DNA of 32,000 nt, from the NCBI RefSeq assembly GCF_019464535.1, contig NZ_CP080507.1, positions 3,720,001 through 3,752,000 of the forward strand, given 5' to 3'. The stretch comes from Horticoccus luteus. GTDB lineage: Bacteria; Verrucomicrobiota; Verrucomicrobiia; Opitutales; Opitutaceae. Shown here in pieces: positions 1 through 32,000 of this stretch (positions are counted from its first letter, which is position 1; each line of letters opens with the position of its first letter). A program made the translations under genes and the position numbers. The notes beneath the pieces were generated by a model. That model was not told the DNA's origin and ran no database searches. It was given only the letters and a program-made list of their open reading frames with translations.

Positions 1-54
1 CCGTCGCCGGGGCCGGGAGCCGTCTTTCTGCCCCGGCGGCCAAGGCTGCCGCCG
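1..54. repeat. Copy 1 of a GC-rich ~51-54 nt direct repeat (may extend beyond the window edge)
   Basis: ccgtcgccgggg..(variable core)..cggccaaggctgccgccg. The 12-nt 5' arm and 18-nt 3' arm are identical to the copy at 1254-1304. The central 12-15 nt differs. Confidence 0.5.
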
Positions 55-109
55 GCAACACGGGGCGCGGGTTGCAATAATATAATAAGTTGGTCCCTGG
101 TCCTTATAC

Positions 110-418
110 TCATCGCGTGCAGAGGGGCGGCGCCCGGGCCTGCCGCGGCAGCGTGCCCACGCGCACGAGCGTGAAGCGTTCGCAGTGCGGGCAGCGCAAG
201 TGCCAGCGCGGCGCCTCCGGCGGCGGTTCCGCGAGCACGATCGGCTTTCGCAGCACCGTCTCCACCATCATCCGGCGGCCCTGCGCCGCCGGGTACAGCC
301 AGCCGAAGTAACGCACGCGATGCTGGCCGGCCGGCGGCACGTGCTGCAAATACCGCCGCAGGAACTCTTCGGCGCCGAGCACGCAGCGTTTCCGCTGCCG
401 CCTGCGGGTGTCCGTGGT
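110..418 (-). pseudogene. IS91-family (Y2/HUH rolling-circle) transposase, C-terminal remnant only
   Basis: The reverse ORF is open only back to an in-frame stop at 419-421. It encodes AEEFLRRYLQHVPPAGQHRVRYFGWL...RCPHCERF, which matches the conserved C-terminal block and CxxC finger of IS91-family transposases. About 100 aa are present where about 400 are expected. Confidence 0.6.
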
Positions 419-530
419 TCAACAAGTGTCCAGAGCCAATGTTGGGGCTGCGCCTCGCCAAGGCGCGTCTTTAACGCCTAGCCGCAAAGCCTCTTGCTCC
501 GATGCCCGATTGGCCTATCGTTCCGTCACC

Positions 531-746
531 ATGAGCATCGTTGAGTTACGTAAGCTTCCTGCCGAAGAGAAGTTGAGGATCATCGAAGCGTTGTGGGGCG
601 ATGTTGCCGCAGATGACGAAGCGTTTCAGAGCCCGGCGTGGCACGAAGCTGAATTGCGGAAGACGGAGGTCGATCTGGCTGCTGGTCGGATTGAGATTCT
701 GGATTGGGAAGATGCGAAGAAAGAGCTGCGGAAACGTGTCGAATGA
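531..746 (+). CDS. Antitoxin, putative addiction-module component (TIGR02574 / Unstab_antitox-like)
   Basis: MSIVELRKLPAEEKLRIIEALWGDV...SPAWHEAELRKTEVDLAAGRIEILDWEDAKKELRK is the typical sequence of this antitoxin family. I used the ATG at 531 rather than the track start at 408. Its stop overlaps the toxin start in ATGA at 743-746. Confidence 0.75.
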   Translation: MSIVELRKLPAEEKLRIIEALWGDVAADDEAFQSPAWHEAELRKTEVDLAAGRIEILDWEDAKKELRKRVE

Positions 747-1048
747 GAGTTCGAGTTCTCCGGCCAGCGCTCGAGGATATTGCGAGCGGCCGTCAGTTCT
801 ACGACGCGCGCGCTCTCGGTGTTGGCGATTACTTTTTCGACAGCATCTTTTCGGAGATTGATTCGCTCGTGCTCTACGCCGGAACCCATCGTATTTGTTT
901 CGGCTTTCAACGCCTTCTGGCGAGGCGTTTTCCGTTTGCGATTTATTACCGAGTGACTGCCGGCGAGGCTGTGGTTTTCCGTGTTCTGGATTGTCGGCGA
1001 GATCCGAACTGGATTCGCAGCGCGCTTGAGAAAAAGGCCGAACTCTGA
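743..1048 (+). CDS. Type II toxin, RelE/ParE family
   Basis: MRVRVLRPALEDI...FPFAIYYRVTAGEAVVFRVLDCRRDPNWI is a characteristic ParE/RelE-fold C-terminal block. There is a 4-bp overlap with the upstream antitoxin. I used the internal ATG at 743 of track ORF 704..1048. Confidence 0.75.
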   Translation: MRVRVLRPALEDIASGRQFYDARALGVGDYFFDSIFSEIDSLVLYAGTHRICFGFQRLLARRFPFAIYYRVTAGEAVVFRVLDCRRDPNWIRSALEKKAEL

Positions 1049-1051
1049 GCG

Positions 1052-1079
1052 TCCTGCTGCGCCGTAGCGCGCAGCAGGA
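1052..1079 (+). terminator. GC-rich hairpin immediately after the toxin stop codon (candidate terminator or stabiliser, no U-tract)
   Basis: tcctgctgcgc (1052-1062) pairs perfectly with gcgcagcagga (1069-1079), leaving a 6-nt loop. It begins 4 nt after the TGA at 1046-1048. A second, weaker hairpin (acggg..cccgt) follows. Confidence 0.35.
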
Positions 1080-1253
1080 TACGGGTTGAACAAGCCCGTT
1101 TCGAAGGCAGCGGCAGCGTCGTCCGCCGCTTTTGCGTTTTGTAGTGGCCGCCAACTGTCGGCGGACGCAGCGCCGGGCGGCGACCGCATTCGCCGGTCGC
1201 GGGCGCGCGTGCCGGTGGCGTCCGTTTTCGTCCGCCGAGAGGGCGTCCGCCGC

Positions 1254-1304
1254 CCGTCGCCGGGGTCGCGAGCCTTGCGTCCGTCGCGGCCAAGGCTGCC
1301 GCCG
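1254..1304. repeat. Copy 2 of the GC-rich direct repeat
   Basis: ccgtcgccggggtcgcgagcc-ttgcgtccgtcg-cggccaaggctgccgccg has the same conserved arms as 1-54. It contains an internal inverted pair AGCCTTG/CAAGGCT (1271-1277 / 1291-1297). Confidence 0.5.
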
Positions 1305-1484
1305 AGAAAGCTAAACCGTAGTAACCTGACTTCCGAAACTCAAAGGCGAGTTGGGTAAGAACACTCGTCCTGCGGTAAAATGACGGGCGCGTTGGCCGAA
1401 TCGGTTGGGAGGCGTAACGTGAGCGCAGAGTGTTTGACGCGCCTCGGGCGTTCTTCCGAACCGCGCACCTTCCTTTCCAAAGCC

Positions 1485-1736
1485 GTGAAAAAGTCATTCA
1501 AAGTTGGCGACCATGTCTCGTGGAATTCCGAGGCCGGTCGGGTGCGGGGCGTGATCAAAAAACGGGTCACTGCCCCGATGGCCTTCAAAGGTTATACCGT
1601 GCGCGCTTCCGCCGACGAGCCGCAGTATTTGATCGCGAGCGACAAGACGGATCACCTCGCGATGCACAAGGGCGCCGCATTGCGCAAACTCGCTGCCCAA
1701 CGAAAGACGACCCATGGCCGCTCCTCGCGAACCTAA
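1485..1736 (+). CDS. DUF2945 (HVA/TUDOR-like) family small protein
   Basis: KKSFKVGDHVSWNSEAGRVRGVIKKRVTAPMAFKGYTVRASADEPQYLIASDKTDHLAMHKGAAL matches the DUF2945 consensus (KVGDxVxWxSxxG...KGxxxxASxDxPQYxIxSDKTDHxAxHK). Family members are about 70-80 aa, so I chose the in-frame GTG at 1485 rather than the ATG at 1380. Confidence 0.7.
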   Translation: MKKSFKVGDHVSWNSEAGRVRGVIKKRVTAPMAFKGYTVRASADEPQYLIASDKTDHLAMHKGAALRKLAAQRKTTHGRSSRT

Positions 1737-2505
1737 AGCGAAAGCACGGGCGCGAGAATCGAAGTCCATCGCGGCCGTGGACCCCGTCACCGTTCGGCCC
1801 GACGTCTACACGATCGGCCATTCCATCCGTGCCATCGACGAATTCATCTCACTGCTCCAAGCGCATGGCGTCACTTGCCTCGTCGACATTCGCACGGTGC
1901 CGCGCTCGCGGCACAACCCCCAGTTCAACCGCGACACCCTGCCCCTTTCGCTGACCGAAGCGCACATCGGCTATCGGCACTGCCCCGCGCTCGGCGGACT
2001 CCGACGCACGTCCGCTGACTCGGTTAACAAGGGCTGGCGCAACACGTCGTTCCGCGGCTACGCCGACTACATGCAGACCCCGGAGTTCGCCGCAGCCATC
2101 TCACGTTTAATTGAACTCTCGAAACACGATCGACTGGCGCTCATGTGCGCGGAGGCGGTTCCGTGGCGCTGCCATCGCTCCTTGGTGGCCGACGCGTTGT
2201 TGGTGCGCGGGCTTTCCACCGCTGACATTAGCAGCCGCACCCGGTGTGCACCTCATCGGCTCACTCCTTTCGCTCGCGTGCGCGGCCAGCAGATTACCTA
2301 TCCGCCCGAAGCCGGCTCATCCGAGCCGACGCCGCAGCGAAAGACCAAAACGTCCACGAGCGCGTCCCCTGCCCCGGCACGTAAACGCAAAAGTGGGCGC
2401 ACGGCCAATGGGCAAATCCCTAAGGTCGGGCTTACTCCACTGGCGGCAAAAAAAAGCGCCGGCTCCCAGAGGAACCGGCGCTCGGACACAGACCAATTGC
2501 CTTAA
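1714..2505 (+). CDS. DUF488 family protein with basic N- and C-terminal tails
   Basis: VYTIGHSIR..EFISLLQAHGVTCLVDIRTVPRSRHNPQFN...WRNTSFRGYADYMQTPEF...LMCAEAVPWRCHRSLVADALLVRG is the canonical DUF488 core. A roughly 60-aa K/R/S/T/P-rich tail follows. The gene overlaps the DUF2945 gene by 23 nt. The start codon is uncertain. Confidence 0.75.
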   Translation: MAAPREPKAKARARESKSIAAVDPVTVRPDVYTIGHSIRAIDEFISLLQAHGVTCLVDIRTVPRSRHNPQFNRDTLPLSLTEAHIGYRHCPALGGLRRTSADSVNKGWRNTSFRGYADYMQTPEFAAAISRLIELSKHDRLALMCAEAVPWRCHRSLVADALLVRGLSTADISSRTRCAPHRLTPFARVRGQQITYPPEAGSSEPTPQRKTKTSTSASPAPARKRKSGRTANGQIPKVGLTPLAAKKSAGSQRNRRSDTDQLP

Positions 2506-2511
2506 GCGCGA

Positions 2512-2904
2512 TTAGTTAACGGCGATCTTCCGCGGCTTGAGCGCTTCGCTCTTGGCCAAGGTGAGACGCAGCACGCCATCGCGCAGCTCCGCTTTCACGT
2601 TGTCGACGTTGATGCTGTTGTCATGCGTGAGCGTGAGCTCGAAGCGGGCGTCGGACGTTTCGCGGTAGAGCGGCGTCCAGTCCACCGGCCGCTTCCAACT
2701 GCGTTGGCCACCGATCGTGACCACGCCATTTTCCGCGGTGATTTCGAGATCCTCTTTCGCCACGCCAGGAAGAAGAACGGTCACTTCGTAATTATCGCCT
2801 TGTTCGAGCACGCGGTAATTCGGCTTCACGGAGTGGGCCGCTCCATCTTCGCGGCGCAAGGCCGGTGGGCGGTTCAAAGTTGGGATTAGATTAAAGATAC
2901 TCAT
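2512..2904 (-). CDS. Hsp20/alpha-crystallin family small heat-shock protein (second gene of the pair)
   Basis: The alpha-crystallin domain reads YEVTVLLPGVAKEDLEITAENGVVTIGGQR...AELRDGVLRLTLAKSE. It lies 32 nt downstream of the first Hsp20 gene on the same strand. Confidence 0.85.
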   Translation of the reverse strand: MSIFNLIPTLNRPPALRREDGAAHSVKPNYRVLEQGDNYEVTVLLPGVAKEDLEITAENGVVTIGGQRSWKRPVDWTPLYRETSDARFELTLTHDNSINVDNVKAELRDGVLRLTLAKSEALKPRKIAVN

Positions 2905-2936
2905 ATTGATATAGGTTTTAAGGATAGCACTCGACG

Positions 2937-3383
2937 TTATTTGACTTCGACGGAGATTTTCCGCGGCTTCGCTTCCTCGCGCTTCGGTAAAGTCACCGTG
3001 AGGATGCCATTCTCGTAAGTCGCGCTCACTTTGTCCGCGTGCACGTCTTCCGGAATGTTGACCGAGCGGGTGACGTTGAAGGACTCCGCATCGTTCCCGT
3101 CCGCGGCCGATTTACGCTCCGCGTTGATGGTCAGATAGCCTTCGACCATCTCCACGTGGATATTTTCGCGAGCGAAACCGGGCAGCTCGGCGCGGACATA
3201 GGTATTGTCTTTATCTTCGTAAAGATCGACCGGGAAACGGTTCGAGTTCGAAGCATTGCCCAACGTGGTCAACGCCGAGTCGAACAACCGATCAATCTCG
3301 TTTTCCAGACCGCTCCATGGACTCCGCAAAGCATACGGCGAAAGAGCACGAGAGGTTGGATAAGCATATTGTGTGATTCTCAT
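2937..3383 (-). CDS. Hsp20/alpha-crystallin family small heat-shock protein (first gene of the pair)
   Basis: VDLYEDKDNTYVRAELPGFARENIHVEMVEGYLTINAERK...ATYENGILTVTLPKREEAKPRKISV is a classic sHSP signature. Confidence 0.9.
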   Translation of the reverse strand: MRITQYAYPTSRALSPYALRSPWSGLENEIDRLFDSALTTLGNASNSNRFPVDLYEDKDNTYVRAELPGFARENIHVEMVEGYLTINAERKSAADGNDAESFNVTRSVNIPEDVHADKVSATYENGILTVTLPKREEAKPRKISVEVK

Positions 3384-3419
3384 AGTATGAATTTGGTTGG
3401 TTGCAGTGTCCCGCCTATA

Positions 3420-3435
3420 TGCAGGACCGATGCCT
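3420..3435 (-). promoter_or_regulatory. Candidate sigma-54 type -24/-12 element upstream of the Hsp20 pair
   Basis: The minus strand reads AGGCATCGGTCCTGCA. The GG and GC dinucleotides have the canonical spacing of TGGCAC-N5-TTGCW, and GGCA and TGCA match. It ends 36 nt upstream of the ATG at 3383. No enhancer-binding protein gene is in the window. Confidence 0.25.
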
Positions 3436-3645
3436 GCCCAGCGGCAGACTTAAAGCACTCATTCAACGCCGCTTAATACTTTCGTCGCCCGGCAAACTGG
3501 GTCACGGGTGCGCACGTGTGTCGCAGAAGCGTGAACTTTTTGCGCACGGGTTCGCTCGTCGCGACGCGACGACACTCAACGCGTGTTTCGAGACTGGCCT
3601 CGCGAGGCGGAGCAGGCCGCGGCGCGGTGTGCGGGCGGCATCGCG

Positions 3646-5586
3646 TCAGCGCTTTTCTTCCAAACGCAGCGCCCGCAGCTTTACTGGGTTCCACGCGTCC
3701 GCCACCGATTTCAACTCGATAGAGTGCTCACCCTCGCCACTGACGTGGAGCTCCCCCAAGCGCACCCAAGTGAAATGCTCCGGCTCACCTCCGGGCGCAA
3801 GTTGGCTGGTGAACGTTGAATGGCCGTCGCTCACCTCGATCTTGCCGCCGTTCTTCGTGGCCACCTCCGCAGTGATCACGAAAGTAGCCGCGAGCGATGT
3901 CGCGAATTCCCAGTTGAGTCTGGTGCCCGCCTTCGACCACCCACCAATGACCGCGTCCGATCCTTCGGTGCGCAAACTGGCATTGTCGTCGTAGGCATTG
4001 ACCACGGCGGCGAGCGACGCCGGGAGGAGGATAACGCCGTGTGTGTCCGGCGCAGGTAACGGCTGGTCAACCACCGGCGCGCCGTGAAATTCGAGCTTTA
4101 TCACTGCGGCGATTTTATTCGGAGTTTTAGCCGGAAGGGAAAGAACAGCGCCCGCAGCCGTGTCGCGTGCCGAGAGGGCGAAGTCGGGTTGGTCGAGGAG
4201 CGTCGCCCGCGCAATGGGCGTCTTGAGGCCCGGCACGAGGAGGCGACCGTCGACGGGCCATTGAAATATATGGAGAAAGAGGACGTTTCCCTTGGTCGTG
4301 CTGCGGCCCCAGGATAGCCGCCGGAACAGGCTCGCGGTGGTGCCGTAGATCGATTCGGCGTGCGCGTGCACCCAGCGTCCCGATTCTCGTAACCGCTTCA
4401 CGCTCGCCGCCGGAATCACTCCTTCCGCATCGGGGCCTACATTAAGGAGTAGATTCCCGCCCTTGCTGACTACATCGATCAACTTTCGGGTCAGATCCTC
4501 GGCCGACTTCCAGTTGTGATCATTCGCTTTGTAGCCCCATGAATCGTTCATCGTCATGCACACTTCGAACAGCCGGCCCTTCATTCCGGTAGCCGGTATA
4601 TATTGTTCGGGCGTCTCAGTATCGCCGGAAAACGCGTTGGGCACCCGCGGGTTCAGCAGACGGTTGTTGCTGATGATGCCCGGCTGCAGTTGCAGCAGCG
4701 GAGCAAGCCGCGCGGCGCGAGTAGAGGTCATCCCGACGGGCGTGTCCCACCAAAACGTCGAAATCTTTCCATAGCGGGTCAGCAACTCGCGGATTTGCGG
4801 TGCAGCGACCTGGTCGAGATATTGATCGAAATCGCCATCTTGCGCCGGATCCCAATGGCCCTGCTCCGGATCGCCACCCGCCATTGGCTGCCCCACGGTG
4901 CGCGCCGCTCCGCCGGGATGATGCCAGTCCTGCGCCTGCGAATAATAGAGTCCGAGCCGCACTCCCTGACGTGCGCAAGCCGCAGCCAACTCCTTCAACG
5001 GATCCCGGTGAAACGGTGTCGCATCGTAGATATTGAATCCGGAAACCTTGCTGTGAAACATCGCAAAGCCTTCGTGATGCTTTGTCGTGATCACGATATA
5101 CTTCATGCCTGCATCCTTCGCGAGCCGCACCCATGCATCGGCGTCGAACTTCACCGGGTTAAACTGCGACGCATAGCCGGCATATTCGGCGACGGGGATA
5201 TGGGCATTGAACATGATCCACTCGGACAGGCCGTTCCCCGCGCTTCCGCGGTCAAACGGCTTACCGTGGTAGACACCGGCAGGCACGGAAAAGAGCCCCC
5301 AGTGGATGAACATCCCATAATGCGCCGCCGTGAACCACGCAGTGCGTTCATCCAACCCTTGTGTGGGGACCGGTTGTGCGCCCGTCGCGTGCCAGCCGAA
5401 ACATCCCCAGAGCAGCGCCAGAAAAAATGCGCTGCGCCGAGCGACACCCCTACATCTCGGCGGAGCGGCGACCACGCGCACTTCGCCGTCAGCCGGAGCT
5501 TTCGTAAAGAGCGACGGCCTTTCCACGCGCCCCGCGCCAGGAAGACGGTTCGTCATCGCGTCATTCAAAGACCGCGCTTCCTTCAT
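3646..5586 (-). CDS. GH29 alpha-L-fucosidase with a C-terminal beta-sandwich (CBM-like) extension
   Basis: The motifs AAHYGMFIHWGLFSVPAG, KHHEGFAMFHSK and TFWWDTP are typical of the GH29 catalytic domain. An extra C-terminal region of roughly 150 aa follows. The N-terminus has RRSAFF followed by a hydrophobic segment, which is an export signal. The gene lies 45 nt downstream of the TonB-dependent receptor gene on the same strand. The start could instead be the internal Met at 5556. Confidence 0.9.
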   Translation of the reverse strand: MKEARSLNDAMTNRLPGAGRVERPSLFTKAPADGEVRVVAAPPRCRGVARRSAFFLALLWGCFGWHATGAQPVPTQGLDERTAWFTAAHYGMFIHWGLFSVPAGVYHGKPFDRGSAGNGLSEWIMFNAHIPVAEYAGYASQFNPVKFDADAWVRLAKDAGMKYIVITTKHHEGFAMFHSKVSGFNIYDATPFHRDPLKELAAACARQGVRLGLYYSQAQDWHHPGGAARTVGQPMAGGDPEQGHWDPAQDGDFDQYLDQVAAPQIRELLTRYGKISTFWWDTPVGMTSTRAARLAPLLQLQPGIISNNRLLNPRVPNAFSGDTETPEQYIPATGMKGRLFEVCMTMNDSWGYKANDHNWKSAEDLTRKLIDVVSKGGNLLLNVGPDAEGVIPAASVKRLRESGRWVHAHAESIYGTTASLFRRLSWGRSTTKGNVLFLHIFQWPVDGRLLVPGLKTPIARATLLDQPDFALSARDTAAGAVLSLPAKTPNKIAAVIKLEFHGAPVVDQPLPAPDTHGVILLPASLAAVVNAYDDNASLRTEGSDAVIGGWSKAGTRLNWEFATSLAATFVITAEVATKNGGKIEVSDGHSTFTSQLAPGGEPEHFTWVRLGELHVSGEGEHSIELKSVADAWNPVKLRALRLEEKR

Positions 5587-5631
5587 GACGAGGGTTCGCT
5601 ATCCCGCGCGTGTTCACGGAACCGAGCATCA

Positions 5632-8025
5632 TCAGAATTCGAGGCTCGTGGAGAACATCAATTGGCGGCGGTCACCATAGCCGGCGAAGTTCACGTCGGT
5701 GGCGACGATATAGGATTTATCGAACGCGTTGCGCAGATTGATCCGCAGCGTGAGCCGCGAATGCCGGGCGAGCCTGAAGCTGTAACCCGCGAGAAAATCG
5801 AACGTGGTGTAACCAGGAAACGTCACCTGCTGTTCGGCGATGTTGTCGTTGTTGGTGTCGACGTAGCCGGCGTAATTCTCGGAGCGATAGTTGAATCCCC
5901 CGCCGACGAACAACCCGCGAACGGGACCCGTCGTGAAATTATAGCGGGTAAAGAAAGTCCCCGTATATTTCGTGACGCCCGGCATGGTTTTGCCGCCCGG
6001 ATAGCCGAACTGCGGCAGATCCGTCGTGATCTTTGGATCCGCGAAGCCCACGCCAGCGCGCAGCGTCCACGCCGGGGTCGGATTTGCAGTGAACTCAAGT
6101 TCATAGCCTTTCGATTCCATTGCGCCCGCCACCGCGCGCGCGGGCGTGGACGAGCCGAACTGCGCAATGAGCAGCGGCGCGGCGACCGAGAGCGCCGAGT
6201 TCTTTTGGGTGAGGTCGAAGTAGGTGAACGACGCCGAATACCGGTTGTCCGGGGTGAGCGCCTTCAACCCAAACTCGTAGCTCTCGCCTTCGGTCGGCGG
6301 CATCAGGTTGAGATTGATATCGAAGCGGTTCACATTCGGCCAGAGCGACGTGCCGTAATTCGCGGTGAGATTTAACGTCGGAGTGAGGGCGTAGATGGCG
6401 CCGATCGATTTCGACCAAACCTTTGCGTGATCCGCCGCGCTGGTGGTGATGATCATGTTGTCGGTATTGCCCGAGGCGCCGAGCGTGTCGTTGCTATTAT
6501 ACATATCGTCGTAGCGGAATCCGATCAGCGTCTTAAATCGCCCGTCATGCCCCCAGTCCGACGCGAGCATGGCAAACCCTGCCTTCACGATCTGGCCAAG
6601 CTGAAAGCCGCTCGCTTTGCGTTCATACAGGCCGTTACCGATCAGCTGCTGGGGATAACGCAGGCCGCCATCCATGATGACCGTGTAAGGCATTCGGTCG
6701 GCGGCACTCGTCCCGAAAATCGCGCCGCGGGGGGAACCGTCCGGATTGCGATAGAGCCAAGAGACCGTGTTGTAGGTGGGATAGTCGTTCGGCTGATAAT
6801 TTCCGCCGAAGGTGAGCATGTGCTTGCCGCCCAGCTCCGGCAGCTCCCACGCCGCTTGCAGCCGATAGAAGCGGAAGCGTTCGTCCAAACCCACAAGCTG
6901 CCAGTTTTGCGTGAAGATCGGCGTGCCCGCCGCATAGCCCGGCGTGATTTGGTATCCGTTAATCGAGCTCGGGCCCACGGCTGCCGTCGCGTAACTCGCA
7001 CTTTTCATCGCCGGACCCCAGCGTTGGTTGCGATTGCGCATCGACTCGCTGACGGTGAACTGGACGTTCAAGCGATCGTTGAACAGCGCCTTCGTGAAGG
7101 CTGCGGTATAGAAAAAGTAGTCCAGGTTGCTCTGAGCATCCGGACCATAGATGCTTTGGGCATATTTCTGCGGAAGGAGTCCGACCGCCGCCGCCGCCGA
7201 TTGGGCGCTGCTATTGAGCGGCAAGGTGATGATGCCCGTGAACGGAGTCCGATGATCATAACCGCTTTCGCCCGTGATACGAATCGACGTCGTGGGATTG
7301 ATCTGCCAGAGGTAGTCGGCATACAGCCCGCGGCGCTCGATGCCTGCATAGGCGCGACCGTCTTCGGTGCTGTGATAAAGACCGGCCACCCGCAGGGCTT
7401 GGTGATCGCCGAGGGCAATATTCGTGTCGAAAGTTCCGCGCCGCAAATCGTAATCGCCACCCGTCAACTCAACCGTGGTGCGGTTCTGCTTCAGGTGAGC
7501 GATTTTCGTAATGGTGTTCACCACGCCGCCCGCGTCCTGCTGGCCGTAGATCACACTCGCCGGACCGTGCACCACCTCAATGCGCTCGGTCATGTAGCTG
7601 TCGGTGGGCGTTACCCGCGTGAGAAAATTGACAAAGAAGGAACGCGACGTGAGGCCGCGGATGGTGAAATTCGTGTCGGCGTTCGCGATTTGGAAATTGA
7701 TATTCGTCGAATATTGGACCGCTTGCGCGAAATCCAAGGCGCCCACATCACGCAACAACTCCTGGTTGAGGATGCCGATGCTCTGTGGGAGATCCTTCAA
7801 CGGGCGATTGATGTAGCCCACCGAGGTGGTGTTTGTCGCCTGATAGCCGACGTCGCGCGTGCTATCGACGGTGAACGTCGGAAGTTGCTCGGCCGGCTCC
7901 GATGTGTTGGGCGTCTGCGCGAGAGCTGGCGACAAAAGTGACGCGAGGAGCAAGGCGGAGAGGACGGGACCTCGGGCGCGGAGAAGGCGGGAGGACGGGC
8001 CGGGCAAAGGGTAAGACATGGGCAC
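5632..8025 (-). CDS. TonB-dependent outer-membrane receptor
   Basis: The 797-aa product has a signal peptide ending LLSPALAQ and a TonB-box-like LPTFTVDST. A plug region (IEVVHGPASVIYGQ) and a long beta-barrel follow, ending in the terminal aromatic STSLEF. There is no N-terminal STN/anti-sigma signalling extension. Confidence 0.9.
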   Translation of the reverse strand: MPMSYPLPGPSSRLLRARGPVLSALLLASLLSPALAQTPNTSEPAEQLPTFTVDSTRDVGYQATNTTSVGYINRPLKDLPQSIGILNQELLRDVGALDFAQAVQYSTNINFQIANADTNFTIRGLTSRSFFVNFLTRVTPTDSYMTERIEVVHGPASVIYGQQDAGGVVNTITKIAHLKQNRTTVELTGGDYDLRRGTFDTNIALGDHQALRVAGLYHSTEDGRAYAGIERRGLYADYLWQINPTTSIRITGESGYDHRTPFTGIITLPLNSSAQSAAAAVGLLPQKYAQSIYGPDAQSNLDYFFYTAAFTKALFNDRLNVQFTVSESMRNRNQRWGPAMKSASYATAAVGPSSINGYQITPGYAAGTPIFTQNWQLVGLDERFRFYRLQAAWELPELGGKHMLTFGGNYQPNDYPTYNTVSWLYRNPDGSPRGAIFGTSAADRMPYTVIMDGGLRYPQQLIGNGLYERKASGFQLGQIVKAGFAMLASDWGHDGRFKTLIGFRYDDMYNSNDTLGASGNTDNMIITTSAADHAKVWSKSIGAIYALTPTLNLTANYGTSLWPNVNRFDINLNLMPPTEGESYEFGLKALTPDNRYSASFTYFDLTQKNSALSVAAPLLIAQFGSSTPARAVAGAMESKGYELEFTANPTPAWTLRAGVGFADPKITTDLPQFGYPGGKTMPGVTKYTGTFFTRYNFTTGPVRGLFVGGGFNYRSENYAGYVDTNNDNIAEQQVTFPGYTTFDFLAGYSFRLARHSRLTLRINLRNAFDKSYIVATDVNFAGYGDRRQLMFSTSLEF

Positions 8026-8106
8026 GGGGTGTTGAGGTTGCGCACCGAACGGACGATGCGGCGAGGACCATTTGGCCGGGCGATTCGCACAGACAACGGT
8101 TTGGTT

Positions 8107-8120
8107 ACTAAAACAATTAA
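8107..8120 (-). promoter_or_regulatory. Locus motif copy A: TTAATTGTTTTAGT
   Basis: Read on the minus strand. 81 nt separate it from the ATG of the TonB-dependent receptor (8025), and it points toward that gene. Confidence 0.5.
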
Positions 8121-8144
8121 GGCAATGGTGCGAAAGCCCCGCGC

Positions 8145-8158
8145 TTAAGTGTTTAACT
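8145..8158 (+). promoter_or_regulatory. Locus motif copy B: TTAAGTGTTTAACT
   Basis: Plus strand, 44 nt upstream of the fucP-like ATG at 8203. It faces outward from copy A, 24 nt away. Confidence 0.5.
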
Positions 8159-8202
8159 TCGCCCGTGATTGAGCGCCCGAGCGACCTTTGGAGGCTGCGG
8201 CG

Positions 8203-9567
8203 ATGCCCTCTTTCCCTCCTCCGCCCCCCCGAGCCACGTCGCTCTTTCGCACGGTCGATGGTCGCAACTTCCTCATCCCCTTCCTCCTCGTCAGTTCGTT
8301 GTTTTTAATCTGGGGCTTTTGCAACGGGATGATCGACGTCATGGATAAACATTTCCAGGACCAGCTTCATCTGAGCAAGGCGCAGTCGGCTTGGGTGCAG
8401 TTTTCCCACTATCTCGGCTATTTCCTCATGGCGTTGCCCGCCGGCCTGCTTGCGCGGAAATTTGGTTACAAGCGCGCCATCATCACGGGTCTGTTGGTCG
8501 TCGCCACCGGCGGGATGTGGTTTGTGCCCGCCACTCATATCAACGCGTTCTGGGCGTTTCTGCTCGGCGTGTGCCTGATTTCCATGGGGCTCACGATTCT
8601 GGAGACGGTCGCGAATCCGTATACGACGGTGCTTGGTCCTGACCAATACGCCGCCACCCGCATCAACCTCGCGCAGTCGTGCAACGGGGTGGGGTGGATC
8701 CTCGGACCGATCGTCGGCGGTGCGTTCTTCTACTCGAGCGGCGGCGCGGCGGTCGCGCAGGGACGGCTCTACATTCCCTACGTTGCGGTCTCGGGCATCG
8801 TATTGGTCATGGCGGGCATTTTTGCTTTTTCCTCTCTGCCCGATCTCGTCGCCAGCGCGACATCCGACAACCACCCGTCGGCCGTTGATTCCGACAGGCT
8901 GTCAATCTGGCGGCGTCCGCACTTTGTCGGAGCCGTGGGTGCCCAGTTTGTCTACGTCGCCGCGCAAGCGGGCATCTTCAGTTTTTTCATTAACTATATG
9001 GTCGAGGAGGCACCGCCAGTTTCTTCAGCGTGGGTCGGGAGCTGGTTTCTTCACGGCGGAGCGGCGGTGCGCGATGGTCTGCATTATATCAACGAACAAG
9101 GCGCGAGCCGGCTCTTGGGCGGCATTGGCTTTGTTCTGTTTTTGCTCGGCCGTTTTCTGGGCGCCGGCGTCCTGCGTCGGCAGCCGGCGCATCGCGTGCT
9201 CGGTGTTTGCGCCGTCGGCAATGTCGTGTGCTGCGCACTGGTGGTGGCCCGCGCTGGCTGGATTTCTGTCGCCGCCGTCTTCCTGACGTTTCTCTTCATG
9301 TCGATTATGTTTCCGACGATCTTTGCGCTGGGGATCCACGGCCTCGGCACGCAGGCGAAGAAGGCTTCAGCGTTCATCGTGATGGCCGTCATGGGCGGCG
9401 CAGTGATGCCCAAGTTGATGGGGCATCTCGCCGATATTTATAACATGTCGGTGAGCTTTTTGATGCCCGGTGCCTGCTTCGCCGTGATCGCAACTTACGG
9501 CTTCTTGTGGGCGCGTCTGAAGCGCACCGGCGAGCTCACCAGCGCCGCGGTCCAGCGGGGAGTGTGA
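8203..9567 (+). CDS. fucP: MFS sugar:H+ symporter, L-fucose permease (FucP/GluP) family
   Basis: The product is collinear with E. coli FucP: IPFLLVSSLFLIWGFCNGMIDVM, GLTILETVANPYTTVLGP, RINLAQSCNGVG, MFPTIFALGI. The acidic residues equivalent to FucP D46 and E135 are present. I chose the ATG at 8203 because GGAGG lies 8 nt upstream. The track start at 8188 is a TTG. Confidence 0.85.
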   Translation: MPSFPPPPPRATSLFRTVDGRNFLIPFLLVSSLFLIWGFCNGMIDVMDKHFQDQLHLSKAQSAWVQFSHYLGYFLMALPAGLLARKFGYKRAIITGLLVVATGGMWFVPATHINAFWAFLLGVCLISMGLTILETVANPYTTVLGPDQYAATRINLAQSCNGVGWILGPIVGGAFFYSSGGAAVAQGRLYIPYVAVSGIVLVMAGIFAFSSLPDLVASATSDNHPSAVDSDRLSIWRRPHFVGAVGAQFVYVAAQAGIFSFFINYMVEEAPPVSSAWVGSWFLHGGAAVRDGLHYINEQGASRLLGGIGFVLFLLGRFLGAGVLRRQPAHRVLGVCAVGNVVCCALVVARAGWISVAAVFLTFLFMSIMFPTIFALGIHGLGTQAKKASAFIVMAVMGGAVMPKLMGHLADIYNMSVSFLMPGACFAVIATYGFLWARLKRTGELTSAAVQRGV

Positions 9568-9581
9568 GGCTCGCGGGGCAG

Positions 9582-9595
9582 TTAACTGTTTAACA
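9582..9595 (+). promoter_or_regulatory. Locus motif copy C: TTAACTGTTTAACA
   Basis: Plus strand, 15 nt after the fucP stop and 154 nt upstream of the second GH29 ATG (9750). It is embedded between CGGGG (9574-9578) and CCCCG (9599-9603). Confidence 0.5.
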
Positions 9596-9749
9596 TGACC
9601 CCGTGTTGATGGCGGTGGCGTCGCTGTTCTCCTCTTGGTCCCGTGACGGCTGATCTGCGATGTCTTCGTTGTCGCGCCCTTCCCCCCTCTGTTCACGGGT
9701 TCGTCGCAACTCCCTCGTCCCGTGCCCCTCGCAAAATTTCCCCTCTGCC

Positions 9750-11174
9750 ATGAACCCCTCCCCGCTCTTCTCAACCAAGCTCTTCGCCTGTCTTGCGCTC
9801 GCCTTGCTCGCGAATGCCGTCGCCGCTGCGCCCGGCTCTCCCGCGCCCGTCGAATCGTCCAATGCCACTGACGCGCGCGTGGCGTGGTTTCGCGAAGCGA
9901 AGTTCGGACTTTTCATCCACTGGGGGCTCTACGCGATTCCCGCCGGCTACTGGAAGGGCGCGAAGGTCAACGGCGTGAGCGAGTGGCTGATGAAGCGCGC
10001 GCCGGTCCCGGTCGCCGACTACCAAAAACTCGCGGCCCAATTTGACCCCCAGGCGTTCGACCCCGATGCCTGGGCGCAACTCGCCGTCGACGCCGGCATG
10101 AAGTATGTCGTCCTCACCGCGAAGCACCATGATGGCTTTGCGATGTTCAAGTCCGATGTCTCCGCCTATAACGTCGTCGATGCGACGCCGTTCAAGCGCG
10201 ACATCGTCAAAGAACTCGCCGCGGCGTGCGCGAGGCATGGTCTCCGCTTCGGTGTCTACTACTCTCAGGCCCAAGACTGGCACGAGCCGGGCGGGATGGG
10301 CAACGAATGGGACTTCCCTCCCGATGCGCAGAAGGATTCGGCCGGGGCGTTCGATCGCTATCTGCAACAGAAGGCCGAACCACAGATGCGTGAACTACTG
10401 ACGCGTTATGGGCCGCTCGCCTTGATCTGGTTCGACACGCCTGTGCGGATGAAAGAAGGCGATCGCGCGCAACGTTTCATCGATCTCGTGCGGACGCTTC
10501 AACCCGGTTGCTTGATCAATGGCCGGCTGGGCGGCGAAGGCGATTACGTCAGCACCCGCGACAATCAGATCCCGGACGCGAGTTCCTCCAAACCGTGGGA
10601 GGTGCCCGCCACCACCAACAGCAGTTGGGGTTTCAAACGCGATGATCACAATTGGAAGTCGGCCGGCGATCTGGTTTTCAAGCTCGTCGACATCGCTTCG
10701 AAGGGCGGCAACTATCTCCTGAACGTGGGTCCCGATGCCCACGGCGTCATTCCGGCCGCCGTGCAGGAAAACCTTCGCGCCGTCGGCGCTTGGCTGAAAG
10801 TCAACGGGACCGCTGTCTACGGGACCCAGCCATCGCCCTTCGGTGAAGAATACGGCGAGCTCGCGCAGAAGCTGCGCAACTACGAAAACCAGCCCGTCTT
10901 CCTCCCGTGGCGTGCGTGGCGCTGCACTGCAAGACCCGGCAAGTTGTTCTTCACGCTTTTCGAACTGGAACGCGCGAGTGGTCACGCCAATTTTGCGTTT
11001 CCGGCGTTTAAGAACCGCATCAAAGCCATCCACCTTTTGAGCGACCCGAACCAGAAGTTCGAAGTCACGACCGCGCCAGACGGCCGGCGCGCGTTTCATC
11101 CGCGCACGTTTGGCGCGGACTCGATTGCCGATACCTACGTGGTCGAGATCGAGGGCGATGCGGTGCAACGTTAG
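9750..11174 (+). CDS. GH29 alpha-L-fucosidase
   Basis: The motifs are AKFGLFIHWGLYAIPAG, KHHDGFAMFKS and LIWFDTPV. Starting at the ATG at 9750 gives a Sec-type signal peptide (MNPSPLFSTKLFACLALALLANAVAAAPG). Confidence 0.9.
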   Translation: MNPSPLFSTKLFACLALALLANAVAAAPGSPAPVESSNATDARVAWFREAKFGLFIHWGLYAIPAGYWKGAKVNGVSEWLMKRAPVPVADYQKLAAQFDPQAFDPDAWAQLAVDAGMKYVVLTAKHHDGFAMFKSDVSAYNVVDATPFKRDIVKELAAACARHGLRFGVYYSQAQDWHEPGGMGNEWDFPPDAQKDSAGAFDRYLQQKAEPQMRELLTRYGPLALIWFDTPVRMKEGDRAQRFIDLVRTLQPGCLINGRLGGEGDYVSTRDNQIPDASSSKPWEVPATTNSSWGFKRDDHNWKSAGDLVFKLVDIASKGGNYLLNVGPDAHGVIPAAVQENLRAVGAWLKVNGTAVYGTQPSPFGEEYGELAQKLRNYENQPVFLPWRAWRCTARPGKLFFTLFELERASGHANFAFPAFKNRIKAIHLLSDPNQKFEVTTAPDGRRAFHPRTFGADSIADTYVVEIEGDAVQR

Positions 11175-11349
11175 AACGCGGGTCCGGCATTGGCCGGCGC
11201 GCCTGCTCGTGCGTTTTTCCGCGAGCCGCGAGGCCCAACTTGCCCCGCGTCGCGCGCAAGCACGTTTCGCGTTCACCTGCCGGGGCCGTTCGATTTTCCC
11301 ACGCGCGCGAGCGAACTTCCGTCTCTTAAACCCTGAATTGGATTTGCCC

Positions 11350-12957
11350 ATGAAGATGAAACTCCCCCGCCTGCTGCTGCCCCTGTTTCGCGCGCTCGGC
11401 CTCGCCGCCTTCGCCGCGGCGTCGGCGGGTGCGGCGAAGGTCGCGCCTCCGAACATCGTTTACATTCTCGCCGATGACATGGGCCGCGGCGACATCTCGG
11501 CCTATAACCCACACAGCGCGTGGCCGACTCCGCACATCGACAGCCTCGCGCGTGGGGGCATGCAGTTCGCCGATGCGCACAGCAGTTCGGCGGTTTGCAC
11601 ACCCTCGCGCTACAGCATCCTCACCGGGCGCTATGCATGGCGCAGCCGGCTGAAGGAGCGTGTCGCATTTGGCTATTCCGCCCCGATCATCGAGCCCGGC
11701 CGACTGACCGTGGCGTCGCTCCTCAAAACGCATGGCTACACGACGGCAATGGTCGGCAAATGGCATCTCGGCTTCGACTGGGCGCGCAGCCGCCCGAGCA
11801 ATGCGCCGGCGCAGCTCGACGCATCCGACGAAGAGCCTTCCCAGCGCGCACCGGAGAACAACCCCGCGTTCTCCCGTTGGGTCGACTATACCAAACCGTT
11901 TCGCCAAGGCCCGGTCGACGACGGTTTCGATTCGTTCTTCGGCATCTCCGCGTCTCTCGACATGTTTCCCTACGTGTGGCTGCGCAACGATCGCGTCGTC
12001 GCGCCACCCACCCATGAAATCGCTGGCAGCAAACTCCCCGCCATGTGGCGCGCCGGCCCGATCGCCGACGATTTCGCGCACATTGATGTGCTGCCGCGCA
12101 TCACCACGGAGGCCGTCGACTTCCTGCAGCGGCAGGACGGCCGGCGCCCCTTTTTCCTCTACTTCGCGCTGACCGCTCCGCACACGCCCATCATACCCGC
12201 CCAGGACTTTGCGGGCCGGACCCACACCACGCCCTACGGCGATTTCTGCGTTCAAGTGGATCAAGCGGTCGGCGAAGTGCTGCGCGTGCTCAAGGAACGT
12301 CATCTCGAGGAAAATACGCTCGTGATCTTCGCCGCCGACAACGGCTGCAGCCCAGCCGCGAACTTGCCGCAGTTGCGAACATTTCACCACGATCCGCAAA
12401 TGGGGCTGCGTGGAGCGAAGGCGGATATCTACGAAGGCGGACATCGCATCCCGTTTATCGTCCGCTGGCCCGGCCGCGTCGCCGCCAATTCTCACAACGA
12501 CGCGCTCGTCTGCCAGATCGACTTCATGGCCACCTGCGCCGAGCTTCTTGACACGCCGCTTCCCGCCAATGCCGCCGAAGACAGCGTGAGCCTCCTGCCC
12601 ATTCTCACCGGGAAGTCGGCGCAAGTTCGCGAGACACTCGTCAATCACTCTGTCAATGGCTCGTTCGCGCTGCGGCAGGGCCCGTGGAAGCTTTGCCTCT
12701 GTCCGGATTCGGGCGGCTGGAGCGATCCCAAGCCCGGCAAAGCGCCTCCCGGTTCCCCGCCGTTTCAGCTCTTCAACCTCGACCAAGATTCCGCCGAAAC
12801 GACCAATCTCTACGCTGAACATCCTGAGATCGTCCGGCGTCTCGGCGAACTGCTGAAACAGCAAATACTCCGCGGTCGCACCACCCCCGGCCCGGTCGAA
12901 CAGAATACCGGCGGCGACGATTGGCCCCAGCTCGCATGGATGAAACAATTCCAATGA
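11350..12957 (+). CDS. Sulfatase (S1, Cys-type formylglycine motif), exported
   Basis: NIVYILADDMGRGD is followed by CTPSRYSILTGR, the C-x-P-x-R formylglycine motif. The signal peptide MKMKLPRLLLPLFRALGLAAFAAASAGA appears if translation starts at the ATG at 11350. Confidence 0.9.
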   Translation: MKMKLPRLLLPLFRALGLAAFAAASAGAAKVAPPNIVYILADDMGRGDISAYNPHSAWPTPHIDSLARGGMQFADAHSSSAVCTPSRYSILTGRYAWRSRLKERVAFGYSAPIIEPGRLTVASLLKTHGYTTAMVGKWHLGFDWARSRPSNAPAQLDASDEEPSQRAPENNPAFSRWVDYTKPFRQGPVDDGFDSFFGISASLDMFPYVWLRNDRVVAPPTHEIAGSKLPAMWRAGPIADDFAHIDVLPRITTEAVDFLQRQDGRRPFFLYFALTAPHTPIIPAQDFAGRTHTTPYGDFCVQVDQAVGEVLRVLKERHLEENTLVIFAADNGCSPAANLPQLRTFHHDPQMGLRGAKADIYEGGHRIPFIVRWPGRVAANSHNDALVCQIDFMATCAELLDTPLPANAAEDSVSLLPILTGKSAQVRETLVNHSVNGSFALRQGPWKLCLCPDSGGWSDPKPGKAPPGSPPFQLFNLDQDSAETTNLYAEHPEIVRRLGELLKQQILRGRTTPGPVEQNTGGDDWPQLAWMKQFQ

Positions 12958-13005
12958 GTCCGTGCACCTGAGCTGAGCGCTTTCTCCAACGCGCGCCCGC
13001 TCACC

Positions 13006-14430
13006 TCATGGTTCACCCCAGACCGCCGGCACCTTAAAATCTCTGGAGATGGGCGCCTGCTTGGACGGCACGGCCGCCTTCGCATAAGCCGAAAGCTTCC
13101 GCTGCAGTTCCGCCACTTTCTCCGGATTCTTCGCCGCAAGATTCGTCGTCTCGTTCGGATCGCTGCGCAAATCGAACAACTCGATGACCGGGGCCGCCAA
13201 GGCCTGTGCTTTGAGATCCTTTCTGGCCTCCGTCACTGTGCCGCCTTCCTCGCCATCCTTGACCTGCCCGTTGACAACCAGCTTCCAATCTCCGATGCGC
13301 ACCGCGCCGCCCGTTGTCGTGATGTTCAGCAAAATGTCCTCGTGCGGCGACGCCGCGCACGCGGCGATGGTCGGCCACGCATCGCGACCGTCGAGCGGAT
13401 GATCCGTGCTTGGCGACTGCGCACCGGCCAGTTTCGCCAGCGTCGGAAACCAATCCACCATGTGCAGCACCGCTGGCACGACGGAACCGGCTTTGATCTT
13501 CCCGTCCCACACCACAACGGCCGGCACCCGCACGCCGCCTTCATACAGCGAGCCCTTGCCCCCGCGCAGCGGACCATTACTCGTCACGACTCCGGGCAGC
13601 GGCCCGCCATTGTCGGAGCAGAAAACGATCAACGTGTTTTCCCGCAGGCCCTTTTCGTCCAGGGTGCGCAGGATTTGGCCAATGCCCTCGTCCATGGCCG
13701 CCACCATGCCCGCGTAAATCCGGCGGCGCCCGGTCATGGTTTGGTAGGGCGCTTCATAGCTTTCCGGCACCTGCCATGGCCCGTGCACCGCATTGAAGGG
13801 CACGTAAAGAAAAAGCGGCCGGCCTGGATCGTGGGCGGCGATGATGCGGGAGGCTTCCTGCGCGATCAGCGTCGTCGAATACCCCTCCTCGTGCAGCGCA
13901 TGATCGTCCCGGTGCCAGTCGAGGCCGCCATCCCGCCGATGGGTGAAGTAATCGAAGTTTCCGTTATACAATCCGTATTGATGCTCAAAACCACGGTGCG
14001 TCGGGAGGTAGGCGGGTTTGACGAGGCCCAAGTGCCACTTACCGGTGATGGCGGTTTCATAGCCCACGTCGTGCAACGCCTGCGCCAGCGTGCGCTCATC
14101 GAGCGGCAATCCGTATTGCGCAAACGGCCGCACCACTCCGATCTGCAATCCGTAGCGGATCGGATAACGGCCCGTCAGAAGCGCGGCGCGGGTCGGCGAG
14201 CAGAGCGGCTGCACGTAAAACTGCTCGAGCCGCGCGCCTTCCTTCGCGAGCCGGTCAATGTTCGGGGTCCGGATTTCGCTCCCGTGGAATCCGACATCCC
14301 CCCACCCTTGATCGTCGGCGAGTAGGAAAAGAATGTTCGGGCGAGGCGCCGGCGCGGAAGGCGCTCCGCGCAACCCAGTAACGGCGACCAACACCAGAGC
14401 GACGGCAAAAACGGAGACGTTTGTTTTCAT
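13006..14430 (-). CDS. Sulfatase (S1, Cys-type), arylsulfatase B / N-acetylgalactosamine-4-sulfatase-like, exported
   Basis: NILFLLADDQGWGD is followed by the CSPTRAALLTGR motif. The signal peptide is MKTNVSVFAVALVLVAVTG. The gene lies 20 nt downstream of the preceding sulfatase gene. Confidence 0.9.
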   Translation of the reverse strand: MKTNVSVFAVALVLVAVTGLRGAPSAPAPRPNILFLLADDQGWGDVGFHGSEIRTPNIDRLAKEGARLEQFYVQPLCSPTRAALLTGRYPIRYGLQIGVVRPFAQYGLPLDERTLAQALHDVGYETAITGKWHLGLVKPAYLPTHRGFEHQYGLYNGNFDYFTHRRDGGLDWHRDDHALHEEGYSTTLIAQEASRIIAAHDPGRPLFLYVPFNAVHGPWQVPESYEAPYQTMTGRRRIYAGMVAAMDEGIGQILRTLDEKGLRENTLIVFCSDNGGPLPGVVTSNGPLRGGKGSLYEGGVRVPAVVVWDGKIKAGSVVPAVLHMVDWFPTLAKLAGAQSPSTDHPLDGRDAWPTIAACAASPHEDILLNITTTGGAVRIGDWKLVVNGQVKDGEEGGTVTEARKDLKAQALAAPVIELFDLRSDPNETTNLAAKNPEKVAELQRKLSAYAKAAVPSKQAPISRDFKVPAVWGEP

Positions 14431-14450
14431 CGGGGAAATTTAGTGCGCGT

Positions 14451-16217
14451 CTATTCCAAGAGCCGCGCTTCGACGTAAAACGCTCCGCGCGATTTGCCCG
14501 CTGCGTCGTCCGACAACCACGTCTGCATCTTGGCAGGACCGGCTCGCAGCTTCAGCGAAAGCGTCACGCTGGTCGCACCTGCGGGAACGACCACCGAGGC
14601 CTCCTGATCACCGACGATGATTCGCGCCCGATTGGCCTGAAGACGGAAATGCGCCTCCGCGGGTTCCTGCCGCAGCGTGAACGCATACCGTCCCGGTTTC
14701 GCTACCTCGATCATCCAGTAGCCGTTCACCCAACGCGCTTCCTTGATCTGCTCCTGGTTCCAGGGGACTTCTTTTTGGTCGGGTGCATGCCAATCCATGC
14801 AATCGATCATCGTAGGATTCTCTTGGGGCGCCCCGACTTCAATATAGGCGAAGCGTTTCAACGCCGGAGCAAGTGAAGCCCACCATGTCTCGTAACGCGC
14901 CCGCAACTTCGCCACCACGTCCGGATGGTCCGCGGCGACATTTTTCTCCTGCCCGGGATCGCGCGTAATGTCATAGAGTTCCCGGCCGTTGTTATAACGC
15001 CAACGGTCCGTCATCACTGCGCTGTGCTCCCATTTCGGGGGAATGTCTGCGCGTTGGCGATGGACGAACAACGTTCGCTCCGGCCACACCGCCGCCGGGT
15101 CTCGCAATAGGGCGGCCAGGCTGGTCCCGTCGAATTGCACCTGCGACGGCTTTGGCAACCGGCAAAGGTCGATCAACGTCGGCAGCAGGTCGATGTGCGC
15201 CGTCAGTTGGTTCACATCGCGCCCGCCTTCTACTCCGCCGCGCGGCCAGCGGATGAAGCACGGCGTGCGATGGCCGCCGTCGTATTCAGATCCCTTGACG
15301 CCTCGCATCCCCGCGTTGAAGCCCGGCCAGCTTCCCGGCGGCGGCGGTGGTGCGCCAAACCGATTGGCCCCGGCTACGCCCGCCGCAGTGCCATTGTCCG
15401 AGGCAAAGATCAGAATGGTGTTTTCCGCGAGGCCCAACTCTTGCAACCGCGCCCGCAGACGTCCCAGGTTTTCATCCATGTTCGCGATCATGCCGTAGAA
15501 ACTGTCCATCGGCCGCGGGACGCCTTTTTCCGTGTAAGGCTGGGTATAGCGTTCCGGCACGATGTAGGGAGCATGCGGAACATTGGTGGCGATGTAGGCG
15601 AAAAAGGGCCGATCCTTGTTGGCCTCGATAAACTGAAGCGCACGGGAGAAAAATACGTCCGTGCAGTAACCGTGACATTTTTCCAAGCGGCCGTTGTGCC
15701 GGTAAGTGTCGTCGATGTAGTCGTTGCCCCAGTGATCCGGCGTCTGACCAATCCCGCCGCCGCCAAACGTCACCGTTTCCTCAAAACCGCGATCCTCCGG
15801 CCGCAGCGGATAATTGTCGCCCAAATGCCATTTGCCGAACATCGCCGTGCGGTAGCCCGCCGACTTGAACACGTCGGCCATCGTCACCTCGTCGCGATAC
15901 ATCAGCGACCGCCCCATGATCGTGTGCCAGACGCCCGTGCGGGTGGAATAGCGCCCTGTCATCAAGGCCGCGCGGGTCGGCGCACAGGTTGGATCAACAT
16001 GGAAATTCGTCAGTCGCACACTCTCCGCGTGGAGCCGGTCCAAGTTCGGCGTGCGGATCATCCTGTTACCCAGGCACGCTACGTCTCCGTAGCCTTGGTC
16101 GTCGGTTAAAACAATAATGACATTGGGCGCCCGGTTCGTGTGCGCGGAAGATTCCGCCGCGCGCGCACCCCCAGGCAAACATGCCGCCAACAGTGCAATG
16201 AACAGAGCAATTTTCAT
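14451..16217 (-). CDS. Sulfatase (S1, Cys-type) with a C-terminal extra domain, exported
   Basis: NVIIVLTDDQGYGD is followed by the CAPTRAALMTGR motif. The ATG at 16217 gives the signal peptide MKIALFIALLAACLPGGARA. The C-terminal region of roughly 150 aa lies beyond the sulfatase core. Confidence 0.9.
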   Translation of the reverse strand: MKIALFIALLAACLPGGARAAESSAHTNRAPNVIIVLTDDQGYGDVACLGNRMIRTPNLDRLHAESVRLTNFHVDPTCAPTRAALMTGRYSTRTGVWHTIMGRSLMYRDEVTMADVFKSAGYRTAMFGKWHLGDNYPLRPEDRGFEETVTFGGGGIGQTPDHWGNDYIDDTYRHNGRLEKCHGYCTDVFFSRALQFIEANKDRPFFAYIATNVPHAPYIVPERYTQPYTEKGVPRPMDSFYGMIANMDENLGRLRARLQELGLAENTILIFASDNGTAAGVAGANRFGAPPPPPGSWPGFNAGMRGVKGSEYDGGHRTPCFIRWPRGGVEGGRDVNQLTAHIDLLPTLIDLCRLPKPSQVQFDGTSLAALLRDPAAVWPERTLFVHRQRADIPPKWEHSAVMTDRWRYNNGRELYDITRDPGQEKNVAADHPDVVAKLRARYETWWASLAPALKRFAYIEVGAPQENPTMIDCMDWHAPDQKEVPWNQEQIKEARWVNGYWMIEVAKPGRYAFTLRQEPAEAHFRLQANRARIIVGDQEASVVVPAGATSVTLSLKLRAGPAKMQTWLSDDAAGKSRGAFYVEARLLE

Positions 16218-16303
16218 GATGGGGATTGGCACGACCAAGGCCCCCGCAGCGAGGACCCGCGCGGGAGGTTTGCGACGATCCATTCAGCCGCAAATCCCGT
16301 GTC

Positions 16304-16317
16304 CCTCTAACAATTAA
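16304..16317 (-). promoter_or_regulatory. Locus motif copy D: TTAATTGTTAGAGG
   Basis: Minus strand. 86 nt separate it from the sulfatase ATG at 16217, and it points toward that gene. Confidence 0.45.
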
Positions 16318-16351
16318 GCGCTCCGGCAACGCGTCCGCGCCGTTCGCCGAT

Positions 16352-16365
16352 TTAACTGATACAGT
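16352..16365 (+). promoter_or_regulatory. Locus motif copy E: TTAACTGATACAGT
   Basis: Plus strand. It faces outward from copy D, 34 nt away, and lies 275 nt upstream of the esterase ATG at 16641. Confidence 0.4.
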
Positions 16366-16640
16366 CACGCATGGGTTGAAACCCAACGCGCGGCAGCCGT
16401 TCTGATTTTCTCCGAGCGACGGCCATCACCGGCGCTCCCCCTATCTCGATACCCACATGCCCGGCCGGGCGAATTGAAATCCTCCTGTGGCAACACATGA
16501 CCCACGAAGACCCTGCCATCTTTCCGACCCACTTATCGCAGCCGTCCACCGCGGGCATTGCGGTTAATCATAAAAGACTGCACGCGGCATCCATCACGAT
16601 CAACGCAGCCACGCCTTCCGGAGCGTCCACTACCACGACC

Positions 16641-17543
16641 ATGTTGATCCCATCCCGCACCTCGTTCGCGTGCGCACTGCTATCCGGGCTCTGCGCTTGG
16701 CTCGCACTGCCCGCCACATTACGCGCCGCCGCTTGGCCGAGCGAAGTCGTGGGCGACGCACAGGTTTACAAACAGACCGAGGACGGACCGCAAAAGCTCT
16801 ATGTGCTCGAGCCCGACGACTGGAAGCCTACCGACCGGCGGCCGGCGATCGTGTTTTTCCACGGTGGCGGATGGGTGGGCGGACCGCTGTCGCAATTCAA
16901 CGACCAAAGCCGCTATTTTGCGTCGCGCGGGTTGGTATGCATCCAAGTGCAATACCGCGTGGTTCATCCGCACACGACGACTCCCCCCATCGTGTGCATT
17001 GAAGACGCCCGCTCGGCGATGCGTTGGGTTCGTCAACACGCTGGGGCACTCGGCGTCGATTCGCACTGCATTGCCGCGGCCGGCGCATCCGCCGGTGGCC
17101 ATCTTGCGGCGCACACTGCGCTTGTCGCCGGCGTCGATGACCCATCCGACGATCTGACGATTTCTCCGCGACCGGACGCGCTGCTTCTTTTCAATCCTGT
17201 GCTCGACAACGGCCCGGGAGAATATGGCGCCGAACGCGTGCGGGATCGCGTTGCCGAACTGTCGCCCGCCGCCAACGTCCGCCGCGGCGCGCCGCCCACG
17301 GTGCTGTTTCTGGGGACTACGGACCCTCTCGTGCCGGTGGCGACTCTGCAACGTTTTCGCACCGCGATGCTCGCTGCCGGCGCGCGCTGCGAATTGCATC
17401 TCTACGCCGGCCAGACTCACGGATTTTTCAACCGCTCGAAGTCCGTCAAGTATTACAAGCTCACCCTCCACGAATGCGCCGCGTTTCTCACGTCGCTCGG
17501 CTGGCTGCCGGTCGACGCTCCGAACCTTCCATCGACACCCTAA
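16641..17543 (+). CDS. Alpha/beta-hydrolase esterase (HGGG / GxSxG, family IV / HSL-like), exported; candidate glycan deacetylase
   Basis: The oxyanion motif is VFFHGGGWVGG and the nucleophile elbow is GASAGGH. A candidate Asp (GTTDPLVP) and His (GQTHGF) follow. The ATG at 16641 gives the signal peptide MLIPSRTSFACALLSGLCAWLALPATLRAAA. Confidence 0.8.
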   Translation: MLIPSRTSFACALLSGLCAWLALPATLRAAAWPSEVVGDAQVYKQTEDGPQKLYVLEPDDWKPTDRRPAIVFFHGGGWVGGPLSQFNDQSRYFASRGLVCIQVQYRVVHPHTTTPPIVCIEDARSAMRWVRQHAGALGVDSHCIAAAGASAGGHLAAHTALVAGVDDPSDDLTISPRPDALLLFNPVLDNGPGEYGAERVRDRVAELSPAANVRRGAPPTVLFLGTTDPLVPVATLQRFRTAMLAAGARCELHLYAGQTHGFFNRSKSVKYYKLTLHECAAFLTSLGWLPVDAPNLPSTP

Positions 17544-17634
17544 CGCCCGGCAGCGCGCGTCTCGCAGGAACGCAGCTCCGCGCGCGCACAAACTGGGCTT
17601 TCGCTGAGCTGAGCCTACCGGTGATCGCCGAGTC

Positions 17635-19647
17635 TCAGTCCCACTGCGTAAGCGCCTTCGCCGCGGCATCCTCCGACACGTGGTCCCGTGATGTCACTGA
17701 TGCGGTTCGCGCGCCCGGCTCCCAGTTTTTTCCGCCCCGCTCGTAGGCGCCAATATCTGGCGCCCGTCCCACGACCTTGCCGGTGATTCCGTCAATCACC
17801 GTCCCGGCATCGATCAAGGCTGAACCTGCCCGCGGCCGGAAATCGAAATGGGCCGGATCAGCGAGCTGGGACTGCGCGCCCGCGGCGAGTTCCGCGGACA
17901 CAAAGTTATGGTCAATGCCGTCCTGCAGCGGGAAAGGGGTGCCGACGCGATCGCACGTGAATGTGGTCACCGCATTGTTTTCCGCGCGCGTGTGCTGATT
18001 CTGCACCGCGAGGAGCGGCGTCGTGCTGCGGGCCCAAGGCTTGTGCGGTTCCGGTTCAGTGTGCAGACTAAGACCGTTGCCACCGAAGCGGCCCGTGCCG
18101 ATTCCGAACACCGTGTTGTAACTCACTTCGTTGAAATCGCCCTTTACGATAATGCCGTCACGATCGCAGTCCCACACCACGTTGTGATGCACGATCAACC
18201 CGCGCGTCTGGTCATCGCCGCGAATGCCCAGTCCGCCGGTCAATCCTCCCGCGAAGACGTACGGTCGACAGCCATGCACCCAATTATAGCGGACGACCGA
18301 GCCAGCCACGCGCGGTGAACCGCCTTGCACGAGGGCAACATCCTTGGCGACGCGCCCGCCGTCATGAATGTCGCAATACTCGATCACGTTGCCCGGCCCG
18401 GCATGGCGCACCAGTGTGTTGCCGCCGTCGAAAATCGTGCAGTGCCGTAACGTGTTGCCCCGGGTTTTGTCGTCGTCTGGATGGTCGATCGAAACGACCG
18501 CGTAGGCCAGTGATCCGTCCCAGCATGCGTCATGGATAACGCAATCCTCGATCAGATTCTGCGATCCCCGCACCAGTAGGCCGCTAGTGTTCGCTCCGCT
18601 GATCGTGCAATGCCGCAACACATTCCGATCTCCATCGATCGCGGTCCGGTCGTCCGCCTGTTCCGCGGCCGGCTCCGACATGTGGAACGCGTAGACAGGA
18701 TGACGCAGCTCGCAGTCCGCGATTTCATTGTCGTCACCGCGCACTTGGACGGTGCACCCGACAAAACGAAAGCCGCGCACAGTAATATGATGGGCACCGT
18801 CGATGCGCAGCCCAAGGGCGCGGCGCTTGACCGTCACCGGCAAACGATTCGGATCAGCGCCTCCGGGCGCCCAGAAATACAACCGCGACGCCGGAGCATC
18901 GAAAAACCATTCACCGGGCGCATCAAGCGCCTCCAGCTTGCCGACGAGGTAGAAGCGATCGTCTTCCCACTCGGTCGTCTTGTCGGCATAGTTCGTGATC
19001 GGAGTGAGATCCCGCGCGTAAGTGAACGCCCCGCGCGCCGTGTCGCAGGCTTGCACGCGGCGCGTCCACGTCAGGAATTGGTGCGCGACATTCAACACCG
19101 CGGTCGCGCCGGTCCAATCGACGTGCGTCTCGGCCAGCGCGGGGTCGATTACCAAACCGTAACGGCTGCCGAGCCCAGTGGAAGCCCACGTGTTGCGGTC
19201 CCAGCGGTTATGCGGATTAGCATTCGGCCAGCGGGCCCACGTCTGCTGCTCTTCGCCCACAAAAACCTGCCGCACAGGACCGGCGAGTTCGATCACATGG
19301 ATTCTTTCGCGATAGACTTGCCAAGCGCCTCTGAGCAGATCGCTCCCGTCGATTATCACGTCTCCGTCGCCCGCCGCGGCGTAGGTGATGGAGGCATTCG
19401 CAGTTCCGCTCCGCTGCAGATGCAGCGTTTCCCGATAGGTGCCTGCATGCACGAGACATTTATCGCCGGGCGCCAGCGTTTTCCCGGCGCGGGCCAACGT
19501 CCGCCACGGCATCTTGGCTGTGCCCGCCGCATCGTCCGCCCCGTGGGGACTGACATGAAATGTCGCGGCCGCAGCGGTCAGTGTCACGGCGCCCACCACG
19601 CCCCCGAGAATCGCGCGCAGGAATTTCGTAGGTGGTGATAAAGTCAT
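17635..19647 (-). CDS. Secreted right-handed parallel beta-helix (PbH1) repeat protein, family unassigned
   Basis: A signal peptide is followed by FHVSPHGADDAAGTAKMPWRTLARAGKTLAPGDKCLVHAGTYRE, a DUF1565/pectate-lyase-fold N-terminal cap. Many N-x-(I/V)-x-x-C-x-I-x-D style repeats follow. The gene starts 3 nt after the upstream beta-helix gene. Confidence 0.75.
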   Translation of the reverse strand: MTLSPPTKFLRAILGGVVGAVTLTAAAATFHVSPHGADDAAGTAKMPWRTLARAGKTLAPGDKCLVHAGTYRETLHLQRSGTANASITYAAAGDGDVIIDGSDLLRGAWQVYRERIHVIELAGPVRQVFVGEEQQTWARWPNANPHNRWDRNTWASTGLGSRYGLVIDPALAETHVDWTGATAVLNVAHQFLTWTRRVQACDTARGAFTYARDLTPITNYADKTTEWEDDRFYLVGKLEALDAPGEWFFDAPASRLYFWAPGGADPNRLPVTVKRRALGLRIDGAHHITVRGFRFVGCTVQVRGDDNEIADCELRHPVYAFHMSEPAAEQADDRTAIDGDRNVLRHCTISGANTSGLLVRGSQNLIEDCVIHDACWDGSLAYAVVSIDHPDDDKTRGNTLRHCTIFDGGNTLVRHAGPGNVIEYCDIHDGGRVAKDVALVQGGSPRVAGSVVRYNWVHGCRPYVFAGGLTGGLGIRGDDQTRGLIVHHNVVWDCDRDGIIVKGDFNEVSYNTVFGIGTGRFGGNGLSLHTEPEPHKPWARSTTPLLAVQNQHTRAENNAVTTFTCDRVGTPFPLQDGIDHNFVSAELAAGAQSQLADPAHFDFRPRAGSALIDAGTVIDGITGKVVGRAPDIGAYERGGKNWEPGARTASVTSRDHVSEDAAAKALTQWD

Positions 19648-19650
19648 AGG

Positions 19651-21918
19651 TTATCCCCGATCTTTGCTGGTGGCGGTTTGCTGCAGATCGATCGGCGACG
19701 TGCGTTTCAGTCGCTCCACCATCGGCTCCCGCAGCAGTCCGACATGGGTCGTGTCCACGGAGTGAATCCCGAGCGCCTCGGCCGGTGAATTCTCGCCAAA
19801 ACGAAAGTCGCCGTGCGCGGCGTCGCGAAACTGAGGATCGCCGATGCGACTCGCGCGATCATTACCCCACGCCCGCTGCATGCCCTGGATAAACGCTTCC
19901 GCGCCCACCCGGTCCGACGTGCTGAACAGATTGTGATCGGTCTTCGGCGGGACGATCGGCTTATGGTCGGGGTTGTAATTGCCGAGCATCGTATCACCGG
20001 GAGCGTTCCCGAAATAGCTGTTCACGGTATCAACTTCGTAGAATCGACTCTGGCCGGTGTAGGAAACGTAAACATTCCTTTCGACCCGAGAGTCGGGGCG
20101 GTCCGAGGTAATGCGCAGCCCCCCGTTCACCATGATATTGTTCCAAGTGGCATTGAAGTCCTTGATCACGATCCCGACGCCGAAAGTCACATTGTCGGTG
20201 ATCGTGCAATAGGATTGATCATCATCCGTGCGGATCGCGGCGGACCCGCCCATGTTGTAAATGACGTTCCGCTGGATGACGTTTCCCTTCCCTGCACTGG
20301 AGAGGTAGATCCCATTGCCGTCGCGCAACACCTGCATCGCATCGTGAATCTCGTTATCGCGCACCACGTTGTCACGGGTGTGCGCAAATGGCAGAATCGC
20401 CTCGGTCGTGCGCGGGTTGCCTATTTCGCGCCAGCGCATCAGGCGGAGGTTTTCGCGGAGGTTCGGGGGAAATTCCGGCCGCGGCACTTTCGGCGTCGCG
20501 ATGGCGAAATAGCGCGGCCGCACCCCGTCAAGGACCATCCCGTTATAGGGCAGATCATGCAGATAATTATGCGCCACGAGATTTCCTCCGCTTTGCCAGA
20601 GGAACACCGCGGGCGCGTGCCACCACAACTCACCCAAGTGATGAAATTCGTTGTCCACGATCTCATCGCCGCCGTTCACGTCTCGCGTGCCGGGCCCATA
20701 ACCGCACAGCAACACGCCGCCCGCGCCCAAATGGCGAAACGTGTTGCCACGTATCTCGAGGGCACGCGCGTAAAGGTCGGCCCGGATACCTTGCCCTCCC
20801 GCCGCCTCGAAGATGCAGTCGCGCACCGCACAATTTTCCGCCACCCGGAAGCGCAGGCAGGCATCGTCCTTGTCCCACATCGCCCAGTCGTGCTGCAGTC
20901 CGGCATCGTCGCCGCGCCAGGCATCGCGATCGGTGTGCGCAAAGGTCAGACCGACAAACTCGACCCCGCGCACCGGCTCGTCCGGAGCACCACCGCAGCC
21001 TTCCTCTCCAGCCACACGCACGAGCGTCGTGACGGCGGGAGCCACGATATTCGGTCCGGGCTCCGCACCGCGCGGCCAAAAATAAACGCGCCCTTCGGCG
21101 CGACGGAGCACCCACTCGCCCGGCGTATCCAGCGACTCGATTACGTTCTCCACCCAAAATTCACCCGTGGGCGTATACGTGGCCGGAAGCGTGGTGCGCG
21201 CCGTCAGCGCCGCTTCGTCCACCGATGCCAGTGAGAGGTAGTTCACCAGCCAGTTGTGGTTGGGACGGCTGAGAATCTCCACGTCGTCCAAATTCGGCCA
21301 CGATTTGATCGACCCCGCGGGAAACTCGATCACATCGCGCTTTTGCAGGCGGTCCGCCAATCCGCGGTGCTTGCCACGCGCGAGATAGCGCGCCGAACGC
21401 GCCCGCGGGAGACGCTCCATCTCGTCGTAAAGCGTGCGAAACGCCCGGCCGTGCAACGCCTCCGGCACGCTCGCCATCCATAATTTGCCGCGCGCCGCTT
21501 CCGCGGTGCCTGCGGGTTCCTCGCCGCTGGCCACGCGCGTCCAGCTCCGGATCGGCACGCCCCCGCTCACAATCGCGCGCCCGCCCGCAGACTCAAAACT
21601 TAGCACCCCGCCGGTTGCGGGCGTATCCTCGCGTCCGAGCACCAACGGCGCCGCGAGCCGGTAGATGCCATCGGCCAGCAGGATGTGGATACGCGCGCCC
21701 GCATCGGCGGCCCGCGCCGCCCGCGCCAACGCCATTGCGCGCGGCAACGTTGCCACGGGTGCCCCGGCTCCTCCCGACGCCCCGTCGTCGCCCCGCGGCG
21801 ACACATGTATCCGCGTGTCCTCTCGCGCGACCAGCGTCGCCGGCTCTCCTCCCCACAAAACGGGCGCGGTGAGCGCCGCCAAATGAACCCAACGAAAAAG
21901 CGAAGAGCGAAACATCAT
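19651..21918 (-). CDS. Secreted right-handed parallel beta-helix repeat protein, family unassigned
   Basis: The ATG at 21918 gives the signal peptide MMFRSSLFRWVHLAALTAPVLWG. Next comes IHVSPRGDDGASGG..ATLPRAMALA. Repeated beta-helix rungs follow (NCAVRDCIFE, IRGNTFRHLG, IVDNEFHHLG, NVVRDNEIHD, NVIQRNVIYN). Confidence 0.75.
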   Translation of the reverse strand: MMFRSSLFRWVHLAALTAPVLWGGEPATLVAREDTRIHVSPRGDDGASGGAGAPVATLPRAMALARAARAADAGARIHILLADGIYRLAAPLVLGREDTPATGGVLSFESAGGRAIVSGGVPIRSWTRVASGEEPAGTAEAARGKLWMASVPEALHGRAFRTLYDEMERLPRARSARYLARGKHRGLADRLQKRDVIEFPAGSIKSWPNLDDVEILSRPNHNWLVNYLSLASVDEAALTARTTLPATYTPTGEFWVENVIESLDTPGEWVLRRAEGRVYFWPRGAEPGPNIVAPAVTTLVRVAGEEGCGGAPDEPVRGVEFVGLTFAHTDRDAWRGDDAGLQHDWAMWDKDDACLRFRVAENCAVRDCIFEAAGGQGIRADLYARALEIRGNTFRHLGAGGVLLCGYGPGTRDVNGGDEIVDNEFHHLGELWWHAPAVFLWQSGGNLVAHNYLHDLPYNGMVLDGVRPRYFAIATPKVPRPEFPPNLRENLRLMRWREIGNPRTTEAILPFAHTRDNVVRDNEIHDAMQVLRDGNGIYLSSAGKGNVIQRNVIYNMGGSAAIRTDDDQSYCTITDNVTFGVGIVIKDFNATWNNIMVNGGLRITSDRPDSRVERNVYVSYTGQSRFYEVDTVNSYFGNAPGDTMLGNYNPDHKPIVPPKTDHNLFSTSDRVGAEAFIQGMQRAWGNDRASRIGDPQFRDAAHGDFRFGENSPAEALGIHSVDTTHVGLLREPMVERLKRTSPIDLQQTATSKDRG

Positions 21919-22001
21919 GGGGCAGGAAGGTGGGGATACGCAACGCGGGACGGGGCGGGACCAGCGCACCTTGCGTGCAGCGACGCCGCAACCAAGGCGC
22001 G

Positions 22002-22015
22002 ACTAAATCAGTTAA
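22002..22015 (-). promoter_or_regulatory. Locus motif copy F: TTAACTGATTTAGT
   Basis: Minus strand. 83 nt separate it from the beta-helix operon ATG at 21918. It lies 23 nt downstream of the LacI-family stop codon. Confidence 0.5.
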
Positions 22016-22031
22016 CGATTTTCCAAATCGT
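22015..22031. promoter_or_regulatory. Perfect inverted repeat ACGATTT-TCC-AAATCGT abutting motif copy F
   Basis: The 7-nt arms are perfectly complementary with a 3-nt spacer. It overlaps motif F by 1 nt and ends 7 nt from the LacI stop (22039-22041). The AT-rich stem is too weak and short-looped to be a good intrinsic terminator. Confidence 0.35.
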
Positions 22032-22038
22032 CCACTGG

Positions 22039-23103
22039 TCACCGCGGCTCGCGCGCTTTCTTTCGCGCGGCCGGCAAACCCCGCACCGTGCGGCCTTCCT
22101 GCCACGTGCCGTCCACGTGCGTGCCATGCGGCACGGCGTTGAAACCGCGCTGGTTGCTCTGGAGCAAGCTGTTCAATATCTCGACGGCAAATTCCCCCAT
22201 TTCGCTGCGATGCTGCTGGATCCCGCTCGCCTGCGGCACGTCGTCCGCGACATTCAAACTCGCGTAACCGATGTCCTGCGGGATGCGCAAACCTTCAGCG
22301 CGCACCGCTTCAAAAAAACCATCCGAGCGGCTGATGACCGCCTCCGGGCGTTCCCGCCGCAGCCAGCTTCGAATCTGTCCCACCGGATCCTCCGGCTGCA
22401 GCACGAGCGCCGATACCCGATTCGCCTCCAGCGTGCGCGACTGCAGATAAGCGTAACCCGCCTCCCATTGGTGCAGCGTGCGATCAGAGAGATCCGTCCA
22501 CACGATGATCCCGATCCGCGTGTAGTTGCGCGCGCGCAGTTGCTCCCACGCCAGCAAAATGCCCGCGAAGTGGTTCGGCACGATGTGATGAAACAACGGA
22601 TATTGCACTGGCCGCTCCAGCGCGACGACCGCGAAGTCCTTCCACTCCAGATCGAGCCGGTCGCGCGGATCTTCGAACGGCGCGAGAATCACGCCCCGGA
22701 TGCCGCGGTTGCGCAGCACCGCGCTGAACCGCCGCGCCGAACACCCCTGTTCGCGCGCCCAGAAGACCTGCAGCGAATACCCGAGCGACCGCGCGCGCAA
22801 CGTTACGCCTTCGATCGCCTGCTTCGCACTTGTCCGCGTCGTCCACGCATCCCGACTCGACCAGTTCGTCACGAGCGCGATCACCGAAAAATCCCGATGC
22901 ACCCGCAGGCGGCTGCGGTGCGCGGCCAGCGCCGACAACCCCGGATCCGGCGCGTAATTCAGCTCCCGCGCCATCGCCTTCACCTTCGCCGTCGTCGCCG
23001 CCGAAATCGAAGGATGGTTGCGCAACGCCAGCGACACCGCCGCCACGCTCAGGCCCAGCCGCCCGGCAACATCCTTCAAAGTGGTGCGTTTTTCCCAGCT
23101 CAC
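22039..23103 (-). CDS. LacI-family transcriptional regulator
   Basis: The N-terminal HTH is TTLKDVAGRLGLSVAAVSLALRNHPSISAATTAKVKAMARELNYAPD. A periplasmic-binding-protein-like effector domain follows. The start codon is a GTG at 23103. Confidence 0.9.
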   Translation of the reverse strand: MSWEKRTTLKDVAGRLGLSVAAVSLALRNHPSISAATTAKVKAMARELNYAPDPGLSALAAHRSRLRVHRDFSVIALVTNWSSRDAWTTRTSAKQAIEGVTLRARSLGYSLQVFWAREQGCSARRFSAVLRNRGIRGVILAPFEDPRDRLDLEWKDFAVVALERPVQYPLFHHIVPNHFAGILLAWEQLRARNYTRIGIIVWTDLSDRTLHQWEAGYAYLQSRTLEANRVSALVLQPEDPVGQIRSWLRRERPEAVISRSDGFFEAVRAEGLRIPQDIGYASLNVADDVPQASGIQQHRSEMGEFAVEILNSLLQSNQRGFNAVPHGTHVDGTWQEGRTVRGLPAARKKAREPR

Positions 23104-23117
23104 TTAATTGATTTAGC
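23104..23117 (+). promoter_or_regulatory. Locus motif copy G: TTAATTGATTTAGC
   Basis: Plus strand. It directly abuts the LacI GTG start codon and lies 49 nt upstream of the GTG start of the cytoplasmic sulfatase (23167). Confidence 0.5.
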
Positions 23118-23120
23118 GGA

Positions 23121-23136
23121 GTGCGACTTTTCGCAC
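23121..23136. promoter_or_regulatory. Inverted repeat GTGCGA-CTTT-TCGCAC between motif G and the sulfatase start
   Basis: The 6-nt arms are perfect with a 4-nt spacer. It lies in the 63-nt lacI/sulfatase divergent region. It could be an operator or a 5'-UTR hairpin. Confidence 0.3.
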
Positions 23137-23166
23137 CGGATTCACCACGTCAACGTAATTGCTCCC

Positions 23167-24570
23167 GTGGCTGCCCCTTCTCCCTTTCCTGCGCCGTCCT
23201 CCGGTCGGCCGCCGCCGAATGTCGTCTTCATCATCGCCGACGATCACCGGCACGATGCGCTCGGCGTGTGCGGGCATCCGGCGGTGCGCACGCCCCACTT
23301 GGACGCCTTGGCGCGCCGCGGCACCCATTTCGCGCGCACGTATCAAATGGGCGGGCTCATCGCCGCCGTGTGTTCGCCTGCCCGCGCCGCGCTCTTGACT
23401 GGCTGCAATGTCATCCGCGCCGACGCCGCTCCCTCTCCCTCCAGCCAGCCCGACCGCCTGGTGGCCCTCGCTCCCGATCTCACGACGCTCCCCGAGCGAT
23501 TTCGCGCCGCCGGTTACGAGACGTTCATCACCGGAAAATGGCACAACGACCCGGCGGCGCTTCAACGCTCGTTCACCGGCGGACGCCGCATCTTTTTCGG
23601 CGGCATGTCCGATCATCATCACGTGCCGCTGCGGGATTATTCGCCGACCGGCGACTACTCGGCACCGCCTTACTACGAAGCAGGCTTCTCCACCGAACTC
23701 TTTTGCCGCGCTGCGGAGGAGTTTATTCAGCAACCCCGCGGACCCTTCTTCCTCTATCTCGCACTCACGTCGCCCCACGATCCCCGCACCCCGCCCCCGG
23801 AGTTCGCCACGTTATATCCGCCGGCCGACATTCCGTTGCCGGCGAATTTTCTGCCTGACCATCCCTTTGATAACGGCGAAATTGCGATCCGCGACGAACG
23901 CCTCGCCGACCATCCACTGCAACCCGATGTCCTGCGGGCGCATCTCGCCGCCTACTATGGCATGATCAGCCATCACGACGCTCAACTCAGCCGCGTCTTC
24001 ACCGCTCTGCGCGAGGCTGGCTTGGAATCCAACACGCTGGTCGTTTACGTCTCCGATCACGGGTTGTCGCTCGGCAGCCACGGTTTGCTCGGCAAACAGA
24101 ATCTCTACGAAGAAAGCGTGCGCGTGCCGCTGCTGCTGGCGGGCCCCGGCGTGACTGCCGGGCGCACCGAAACAGCGCCGGTTTATTCCCTCGATCTCTT
24201 CTCGACGCTGCCCGCGCTGGCCGGCCTGCCCGCTGCGCCCGCTCACGACAGCCGACCGTTACCGCTCACGGCATCAACGCCTGACGGCCGCCGGCACTTC
24301 GTTTTCGCGCTCTATAAGGATTGTCAGCGCATGGTCAGCGATGGGCGGTGGAAACTCATCCGCTACTACGTGCACGGGCAGGAGCGGCGACAACTTTTCG
24401 ACTTGGACAACGACCCCGCGGAGCTCACCGATCTCTCCACCGTGGCCGCGCACCAACCCGTCATTCATCGCCTGCTCGCCCGCTTGAACGCCTGGCAGAG
24501 CTCCATCGGCGATCGCTGGCTGCCGCCCGCGCTTCTGCCGGGTGATGTCGACTCGGATCTCGTCGCATGA
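23167..24570 (+). CDS. Sulfatase (S1, Cys-type) without a signal peptide (predicted cytoplasmic)
   Basis: NVVFIIADDHRHD is followed by the CSPARAALLTG motif. It forms the C-terminal part of the artefactual 961-aa track ORF. The first plausible start after the divergent lacI gene is the GTG at 23167, giving (M)AAPSPFPAPSSGRPPPNVVF. No hydrophobic N-terminal segment exists in any possible extension. The stop overlaps the next gene's start in ATGA (24567-24570). Confidence 0.85.
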   Translation: MAAPSPFPAPSSGRPPPNVVFIIADDHRHDALGVCGHPAVRTPHLDALARRGTHFARTYQMGGLIAAVCSPARAALLTGCNVIRADAAPSPSSQPDRLVALAPDLTTLPERFRAAGYETFITGKWHNDPAALQRSFTGGRRIFFGGMSDHHHVPLRDYSPTGDYSAPPYYEAGFSTELFCRAAEEFIQQPRGPFFLYLALTSPHDPRTPPPEFATLYPPADIPLPANFLPDHPFDNGEIAIRDERLADHPLQPDVLRAHLAAYYGMISHHDAQLSRVFTALREAGLESNTLVVYVSDHGLSLGSHGLLGKQNLYEESVRVPLLLAGPGVTAGRTETAPVYSLDLFSTLPALAGLPAAPAHDSRPLPLTASTPDGRRHFVFALYKDCQRMVSDGRWKLIRYYVHGQERRQLFDLDNDPAELTDLSTVAAHQPVIHRLLARLNAWQSSIGDRWLPPALLPGDVDSDLVA

Positions 24571-26180
24571 CCCATCTGCGCGTCAGCCCCCTCGATCTGG
24601 GGATCGTGCTCGGATATTTCGTGTTTACCATCGCGCTCGGCGCTTGGTTTTCCCGTCGCAAGGTCGAGACCGGCGAAGGCTTCTTCCTCGCCGGCCGCTC
24701 CGCGCGCTGGCCCGTCATCGGCGCGTCGCTTTTTTCTGCGAACATCTCCAGTCAGCAATTCGTCGGCATGGCCGGCCTCGCCTACACCCTCGGACTCGTC
24801 GCCGGCGCGTTCCAATTGGTGGGCGCGGGCTGCTTCCTCCTCCTCGCGCTGTTTTTTGTGGACGTTTATCTGGGGCTGAAGCTCACCACCGCGCCGGAAT
24901 TCTTCGAGCGCCGCTACGGTTCCGGCACGCGGCTCTTCGTTGCGGGCATCAACGTCGTCATGATCCTCGCCGCCAACCTCACCGCGGCGCTCTATGCCGG
25001 CGCCACGGTGCTGACCACGTTGCTGGGCTGGACCGCTCCCGGACAATTTCTGATCGCGGTCGTGGCGATCGCGGGCGGCGCGGCGATCTGCGCCATTTTC
25101 GGCGGGTTGCGTTCGGTCATGTGGATCGACGTGTTTCAAGCCTCGGTGCTCGTCCTCGGCGGGCTCGTGACGCTCTTCGCCGCTCTCGCTCACGCCGGCG
25201 GCCTCGCCGCGCTGCTCCCCATGCACGATCCCGCGGGCCACTCCATGTGGTCGGTCGTGCAACCCTGGAACCATGCCTTCGGCTGGCTGCCGCTGCTGAC
25301 CGGCGCCGTGATCCTCGGCGTGCATGGACATTGCACCGATCATGACTACGTCCAACGCGCGCTCGCGGCCCGCAGTGTTTATCATTCGAAAATGGGCGCG
25401 GTATTCGCCGCGTTGCTCAAGATCCTGGCCCTCTTCATCATCGCTGCACCGGGTGTCATCGCGGCGCGGCTCATTCCCGGCCTCGCCCATCCGGATCAAG
25501 CCTACGCCGAAATGGTGGCGCATTTCGTTCCACCGGGACTGGTCGGCTTGGTGCTCGCCGGACTGCTCGCGGCGATTCTCGGCACGATGGCGGCCGGGCT
25601 GGCCGCGTCGTCCTCGATGCTCACCTATGATTTCGCGCTGAAAATATTCCCCCGGCTCGACGAACGCGCCCGCGTGCGCCTCGGCCGCGCGTTGATGGCG
25701 CTCATTCTCGTGGGTTGCAGCGCGGCGGCGCCGCTGATCGCCCGCTACTCCGGGTTATTCGCGTATCTCGTGAAACTCTGGTCGCTCCTCGCTCCGCCGG
25801 TTTTTGTTTGTGTTGTCTTCGGCATTTTTTCCCGGCGCGCCGACAATCGCGGCGCCATCGCCACGCTCATCGTCGGTTCCACCTTGGGGCTCGCCGCGTT
25901 TCTCGTGCTCGATTCCCCCGCCGCGGTTGCGAAGCTGCCTGTTTACCTGCGCAACCCGCTCAACATCGGCTTCACCATCACGCTCGTTTGCACCGCGGTG
26001 ATGCTCGCCGCCAGCCGCGGTCGATTCTCGCCGGCCGCGCGCCTCGCCTTCGCGCAACGCGCAGCGGTGCCCATGAGCGATCGCGAACAACGCCGCTACC
26101 GCCTCTTTCTCGCCAGCGTGCTCATCGTCCTCGTCGCCGTCATCGTGCTGTTCTCCCCGCTCGGTTTGCTGCGGGCGTGA
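24567..26180 (+). CDS. Sodium:solute symporter family (SSF, SGLT-like sugar transporter)
   Basis: GFFLAGRSARWPVIGASLFSANISSQQFVGMAGLAY is the hallmark SSF/SGLT N-terminal block. The 537-aa product is strongly hydrophobic with multiple TM segments. Confidence 0.9.
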   Translation: MTHLRVSPLDLGIVLGYFVFTIALGAWFSRRKVETGEGFFLAGRSARWPVIGASLFSANISSQQFVGMAGLAYTLGLVAGAFQLVGAGCFLLLALFFVDVYLGLKLTTAPEFFERRYGSGTRLFVAGINVVMILAANLTAALYAGATVLTTLLGWTAPGQFLIAVVAIAGGAAICAIFGGLRSVMWIDVFQASVLVLGGLVTLFAALAHAGGLAALLPMHDPAGHSMWSVVQPWNHAFGWLPLLTGAVILGVHGHCTDHDYVQRALAARSVYHSKMGAVFAALLKILALFIIAAPGVIAARLIPGLAHPDQAYAEMVAHFVPPGLVGLVLAGLLAAILGTMAAGLAASSSMLTYDFALKIFPRLDERARVRLGRALMALILVGCSAAAPLIARYSGLFAYLVKLWSLLAPPVFVCVVFGIFSRRADNRGAIATLIVGSTLGLAAFLVLDSPAAVAKLPVYLRNPLNIGFTITLVCTAVMLAASRGRFSPAARLAFAQRAAVPMSDREQRRYRLFLASVLIVLVAVIVLFSPLGLLRA

Positions 26181-26292
26181 CGGGCGTCGCGCGCCGGGGC
26201 GGCAGTCGTTCGCGCACCCAGACGGACTAAACCCGGTGCCGGCCCGACCTTCGCCTTGCGCCACATCGACAAACGGCGTGCTATCGTCGGAC

Positions 26293-27456
26293 ATGACGTT
26301 CGACTTCGACACGCCGCTCAACCGCGTCGGCTCCGATTCCCAAAAGTGGCAGAAATACGCCGGCCGCGACATCCTGCCCATGTGGGTCGCCGACATGGAT
26401 TTTCGCTCGTCGCCCGCCATCATCGATGCCCTGCAACGCCGCGTCGCGCACGGGATCTTCGGCTACGCTCGCCCGGTGGCCTCGACGATCGACGCTGTCG
26501 TCGACGCTTTCGCGCGCCGCTATGGTTGGGCGATCGATCCGGCGTGGCTCGTCTGGCTCCCTGGCCTCGTCGGCGGCCTCAACCTCACCGCGCAGGCCCT
26601 CACCGCCCCGGGTGACGAAGTGCTCACCCTCACGCCCGTTTACCCGCCGTTCATGTCGGCGCCGAAAAACAGCGGCCGCGTGTCGGTGCCGGTGCCGTTT
26701 GCCCTCCACACCACCGCGGCGCGTTGGGAAATCGATTGGGTGGCCCTCGAACGCTCCGTCACGCCGCGCACGAAGCTCTTCTTTTTGTGCAACCCGCACA
26801 ACCCCCTCGCCCGCGTGTGGCGGCGCGACGAACTCACGCAACTCGCCGAATTCTGCGCGCGGCATGATCTCATTCTCTGCTCGGATGAAATTCACTGCGA
26901 CCTGATCCTCGATCCCGCGCTGCCGCACATCCCCAGCGCGTCGCTCAGCAGCGAGCTCGCCCAGCGCACCATCACCCTCATGGCGCCGAGCAAGACCTAC
27001 AACATTCCCGGGCTGGGCACCTCGCTCGCGATCATCCCCGACGCCACGTTGCGCGCGCGTTTCGTTCGCGCCGCCGCCGGCATCGTCGCCGAAGTCACCG
27101 CCCTCGGCTTCACCGCGTGCGAAGCCGCCTACCGCGACAGCGAACCCTGGCGCCAGGCGTTGCTCGCGTATCTGCGGGGCAATCGCGATCACCTCCTCTC
27201 GTTTCTCCAACGCGAGCTTCCCGCCGTGCGCGTCGAGGCGCCGATCGAGGCGACCTATCTGGCGTGGCTTAACGTCAGCGCACTCGGTCTTGCCGATCCC
27301 ATCGCCCACTTCGAAGAACACGGCGTCGGCCTCAGCGAAGGCGCGTATTTCGGTGCGAGACGCGGCGACTATGTGCGCCTCAACTTCGGCTGCCCGCGCG
27401 CCACGCTGAGCGAAGGCCTGGCCCGGATGAAACGCGCCGCCGCGGCCGCGCGCTAA
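26293..27456 (+). CDS. PatB/MalY-family PLP-dependent C-S lyase (cystathionine beta-lyase type aminotransferase class I/II)
   Basis: The product is collinear with B. subtilis PatB: SQKWQKY, PMWVADMDFRSSPAIIDAL, HGIFGY, FLCNPHNP, SDEIHCDL, the PLP-lysine block APSKTYNIPG, and RLNFGCPRATLSEGLARM. I used the ATG at 26293. Confidence 0.88.
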   Translation: MTFDFDTPLNRVGSDSQKWQKYAGRDILPMWVADMDFRSSPAIIDALQRRVAHGIFGYARPVASTIDAVVDAFARRYGWAIDPAWLVWLPGLVGGLNLTAQALTAPGDEVLTLTPVYPPFMSAPKNSGRVSVPVPFALHTTAARWEIDWVALERSVTPRTKLFFLCNPHNPLARVWRRDELTQLAEFCARHDLILCSDEIHCDLILDPALPHIPSASLSSELAQRTITLMAPSKTYNIPGLGTSLAIIPDATLRARFVRAAAGIVAEVTALGFTACEAAYRDSEPWRQALLAYLRGNRDHLLSFLQRELPAVRVEAPIEATYLAWLNVSALGLADPIAHFEEHGVGLSEGAYFGARRGDYVRLNFGCPRATLSEGLARMKRAAAAAR

Positions 27457-27896
27457 GGCAGAATCCGCGCCTGCCACTCCGGCGGCAGCACCCGCGGCCG
27501 ATACGCCCCGAACAGCCGGTAACGCACCCGCGCCACCAGCCGATACGCGGCGTCGCGCCAACTCCGCGGAATCGCGCGGCACCACGCCACCGCGCGCCAC
27601 GCGCCGCCCAAAGCCGCCAGCACGGCCAGCACCGCATCGGTGCGCACGAGGATCGTGACCCGCCGCCCCGCCCAATCCGGCACGTAAACCGCCGTGTCGA
27701 AATCTGTCGTCGGCAGATCGCGGGCGCGCAGAAACGCCTGCGCCGTTTCACCCTGCAACGGCGCGAACCACAACTTCCCCCGCCGATCGCTGCGCAACAA
27801 AAGCCGCACCAAACCCTGACACAGCCCGCATTCGCCGTCGAACAGCAACACCCGTTGCGGGACGGACGGCGAAGAAGCGGTGGAGGGCTCGGGCAT
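27453..27896 (-). CDS. DCC-family thiol-disulfide oxidoreductase (DUF393)
   Basis: VLLFDGECGLCQGLVRLLLRSD carries the DxxCxxC signature of the DCC family. Its stop overlaps the patB-like stop convergently (27453-27456). Confidence 0.8.
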   Translation of the reverse strand: MPEPSTASSPSVPQRVLLFDGECGLCQGLVRLLLRSDRRGKLWFAPLQGETAQAFLRARDLPTTDFDTAVYVPDWAGRRVTILVRTDAVLAVLAALGGAWRAVAWCRAIPRSWRDAAYRLVARVRYRLFGAYRPRVLPPEWQARILP

Positions 27897-27976
27897 GCTC
27901 CGTTGTCGCTCCCACCGGCGCGCGACGCAACTCCCCTTGCGGCGACACGCCGCCGCGCTTTACCTCTTCCGCTTCG

Positions 27977-29089
27977 ATGCGTCTTGGTCCTTACGAACTT
28001 CCTTCGCCCTTGTTCCTCTCGCCGCTGGCCGGCTACACCAATCTGCCGATGCGCGTGACGCTGCGCGAACTCGGCGGGCTCTCCTGGACCACGACCGATC
28101 TCGTCAACGCGCGCTCCCTCCTCGAACGCAATCGCACCGCGCTCAAACTCGTCGCCTCCGCCTCCGAAGACCGGCCGTTTGCCATCCAGCTCTTCGGCAG
28201 CGTGCCCGAGGAAATGCGCGACGCCGCCATCGTCTGCGAAGAACTGGGCGCGCAGTCGATCGACATCAACATGGGCTGCCCCGTGCGCAAGGTCGTGAGC
28301 ATCGGCGGCGGCTCCGCCATGATGACCGAGCTCGATAAAACCGCGCGCCTCGTGCGCGGCATGATCGACGCCGTCAAGATTCCCATCACCGCCAAAATGC
28401 GCCTCGGCTGGGATGACGCCAATCTCACCGCGCCCGACCTCGCCCGCGTCCTCGAAGACACCGGCGTCGCCGCCATTTTCGTGCACGGCCGCACCCGCGC
28501 GCAGGGATTTTCCGGCGGCGTCAACCTCGCCGGCATCCGCGCCGTCGTGCAGGCCGTGCGGGCGATTCCCGTCATCGGCAACGGCGACGTCACCACGCCC
28601 TCCGCCGCGCAGCGCATGCTTGCCGAAACGGAATGCGCGGGCGTCAGCATCGGCCGCGGCGCGTTTTACGATCCGTGGATTTTCCGCCGCACCGCGCACT
28701 TGCTGCGCACCGGCGAGCTGTTGCCCGAGCCGACGTTCACCGAGCGACTGCGGGTGATGCGCCGGCACTTCGAACGCTACTGCGATTTCTACGGCGAGGA
28801 ACACGGTGCGCGGCTCTTTCGCAAGGTCGCGCCGTGGTATGCGAAACGCTTCGGCCCTGCGAAACCGTTCAAACGGCGGATCATCACCATCACCTCGCGC
28901 GCCGATTTCGACGCCGCGATCGCCGAGTATCTCGCGTGGCGCGCGCCGTTTTGCGGCGCCGACGGCGAACTCCTGCCCAAGTATGAACCCGCGCCGATGA
29001 TCGCCTCGTTCGAACGCCCCGACGGCGAGCCCGACGTCTTGCAGCGCGAGAGCATCCCCGTGCCCAAAGGCCCCGTCGACGTCTGGTAA
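27977..29089 (+). CDS. tRNA-dihydrouridine synthase (Dus family)
   Basis: The Dus TIM-barrel signatures are LSPLAGYTNLPMR, FAIQLFGS, IDINMGCPVRKV, VTAKMRLGWD, FVHGRTR and IGNGDV. Confidence 0.9.
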   Translation: MRLGPYELPSPLFLSPLAGYTNLPMRVTLRELGGLSWTTTDLVNARSLLERNRTALKLVASASEDRPFAIQLFGSVPEEMRDAAIVCEELGAQSIDINMGCPVRKVVSIGGGSAMMTELDKTARLVRGMIDAVKIPITAKMRLGWDDANLTAPDLARVLEDTGVAAIFVHGRTRAQGFSGGVNLAGIRAVVQAVRAIPVIGNGDVTTPSAAQRMLAETECAGVSIGRGAFYDPWIFRRTAHLLRTGELLPEPTFTERLRVMRRHFERYCDFYGEEHGARLFRKVAPWYAKRFGPAKPFKRRIITITSRADFDAAIAEYLAWRAPFCGADGELLPKYEPAPMIASFERPDGEPDVLQRESIPVPKGPVDVW

Positions 29090-29134
29090 CCCGTGCGCAT
29101 CCGCGCGTCTTACTCCCCTTTTCCTGCCCCGCTC

Positions 29135-31495
29135 ATGAAACGATCCGCCTCCGCCCCGTCGCCTGAAACGCTCATCTTCCGCGGCGCGTCCTGGCTCTGG
29201 CCCCACGATCTGCGTTGGGATCTCGTCAACGCCTACGCGCTTTTCCGTCGCGGTTTTCAACTCGACCGCGTGCCGCGGCGCGCACCGCTGTTCATCACCG
29301 CCGACCAATCCTACCAGCTCTTCGTCAACGGTGCTTTCGTCGCACGCGGCCCCGCGCGCGGCTTTCAAGCGCACTGGCCTTACGACGAAGTCGACCTCGC
29401 CCGCTGGCTCGTGCCGGGCCGCAACGTGATCGCAGTCCGCGCCTACAATCCCGGCGCGAGCAACTTCCAATACGTTTCCCAAGGCTACGCCGGGCTGCTC
29501 GTGGCCGCGCGTTGGGGCCGCCTCTCGCTCGCGAGCGACGCTTCGTGGCGCTGCCTCCCCGATCCCGGTCCACGCCGCGATACGATCCGCACCGCCATTC
29601 AGCTTTTCCCCCAGGAACACTTCGATGCGCGCCCCGGCCCGGTCGATTGGACGTCGACGGCCTTCGATGATCACGCGTGGCTGACGCCCGCCACGCAGCC
29701 CTTCGGTGTGCTGCCTTGGGCCTCTCTCGAACCGCGCGGCATTCCACTGTTGCGCGAAGTGGCGCAACGCCCCGGGCGCATCATCGGCCGCGCGGCCGGC
29801 GACTGCGGAATGGATTGGGCTACGACACGCAACGTCTACCTCCTGCGGCAAAACGAAGACCATCGGCACGCGCCAGCGACCGGCGACGCGGCCGAGTTTG
29901 ACGTTCCTGCGACGGGTCCCGGGCGTTTTCGCAGTGTCTTGATCGACCTCGGTCAGCCCGTCGTGGGCAACTTCTCCGTGGTCGTCGCCGGAGGGCGCGG
30001 CGGCGAGATCATCGATTTCATTTACACGGAAATCATCGACGCGGCGACCCTCGCGCCTGATTTGCGCTTTCCCGACGGCAGCCGCGTGACGCTGAGCGCC
30101 CGCCTCATCTGCCGCGCCGGACGCACCGCTCACTTTTTCTATCATCCGTTCGGGTTCCGGTTCGCGACGATCACCGTCCGCGAATCCGCGGCGCCGCTGC
30201 AGATCTCCCTCACGTTTCGCAGCACGCTTTACCCGCTGGAACGGCGCGGCGCGTTCCACAGCTCCGAGCCTGGGCTCGAACAAATCTGGGAAACCTGTGC
30301 GCGCTCCCAGCAGAACTGCATGCTCGATGCCTACGTCGATACGCCGTGGCGCGAGCAGGCCCAGTGGTGGGGCGACGCCCGCGTGCAGGCGTGGAACACC
30401 TTTCATCTCAGCGGCGACGCACGACTATTTCGGCGCGGAATTTTCCAGATCGGCGCGCAGACCACCGCCGACGGCGTGACCTACGGCCATGCACCGACGA
30501 TGGCGCACAACTGCGTGCTGCCCGACTTCACGCTCATCTGGATGCTCACGCAGTGGGACTACTACTGGCAGACCGGCGACCTGGAACCCTTTCGCGCCCA
30601 ACGAGCCACCGTGGCGCGCGCCCTCGCTTATTTCGAAGCCCACACCGGCCCCGACGGGCTCGTCACGCACGATCCGCGTTACTGGCTTTTTCTCGACTGG
30701 ACCGACCTGCCCAAAGACGGCGCGCCGACCGTCTACAACCTCTGGCTCGTGCTCGCCCTCGAACGTCTCGCCGCGATGCACCGGCTCACGCGCGAAGCGG
30801 CCGTGGCGGTTCGCTACGAACGCTGGGCGCGCCGCCTGCGTGCAACGTTGCGCACGCTCGTCGATGCGCGCGGCCTCCTGCGCGATGGTTTCGATGCCAA
30901 TCGCAAACGTCTCTCCAGCACCTCGCCCCACGCGCAAACCCTCGCGTTGCTGGCCAACCTCACCCCGCGCCACGCCGCGGCACAGGAACGATTTCTCCTC
31001 GCCTATCTCGCCGACGAATCGCCGCACCGCGCGCAGCCGAGCGCCTATTGGATCACTTACGTTTACACCGTGCTCGCCGCGCGCGGCCACGGACGCGCCG
31101 TGGTCGACCATCTGCATCCCCGCTGGGCGCCGATGATCGCCCACGGTTCGACGTTCGAACTGTTCCGCGATCACCCCGAATTCCCCATCAGCCATTCGCA
31201 CGCGTGGTCGGCGCATCCGCTCTTCCATCTCATGCAGACCATCGGCGGAGTTCGCCAGGCGTCCGTCGCGTGGAAAACCATCCGCTTCGCCCCGGTGTTC
31301 CTCGGCGCCTCCGGCGGCTGCACCGTGCCGACGCCCCGCGGCGAAATCGTTTCGTCCTGGCAGCGTCATGCCGATCACACTGAGGTCCGACTCAGTTTGC
31401 CCCGCGGGGTCACGGCCGAAATCGCGCTGCCCGGTTTGCCGCGCCGCCGCGTGACGGGCTCCCGGAGGTGGGCGCTCCCCGCCGACGTTGCGTAA
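29135..31495 (+). CDS. GH78-like (alpha-L-rhamnosidase-type) six-hairpin glycoside hydrolase, no signal peptide
   Basis: The N-terminal region LFITADQSYQLFVNGAFVARGP resembles the rhamnosidase N domain. DAYVDTPWREQAQWWGDARVQ resembles the D-x-P-x-R-E-x-x-x-W-x-GD motif of the GH78 catalytic (alpha/alpha)6 domain. I used the ATG at 29135. Confidence 0.65.
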   Translation: MKRSASAPSPETLIFRGASWLWPHDLRWDLVNAYALFRRGFQLDRVPRRAPLFITADQSYQLFVNGAFVARGPARGFQAHWPYDEVDLARWLVPGRNVIAVRAYNPGASNFQYVSQGYAGLLVAARWGRLSLASDASWRCLPDPGPRRDTIRTAIQLFPQEHFDARPGPVDWTSTAFDDHAWLTPATQPFGVLPWASLEPRGIPLLREVAQRPGRIIGRAAGDCGMDWATTRNVYLLRQNEDHRHAPATGDAAEFDVPATGPGRFRSVLIDLGQPVVGNFSVVVAGGRGGEIIDFIYTEIIDAATLAPDLRFPDGSRVTLSARLICRAGRTAHFFYHPFGFRFATITVRESAAPLQISLTFRSTLYPLERRGAFHSSEPGLEQIWETCARSQQNCMLDAYVDTPWREQAQWWGDARVQAWNTFHLSGDARLFRRGIFQIGAQTTADGVTYGHAPTMAHNCVLPDFTLIWMLTQWDYYWQTGDLEPFRAQRATVARALAYFEAHTGPDGLVTHDPRYWLFLDWTDLPKDGAPTVYNLWLVLALERLAAMHRLTREAAVAVRYERWARRLRATLRTLVDARGLLRDGFDANRKRLSSTSPHAQTLALLANLTPRHAAAQERFLLAYLADESPHRAQPSAYWITYVYTVLAARGHGRAVVDHLHPRWAPMIAHGSTFELFRDHPEFPISHSHAWSAHPLFHLMQTIGGVRQASVAWKTIRFAPVFLGASGGCTVPTPRGEIVSSWQRHADHTEVRLSLPRGVTAEIALPGLPRRRVTGSRRWALPADVA

Positions 31496-31523
31496 CGGCG
31501 CGCGCTCGCCCACGGTTCCTCCC

Positions 31524-32000
31524 ATGCCCAGCGCCGGACACTTTTGGGAACTGATTCTCGGCACCGTGGTGGCGTTGCTGCCGCTGATCAACCCGCTCGC
31601 CGCTGCGCCGACGTTTCTCGCCATCACCGAGGGCGACACCCTGGAGCGGCGTCTGCAGCAACTGCGGATGGCCTGCATCTACATGGTGGTCATCCTCGTT
31701 AGTTTTCTGATTGGCGGGACGTTCATCATGGGATTTTTCGGCATCTCGATCCCAGGACTGCGCATCGCCGGCGGCCTGCTCGTCGCCGGTATCGGTTCGG
31801 GCATGTTGATGCAAAATCCCCGGCAGCCCGTGCAGCACGAAACCGATCACGTGGAGGCGCGCGCGAAACGCGATGTGTCGTTCTCGCCTTTGGCCATGCC
31901 GATGTTGAGCGGCCCCGGCTCGATCGCGGTGACGCTCGGCTTCACCTCACTCGCCAGCGATTGGCTCGACTACACCGCCATCATTCTGGGCATTTTGGTC
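31524..32000 (+). CDS. MarC-family (UPF0056) integral membrane protein, 3'-truncated by the window edge
   Basis: This ORF is not in the track because no stop falls within the window. My translation gives MPSAGHFWELILGTVVALLPLINPLAAAPTFL...FFGISIPGLRIAGGLLVAGIG...SFSPLAMPMLSGPGSIAV. The FGISIPGLRIAGGL and PLAMP..GPG blocks match E. coli MarC. Confidence 0.8.
   Translation, partial: MPSAGHFWELILGTVVALLPLINPLAAAPTFLAITEGDTLERRLQQLRMACIYMVVILVSFLIGGTFIMGFFGISIPGLRIAGGLLVAGIGSGMLMQNPRQPVQHETDHVEARAKRDVSFSPLAMPMLSGPGSIAVTLGFTSLASDWLDYTAIILGILV

Follow-up and report, generated by a model that had tools for sequence, protein, structure and literature searches.

In the sulfated-fucose degradation cluster of Horticoccus luteus (Opitutaceae, Verrucomicrobiota), we identified seven copies of one short motif as predicted operators of the LacI-family protein encoded at 22039-23103 on the minus strand. 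Our leading reading, to which we give slightly less than an even chance, is that this protein would act through the seven sites from upstream of the core promoter, most likely as an activator. The proposed link between protein and sites is drawn from comparative genomics.

The motif is specific to the cluster. In the window (the whole 32 kb stretch of DNA analyzed), the invariant core TTAANTGNTNNA has exactly seven matches, compared with 0.10 expected from shuffled sequences, and these agree in coordinates and strand with the copies given in a preliminary description of this DNA. In a weight matrix scan of the entire window, the seven sites score 13.4-21.9 bits, whereas the next best match reaches 8.0 bits and lies within a coding region. 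Because nothing else exceeds that value, the large ORFs and the flanking genes (Hsp20, DUF488, aminotransferase) do not contain the motif, in line with the earlier claim that genes outside the locus lack it. All seven copies are indeed intergenic, and the distances previously reported to the start codons are correct (81, 86, and 83 nt for A, D, and F; 44 and 49 nt for B and G). Other points required revision: the IUPAC string proposed for the motif, TTAANTGWTWNAST, fits only four of the seven copies, with C, D, and G deviating at positions 13-14, and TTAA, which had been called scarce, occurs just 31 times yet shows no depletion relative to the 36 copies expected from the base composition.

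The preliminary description also regarded the motif as non-palindromic and hence unlike LacI operators. Moving the frame by one base, however, reveals an even pseudo-palindrome of 14 bp built on the LacI-family core AAnYGnTT. Its register is c-TTAA-n-YG-n-TT-n-AG, centered between Y and G; the window copies, which read c-TTAA-n-TG-w-TT-n-AG, are degenerate versions centered on TG, with a partial dyad symmetry (2-5 of 7 symmetric pairs in register 0-13) that had been missed. Orthologous loci hold CG-centered versions, among them the perfect palindromes CTTAAACGTTTAAG in L008 and CTTAAGCGTTTAAG in L023, L039, L048, and L050, and the window motif is probably a LacI-type AAnCGnTT core whose central CG was changed to TG. 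Both these palindromes and the family-wide consensus, CT(T/G)AAnYGnTT(A/C)AG, have the form of a LacI-family operator, which is palindromic, of even length (14-22 bp), and centered on CG. Most LacI-family motifs are of this kind, with another central pair in 49 of 1303 (PMC4052901). The better-conserved half, CTTAA, always lies distal to the promoter, and the orientation noted earlier is genuine and coupled to the promoter: a strand-neutral symmetric search, in which sites were oriented by the downstream TTG, returned 31 sites with a TG center and 3 with CA.

The copies head seven target units, as first described, but the locus does not comprise exactly seven, for the LacI gene itself is an eighth transcription unit; no copy is directed at it, although site G touches its start codon. 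Operator A (CTTAATTGTTTTAG, 8108-8121, minus strand, four of seven symmetric pairs) lies upstream of a unit (3646-8025, minus) containing a TonB-dependent receptor gene (5632-8025) and a GH29 fucosidase gene (3646-5586), and a -35-like hexamer, TTGTCT (8091-8096, minus), begins 10 nt past the 14-nt motif as originally delimited. Operator B (CTTAAGTGTTTAAC, 8144-8157, plus) precedes an MFS (FucP-like) transporter gene (8203-9567, plus); here, 34 nt separate the first T of the hexamer TTGAGC (8169-8174, plus) from the ATG at 8203, a distance that would allow a leaderless mRNA. Operator C (GTTAACTGTTTAAC, 9581-9594, plus, five of seven pairs) and its hexamer TTGATG (9606-9611, plus) stand before a GH29 fucosidase and sulfatase unit (9660-12957, plus). 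Operator D (CTTAATTGTTAGAG, 16305-16318, minus), the weakest copy at 13.4 bits, is upstream of a two-sulfatase unit (13006-16217, minus), and the location of its hexamer TTGCGG (16288-16293, minus) leads us to prefer the ATG at 16217 to that at 16283 as the start codon. Operator E (TTTAACTGATACAG, 16351-16364, plus), followed by TTGAAA (16376-16381, plus), is upstream of an alpha/beta-hydrolase esterase gene (16497-17543, plus). Operator F (GTTAACTGATTTAG, 22003-22016, minus), which follows the LacI stop codon by 22 nt and precedes two beta-helix (GH141-like) genes (17635-21918, minus), forms a conserved island in an alignment of orthologous spacers (A2), and its hexamer TTGCGG (21986-21991, minus) is kept as TTGCnG in L001-L005. 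Operator G (CTTAATTGATTTAG, 23103-23116, plus, five of seven pairs) precedes a unit (23167-26180, plus) encoding a cytoplasmic sulfatase, which lacks a signal peptide, and a sodium:solute symporter (SSF). At its -35 position stands TTTTCG (23128-23133, plus; 39 nt to the GTG at 23167), which is TTTCCG in L001-L004 and has TTG in more distant relatives.

The hexamers had gone unnoticed in the preliminary description. A TTGnnn follows exactly 10 nt past the 14-nt motif (11 nt when counted from operator position 13) in six of the seven window sites, with TTG at motif positions 25-27, a triplet with a chance of about 0.011 of falling at any one offset; the exception is site G, with TTT. For comparison, we used 80 loci with homologues of the window's LacI gene, gathered by LacI similarity and comprising 1.2 Mb and 112 sites. 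The first TTG past the motif lies at a gap of 10 or 11 nt in 51 of these sites and at 19 or 20 nt, one helical turn more, in 7 others. In AT-richer relatives, 11 promoters have the full TTGACA, often with a (T/C)A-type hexamer 18 nt further on (TTGACA-N18-(T/C)Annnn), and this suggests that TTGnnn is the likely -35 element of the target promoters. Nearly all sense-strand TTGACA sequences in the upstream regions of the relatives belong to these same promoters, so that a general -35 of the clade is not implied, and a consensus scan of the window's spacers returned no canonical sigma-70 promoter pair or recognizable -10. We infer that the operator is centered near -54, just upstream of the likely -35, a position that would account for the strict orientation of the motif. 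If TTG is the -35, the layout is of the class I type, with the site upstream of the hexamer on a fixed helix face and no overlap, and within the divergent pairs, each promoter is preceded by a separate site at an identical spacing.

The motif is also the sole AT-rich stretch in spacers of 62% GC, at the usual location of an UP element. Together with the strict orientation and the fixed spacing to a -35-like hexamer, this could indicate a promoter element without a dedicated regulator, either UP-like or an alternative sigma site for polysaccharide-utilization genes, but we consider such an element highly improbable. The motif is far more sequence-specific than UP elements, shows dyad symmetry that becomes perfect in relatives, and is absent from all window promoters outside the locus; at site G, moreover, it abuts the LacI start codon, and a role in a promoter of the LacI gene is not apparent there. 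An UP element proper (A/T tracts from -59 to -38 without dyad symmetry, at strong promoters generally) was rejected for a motif that is symmetric, sequence-specific, and found in one cluster only. An ECF-type promoter, which has its own pair (e.g., an AAC-containing -35 and a CGT-type -10), was likewise rejected: motif position 5 is variable, and the downstream block resembles the housekeeping-type TTGACA rather than an ECF-type -35/-10 pair.

Pfam and structure similarity assign the proposed binder, a protein of 354 aa, to the LacI family. Its N-terminus is a LacI-type helix-turn-helix (PF00356, residues 8-53, E = 5e-12) and its C-terminus a periplasmic-binding-protein-like effector domain (Peripla_BP_3, E = 1.7e-8); residues 7-311 align with RbsR, the PurR and LacI structures are also similar, and the sequence is 100% identical to a Horticoccus luteus protein. 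The recognition helix reads SVAAVSLALRN, compared with the usual ...TVSRVLN, and the hinge aligns to RbsR only with insertions of four and three residues. The position of the leucine lever, which canonically enters a central CpG step, is ambiguous.

Across genomes, the sites follow this gene. Fifty-one of the 112 sites fall within the 3% of bases adjoining LacI gene ends, a 15-fold excess over the 3.4 expected. A site adjoins the LacI gene in all five loci with more than 70% LacI identity and in 3 of 23 with distant paralogues; between 43 and 70% identity, a strict site does so in 23 of 52, about half being without one. The expected conservation in orthologous loci is borne out by spacer alignments (A2 and A3), in which conservation is limited to the motif, the LacI start codon, and the TTGCnG hexamer. 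Genes downstream of sites in relatives encode sulfatases, TonB receptors, beta-helix proteins, GH2 enzymes, an aldo-keto reductase, and an SMP-30 lactonase, with sulfatase and TonB-receptor orthologues preceded by sites in dozens of loci. Among metagenome matches on contigs with a GC fraction of at least 0.47, which were not selected for LacI, eight of the nine evaluable lie upstream of a sulfatase gene, and three also have a LacI orthologue. Because the sites follow the LacI gene in this way, the adjacent LacI-family protein is the best candidate binder, rather than the different regulator or bare promoter element that the preliminary description had suggested as possibilities.

The motif also meets the start of the LacI gene. 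Position 0 of operator G is the base opposite the initial G of the GTG with which the LacI gene starts, and this arrangement is kept with single-base precision in 11 loci (A3) at 53-87% protein identity. The overlap suggests autoregulation, which is found in more than three-quarters of local LacI-family regulators (PMC4052901). A candidate -35 of the LacI promoter, TTGACG (23148-23153, minus), lies within GTCAACGTAATT, a block conserved in L001-L004; if it is the -35, operator G would be at or just past the LacI transcription start. A regulator encoded elsewhere could instead bind the motif, the proximity of LacI then reflecting shared regulon membership. Fetching the loci by LacI similarity did build in part of the co-occurrence and would not formally separate LacI from a second regulator encoded at the same loci, the window sites are weakly symmetric (2-5 of 7 pairs), and the recognition helix and hinge are unlike those of RbsR, PurR, and LacI. 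The motif nevertheless has a LacI-family core and even-palindrome design, its presence drops as LacI identity drops, it abuts the LacI start codon with the precision just described, and the motif-bearing locus (8.1-23.1 kb) holds no other regulator gene; we therefore regard a different regulator as highly improbable.

With the adjacent LacI-family protein as binder, a regulator dimer would sit at about -54 of each target unit and leave the core promoter uncovered at all seven, from which we infer action on RNA polymerase from upstream. Positive control would be most likely, as by CcpA at ackA and pta or Cra at ppsA, and the active form would probably be loaded with a sugar-derived ligand. At site G, the same protein would repress its own gene, since the site overlaps the GTG and the putative transcription-start region. 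The prior speaks against activation because, among local LacI-family sugar regulators, inducer-released repressors overwhelmingly predominate; nearly all those characterized repress, and most are autoregulated (PMC4052901). There is an appreciable, though clearly less than even, probability that the same operators and binder constitute a conventional repressor system. From about -54, the protein could block the alpha-subunit C-terminal domain at the AT-rich, UP-like stretch or make a GalR-like inhibitory contact; alternatively, the -35 assignment could be wrong and the operator could overlap the core promoter. A sulfated-fucan-derived inducer would then free all eight promoters, including the regulator's own. 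Consistent with repression, the motif is the only AT-rich stretch at the UP-element location, the perfect TTGACA of relatives is a strong -35 and would need repression, no -10 element is resolved in the window's spacers, and at the lev operon a LacI-family site upstream of the promoter can repress (PMC3463425). On the other hand, all seven target operators stop short of the inferred -35 hexamer and of everything downstream, divergent promoters each have a fixed-distance site instead of sharing one over their core promoters, and a second spacing class one helical turn further out would be needless for simple blocking. As to the sign of regulation, activation is slightly favored over repression.

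Extended to the clade, the activator reading becomes a broader proposal, which we advance as a possibility somewhat short of even. This LacI subfamily, widespread in Opitutales and distinguished by its unusual recognition helix and hinge, would be a dedicated position-dependent activator of sulfated-glycan genes that binds an asymmetric operator in one orientation about 54 bp (or one turn more) upstream of the target transcription starts, recruits RNA polymerase, and represses its own gene via the start-codon site. Opitutales Verrucomicrobia contribute importantly to the breakdown of sulfated glycans from algae and plants, yet almost nothing is known of how they switch glycan genes or of the make-up of their promoters. 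The analysis supplies a candidate regulator, an operator model, a conserved regulon, and, with TTG(ACA) at a constant spacing from the operator, an initial landmark for these promoters. Across the order, this predicted regulon takes in sulfatases, a TonB-dependent receptor, GH29 fucosidases, beta-helix enzymes, and transporters, to which relatives add fucose-catabolic-type enzymes, and the motif could aid prediction of co-regulated glycan-degrading genes in metagenome-assembled genomes of the clade. The switch is of a familiar kind in an unusual and possibly activating position. If that position does mean activation, the protein would be an unusual LacI-family dedicated activator of a local catabolic regulon, one wholly under positive control in a phylum essentially uncharted for promoters and polysaccharide-utilization regulation.

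Among known systems, the UP element of strong sigma-70 promoters (-59 to -38) shares the motif's position relative to the -35 and its AT-richness, but the Horticoccus motif combines high sequence specificity with symmetry, occurs in a single regulon, and is linked to a regulator gene. When bound to the external gal operator OE, centered at -60.5, GalR acts via the alpha subunit of RNA polymerase, and full gal repression also employs DNA looping and another operator, located within galE. The likeness to GalR at OE lies in a LacI-family site upstream of the -35 that would change promoter activity by contact rather than occlusion; unlike gal, the Horticoccus promoters have no second downstream operator in the weight matrix scan of the window.

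With the LacI/GalR operators of local regulons surveyed by Ravcheev et al. (2014; PMC4052901), the motif shares an AAnCGnTT core in an even pseudo-palindrome, a location 30-140 bp ahead of start codons, and a regulator gene inside the carbohydrate-utilization cluster with its own site. It differs in the central pair (TG rather than CG in the Horticoccus clade), in the outer half-site (CTTAA/CTGAA rather than the common TGnAA), and in having a fixed orientation and one fixed distance to a -35-like hexamer everywhere; the main text of that survey makes no mention of Verrucomicrobiota. Escherichia coli Cra (FruR), which activates ppsA in class I fashion from -45.5, likewise has an asymmetric operator with one well-conserved and one degenerate half, and the outcome of its binding is set by operator position relative to the promoter (PMC7897506). 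Cra is, however, a global carbon-flux regulator with the half-site TGAAAC, and the Horticoccus operator lies about 9 bp further upstream than that of Cra at ppsA. In Bacillus subtilis, cre sites upstream of the -35 lead to helix-face-dependent activation by CcpA (PMC3463425). As at the CcpA-activated ackA, pta, and ilvB, the LacI-family site predicted here is just upstream of the -35, and Horticoccus-type sites fall into two spacing classes about one turn apart. Whereas CcpA is global, requires HPr-Ser-P, and represses most of its targets, every target promoter of the local Horticoccus regulon has the upstream layout and would, on our reading, be activated.

We searched the window with the motif core TTAANTGNTNNA and obtained exactly seven matches, compared with 0.10 expected from shuffled sequences. 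These confirmed the coordinates and strands of sites A–G, the seven copies of the 14-nt motif (positions 1–14) listed in the preliminary description, while the fuller IUPAC string proposed there matches four of the seven, with C, D and G differing at positions 13–14. All seven copies lie between genes, as claimed, and their distances to start codons were reproduced on re-measurement. A weight matrix scan of the 32 kb scored sites A–G at 13.4–21.9 bits; the runner-up reached only 8.0 bits and lies within a gene, so the motif is confined to the 8.1–23.1 kb cluster. The flanking genes (two Hsp20, DUF488, an aminotransferase, and two large ORFs) carry no site, in line with the earlier statement that genes outside the locus are motif-free. 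TTAA, described as scarce, is indeed rare (31 copies in the window) but is not specifically avoided, 36 being expected from base composition. We rejected the idea that divergent copies are looping half-site pairs, as centre-to-centre distances show no phasing (38–59 bp, with values as high as 207 bp) and C and F have no partner. An Rfam search of the 5' regions found no known RNA.

Pfam bore out the claimed gene content of the cluster, which comprises a TonB-dependent receptor with a GH29, an MFS transporter, a GH29 with a sulfatase, two sulfatases, an esterase, two beta-helix (GH141-like) proteins, the LacI-family regulator, and a sulfatase lacking a signal peptide together with a sodium:solute symporter. 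The LacI-family protein (22039–23103, minus strand) is 100% identical to a Horticoccus luteus protein (Opitutaceae, Verrucomicrobiota). The two large flanking ORFs, 27380–30406 (minus strand, 1008 aa) and 30425–31678 (minus strand, 417 aa), had no Pfam match at E ≤ 0.001, and one of them is the gene previously called GH78-like. A 961-codon open frame at 21685–24570 (plus strand), antisense to the entire LacI gene and extending into that of the sulfatase, is spurious, a product of the high GC content that trips up simple ORF callers; the true start of the cytoplasmic sulfatase is the GTG at 23167. Because a greedy ORF caller errs in such DNA, downstream genes were annotated by homology to the window proteins.

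The motif had been described as not palindromic, unlike LacI operators, a claim that does not survive comparison with 80 loci fetched around homologues of the regulator and scanned for the motif. In many of the orthologous loci the motif has C rather than T at position 6 (e.g., TTAAGCGATTCAGT and TTAAACGTTTAAGT), and, when read from the base preceding position 1 (operator register 0–13), these variants are even 14-bp palindromes with a CG centre, including the perfect palindromes CTTAAACGTTTAAG in L008 and CTTAAGCGTTTAAG in L023, L039, L048, and L050. The invariant positions fall on symmetric pairs (T1:A12 and A4:T9, and mostly A3:T10 and C0:G13), and the window copies are degenerate forms of this LacI-type pseudo-palindrome with a TG centre and two to five of seven pairs symmetric. 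The motif's core, AAnYGnTT, has the usual design of LacI-family operators. Among 1303 LacI-family regulators, even palindromes were reported for 1251, with a central CG in 1173 and another central pair in 49 (PMC4052901). An odd palindrome about position 9 (AACTG-TTT-CAGTT) was ruled out, since the CG-centred variants, like the perfect palindromes, have their centre between positions 6 and 7. As the L008 genome has both TG and CG forms, a single protein probably reads both. In five loci (L031, L035, L036, L038, and L045), a variant operator, TTGAAACAGTTCAA / CTGAAACAGTTCAA, lies about 60–170 nt upstream of LacI; it has TTGAA half-sites in place of TTAA and escapes the original pattern, and widens the family half-site to CT(T/G)AA.

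Sites in the related loci (pattern TTAAnYGnTnnA; 112 in 1.2 Mb) are concentrated at the regulator gene, with 51 located in the 3% of bases adjoining LacI gene ends versus 3.4 expected. A site lies beside the LacI gene in 5/5 loci whose LacI is >70% identical to the window protein, in 23/52 at 43–70% identity, and in 3/23 for distant paralogues (<43%). In L001–L005, the LacI gene is flanked on either side by counterparts of site G (between the LacI gene start and the cytoplasmic sulfatase and symporter unit) and site F (past the LacI stop, before the beta-helix genes), and conservation in the aligned spacers is limited to the motif, the subsequent TTGCnG, and the LacI start codon. The genes downstream of sites in relatives are mainly cytoplasmic-sulfatase orthologues (25) and TonB receptors (21), along with further sulfatases, beta-helix proteins, GH2, an MGH1-like hydrolase, an aldo-keto reductase, and an SMP-30-type lactonase. 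Enzymes of the aldo-keto reductase and SMP-30/gluconolactonase types take part in non-phosphorylative L-fucose catabolism. Sites precede genes of these types in L056 (2093–3133 and 6474–7626), whose LacI homologue is 44% identical, and this gene content hints at an effector derived from fucose.

Genome-wide specificity was approximated from these 1.2 Mb and from one metagenome scan in which selection was independent of LacI (CTTAAYTGWTTYAG-N11-12-TTGACA). The scan returned 57 hits, of which 48 came from AT-rich contigs (GC <0.47) and had no sulfatase in the vicinity, close to the number that we estimate from base composition. Only hits at GC ≥0.47 are informative. Of the nine evaluable hits in this class, eight immediately precede a sulfatase gene, and three of the sulfatase-linked loci also contain a LacI orthologue. 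The motif is real, conserved and regulatory, and is best explained as an operator for the LacI-family regulator encoded in the locus, placed a short way upstream of a likely −35 element. Whereas the sites, their specificity, their conservation, their linkage to LacI, and their fixed spacing and orientation relative to a TTG(ACA) block (described below) are observed directly, binding by the LacI-family protein is what we infer, along with the −35 role of the block and the direction of control; another regulator and a promoter element on its own, taken jointly, are an improbable account of the same sites.

Alignment of the sites with their flanks revealed a conserved TTG at motif positions 25–27. 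In the window, TT is present in 7/7 copies and TTG in 6/7; with a fixed-offset TTG probability of about 0.011 in window DNA, our arithmetic gives about 1e-11 for the latter. Among 68 strict sites in relatives, T25 is found in 47, T26 in 46, and G27 in 33. The first TTG follows the motif after a gap of 10 or 11 nt in 51 of the 112 sites and of 19 or 20 nt, one helical turn more, in 7 others. The block is a complete TTGACA in AT-richer relatives, where a hexamer with A in second place (e.g., TAACAG, CATATC, and TATCAC) often follows 18 nt later. This leads us to read the block as a putative sigma-70-type −35 element; the operator would then be centred near −54 and, in the second spacing class, near −64. 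When the window was scanned for the sigma-70 consensus, the spacers yielded neither a promoter nor a −10 element. In relatives, upstream regions show a roughly 5-fold enrichment of TTGACA on either strand, and most sense copies come from the regulon itself. We also considered the motif as an extended −10 element (TGnTAnAAT-like), which was rejected on a would-be −11 that is mostly T and on the finding of TTGACA downstream instead.

The strict orientation claimed for the motif was upheld when sites from a strand-symmetric search were oriented solely by TTG: the central pair was TG in 31 and CA in 3, and the outer base was T on the promoter-distal side in 47/57 sites versus 23/57 for its proximal counterpart, an asymmetry that in an unbiased search indicates a real orientation. 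The well-conserved CTTAA half is the promoter-distal one. Hexamer and start codon are separated by 34 nt at the MFS gene (8169–8203), by 39 nt at the cytoplasmic sulfatase (23128–23167), and by 37–38 nt at orthologues of this sulfatase in the CG-type clade (L023, L030, L033, L034, L037, L039, and L048). Such short distances suggest that these mRNAs may be leaderless, or nearly so, in Opitutaceae. The MFS gene nevertheless has GGAGG 8 nt ahead of its ATG.

Other arrangements occur around the LacI gene in some relatives. A post-LacI site without the TTG block is present in L009 (2935–3234), L010 (11083–11376), and L012 (11074–11323), where a PAS-AraC regulator gene lies about 235–285 nt beyond the site with a conserved GTGTCGTTTTTAMACAATA-like block between them; this may represent a regulatory cascade. 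In L013 (about 60–150), L015 (about 6540–6622), and L057 (about 9860–9940), the block aacatcgctcctgcgtcgctggat is conserved downstream of the LacI-proximal site, directed away from LacI with no obvious ORF start (an in-frame ATC codon is present in two of the three). On the LacI side of these loci, a TTGATC/TTGAAC hexamer lies 6 nt from the operator, a geometry unlike that of the target promoters.

At site G (window 23101–23116), the LacI gene begins with GTG, and the first G of this codon is the pairing partner of operator position 0. TCAC-TTAA is invariant in 11 loci whose LacI proteins are 53–87% identical, and in the alignment of equivalent spacers (relatives L001–L005, L011, L023, L026, L030, and L046) the start codon is GTG throughout, its first G forming the outermost operator G base pair. 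The operator may constrain which start codon is used. A TTGACG on the LacI strand, 45–50 nt upstream of the start codon and within a block conserved in L001–L004, would put operator G at or just past the LacI transcription start, a classical position for autorepression.

The regulator's DNA-reading head appears atypical for the LacI family, which fits an unusual operator and proves nothing. Its recognition helix (in the region of residues 15–66) reads SVAAVSLALRN, missing the arginine of the usual ...VSRVLN, and aligning the hinge to RbsR or PurR requires 4- and 3-residue insertions. Covariation between helix and motif variants is suggestive only; TG and CG forms can share one genome (e.g., L008). 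Seven loci (L032, L040, L042, L043, L044, L047, and L049) whose LacI is 52–54% identical have S-L-S-A-(V/I)-S versus S-V-A-A-V-S and no site detectable near the LacI gene, and L024 (51% identical, S-V-S-A-V-S) likewise has none near the gene. A specificity shift may have occurred inside the subfamily.

A LacI-family protein bound near −54 would probably act via RNA polymerase rather than by plain occlusion, given that none of the target operators reaches into the inferred core promoter, that each divergent promoter owns a site at equal distance, and that the second spacing class is one turn off. Repression from these sites is only somewhat less likely than activation: a local LacI-family sugar regulator is, on strong prior expectation, a repressor, and the AT-rich operator could serve as a UP-like element masked by the bound protein. 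Repression from an upstream site is known for the lev operon, and GalR at OE provides a case of upstream repression by a LacI-family protein. We tentatively favor activation of the target promoters from the upstream sites, by analogy and short of real confidence. The trait of the operator that merits testing is its position, upstream with unusual uniformity and always in one orientation. Within the LacI family, upstream geometry has been tied to activation by cre sites that lie upstream of the −35 element at ackA, pta, and ilvB and activate in a helix-face-dependent manner (PMC3463425), and by E. coli FruR, which acts on ppsA from −45.5 as a class I activator (PMC7897506).

What the first reader, a model, noticed from the sequence alone, without database searches (positions are those of the whole stretch)
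17635..21918. Two-gene operon of large secreted beta-helix proteins: candidates for the missing depolymerase
The two proteins are 755 aa (from the ATG at 21918) and 670 aa, and their genes are separated by only 3 nt. Both have signal peptides and a pectate-lyase-fold cap (xHVSPxGxDxxxG...PxxTLxxA), followed by many PbH1-type rungs. The operon has its own motif copy (F) and lies directly downstream of the LacI gene. The beta-helix fold is used by polysaccharide lyases and by several GH families, including GH28, GH82, GH110 and GH141. GH141 includes an alpha-L-fucosidase. In a locus otherwise lacking an endo-acting enzyme, these proteins are the best candidates for a new fucan- or sulfated-glycan-cleaving activity. 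Family membership cannot be decided by eye.
Basis: inference. Interest (0 to 1): 0.65.

Follow-up and report, generated by a model that had tools for sequence, protein, structure and literature searches.

The report
Two GH141-type beta-helix glycan hydrolases
The two adjacent genes encode secreted beta-helix enzymes of the GH141 type; the first belongs to a branch recently shown to cut sulfated fucans internally, so it is a new member of a known kind, and only the second, more divergent protein is still unplaced.

Summary
Genes A (19651-21918, 755 aa) and B (17635-19647, 670 aa) lie on the minus strand 3 nt apart. Both have hydrophobic N-termini, the HVSPxGxD…TL cap and a beta-helix, and they follow a LacI gene and a copy of a recurrent motif. 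The locus has two GH29 fucosidases, four sulfatases, an esterase, a TonB receptor and transporters, and no other endo-enzyme candidate.

A is not a new family. It is 37% identical over its full length to PDB 9RX2, a Mariniflexile fucanivorans protein encoded in a cluster with a 1007-aa gene, likely the FcnA fucanase. It is 36-37% identical to the Wenyingzhuangia sp. tandem homologues of Wf141_1/2. Its best fold match is GH141 BT_1002. Both GH141 catalytic Asp (D533, D565) and the W/N/R active-site residues of the fucanase branch are kept. GH141 endo-1,4-alpha-L-fucanases were published in December 2025. A is most likely such an enzyme.

B is a remote paralogue (profile-profile E 9e-42). It has the same fold and an invariant Asp pair (D436, D478) but lacks the QHxW motif. 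Its large uncharacterised family sits beside sulfatases and rarely beside fucosidases. Its substrate and CAZy family remain open. dbCAN and enzyme assays are needed.

The parts
19651..21918 (-). Gene A: 755-aa secreted beta-helix protein, GH141 fucanase-branch homologue (predicted endo-alpha-L-fucanase)
   Evidence: ORF. phmmer to 9RX2 gives E=1.4e-135 over the full length and to BT_1002 gives 4.5e-12. BLASTP identity to the 9RX2 protein is 37%. The AF2 model has pLDDT 88.7. Best Foldseek match is BT_1002 GH141, E=1e-28, TM 0.69.
21847..21918 (-). A residues 1-24, MMFRSSLFRWVHLAALTAPVLWGG: probable Sec signal peptide
   Evidence: Hydrophobic window; residues 1-33 of the model are disordered or low pLDDT. 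Not tested with a signal-peptide predictor.
21733..21810 (-). A N-terminal cap motif IHVSPRGDD…ATLPRAM
   Evidence: It aligns to the cap of BT_1002 and 9RX2.
20872..20895 (-). A QHDWAMWD (aa 342-349); W345 matches the active-site Trp of Wf141_1/2/4
   Evidence: Q342, H343, W345 and D349 are invariant in 36/36 sequences. The same motif and spacing occur in the Wenyingzhuangia, Formosa and Mariniflexile homologues. Residue roles are from PMC12786026.
20314..20322 (-). A D533-G534-N535: D533 is the equivalent of BT_1002 catalytic D523; N535 matches the fucanase-branch Asn
   Evidence: HMMER alignment to 5mqp. D533 and G534 are 36/36, N535 is 32/36.
20224..20232 (-). A R563-T564-D565: D565 is the equivalent of BT_1002 catalytic D564; R563 matches the fucanase-branch Arg (the xRxDx signature)
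   Evidence: R563 and D565 are 36/36.
17635..19647 (-). Gene B: 670-aa secreted beta-helix protein, divergent GH141-like paralogue of unknown specificity
   Evidence: ORF. AF2 pLDDT 85.7. Best Foldseek match is BT_1002, E=1e-20, TM 0.61, followed by GH120 XylC. hhalign to the A family gives probability 100%, E=9e-42. The family has 977 50%-identity clusters at E<=1e-30.
19564..19647 (-). B residues 1-28, MTLSPPTKFLRAILGGVVGAVTLTAAAA: probable Sec signal peptide
   Evidence: N-terminal helix 5-21 with low pLDDT. Not tested with a predictor.
19483..19560 (-). B cap motif FHVSPHGADD…WRTLARAG
   Evidence: This is the region that gives the GH120 XylC, Pel9A and PL cap-only hits.
18340..18342 (-). 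B D436, aligned to A D533 and BT_1002 D523
   Evidence: hhalign; 36/36 invariant.
18202..18228 (-). B GIRGDDQTR (aa 474-482); R476 and D478 align to A R563 and D565 (BT_1002 D564)
   Evidence: hhalign; G474 to R482 are invariant.
22004..22015 (-). Locus motif copy TTAACTGATTTA, 86 nt upstream of the A start
   Evidence: 5 copies against 0.09 expected. Conserved at the same place in other Opitutaceae loci.
21986..21991 (-). TTGCGG box 12 nt downstream of the 12-nt motif (11 nt after the following G); also present upstream of A orthologues
   Evidence: Seen in the window and in L001, L003, L004 and L005. No statistics were done.
22015..22031 (.). Perfect 7-3-7 palindrome ACGATTTTCCAAATCGT abutting the motif, between the LacI stop and gene A
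   Evidence: It is the only exact copy in the window, and a function as an operator is not shown.
22039..23103 (-). LacI-family regulator directly upstream
   Evidence: Pfam LacI and Peripla_BP_3. LacI next to the A orthologue is conserved in L084 and L085.
16497..17543 (+). Abhydrolase_3/BD-FAE esterase, convergent with B; probable glycan deacetylase working with A
   Evidence: Pfam. It is adjacent to the A orthologue in L084 and L085. It is fused to A-family proteins in P0067 and P0074. Acetylation hinders the Wf141 enzymes.
3646..16283 (.). Rest of the utilisation locus: GH29 (3646-5586 -), TonB receptor (5632-8025 -), MFS (8188-9567 +), GH29 (9660-11174 +), sulfatases (11110-12957 +, 13006-14430 -, 14451-16283 -)
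   Evidence: Pfam.
23200..26180 (+). Fourth sulfatase (about 23200-24570) and SSF symporter (24567-26180)
   Evidence: Pfam. The same pair flanks LacI in L084 and L085.

Best explanation
The two genes encode two exported glycoside hydrolases of the GH141-type parallel beta-helix class. They sit in a LacI-controlled utilisation locus for a sulfated, acetylated, fucose-rich glycan in a bacterium whose nearest relatives are Opitutaceae.

Gene A belongs to the GH141 branch that contains the endo-fucanases Wf141_1, Wf141_2 and Wf141_4. It most likely cleaves alpha-L-fucosidic bonds inside the sulfated fucan backbone. D533 and D565 would be the catalytic acid/base and nucleophile pair. W345, N535 and R563 would line the site that accommodates sulfated fucose. 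The neighbouring esterase would remove acetyl groups that otherwise block cleavage. The oligosaccharides would then be taken up, with the TonB receptor and the MFS and SSF transporters as the likely route, and finished by the four sulfatases and two GH29 fucosidases.

Gene B is probably co-translated from the same transcript. It is a remote paralogue with the same fold and the same conserved Asp pair (D436, D478). It is most likely an active hydrolase that cuts a different linkage or sulfation context of the same polymer.

Shown here: fold, homology, residue conservation, gene context and synteny. Inferred: substrate, endo mode, cellular location, co-transcription and the division of labour between A and B.
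For: Evidence for A:
- phmmer gives E=1.4e-135 over the full length to 9RX2 and 4.5e-12 to GH141 BT_1002.
- 9RX2 is the 717-aa M. fucanivorans protein WP_132215995.1. It is encoded in the same gene cluster as a 1007-aa He_PIG/Por_Secre_tail protein, a GH29, two sulfatases and a second tandem copy.
- A is 36-37% identical to the two tandem Wenyingzhuangia sp. proteins. One of their genes carries the Wf141_1 cloning-primer site with 4 substitutions.
- The confident AF2 model has BT_1002 as its best Foldseek match: E=1e-28, TM 0.69 normalised to the target and 0.55 to the model.
- BT_1002 catalytic D523 and D564 align to D533 and D565, both invariant in 36/36.
- The W/N/R residues that distinguish the fucanase branch are present with matching spacing.
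- GH141 endo-fucanase activity has been shown experimentally (PMC12786026).

Context:
- 55 of 66 large A-family loci carry sulfatases and 36 of 66 carry GH29.
- The set LacI, A, esterase, sulfatases, GH29, TonB receptor and SSF is conserved in two other Opitutaceae genomes.
- Esterase fusions to A-family proteins exist.

Evidence for B:
- hhalign to the A family gives E=9e-42 and pairs D436 with D533 and D478 with D565. Both B residues are 36/36.
- Its best Foldseek match is BT_1002, E=1e-20.
- The 3-nt gap and a GGGGA upstream of the ATG suggest coupled expression.
Against: - No enzyme assay has been done.
- A is only 36-38% identical to the flavobacterial homologues of the characterised enzymes. 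The Wf141 sequences themselves were not available here. GH141 members with the same fold have exo-fucosidase, xylanase or endo-fucanase activity, so the linkage, the sulfation preference and even endo versus exo action are not secured.
- The Pfam GH141_M hits are just below threshold: A 26.8 and B 22.9 bits against 27. The CAZy/dbCAN model could not be run.
- The printed branch signatures (xHQxWxxxD, and DG-24x-N) do not match A letter for letter. A and all the flavobacterial homologues read QHxW and DG-11x-N.
- The nearest relatives of A carry labels suggesting non-marine sources, such as a 'dung' MAG (habitats not verified). The natural substrate may therefore not be brown-algal fucoidan.
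- B lacks the QHxW segment. Only 3 of 28 large B-family loci have GH29.
- A-B adjacency is seen in only a few relatives.
Confidence: 0.7

Rival explanations
1. A and/or B are exo-acting alpha-L-fucosidases like the GH141 founder BT_1002. They would trim terminal or branching fucose rather than depolymerise, and the locus would have no endo-enzyme at all.
For: BT_1002 is the best match among the PDB entries in the Foldseek library for both proteins. That library stops before the 9RX2 entry was released. Until late 2025 GH141 enzymes in fucoidan loci were generally assumed to be exo-fucosidases.
Against: A is far closer to the clade of 9RX2 and the Wf141_1/2 homologues (E=1e-135, 37% identity) than to BT_1002 (E=4.5e-12, 20-21% identity). 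A has the Trp, Asn and Arg that replace the Gln, Ala/Gly and His/Tyr of BT_1002. All four Wf141 enzymes lacked fucosidase activity. The locus already has two GH29 exo-fucosidases.
Confidence: 0.12
2. B, and less probably A, acts on a non-fucose part of the polymer or on a different sulfated glycan. It could be a xylosidase/xylanase-type or other debranching activity, as in GH120 XylC or GH141 Xyn141E.
For: The strongest single sequence hit of B is the N-terminal cap of GH120 xylosidase XylC (E=1e-10; profile 5e-30). B-family loci carry sulfatases (14/28) but rarely GH29 (3/28). Their neighbours include GH2, GH95, GH10, GH99, GH116 and GH172. GH141 does include a xylanase.
Against: The GH120 similarity is essentially confined to the cap: 86 of 107 bits. 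The fold match to BT_1002 is better than to XylC (TM 0.61 against 0.40). In this genome B is 3 nt from A inside a fucose/sulfate locus. In Oleiharenicola it sits in the same locus.
Confidence: 0.3
3. The proteins are polysaccharide lyases (pectate-lyase, PL6 or PL9-like) or non-catalytic beta-helix binding proteins or adhesins.
For: The N-terminal cap gives sub-threshold hits to Pel9A-like, chondroitinase B, PelN and rhamnogalacturonan lyase models. PL6 and PL9 structures appear lower in the Foldseek lists.
Against: The sequence-model PL hits cover only about 50-90 cap residues and are below the curated cut-offs. The Foldseek PL matches are weak (E 1e-4 to 1e-8, TM 0.2-0.4). The top fold matches are glycoside hydrolases. 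The GH141 Asp pair and many polar residues around it are invariant across 36 diverse homologues in each family, which argues for catalysis. No uronate-metabolising genes are in the window.
Confidence: 0.04

Closest known systems
GH141 endo-1,4-alpha-L-fucanases Wf141_1, Wf141_2 and Wf141_4 of Wenyingzhuangia fucanilytica (CUPP branch GH141*6; PMC12786026)
   Same: For A: same fold and the same catalytic Asp pair. The same W/N/R active-site residues occur at matching spacing (W-to-N 182-190 residues, N-to-R 28-32). A is 36-37% identical over about 690 aa to the Wenyingzhuangia sp., Formosa algae and Mariniflexile AS56 homologues. The gene neighbourhood is the same, with GH29, S1 sulfatases and an esterase.
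   Different: The host's nearest relatives are Opitutaceae with about 62% G+C, not marine Flavobacteriia. A has no tandem duplicate of its own kind and is instead paired with a distant paralogue. The N-to-R spacing is 4 residues shorter. Activity is untested.
PDB 9RX2, 'Parallel beta-helix repeat protein' of Mariniflexile fucanivorans (WP_132215995.1)
   Same: Closest solved structure to A: 37% identity and E=1.4e-135 over residues 49-730. It is encoded in the same cluster as a 1007-aa gene (likely FcnA), a GH29, sulfatases and a GDSL esterase.
   Different: No publication or function was found for the entry. It is absent from the Foldseek library, which stops at April 2026, so no structural superposition was possible.
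BT_1002 (PDB 5MQP), GH141 founding member, alpha-L-fucosidase acting on rhamnogalacturonan-II
   Same: Best fold match among the PDB entries in the Foldseek library for both A and B, with the cap, the inserted beta-sandwich and the beta-helix. The catalytic D523 and D564 are conserved in both.
   Different: Only 20-21% (A) and 15-16% (B) identity. It is exo-acting on pectin and has a pocket-type site, with Gln, Ala/Gly and His/Tyr where the fucanase branch has Trp, Asn and Arg.
GH120 beta-xylosidase XylC (PDB 3VST)
   Same: Second-best fold match for both proteins. Its cap is strongly similar to that of B.
   Different: The similarity is largely limited to the N-terminal cap. TM is 0.38-0.40. 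Correspondence with the GH120 catalytic residues (recalled from memory as Asp382 and Glu405) could not be established.

Membership tests
CAZy GH141 (protein A) | Right-handed parallel beta-helix catalytic domain with an N-terminal cap and an inserted beta-sandwich (GH141_M), resembling BT_1002 | tested here: met
   AF2 pLDDT 88.7. The Foldseek top four hits are BT_1002 chains, E=1e-28, TM 0.69. Pfam GH141_M scores 26.8 bits against a cut-off of 27, so it is borderline on that single model. Most A-family homologues carry a precomputed PF21231 hit.
CAZy GH141 (protein A) | The two catalytic aspartates (BT_1002 D523 and D564; Xyn141E D540 and D577) | tested here: met
   They align to D533 and D565. 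Both are invariant in 36/36 homologues. Residue identities come from PMC12786026 and PMC5593877.
CAZy GH141 (protein A) | Significant sequence similarity to CAZy-listed GH141 members | tested here: met
   BT_1002 E=4.5e-12. tblastn E=7e-130 and 5e-123 to the two tandem Wenyingzhuangia sp. genes homologous to Wf141_1/2. The Wf141_1 primer site was found in one of them.
CAZy GH141 (protein A) | Assignment by the dbCAN HMM, CUPP or CAZy curators | not testable with these tools
   No dbCAN or CUPP library was available.
GH141 fucanase branch (GH141*6; Wf141_1/2/4) | Signature residues: Trp in the (H/Q)xW…D motif, Asn after the catalytic DG, and Arg in xRxDx | tested here: met
   A has QHDWAMWD (W345), D533-G-N535 and R563-T-D565. 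The same holds in the Wenyingzhuangia, Formosa and Mariniflexile homologues, with W/N/R positions of 329-337, 511-520 and 543-552 against the published 332/515/547, 337/519/551 and 345/531/562. Caveat: the printed patterns (HQxW, DG-24x-N) are not reproduced literally.
GH141 fucanase branch (GH141*6; Wf141_1/2/4) | Endo-alpha-L-fucanase activity on sulfated fucans | not testable with these tools
   This needs expression and assay.
CAZy GH141 (protein B) | BT_1002-like fold | tested here: met
   AF2 pLDDT 85.7. The Foldseek top four hits are BT_1002 chains, E=1e-20, TM 0.61.
CAZy GH141 (protein B) | Catalytic Asp pair | tested here: met
   hhalign pairs D436 and D478 with A D533 and D565. Both are 36/36. 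This rests on a profile-profile alignment, not on a structural superposition.
CAZy GH141 (protein B) | Significant sequence similarity to known GH141 members, or the Pfam GH141_M domain | tested here: inconclusive
   As a single sequence: 9RX2 8e-6 and BT_1002 0.067. As a family profile: 9RX2 1e-22 and BT_1002 2.6e-14, but the GH120 XylC cap scores 5e-30. The Wf141_3-like protein aligns only over the N-terminal 300 aa, E=9e-14. GH141_M scores 22.9 bits, below the cut-off of 27. hhalign to the A family gives E=9e-42.
GH141 fucanase branch (protein B) | QHxWxxxD motif with the active-site Trp | tested here: not met
   The segment is a gap in B in the profile-profile alignment.
GH120 (protein B) | Similarity across the catalytic beta-helix, including the GH120 catalytic residues (recalled from memory as Asp382 and Glu405) | tested here: inconclusive
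   86 of 107 bits come from the cap. The catalytic region gives 14 bits. A fragment search of B residues 400-540 found nothing. TM to XylC is 0.40.
Polysaccharide lyases PL1, PL6 and PL9 (both proteins) | Match to the family model above threshold over the catalytic region | tested here: not met
   Chondroitinase_B 19.6 against 24, Pel9A-like 14.4 against 25.2, PelN 51 against 740. All hits cover cap residues only.

The most novel reading that the evidence does not exclude
Protein B represents a very large, entirely uncharacterised clade of GH141/GH120-like beta-helix hydrolases. The clade has 977 50%-identity clusters at E<=1e-30 and is spread over Planctomycetota, Verrucomicrobiota, Armatimonadota, Hydrogenedentes and Bryobacterales. 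On this reading it has a new specificity for sulfated glycans and merits its own CAZy family or subfamily. Here it would supply a second, non-redundant endo-activity in a fucan locus of what may be a non-marine Opitutaceae lineage, whose natural sulfated fucose-rich substrate is itself unknown.
Probability: 0.3. Interest if true: 0.6.

Novelty: new member of a known kind. Interest (0 to 1): 0.4.

Why it matters
Endo-acting enzymes are the bottleneck in the breakdown of sulfated fucans, which are polymers relevant to carbon sequestration and to the production of bioactive oligosaccharides.

Protein A extends the newly recognised GH141 fucanase branch into Opitutaceae whose record names suggest non-marine sources. 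It comes with a conserved partner set of LacI regulator, esterase, sulfatases and GH29, so a complete minimal pathway could be reconstituted from one compact 23-kb locus.

Protein B offers an entry point into a very large uncharacterised beta-helix family that sits next to sulfatases in many phyla. Assigning it an activity would annotate thousands of genes.

For A alone the result is confirmatory rather than surprising.

Tried and rejected
- A literature search for '9RX2' and for M. fucanivorans with GH141 found no paper describing the structure.
- The look-up of encoding contigs found no record for protein A, so the source organism was not identified. It is inferred to be close to Opitutaceae only from its nearest homologues.
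- The palindrome ACGATTTNNNAAATCGT is not the recurrent locus motif; it occurs once. Generic repeat finding showed nothing relevant.
- Sigma-70 promoter and intrinsic terminator scans over 17300-23300 were at background level.
- A PDB search with the catalytic fragment of B (aa 400-540), meant to align it to the GH120 catalytic residues, returned only chance hits.
- The listing of cluster members for the flavobacterial homologues did not return the Wf141 accession numbers; those clusters do not include W. fucanilytica.
- A search for the Wf141 terminal peptides encoded by the published primers gave only chance-level hits across the fetched loci. Exceptions were the Wf141_1 forward-primer site in L029 (4 substitutions) and, by eye, a Wf141_3-like protein in L043.
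- PDB searches with two of the sulfatases did not discriminate a fucan-specific subfamily. The best hits were S1_16 and S1_19 carrageenan sulfatases and GalNAc-4-sulfatase.
- The first attempt at a neighbour Pfam census exceeded the residue limit and was repeated on fewer genes.
- The 1008-aa and 417-aa minus-strand ORFs at 27380-31678 were rejected as shadow ORFs of Dus and GH78.

Full report
1. What is in the sequence

Two long minus-strand ORFs fill 17635-21918. Gene A is 19651-21918, 755 aa from the ATG. The frame stays open to a GTG at 21969, but the extra 17 residues add nothing that resembles a signal peptide. Gene B is 17635-19647, 670 aa. The A stop codon and the B ATG are 3 nt apart, and GGGGA lies 8 nt upstream of the B ATG.

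Both proteins start with a basic and then hydrophobic N-terminus. These N-termini are modelled with low confidence. It also finds the GH141 insertion domain just below threshold, at 26.8 and 22.9 bits against a cut-off of 27.

2. The neighbourhood

Pfam assigns the other real genes as follows:
- two GH29 alpha-L-fucosidases
- a TonB-dependent receptor
- an MFS and an SSF transporter
- four S1 sulfatases
- an Abhydrolase_3/BD-FAE esterase
- a LacI regulator directly upstream of A
- further out, an aminotransferase, Dus, a GH78 rhamnosidase, two Hsp20 genes and a DUF488 protein

The 1008-aa and 417-aa minus-strand ORFs at 27380-31678 have no family hits. They are shadows of the plus-strand Dus and GH78 genes.

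3. Protein A is a GH141 enzyme of the fucanase branch

A sequence search of the PDB gives a full-length match to 9RX2, 'Parallel beta-helix repeat protein' (E=1.4e-135). It also gives a match to the GH141 founder BT_1002 (E=4.5e-12). BLASTP identity to the 9RX2 protein is 37%.

9RX2 is identical to a 717-aa ORF of Mariniflexile fucanivorans, WP_132215995.1. In that genome the gene follows a 1007-aa He_PIG/cadherin/Por_Secre_tail protein, a sulfatase, a GH29, a GDSL esterase and another sulfatase, and it is followed by a second tandem copy. From my own knowledge, not tested here, the 1007-aa protein fits the GH107 endo-fucanase FcnA.

The AlphaFold model of A is confident (pLDDT 88.7, pTM 0.90). 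Its best structural matches are the four BT_1002 chains (E=1e-28, TM 0.69 normalised to the target). GH120 XylC comes next, followed by more distant beta-helix hydrolases and lyases. The Foldseek library predates 9RX2.

The catalytic residues of BT_1002 are D523 and D564. In the HMMER alignment they pair with A D533 (in RDGNGIY) and D565 (in IRTDDD). Both are invariant in 36 homologues spanning 36-71% identity.

4. Link to characterised enzymes

Rubtsov et al. (PMC12786026, December 2025) tested four GH141 proteins of Wenyingzhuangia fucanilytica. All four are endo-fucanases with no fucosidase activity, and Wf141_1 and Wf141_2 are endo-1,4-alpha-L-fucanases. In the branch of Wf141_1/2/4, a Trp, an Asn and an Arg replace the Gln, Ala/Gly and His/Tyr of BT_1002 and Xyn141E. 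The published positions are W332/N515/R547, W337/N519/R551 and W345/N531/R562.

A has W345 in QHDWAMWD, N535 after the catalytic D533-G534, and R563 two residues before D565. The homologues of A in Wenyingzhuangia sp., Formosa algae, Mariniflexile AS56 and M. fucanivorans carry the same three residues at 329-337, 511-520 and 543-552, which is the published spacing. Formosa algae and Mariniflexile AS56 are species the paper names as carrying this branch.

These homologues are 36-37% identical to A over about 690 residues. One of the two tandem Wenyingzhuangia sp. genes contains the published Wf141_1 forward-primer site with four substitutions.

There are caveats. The Wf141 sequences themselves were not available. 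The signature strings as printed (HQxW, and DG followed by 24 residues before N) are not reproduced literally by any of these proteins, which read QHxW and DG-11-N. dbCAN and CUPP could not be run.

5. Context of the A family

A scan of one genome per species found at least 547 relatives, and 80 loci were retrieved. Of the 66 loci of at least 12 kb, 55 carry a sulfatase and 36 a GH29 within 10 kb. The closest relatives (63-72% identity) are Opitutaceae or Verrucomicrobia MAGs, including one labelled 'dung' and an Oleiharenicola.

In two of these genomes the same gene set recurs: LacI, A, esterase, sulfatases, GH29, TonB receptor and SSF. Some A-family proteins are fused to the same type of esterase (P0067 and P0074). 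This fits the report that acetylation hinders cleavage by the Wf141 enzymes.

6. Protein B

B is much more divergent. As a single sequence it matches only the cap of GH120 XylC (1e-10), then 9RX2 (8e-6) and BT_1002 (0.067).

Its model is confident (pLDDT 85.7). The best fold match is again BT_1002 (E=1e-20, TM 0.61), ahead of XylC (TM 0.40).

Profile-profile comparison of the two families gives probability 100% and E=9e-42 over 542 columns. It pairs B D436 with A D533, and B GIRGD478 with A IRTD565. Both B residues and the whole GIRGDDQTR stretch are invariant. The QHxW segment is absent from B.

Against a Wf141_3-like protein found in Mariniflexile AS56, only the N-terminal 300 residues align, at 24% identity and E=9e-14.

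The B family is very large. It has 977 clusters at 50% identity with E<=1e-30 and 3458 with E<=1e-10, and many members are multidomain. All source names seen are generic.

Its context differs from that of A. In 28 large metagenomic loci, 14 have sulfatases but only 3 have GH29. Among the two genes on each side, sulfatase is the only recurrent family, at 13 of 84 genes. Individual genomes show GH10, GH32/43-like, GH99, GH116 or GH172 neighbours. B sits in the same locus as A in Oleiharenicola. It is on the same 6.6-kb contig as an A homologue in one JGI sample (P0008 and P0122). It is absent from the PE_dung23 locus.

7. Regulation

The motif TTAAnTGwTTwA occurs five times in the window against 0.09 expected. 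All copies are intergenic and oriented toward the downstream gene. The downstream genes are the TonB receptor, the MFS transporter, a GH29, gene A (22004-22015) and the fourth sulfatase. Two weaker copies lie between the third sulfatase and the esterase.

In five to six other Opitutaceae loci the motif is found at the same two places. One copy abuts the LacI start codon. The other lies just after the LacI stop, upstream of the A orthologue, and there it is followed by TTGCGG.

A perfect 7-3-7 palindrome (22015-22031) abuts the copy upstream of A. No intrinsic terminator or sigma-70 consensus stands out in the region. I infer that A and B have their own regulated promoter as part of one regulon. 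This was not tested.

8. Most likely mechanism

A is most likely an exported endo-alpha-L-fucanase that uses D533 and D565. It would open the backbone of a sulfated, acetylated, fucose-rich polymer after or alongside deacetylation by the esterase. The oligosaccharides would be imported and finished by the sulfatases and GH29 enzymes. Confidence is about 0.7 for 'GH141-type hydrolase acting on the locus polymer in endo mode'. Confidence is lower for the exact linkage.

B is most likely an active hydrolase of the same clan with a different linkage or sulfation requirement. Whether it cuts fucosidic bonds at all is open.

The rivals are an exo-fucosidase, a non-fucose debranching enzyme (mainly for B), and a lyase or adhesin. 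They are weighed in their own section of this report.

9. Novelty and verdict

These are the depolymerase candidates, GH141 was a family to test, and the eye could not decide membership. The claim of a new activity does not hold for A, which is a new member of a branch that now has biochemical data and a deposited structure. B is the part worth following, as a member of a very large uncharacterised clade associated with sulfatases. The record names of A's closest relatives suggest that the lineage, and hence the natural substrate, may be non-marine. Overall interest is 0.4.

Noticed in passing
window 8109-8120 (-), 8145-8156 (+), 9582-9593 (+), 22004-22015 (-), 23104-23115 (+); weaker copies at 16306-16317 (-) and 16352-16363 (+): An oriented 12-nt motif, TTAAnTGwTTwA, marks the upstream region of most transcription units of the locus (5 copies against 0.09 expected). 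It is conserved at orthologous positions flanking the LacI gene in other Opitutaceae genomes (L001/L085, L002, L003, L004, L005/L084, L086). It is not palindromic, so it may be a promoter element rather than a classical LacI operator.
   Followed up: partly
window 23101-23115: One motif copy directly abuts the annotated GTG start of LacI (23103), leaving no room for a ribosome-binding site. Either LacI starts further downstream, or its start overlaps the divergent sulfatase control region. About 40 nt downstream of the motif end, a conserved GTCAACG follows in the window and in five related loci.
   Followed up: no
window 22015-22031: A perfect 7-3-7 palindrome, ACGATTTTCCAAATCGT, lies between the LacI stop and gene A, abutting the motif. 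It is unique in the window. A second palindrome, GTGCGACTTTTCGCAC, follows the motif copy at 23104.
   Followed up: partly
P0067 (1002 aa) and P0074 (986 aa), homologues of A: These are natural fusions of an A-family beta-helix domain with a COesterase/Abhydrolase_3/BD-FAE esterase. This is the same esterase type as window gene 16497-17543 and suggests a functional coupling of deacetylation and cleavage.
   Followed up: no
window 27380-30406 (-) and 30425-31678 (-): These very long ORFs (1008 and 417 aa) have no family hits. They are shadow ORFs opposite the real plus-strand genes Dus (27977-29089) and a GH78-type alpha-L-rhamnosidase (29093-31495).
   Followed up: yes
window 2512-2904 (-) and 2937-3383 (-): Two tandem Hsp20/alpha-crystallin genes lie in a lower-G+C stretch just outside the glycan locus. 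A DUF488 gene is at 1714-2505 (+).
   Followed up: no
L043:5026-7395 (Mariniflexile sp. AS56) and L029:61-1878 (Wenyingzhuangia sp.): A third GH141-type protein occurs in the flavobacterial fucoidan clusters, with a C-terminal PDZ (DegP-like) domain. Its N-terminus (VDIYVSTEG) and an internal GVSETLKN resemble the ends of the published Wf141_3 construct, so it is probably the Wf141_3 orthologue.
   Followed up: partly
L001-L005, L084, L085 (closest relatives of A): The nearest homologues (63-72% identity) come from Opitutaceae or Verrucomicrobia MAGs whose labels suggest non-marine sources (for example 'dung' and Oleiharenicola). This raises the question of which sulfated fucose-rich polymer such bacteria meet outside the sea. 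The habitat of the window's own genome (a 4.32-Mb contig) was not determined.
   Followed up: no

Follow-up and report, generated by a model that had tools for sequence, protein, structure and literature searches.

Organization of the locus

The window, by which the whole stretch of DNA analysed is meant, comprises 32,000 nt of the genome of Horticoccus luteus (Opitutaceae; NZ_CP080507.1, 3,720,001-3,752,000), a bacterium of soil or water. It encodes a sulfatase and a sodium:solute symporter on the same strand, a regulator divergent from them, a fucose permease and three other sulfatases. The relevant features are as follows, with coordinates given within the window.

8188..9567, + strand: FucP-like L-fucose:H+ permease (TIGR00885, 275.7 bits against a cutoff of 280.4)
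11347..12957, + strand: exported sulfatase with signal peptide MKMKLPRLLLPLFRALGLAAFAAASAGA; likely start inside the ORF 11110-12957
13006..14430, - strand: exported sulfatase with a Sec leader, in contrast to the leaderless sulfatase
14451..16283, - strand: exported sulfatase with a Sec leader; likely start at the internal MKIALFIALLAACLPG
22039..23103, - strand: LacI-family regulator, divergent from the sulfatase-symporter pair (PF00356, 5e-12; PF13377)
23104..23119, no strand assigned: candidate LacI-type operator, TTAATTGATTTAGCGG, core AAnnGnTT
23167..24570, + strand: Cys-type (formylglycine) S1 sulfatase, predicted to be cytoplasmic; 467 aa, GTG start, PF00884
24567..24570, + strand: ATGA, overlap of the sulfatase stop and symporter start, read from the sequence
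24567..26180, + strand: SGLT-like sodium:solute symporter (SSF), 537 aa; PF00474 and TIGR00813; remodelled sugar-binding site

The three exported sulfatases are 27% (11347..12957), 29% (13006..14430) and 25% (14451..16283) identical to the leaderless one, and all three carry Sec-type leaders (MKMKLPRLLLPLFRALGLAAFAAASAGA, MKTNVSVFAVALVLVAVTGLRGA and MKIALFIALLAACLPGGARA), which an earlier note on this DNA had recognized as clear signal peptides. Beyond the sulfatases, the locus encodes an exported GH29 enzyme, a GH141-like enzyme and an esterase, as well as a TonB-dependent receptor. Genes for SulP, the anaerobic sulfatase maturase (anSME) and FGE are absent from the 32,000-nt window.

A leaderless sulfatase clade

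The lacI start codon lies at 23103, and 63 bases (23104-23166) separate lacI from the sulfatase GTG. Because no ATG, GTG or TTG occurs in the sulfatase frame within those bases, the GTG at 23167 is the first usable start, as had been proposed. The conserved PNVVFIIADD strand begins after only 16 residues (VAAPSPFPAPSSGRPP), none of them forming a hydrophobic segment. The frame is open back to 21685, in a stretch that is lacI antisense; since this stretch is rich in arginine and its highest 12-residue Kyte-Doolittle mean is 1.29 (first 520 codons), it contains nothing resembling a signal peptide, and the claim that the in-frame extensions are non-hydrophobic stands. All 120 of the best homologues begin 2-20 residues ahead of the PN motif, which confirms the start, and residues 1-16 are unstructured, with no N-terminal helix, in the AlphaFold2 model of the sulfatase (pLDDT 91.1, pTM 0.92).

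An ADDHR motif (DDH type) distinguishes the clade of the enzyme from its sister relatives, which are of a DDQ type. By a heuristic based on hydrophobicity and an RRxFL motif, 52 of the 55 DDH loci lack a candidate leader, whereas 80 of 94 DDQ loci have a Sec or Tat leader (Fisher p = 3e-23). The absence of a leader, which the earlier note had asserted for this one protein, thus extends across its clade. In a neighbour-joining tree, a single split sets 55 sequences of the leaderless type (plus two others) apart from 89 of the exported type.

The DDH clade spans multiple phyla, including members from Opitutae, Poribacteria, Caldilineaceae, Paenibacillus and Latescibacteria, among others. Leaderless members occur even in Paenibacillus, a Gram-positive genus that has no periplasm; there, the sulfatase is encoded inside oligosaccharide ABC-importer operons along with leaderless GH29 and GH78 enzymes. 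DDH-clade sulfatases are found in ABC-importer operons in Anaerolineales too. An adjacent importer is absent for most of the clade members of Poribacteria and Caldilineaceae, and an unbiased count of neighbouring ORFs with at least five transmembrane segments (20/55 DDH versus 14/94 DDQ, p = 0.004) indicates a modest enrichment.

The missing leader, the clade comparison, the Paenibacillus members and the structural model together predict a cytoplasmic location. It is most improbable that the enzyme is exported after all, through a misplaced start, an unconventional signal or a partner on which it hitch-hikes. Enzymes of the sister clade do use Tat, a pathway able to transport folded partners as well, but the stretch from lacI to the catalytic core has no other start codon, leaders are lacking throughout the clade, Gram-positive members included, and no conserved gene for a partner with a Tat signal is adjacent.

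Sulfatase family and active site

The sulfatase matches PF00884 (173.9 bits against a cutoff of 25, 6e-51, residues 17-353) and the C-terminal domain PF16347 (53.7 bits). The maturation motif C69-S-P-A-R73, followed by AALLTG, conforms to C/S-x-P-x-R with a cysteine nucleophile, and C69, P71 and R73 are invariant in an alignment of 41 sequences. D25, D26, K124, H126, H204, D297 and K310 are invariant among 146 relatives. Judged by residue conservation, the active site is intact, and catalysis is predicted. The metal-ligand position (D297-H298) holds a histidine where many S1 enzymes have Asn; H298 is also listed among the active-site residues invariant in relatives, and the leaderless clade has His27 and His298 where most exported relatives have Gln and Asn.

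With the AlphaFold2 model as the query, more than 400 sulfatase-superfamily matches were found in the PDB, with TM-scores of up to 0.79. Solved structures of the named subfamilies, among them S1_11, S1_19, S1_30 and S1_46, are all at a similar distance, and even the closest solved sulfatases have just 20-28% identity, too little to deduce substrate specificity. The best NCBIfam model is NF010322/PRK13759 ('arylsulfatase', which we take to be the model for E. coli YidJ), at 202 bits, below its equivalog cutoff of 481.

These matches bear on the suggestion that the enzyme is not chiefly a sulfatase of carbohydrates but a related hydrolase of the superfamily, acting on phosphonate monoesters or phosphodiesters, or else a promiscuous arylsulfatase. 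The structures 4uph, 2vqr and 4upl rank among the top hits by both structure and sequence, and these phosphonate monoester hydrolases presumably have a histidine at the metal-ligand position as well; the NCBIfam arylsulfatase matches and those to PehA, moreover, all fall far under their cutoffs. However, carbohydrate sulfatases of S1_11 and S1_46 match the model equally well (TM-score 0.75-0.79), and the neighbouring genes are consistently related to sulfate or glycans (sulfatases, GH29, GH141-like, GH78, SulP and anSME), making such an activity very unlikely.

Linkage of the sulfatase and the symporter

Direct reading of the sequence bears out that the sulfatase TGA (24568-24570) overlaps the symporter ATG (24567-24569). 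Four-base overlaps are by themselves common in operons, and it is the conservation of this one in relatives, not the overlap itself, that exceeds chance. The ATGA is retained in seven of nine adjacent pairs, in some of which the sulfatases are as little as about 55% identical; among the loci of relatives (L numbers), it is seen in L003, L004, L005, L012, L082 and L083, while gaps of 9-10 nt replace it in L002 and L163. From the overlap, the earlier note had argued for stoichiometric co-expression. Co-expression is a reasonable expectation given translational coupling, but coupling does not argue for a fixed stoichiometry.

The earlier note had also staked its reading on the adjacency being kept in related genomes. 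In the survey, the symporter gene lies directly 3' of the sulfatase gene in nine relatives (L002, L003, L004, L005, L012, L082, L083, L163 and L166), and in two more (L058 and L162) the gene order has changed, yet both genes remain within one LacI unit. An inner-membrane importer coupled to the sulfatase is therefore conserved in relatives, by the ATGA, the nine adjacent and two rearranged pairs, and the ABC importers found elsewhere. In 35 of 119 cases, a sulfatase homologue is accompanied by a symporter homologue from what appears to be the same genome, judged by an identical length of the longest contig. Retrieval based on the symporter yielded three orthologues, one of which (L166) has the sulfatase adjacent; it is absent beside the other two (L165 and L167). 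Linkage is thus frequent, not obligate.

The divergent LacI regulator is part of this linkage across Opitutae. Regulator orthologues with 40-85% identity are encoded beside the sulfatase in L002, L003, L004, L005, L058, L082, L083, L162, L163 and L164. The candidate operator abuts the lacI start codon, approximately 50 bp 5' of the sulfatase start, and TTAAnnGATTnAG of it recurs at the corresponding position in L002, L163, L004, L082, L003 and L162. It may be that LacI binds at this site and regulates the pair. A palindrome near the operator, GTGCGA-N4-TCGCAC (23121-23136), lacks such conservation and occurs no more often than expected by chance.

Some relatives encode additional sulfate-related proteins nearby. 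In the two closest (L002 and L163, 70-71% identity), the gene order is sulfatase, SSF symporter, SulP permease, and L002 adds an anaerobic sulfatase maturase, a cytoplasmic radical-SAM enzyme (TIGR03942, 516 bits against a cutoff of 349). A gene for ATP sulfurylase lies beside the symporter orthologue of L167.

The symporter and its binding site

The symporter matches PF00474 (183.9 bits against a cutoff of 22.8, 6e-54) and TIGR00813 (230.2 bits against a cutoff of 184). Its best NCBIfam model, NF007790/PRK10484 ('solute:sodium symporter family transporter', presumably the YidK model), scores 236.5 bits, below the equivalog cutoff of 401. The best solved relative is vSGLT (1e-52, residues 7-459), and the LeuT-fold SSF architecture of vSGLT and human SGLT1-2 is shared. 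Iodide and monocarboxylate carriers are weaker structure matches (1e-8 to 1e-16), and the sialic-acid transporter SiaT (5nv9) is also among the weaker ones.

In vSGLT, sugar is coordinated by Q69, E88, N260, K294, Q428 and a stacking Tyr (PMC8037263). Relative to vSGLT, the symporter has E68 and E88 changed to Q, N260 to G, Y262-Y263-W264 to H-G-H and Q428 to V, with Q69 and K294 retained; three of the five sugar-hydrogen-bonding residues and the stacking Tyr (Y263 to G) are therefore replaced, and the site is not that of a canonical SGLT. The motifs SSQQF, FQ and VHGHCTDH are kept in 107-120 of 120 symporter homologues. At the Na2 site, AIVSS of vSGLT aligns to AILG[T/S]; of the two hydroxyls there, which we take to be S364 and S365, the first is replaced by Gly and one is kept in at least 96 of the 120 homologues, and this conservation of just half the site leaves the coupling ion uncertain. 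On this residue comparison, the symporter is predicted not to be a plain hexose carrier. The earlier note had considered a sulfated sugar an unusual substrate for an SSF transporter, which is overstated, since anionic substrates, as in SiaT, are not unusual for the family.

It may instead be that the pair is merely co-regulated: the symporter would take up a non-sulfated sugar or other solute set free in the periplasm, and the sulfatase substrate, whether small sulfate esters scavenged as a sulfur source (as for Pseudomonas AtsA) or an endogenous metabolite, would enter or arise by another route. The symporter is, after all, closest to galactose and glucose carriers, many DDH-clade sulfatases have no adjacent importer, and L165 and L167 encode the symporter without this sulfatase. 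In E. coli, deletion of yidK causes a galactose growth phenotype, and yidK expression follows that of fucose genes (PMC5293155). Weighed against this are the replaced sugar-site residues described above, the conserved overlap, a linkage that survives rearrangements, and the presence in the locus of a FucP-like permease for free fucose. The regulator, too, is a sugar-type repressor of the LacI family in a glycan locus and not part of a sulfur-starvation regulon, and the Paenibacillus DDH sulfatases sit inside oligosaccharide-importer operons. Mere co-regulation is thus unlikely.

The loss of both site glutamates and of the aromatic platform, and the gain of histidines, could also suit a carrier of inorganic sulfate or a related oxyanion that maintains sulfate balance around a cytoplasmic sulfatase. 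Anions are carried by some members of the SSF family, such as the sodium/iodide cotransporter, which is a weak match among the structures, and ATP sulfurylase adjoins the orthologue in L167. Nevertheless, similarity to SGLT is far higher than to the iodide and monocarboxylate carriers, the retained Q69 and K294 belong to the sugar site, and such a carrier would be redundant with the SulP permease immediately adjacent in L002 and L163. Sodium-driven sulfate import also makes little sense beside a cytoplasmic enzyme that releases sulfate. This function has a very low probability.

Comparison with known systems

The putative yidK-yidJ system of E. coli K-12 resembles the window pair: it consists of an SSF transporter and a leaderless Cys-type sulfatase with a 4-nt overlap and a divergent regulator (yidL), and YidJ has the same His at the metal-ligand position. 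YidJ and YidK are 26% and 30% identical to the window proteins. The E. coli pair differs in its reversed order, with the transporter gene first, in its AraC-type rather than LacI-type regulator, and in lying outside any polysaccharide locus. YidK also retains the SGLT E/E and FYW residues that are replaced in the window symporter, so the remodelled site is not general among sulfatase-linked SSF transporters.

The ats2 cluster of Bifidobacterium breve UCC2003 is said to encode a transporter, an intracellular sulfatase and an anSME, the transporter reportedly being of a family other than SSF. The logic of import followed by desulfation is the same, with a formylglycine sulfatase matured by a radical-SAM enzyme, and the relative L002 encodes an anSME too. 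However, the bacterium is Gram-positive, the substrate derives from the mucin of its host, and the sulfatase is not known to be closely related to the DDH clade. In B. breve, a gut bacterium, desulfation of imported GlcNAc-6-sulfate by an intracellular sulfatase has been demonstrated experimentally (Egan 2016, cited in PMC7326374).

The S1 sulfatases of Bacteroidota and marine polysaccharide utilization loci (BT1596, BT4656 and BT3333) are periplasmic (PMC9067506). They share their superfamily, catalytic residues and a glycan locus with a TonB-dependent receptor with the window, and the three exported sulfatases fit this model. In that model, however, all desulfation is periplasmic and the inner membrane is crossed by non-sulfated monomers only, whereas the sulfatase described here is leaderless and coupled to an importer. 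In Kiritimatiellales F1 and F21, from the same superphylum, 22-27% of sulfatases are predicted to be cytoplasmic (PMC6388578); these are bulk predictions without a partner transporter or pathway, as opposed to the defined clade, partner and regulatory unit found here. Given those predictions from PVC bacteria, the experimental precedent in B. breve, and the architecture of yidK-yidJ, the characterization of cytoplasmic desulfation as atypical goes too far.

A model for import and desulfation

LacI, the sulfatase and the symporter probably constitute a cytoplasmic finishing module in a fucoidan-type polysaccharide utilization locus, in which import precedes desulfation. The TonB-dependent receptor would bring sulfated oligosaccharides rich in fucose and rhamnose into the periplasm, where the exported GH29 and GH141-like enzymes, the esterase and the three exported sulfatases would trim them. 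Free fucose would enter the cell via the FucP-like permease. The residual sugar, still sulfated and most likely a mono- or disaccharide, would pass into the cytoplasm via the symporter, in whose binding site histidines have appeared and the acidic and aromatic side chains typical of hexose-type SGLTs are gone. There, the sulfate would be stripped off by the leaderless formylglycine enzyme, which is translated together with the symporter. The freed sugar would proceed to catabolism, and the sulfate would be assimilated or else expelled, supposing that the SulP permease next door in relatives works in that direction.

The earlier note had already favoured uptake before desulfation, and every prediction of that reading that could be computed has held, namely the absence of a leader, the adjacency, and the SulP and maturase genes of relatives; the identity of the transported substrate and its sulfation are suggested by this context. 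If the symporter carries an ordinary sugar, the finding shrinks to an ordinary co-regulated pair.

In prevailing models, drawn from the glycosaminoglycan loci of Bacteroides and the ulvan and carrageenan loci of marine flavobacteria, desulfation is entirely periplasmic, and passage through the inner membrane is limited to neutral monomers. Sulfatases number in the hundreds in PVC bacteria, and one fifth to one quarter of them have no signal peptide. To our knowledge, no explanation for the role of these leaderless enzymes has been offered so far. The locus described here provides a testable unit in which a regulator is combined with a clade of leaderless sulfatases and with a clade of partner transporters recognizable by their binding site. 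A broader and more tentative possibility is that the SGLT-like clade with the His-Gly-His motif is the first SSF subfamily dedicated to sulfated sugars, that its partner, the multi-phylum cytoplasmic sulfatase clade, may have come to use a different catalytic metal, given His27 and His298, and that a substantial share of the desulfation of algal and host glycans is cytoplasmic. If confirmed, the module would add a new class of substrate to those of SSF transporters. A widespread sulfatase clade would gain a function, and the analogy would offer a starting point for E. coli yidK and yidJ. Sulfatase localization would then be re-read in the genomics of carbon and sulfur cycling.

Gene content of the locus

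The window, with a G+C content of 63%, holds a fucoidan-type utilisation locus. Among the best homologues, its closest protein relatives belong to Opitutaceae and Opitutus metagenome-assembled genomes. The genes are as follows:

3646-5586, minus strand: GH29 alpha-L-fucosidase 1
5632-8025, minus strand: TonB-dependent receptor
8188-9567, plus strand: FucP-like fucose permease (TIGR00885, 275.7 bits against a cutoff of 280.4)
9660-11174, plus strand: GH29 alpha-L-fucosidase 2
11110-12957, plus strand: sulfatase with signal peptide
13006-14430, minus strand: sulfatase with signal peptide
14451-16283, minus strand: sulfatase with signal peptide
16497-17543, plus strand: esterase
17635-19647, minus strand: GH141-like beta-helix protein 1
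19651-21969, minus strand: GH141-like beta-helix protein 2
22039-23103, minus strand: LacI regulator
23167-24570, plus strand: target sulfatase
24567-26180, plus strand: SSF symporter
26236-27456, plus strand: PatB-family C-S lyase (TIGR04350, 442 bits against a cutoff of 340)
27977-29089, plus strand: DusB
29093-31495, plus strand: GH78-like protein

Two further long open reading frames, one of 961 aa (21685-24570, plus strand) running antisense through lacI and one of 1008 aa (27380-30406, minus strand) running antisense through dusB and the GH78 gene, match no family themselves and were discarded as artefacts of high G+C. The PatB-family lyase begins 56 nt 3' of the symporter, in the slot that a sulfate permease (SulP) occupies in the closest relatives; it is missing from every related locus, and was for this reason treated as unrelated and not as a member of the operon. 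A signal peptide is likewise not obvious in the GH78-like (rhamnosidase-type) protein (…MKRSASAPSPETLIFRG…), which for this reason may be a second cytoplasmic enzyme of the locus. A conserved sulfatase-GH78 link is not claimed, as this protein shares only 21% identity with its GH78-like counterpart beside the Paenibacillus sulfatase.

The target sulfatase

No ATG, GTG or TTG lies in the sulfatase frame between the lacI start (23103) and the GTG at 23167; this bears out the earlier note's proposal that this GTG is the first usable start and that a leader is missing. In the part upstream of this stretch, the frame reads lacI in antisense; it is rich in Arg, and its 12-residue hydropathy never exceeds 1.29. 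The resulting protein of 467 aa has only VAAPSPFPAPSSGRPP before the first beta-strand, PNVVFIIADD. The three other sulfatases in the window, just 25-29% identical to the target, do have the signal peptides attributed to them, each with a hydrophobic core of 12-20 residues behind a positively charged N-region. The reported ATGA overlap is likewise present, the stop codon (TGA, 24568-24570) sharing bases with the symporter ATG (24567-24569).

The catalytic residues are intact: the enzyme carries the motif C69-S-P-A-R73, and D25, D26, K124, H126, H204, D297, H298 and K310 are invariant among relatives, so that it looks catalytically competent. The AlphaFold2 model scores well (pLDDT 91, pTM 0.92) and has an unstructured N-terminus. 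Solved structures reach at most 28% identity to the enzyme and a TM-score of at most 0.79, and structure prediction with fold search yielded no close characterised relative or subfamily.

A clade of leaderless sulfatases

The best 120 database homologues (53-70% identity, approximately 445-475 aa) start 2-20 residues before the PN motif. Leaders were compared in 149 relatives with a scorable N-terminal region, taken from species-representative genomes and from metagenomes; the metagenome matches listed are mostly distant exported-type relatives, useful for leader statistics and not for the adjacency survey. The first strand is followed by (A)DDH(R) in 55 of the 149 relatives listed, and by DDQ, DDM or DDL in 94. 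In 52 of the 55 DDH sequences listed, the start codon lies 2-13 codons upstream without a hydrophobic or twin-arginine segment, while 80 of the 94 others listed show a hydrophobic segment of the Sec kind or the Tat motif RRxFLK (Fisher p = 3e-23); the scoring, based on hydrophobic segments and twin-arginine motifs, is heuristic, and individual calls are thus approximate, but the contrast between the two types is firm. Two of the DDH exceptions, in the related loci L005 and L083, have hydrophobic segments 62 and 271 residues upstream that were judged spurious; in L113, the third exception, a plausible leader accompanies a DDHQ motif.

A neighbour-joining tree, which has no bootstraps or support values and is read as an unrooted split only, separates all 55 DDH sequences, 2 others and two outgroups from 89 exported-type sequences. 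Rooting with distant sulfatases placed the root within the leaderless group and was dropped. The leaderless type is found in Opitutae, Poribacteria, Caldilineaceae and other Chloroflexota, Latescibacterota, one alphaproteobacterium and several Paenibacillus species. Paenibacillus lacks a periplasm, and the leaderless enzyme there is therefore cytoplasmic. Lack of a leader is a trait of the whole clade rather than of this gene alone, and a cytoplasmic location for the target sulfatase is, in our judgement, very highly probable.

Many exported sulfatases of the sister clade, from Planctomycetota, Acidobacteriota, Latescibacterota and others, carry RRxFLK twin-arginine rather than Sec leaders (L021, L038-L040, L045, L047, L053-L055, L057, L062, L066, L075 and others). 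Such leaders would imply folding before export, and probably formylglycine maturation before export as well.

Two residues beside the metal also differ between the types. Among L002-L161, His27 (23245-23247 in the window) is present in 55/55 members of the leaderless clade and Gln27 in 83/91 of the exported type; the figures for His298 (24058-24060) and Asn298 are 54/55 and 72/91. Position 298 is His in the leaderless Escherichia coli YidJ and Asn in the exported window sulfatase at 13006-14430. These histidines may mark a change of metal, Ca2+ giving way to a transition metal in the cytoplasm. The correlation of His298 with the lack of a leader was rejected as independent evidence: the exported-type clade itself includes 14 leader-bearing sequences with His298 and 11 leaderless ones with Asn298, and the pattern is mainly a clade effect, not repeated independent events.

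Linkage of sulfatase and symporter

Absence of the adjacency from related genomes was named in the earlier note as grounds for refuting the idea. An orthologous symporter (58-81% identity) is in fact retained directly 3' of the sulfatase in nine Opitutae relatives (L002, L003, L004, L005, L012, L082, L083, L163 and L166). The ATGA overlap recurs in L003, L004, L005, L012, L082 and L083, and is replaced by a gap of 9-10 nt in L002 and L163. In L162, the symporter lies beyond the divergent LacI gene, on its other side, and in L058 it is approximately 5 kb away, with the LacI gene adjoining the sulfatase. The association would seem to reflect function rather than mere inheritance, because it survives changes of order and orientation. 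The neighbouring symporter in L164 is a different one (27% identical), and L041 has no symporter near its sulfatase.

By a crude proxy, identical size of the longest contig, 35 of 119 sulfatase homologues match one of 119 symporter homologues, and 18 of these shared-length contigs are 12 kb or smaller. When orthologues were retrieved via the symporter, one of three had an adjacent sulfatase (L166, and not Pelagicoccus L165 or L167). The link is not obligate. We regard a functional connection between the two genes as highly likely.

Gene neighbours in related loci

The two closest relatives (L002 and L163, 70-71% identity) share the order sulfatase-SSF-SulP (PF00916 plus STAS), followed in L002 by an anaerobic sulfatase maturase (anSME; TIGR03942, 516 bits against a cutoff of 349) and in L163 by a CLC channel. 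Elsewhere, in Paenibacillus, Anaerolineales and several metagenome contigs, a leaderless-clade sulfatase occurs in operons that also encode a solute-binding protein and two CUT1-type ABC permeases, often alongside leaderless GH29, GH78 and esterase genes. These neighbours would fit release of sulfate in the cytoplasm, a setting in which we infer a role for SulP. An SSF or ABC importer was detected nearby by homology in 21/55 leaderless-type and 0/94 exported-type loci listed, a count that is biased because the queries were drawn from leaderless-clade loci. In an unbiased count of open reading frames within 2.5 kb that have 5 or more transmembrane segments (20/55 against 14/94 listed, p = 0.004), the enrichment is weaker but still significant.

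The neighbourhood of the 54%-identical symporter orthologue in L167:1-14600 is strongly sulfur-themed: it contains ATP sulfurylase, two arylsulfotransferase genes, a leaderless alkaline-phosphatase-superfamily protein and an anSME-like radical-SAM/SPASM protein fused to rotamase domains.

In sponge-symbiont Poribacteria (L009-L032), the leaderless sulfatase has no adjacent importer. Its flanks have a conserved order comprising an enolase-superfamily dehydratase (Pfam-checked), a putative glycerate kinase, recognised by eye, two proteins that look phytanoyl-CoA-dioxygenase-like, and a large HEAT-repeat-like protein.

The symporter binding site

The best solved relatives of the symporter are vSGLT (1e-52) and human SGLT1/2; sialic-acid, monocarboxylate, vitamin and iodide carriers match far more weakly. 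Galactose in vSGLT is contacted by Q69, E88, N260, K294 and Q428, and by a stacking tyrosine (PMC8037263). Q69 and K294 are retained in the window symporter and in 107-120 of its best 120 homologues, but in the same proportion of these homologues the rest of the site is remodelled: E68 and E88 become Gln, N260 Gly and Q428 Val, and Y262-Y263-W264 becomes His-Gly/Ser-His. In the window symporter this triplet is H253/G254/H255, and VH[GS]HCTD can serve as the signature motif of its clade. E. coli YidK retains the canonical SGLT residues. The window symporter is SGLT-like in fold and not in binding site. Loss of two acids and of bulky aromatics, with gain of histidines, is the kind of change that a sugar sulfate, as a larger and anionic ligand, might call for. 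Free fucose is already served by the FucP-like permease elsewhere in the locus. One of the two hydroxyls of the Na2 site is kept, leaving the coupling ion uncertain.

The intergenic region

The divergent lacI and sulfatase start codons are 63 bp apart (23104-23166), and conserved TTAAnnGATTnAG and GTCAACGTAATT elements take up most of this gap. Together with the lack of a visible Shine-Dalgarno-like sequence before GTG 23167, this suggests that the 5' untranslated regions are very short or absent. The TTAAnnGATTnAG element at 23104-23119 is proposed as candidate operator in place of a perfect palindrome, GTGCGA-N4-TCGCAC (23121-23136), that is not conserved in relatives and whose matches with up to 2 mismatches are no commoner than in shuffles. 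A scan of 22900-27700 for sigma-70 promoters and intrinsic terminators gave nothing above shuffle expectation.

Comparison with known systems

Classical examples of cytoplasmic sulfatases include Pseudomonas AtsA and rhizobial choline sulfatase. The closest architectural match to the window pair is E. coli yidK-yidJ, in which yidK (3858401-3860116) and yidJ (3856911-3858404) overlap by 4 nt and YidJ is a leaderless sulfatase starting four residues before PNFLFVMTD. However, the divergent regulator there, yidL, is AraC-type, and identity is only 26% between the sulfatases and 30% between the symporters. The best NCBIfam models, NF010322/PRK13759 and NF007790/PRK10484, are presumably those of YidJ and YidK, and the window proteins fall far below both cutoffs. 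Deletion of yidK gives a galactose phenotype, and its expression correlates with that of fucose genes (PMC5293155).

The standard view places desulfation in the periplasm, before import of neutral monomers (PMC9067506, PMC6262041). Bifidobacterium breve UCC2003, however, is described as growing on GlcNAc-6-sulfate by means of an intracellular sulfatase (Egan 2016, as cited in PMC7326374), and of the approximately 500 sulfatases of two Kiritimatiellales strains, 22-27% have a predicted cytoplasmic location (PMC6388578). An exact-phrase literature search on cytoplasmic sulfatases returned nothing bacterial except the B. breve mention. Together with yidK-yidJ, these cases make the arrangement less exceptional than the earlier note held. 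Cytoplasmic sulfatases are known; what the window seems to add is an uncharacterised sulfatase clade with a dedicated importer, whose SGLT-like clade stands out by its binding site.

A possible import-then-desulfate route

Oligosaccharides would enter through the TonB-dependent receptor and be trimmed by the exported enzymes, with fucose taken up by the FucP-like permease. A residual sulfated mono- or disaccharide would then be taken up by the symporter, and its sulfate removed by the co-translated cytoplasmic sulfatase. The likely repressor of both divergent units is the LacI protein, acting through the conserved TTAAnnGATTnAG at 23104-23119. Every computational test available, including conserved adjacency, supports the interpretation put forward in the earlier note, uptake of a still-sulfated sugar followed by cytoplasmic desulfation, and we consider the mechanism as a whole somewhat probable. 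The window pair makes the function of many "cytoplasmic" PVC sulfatases directly testable.
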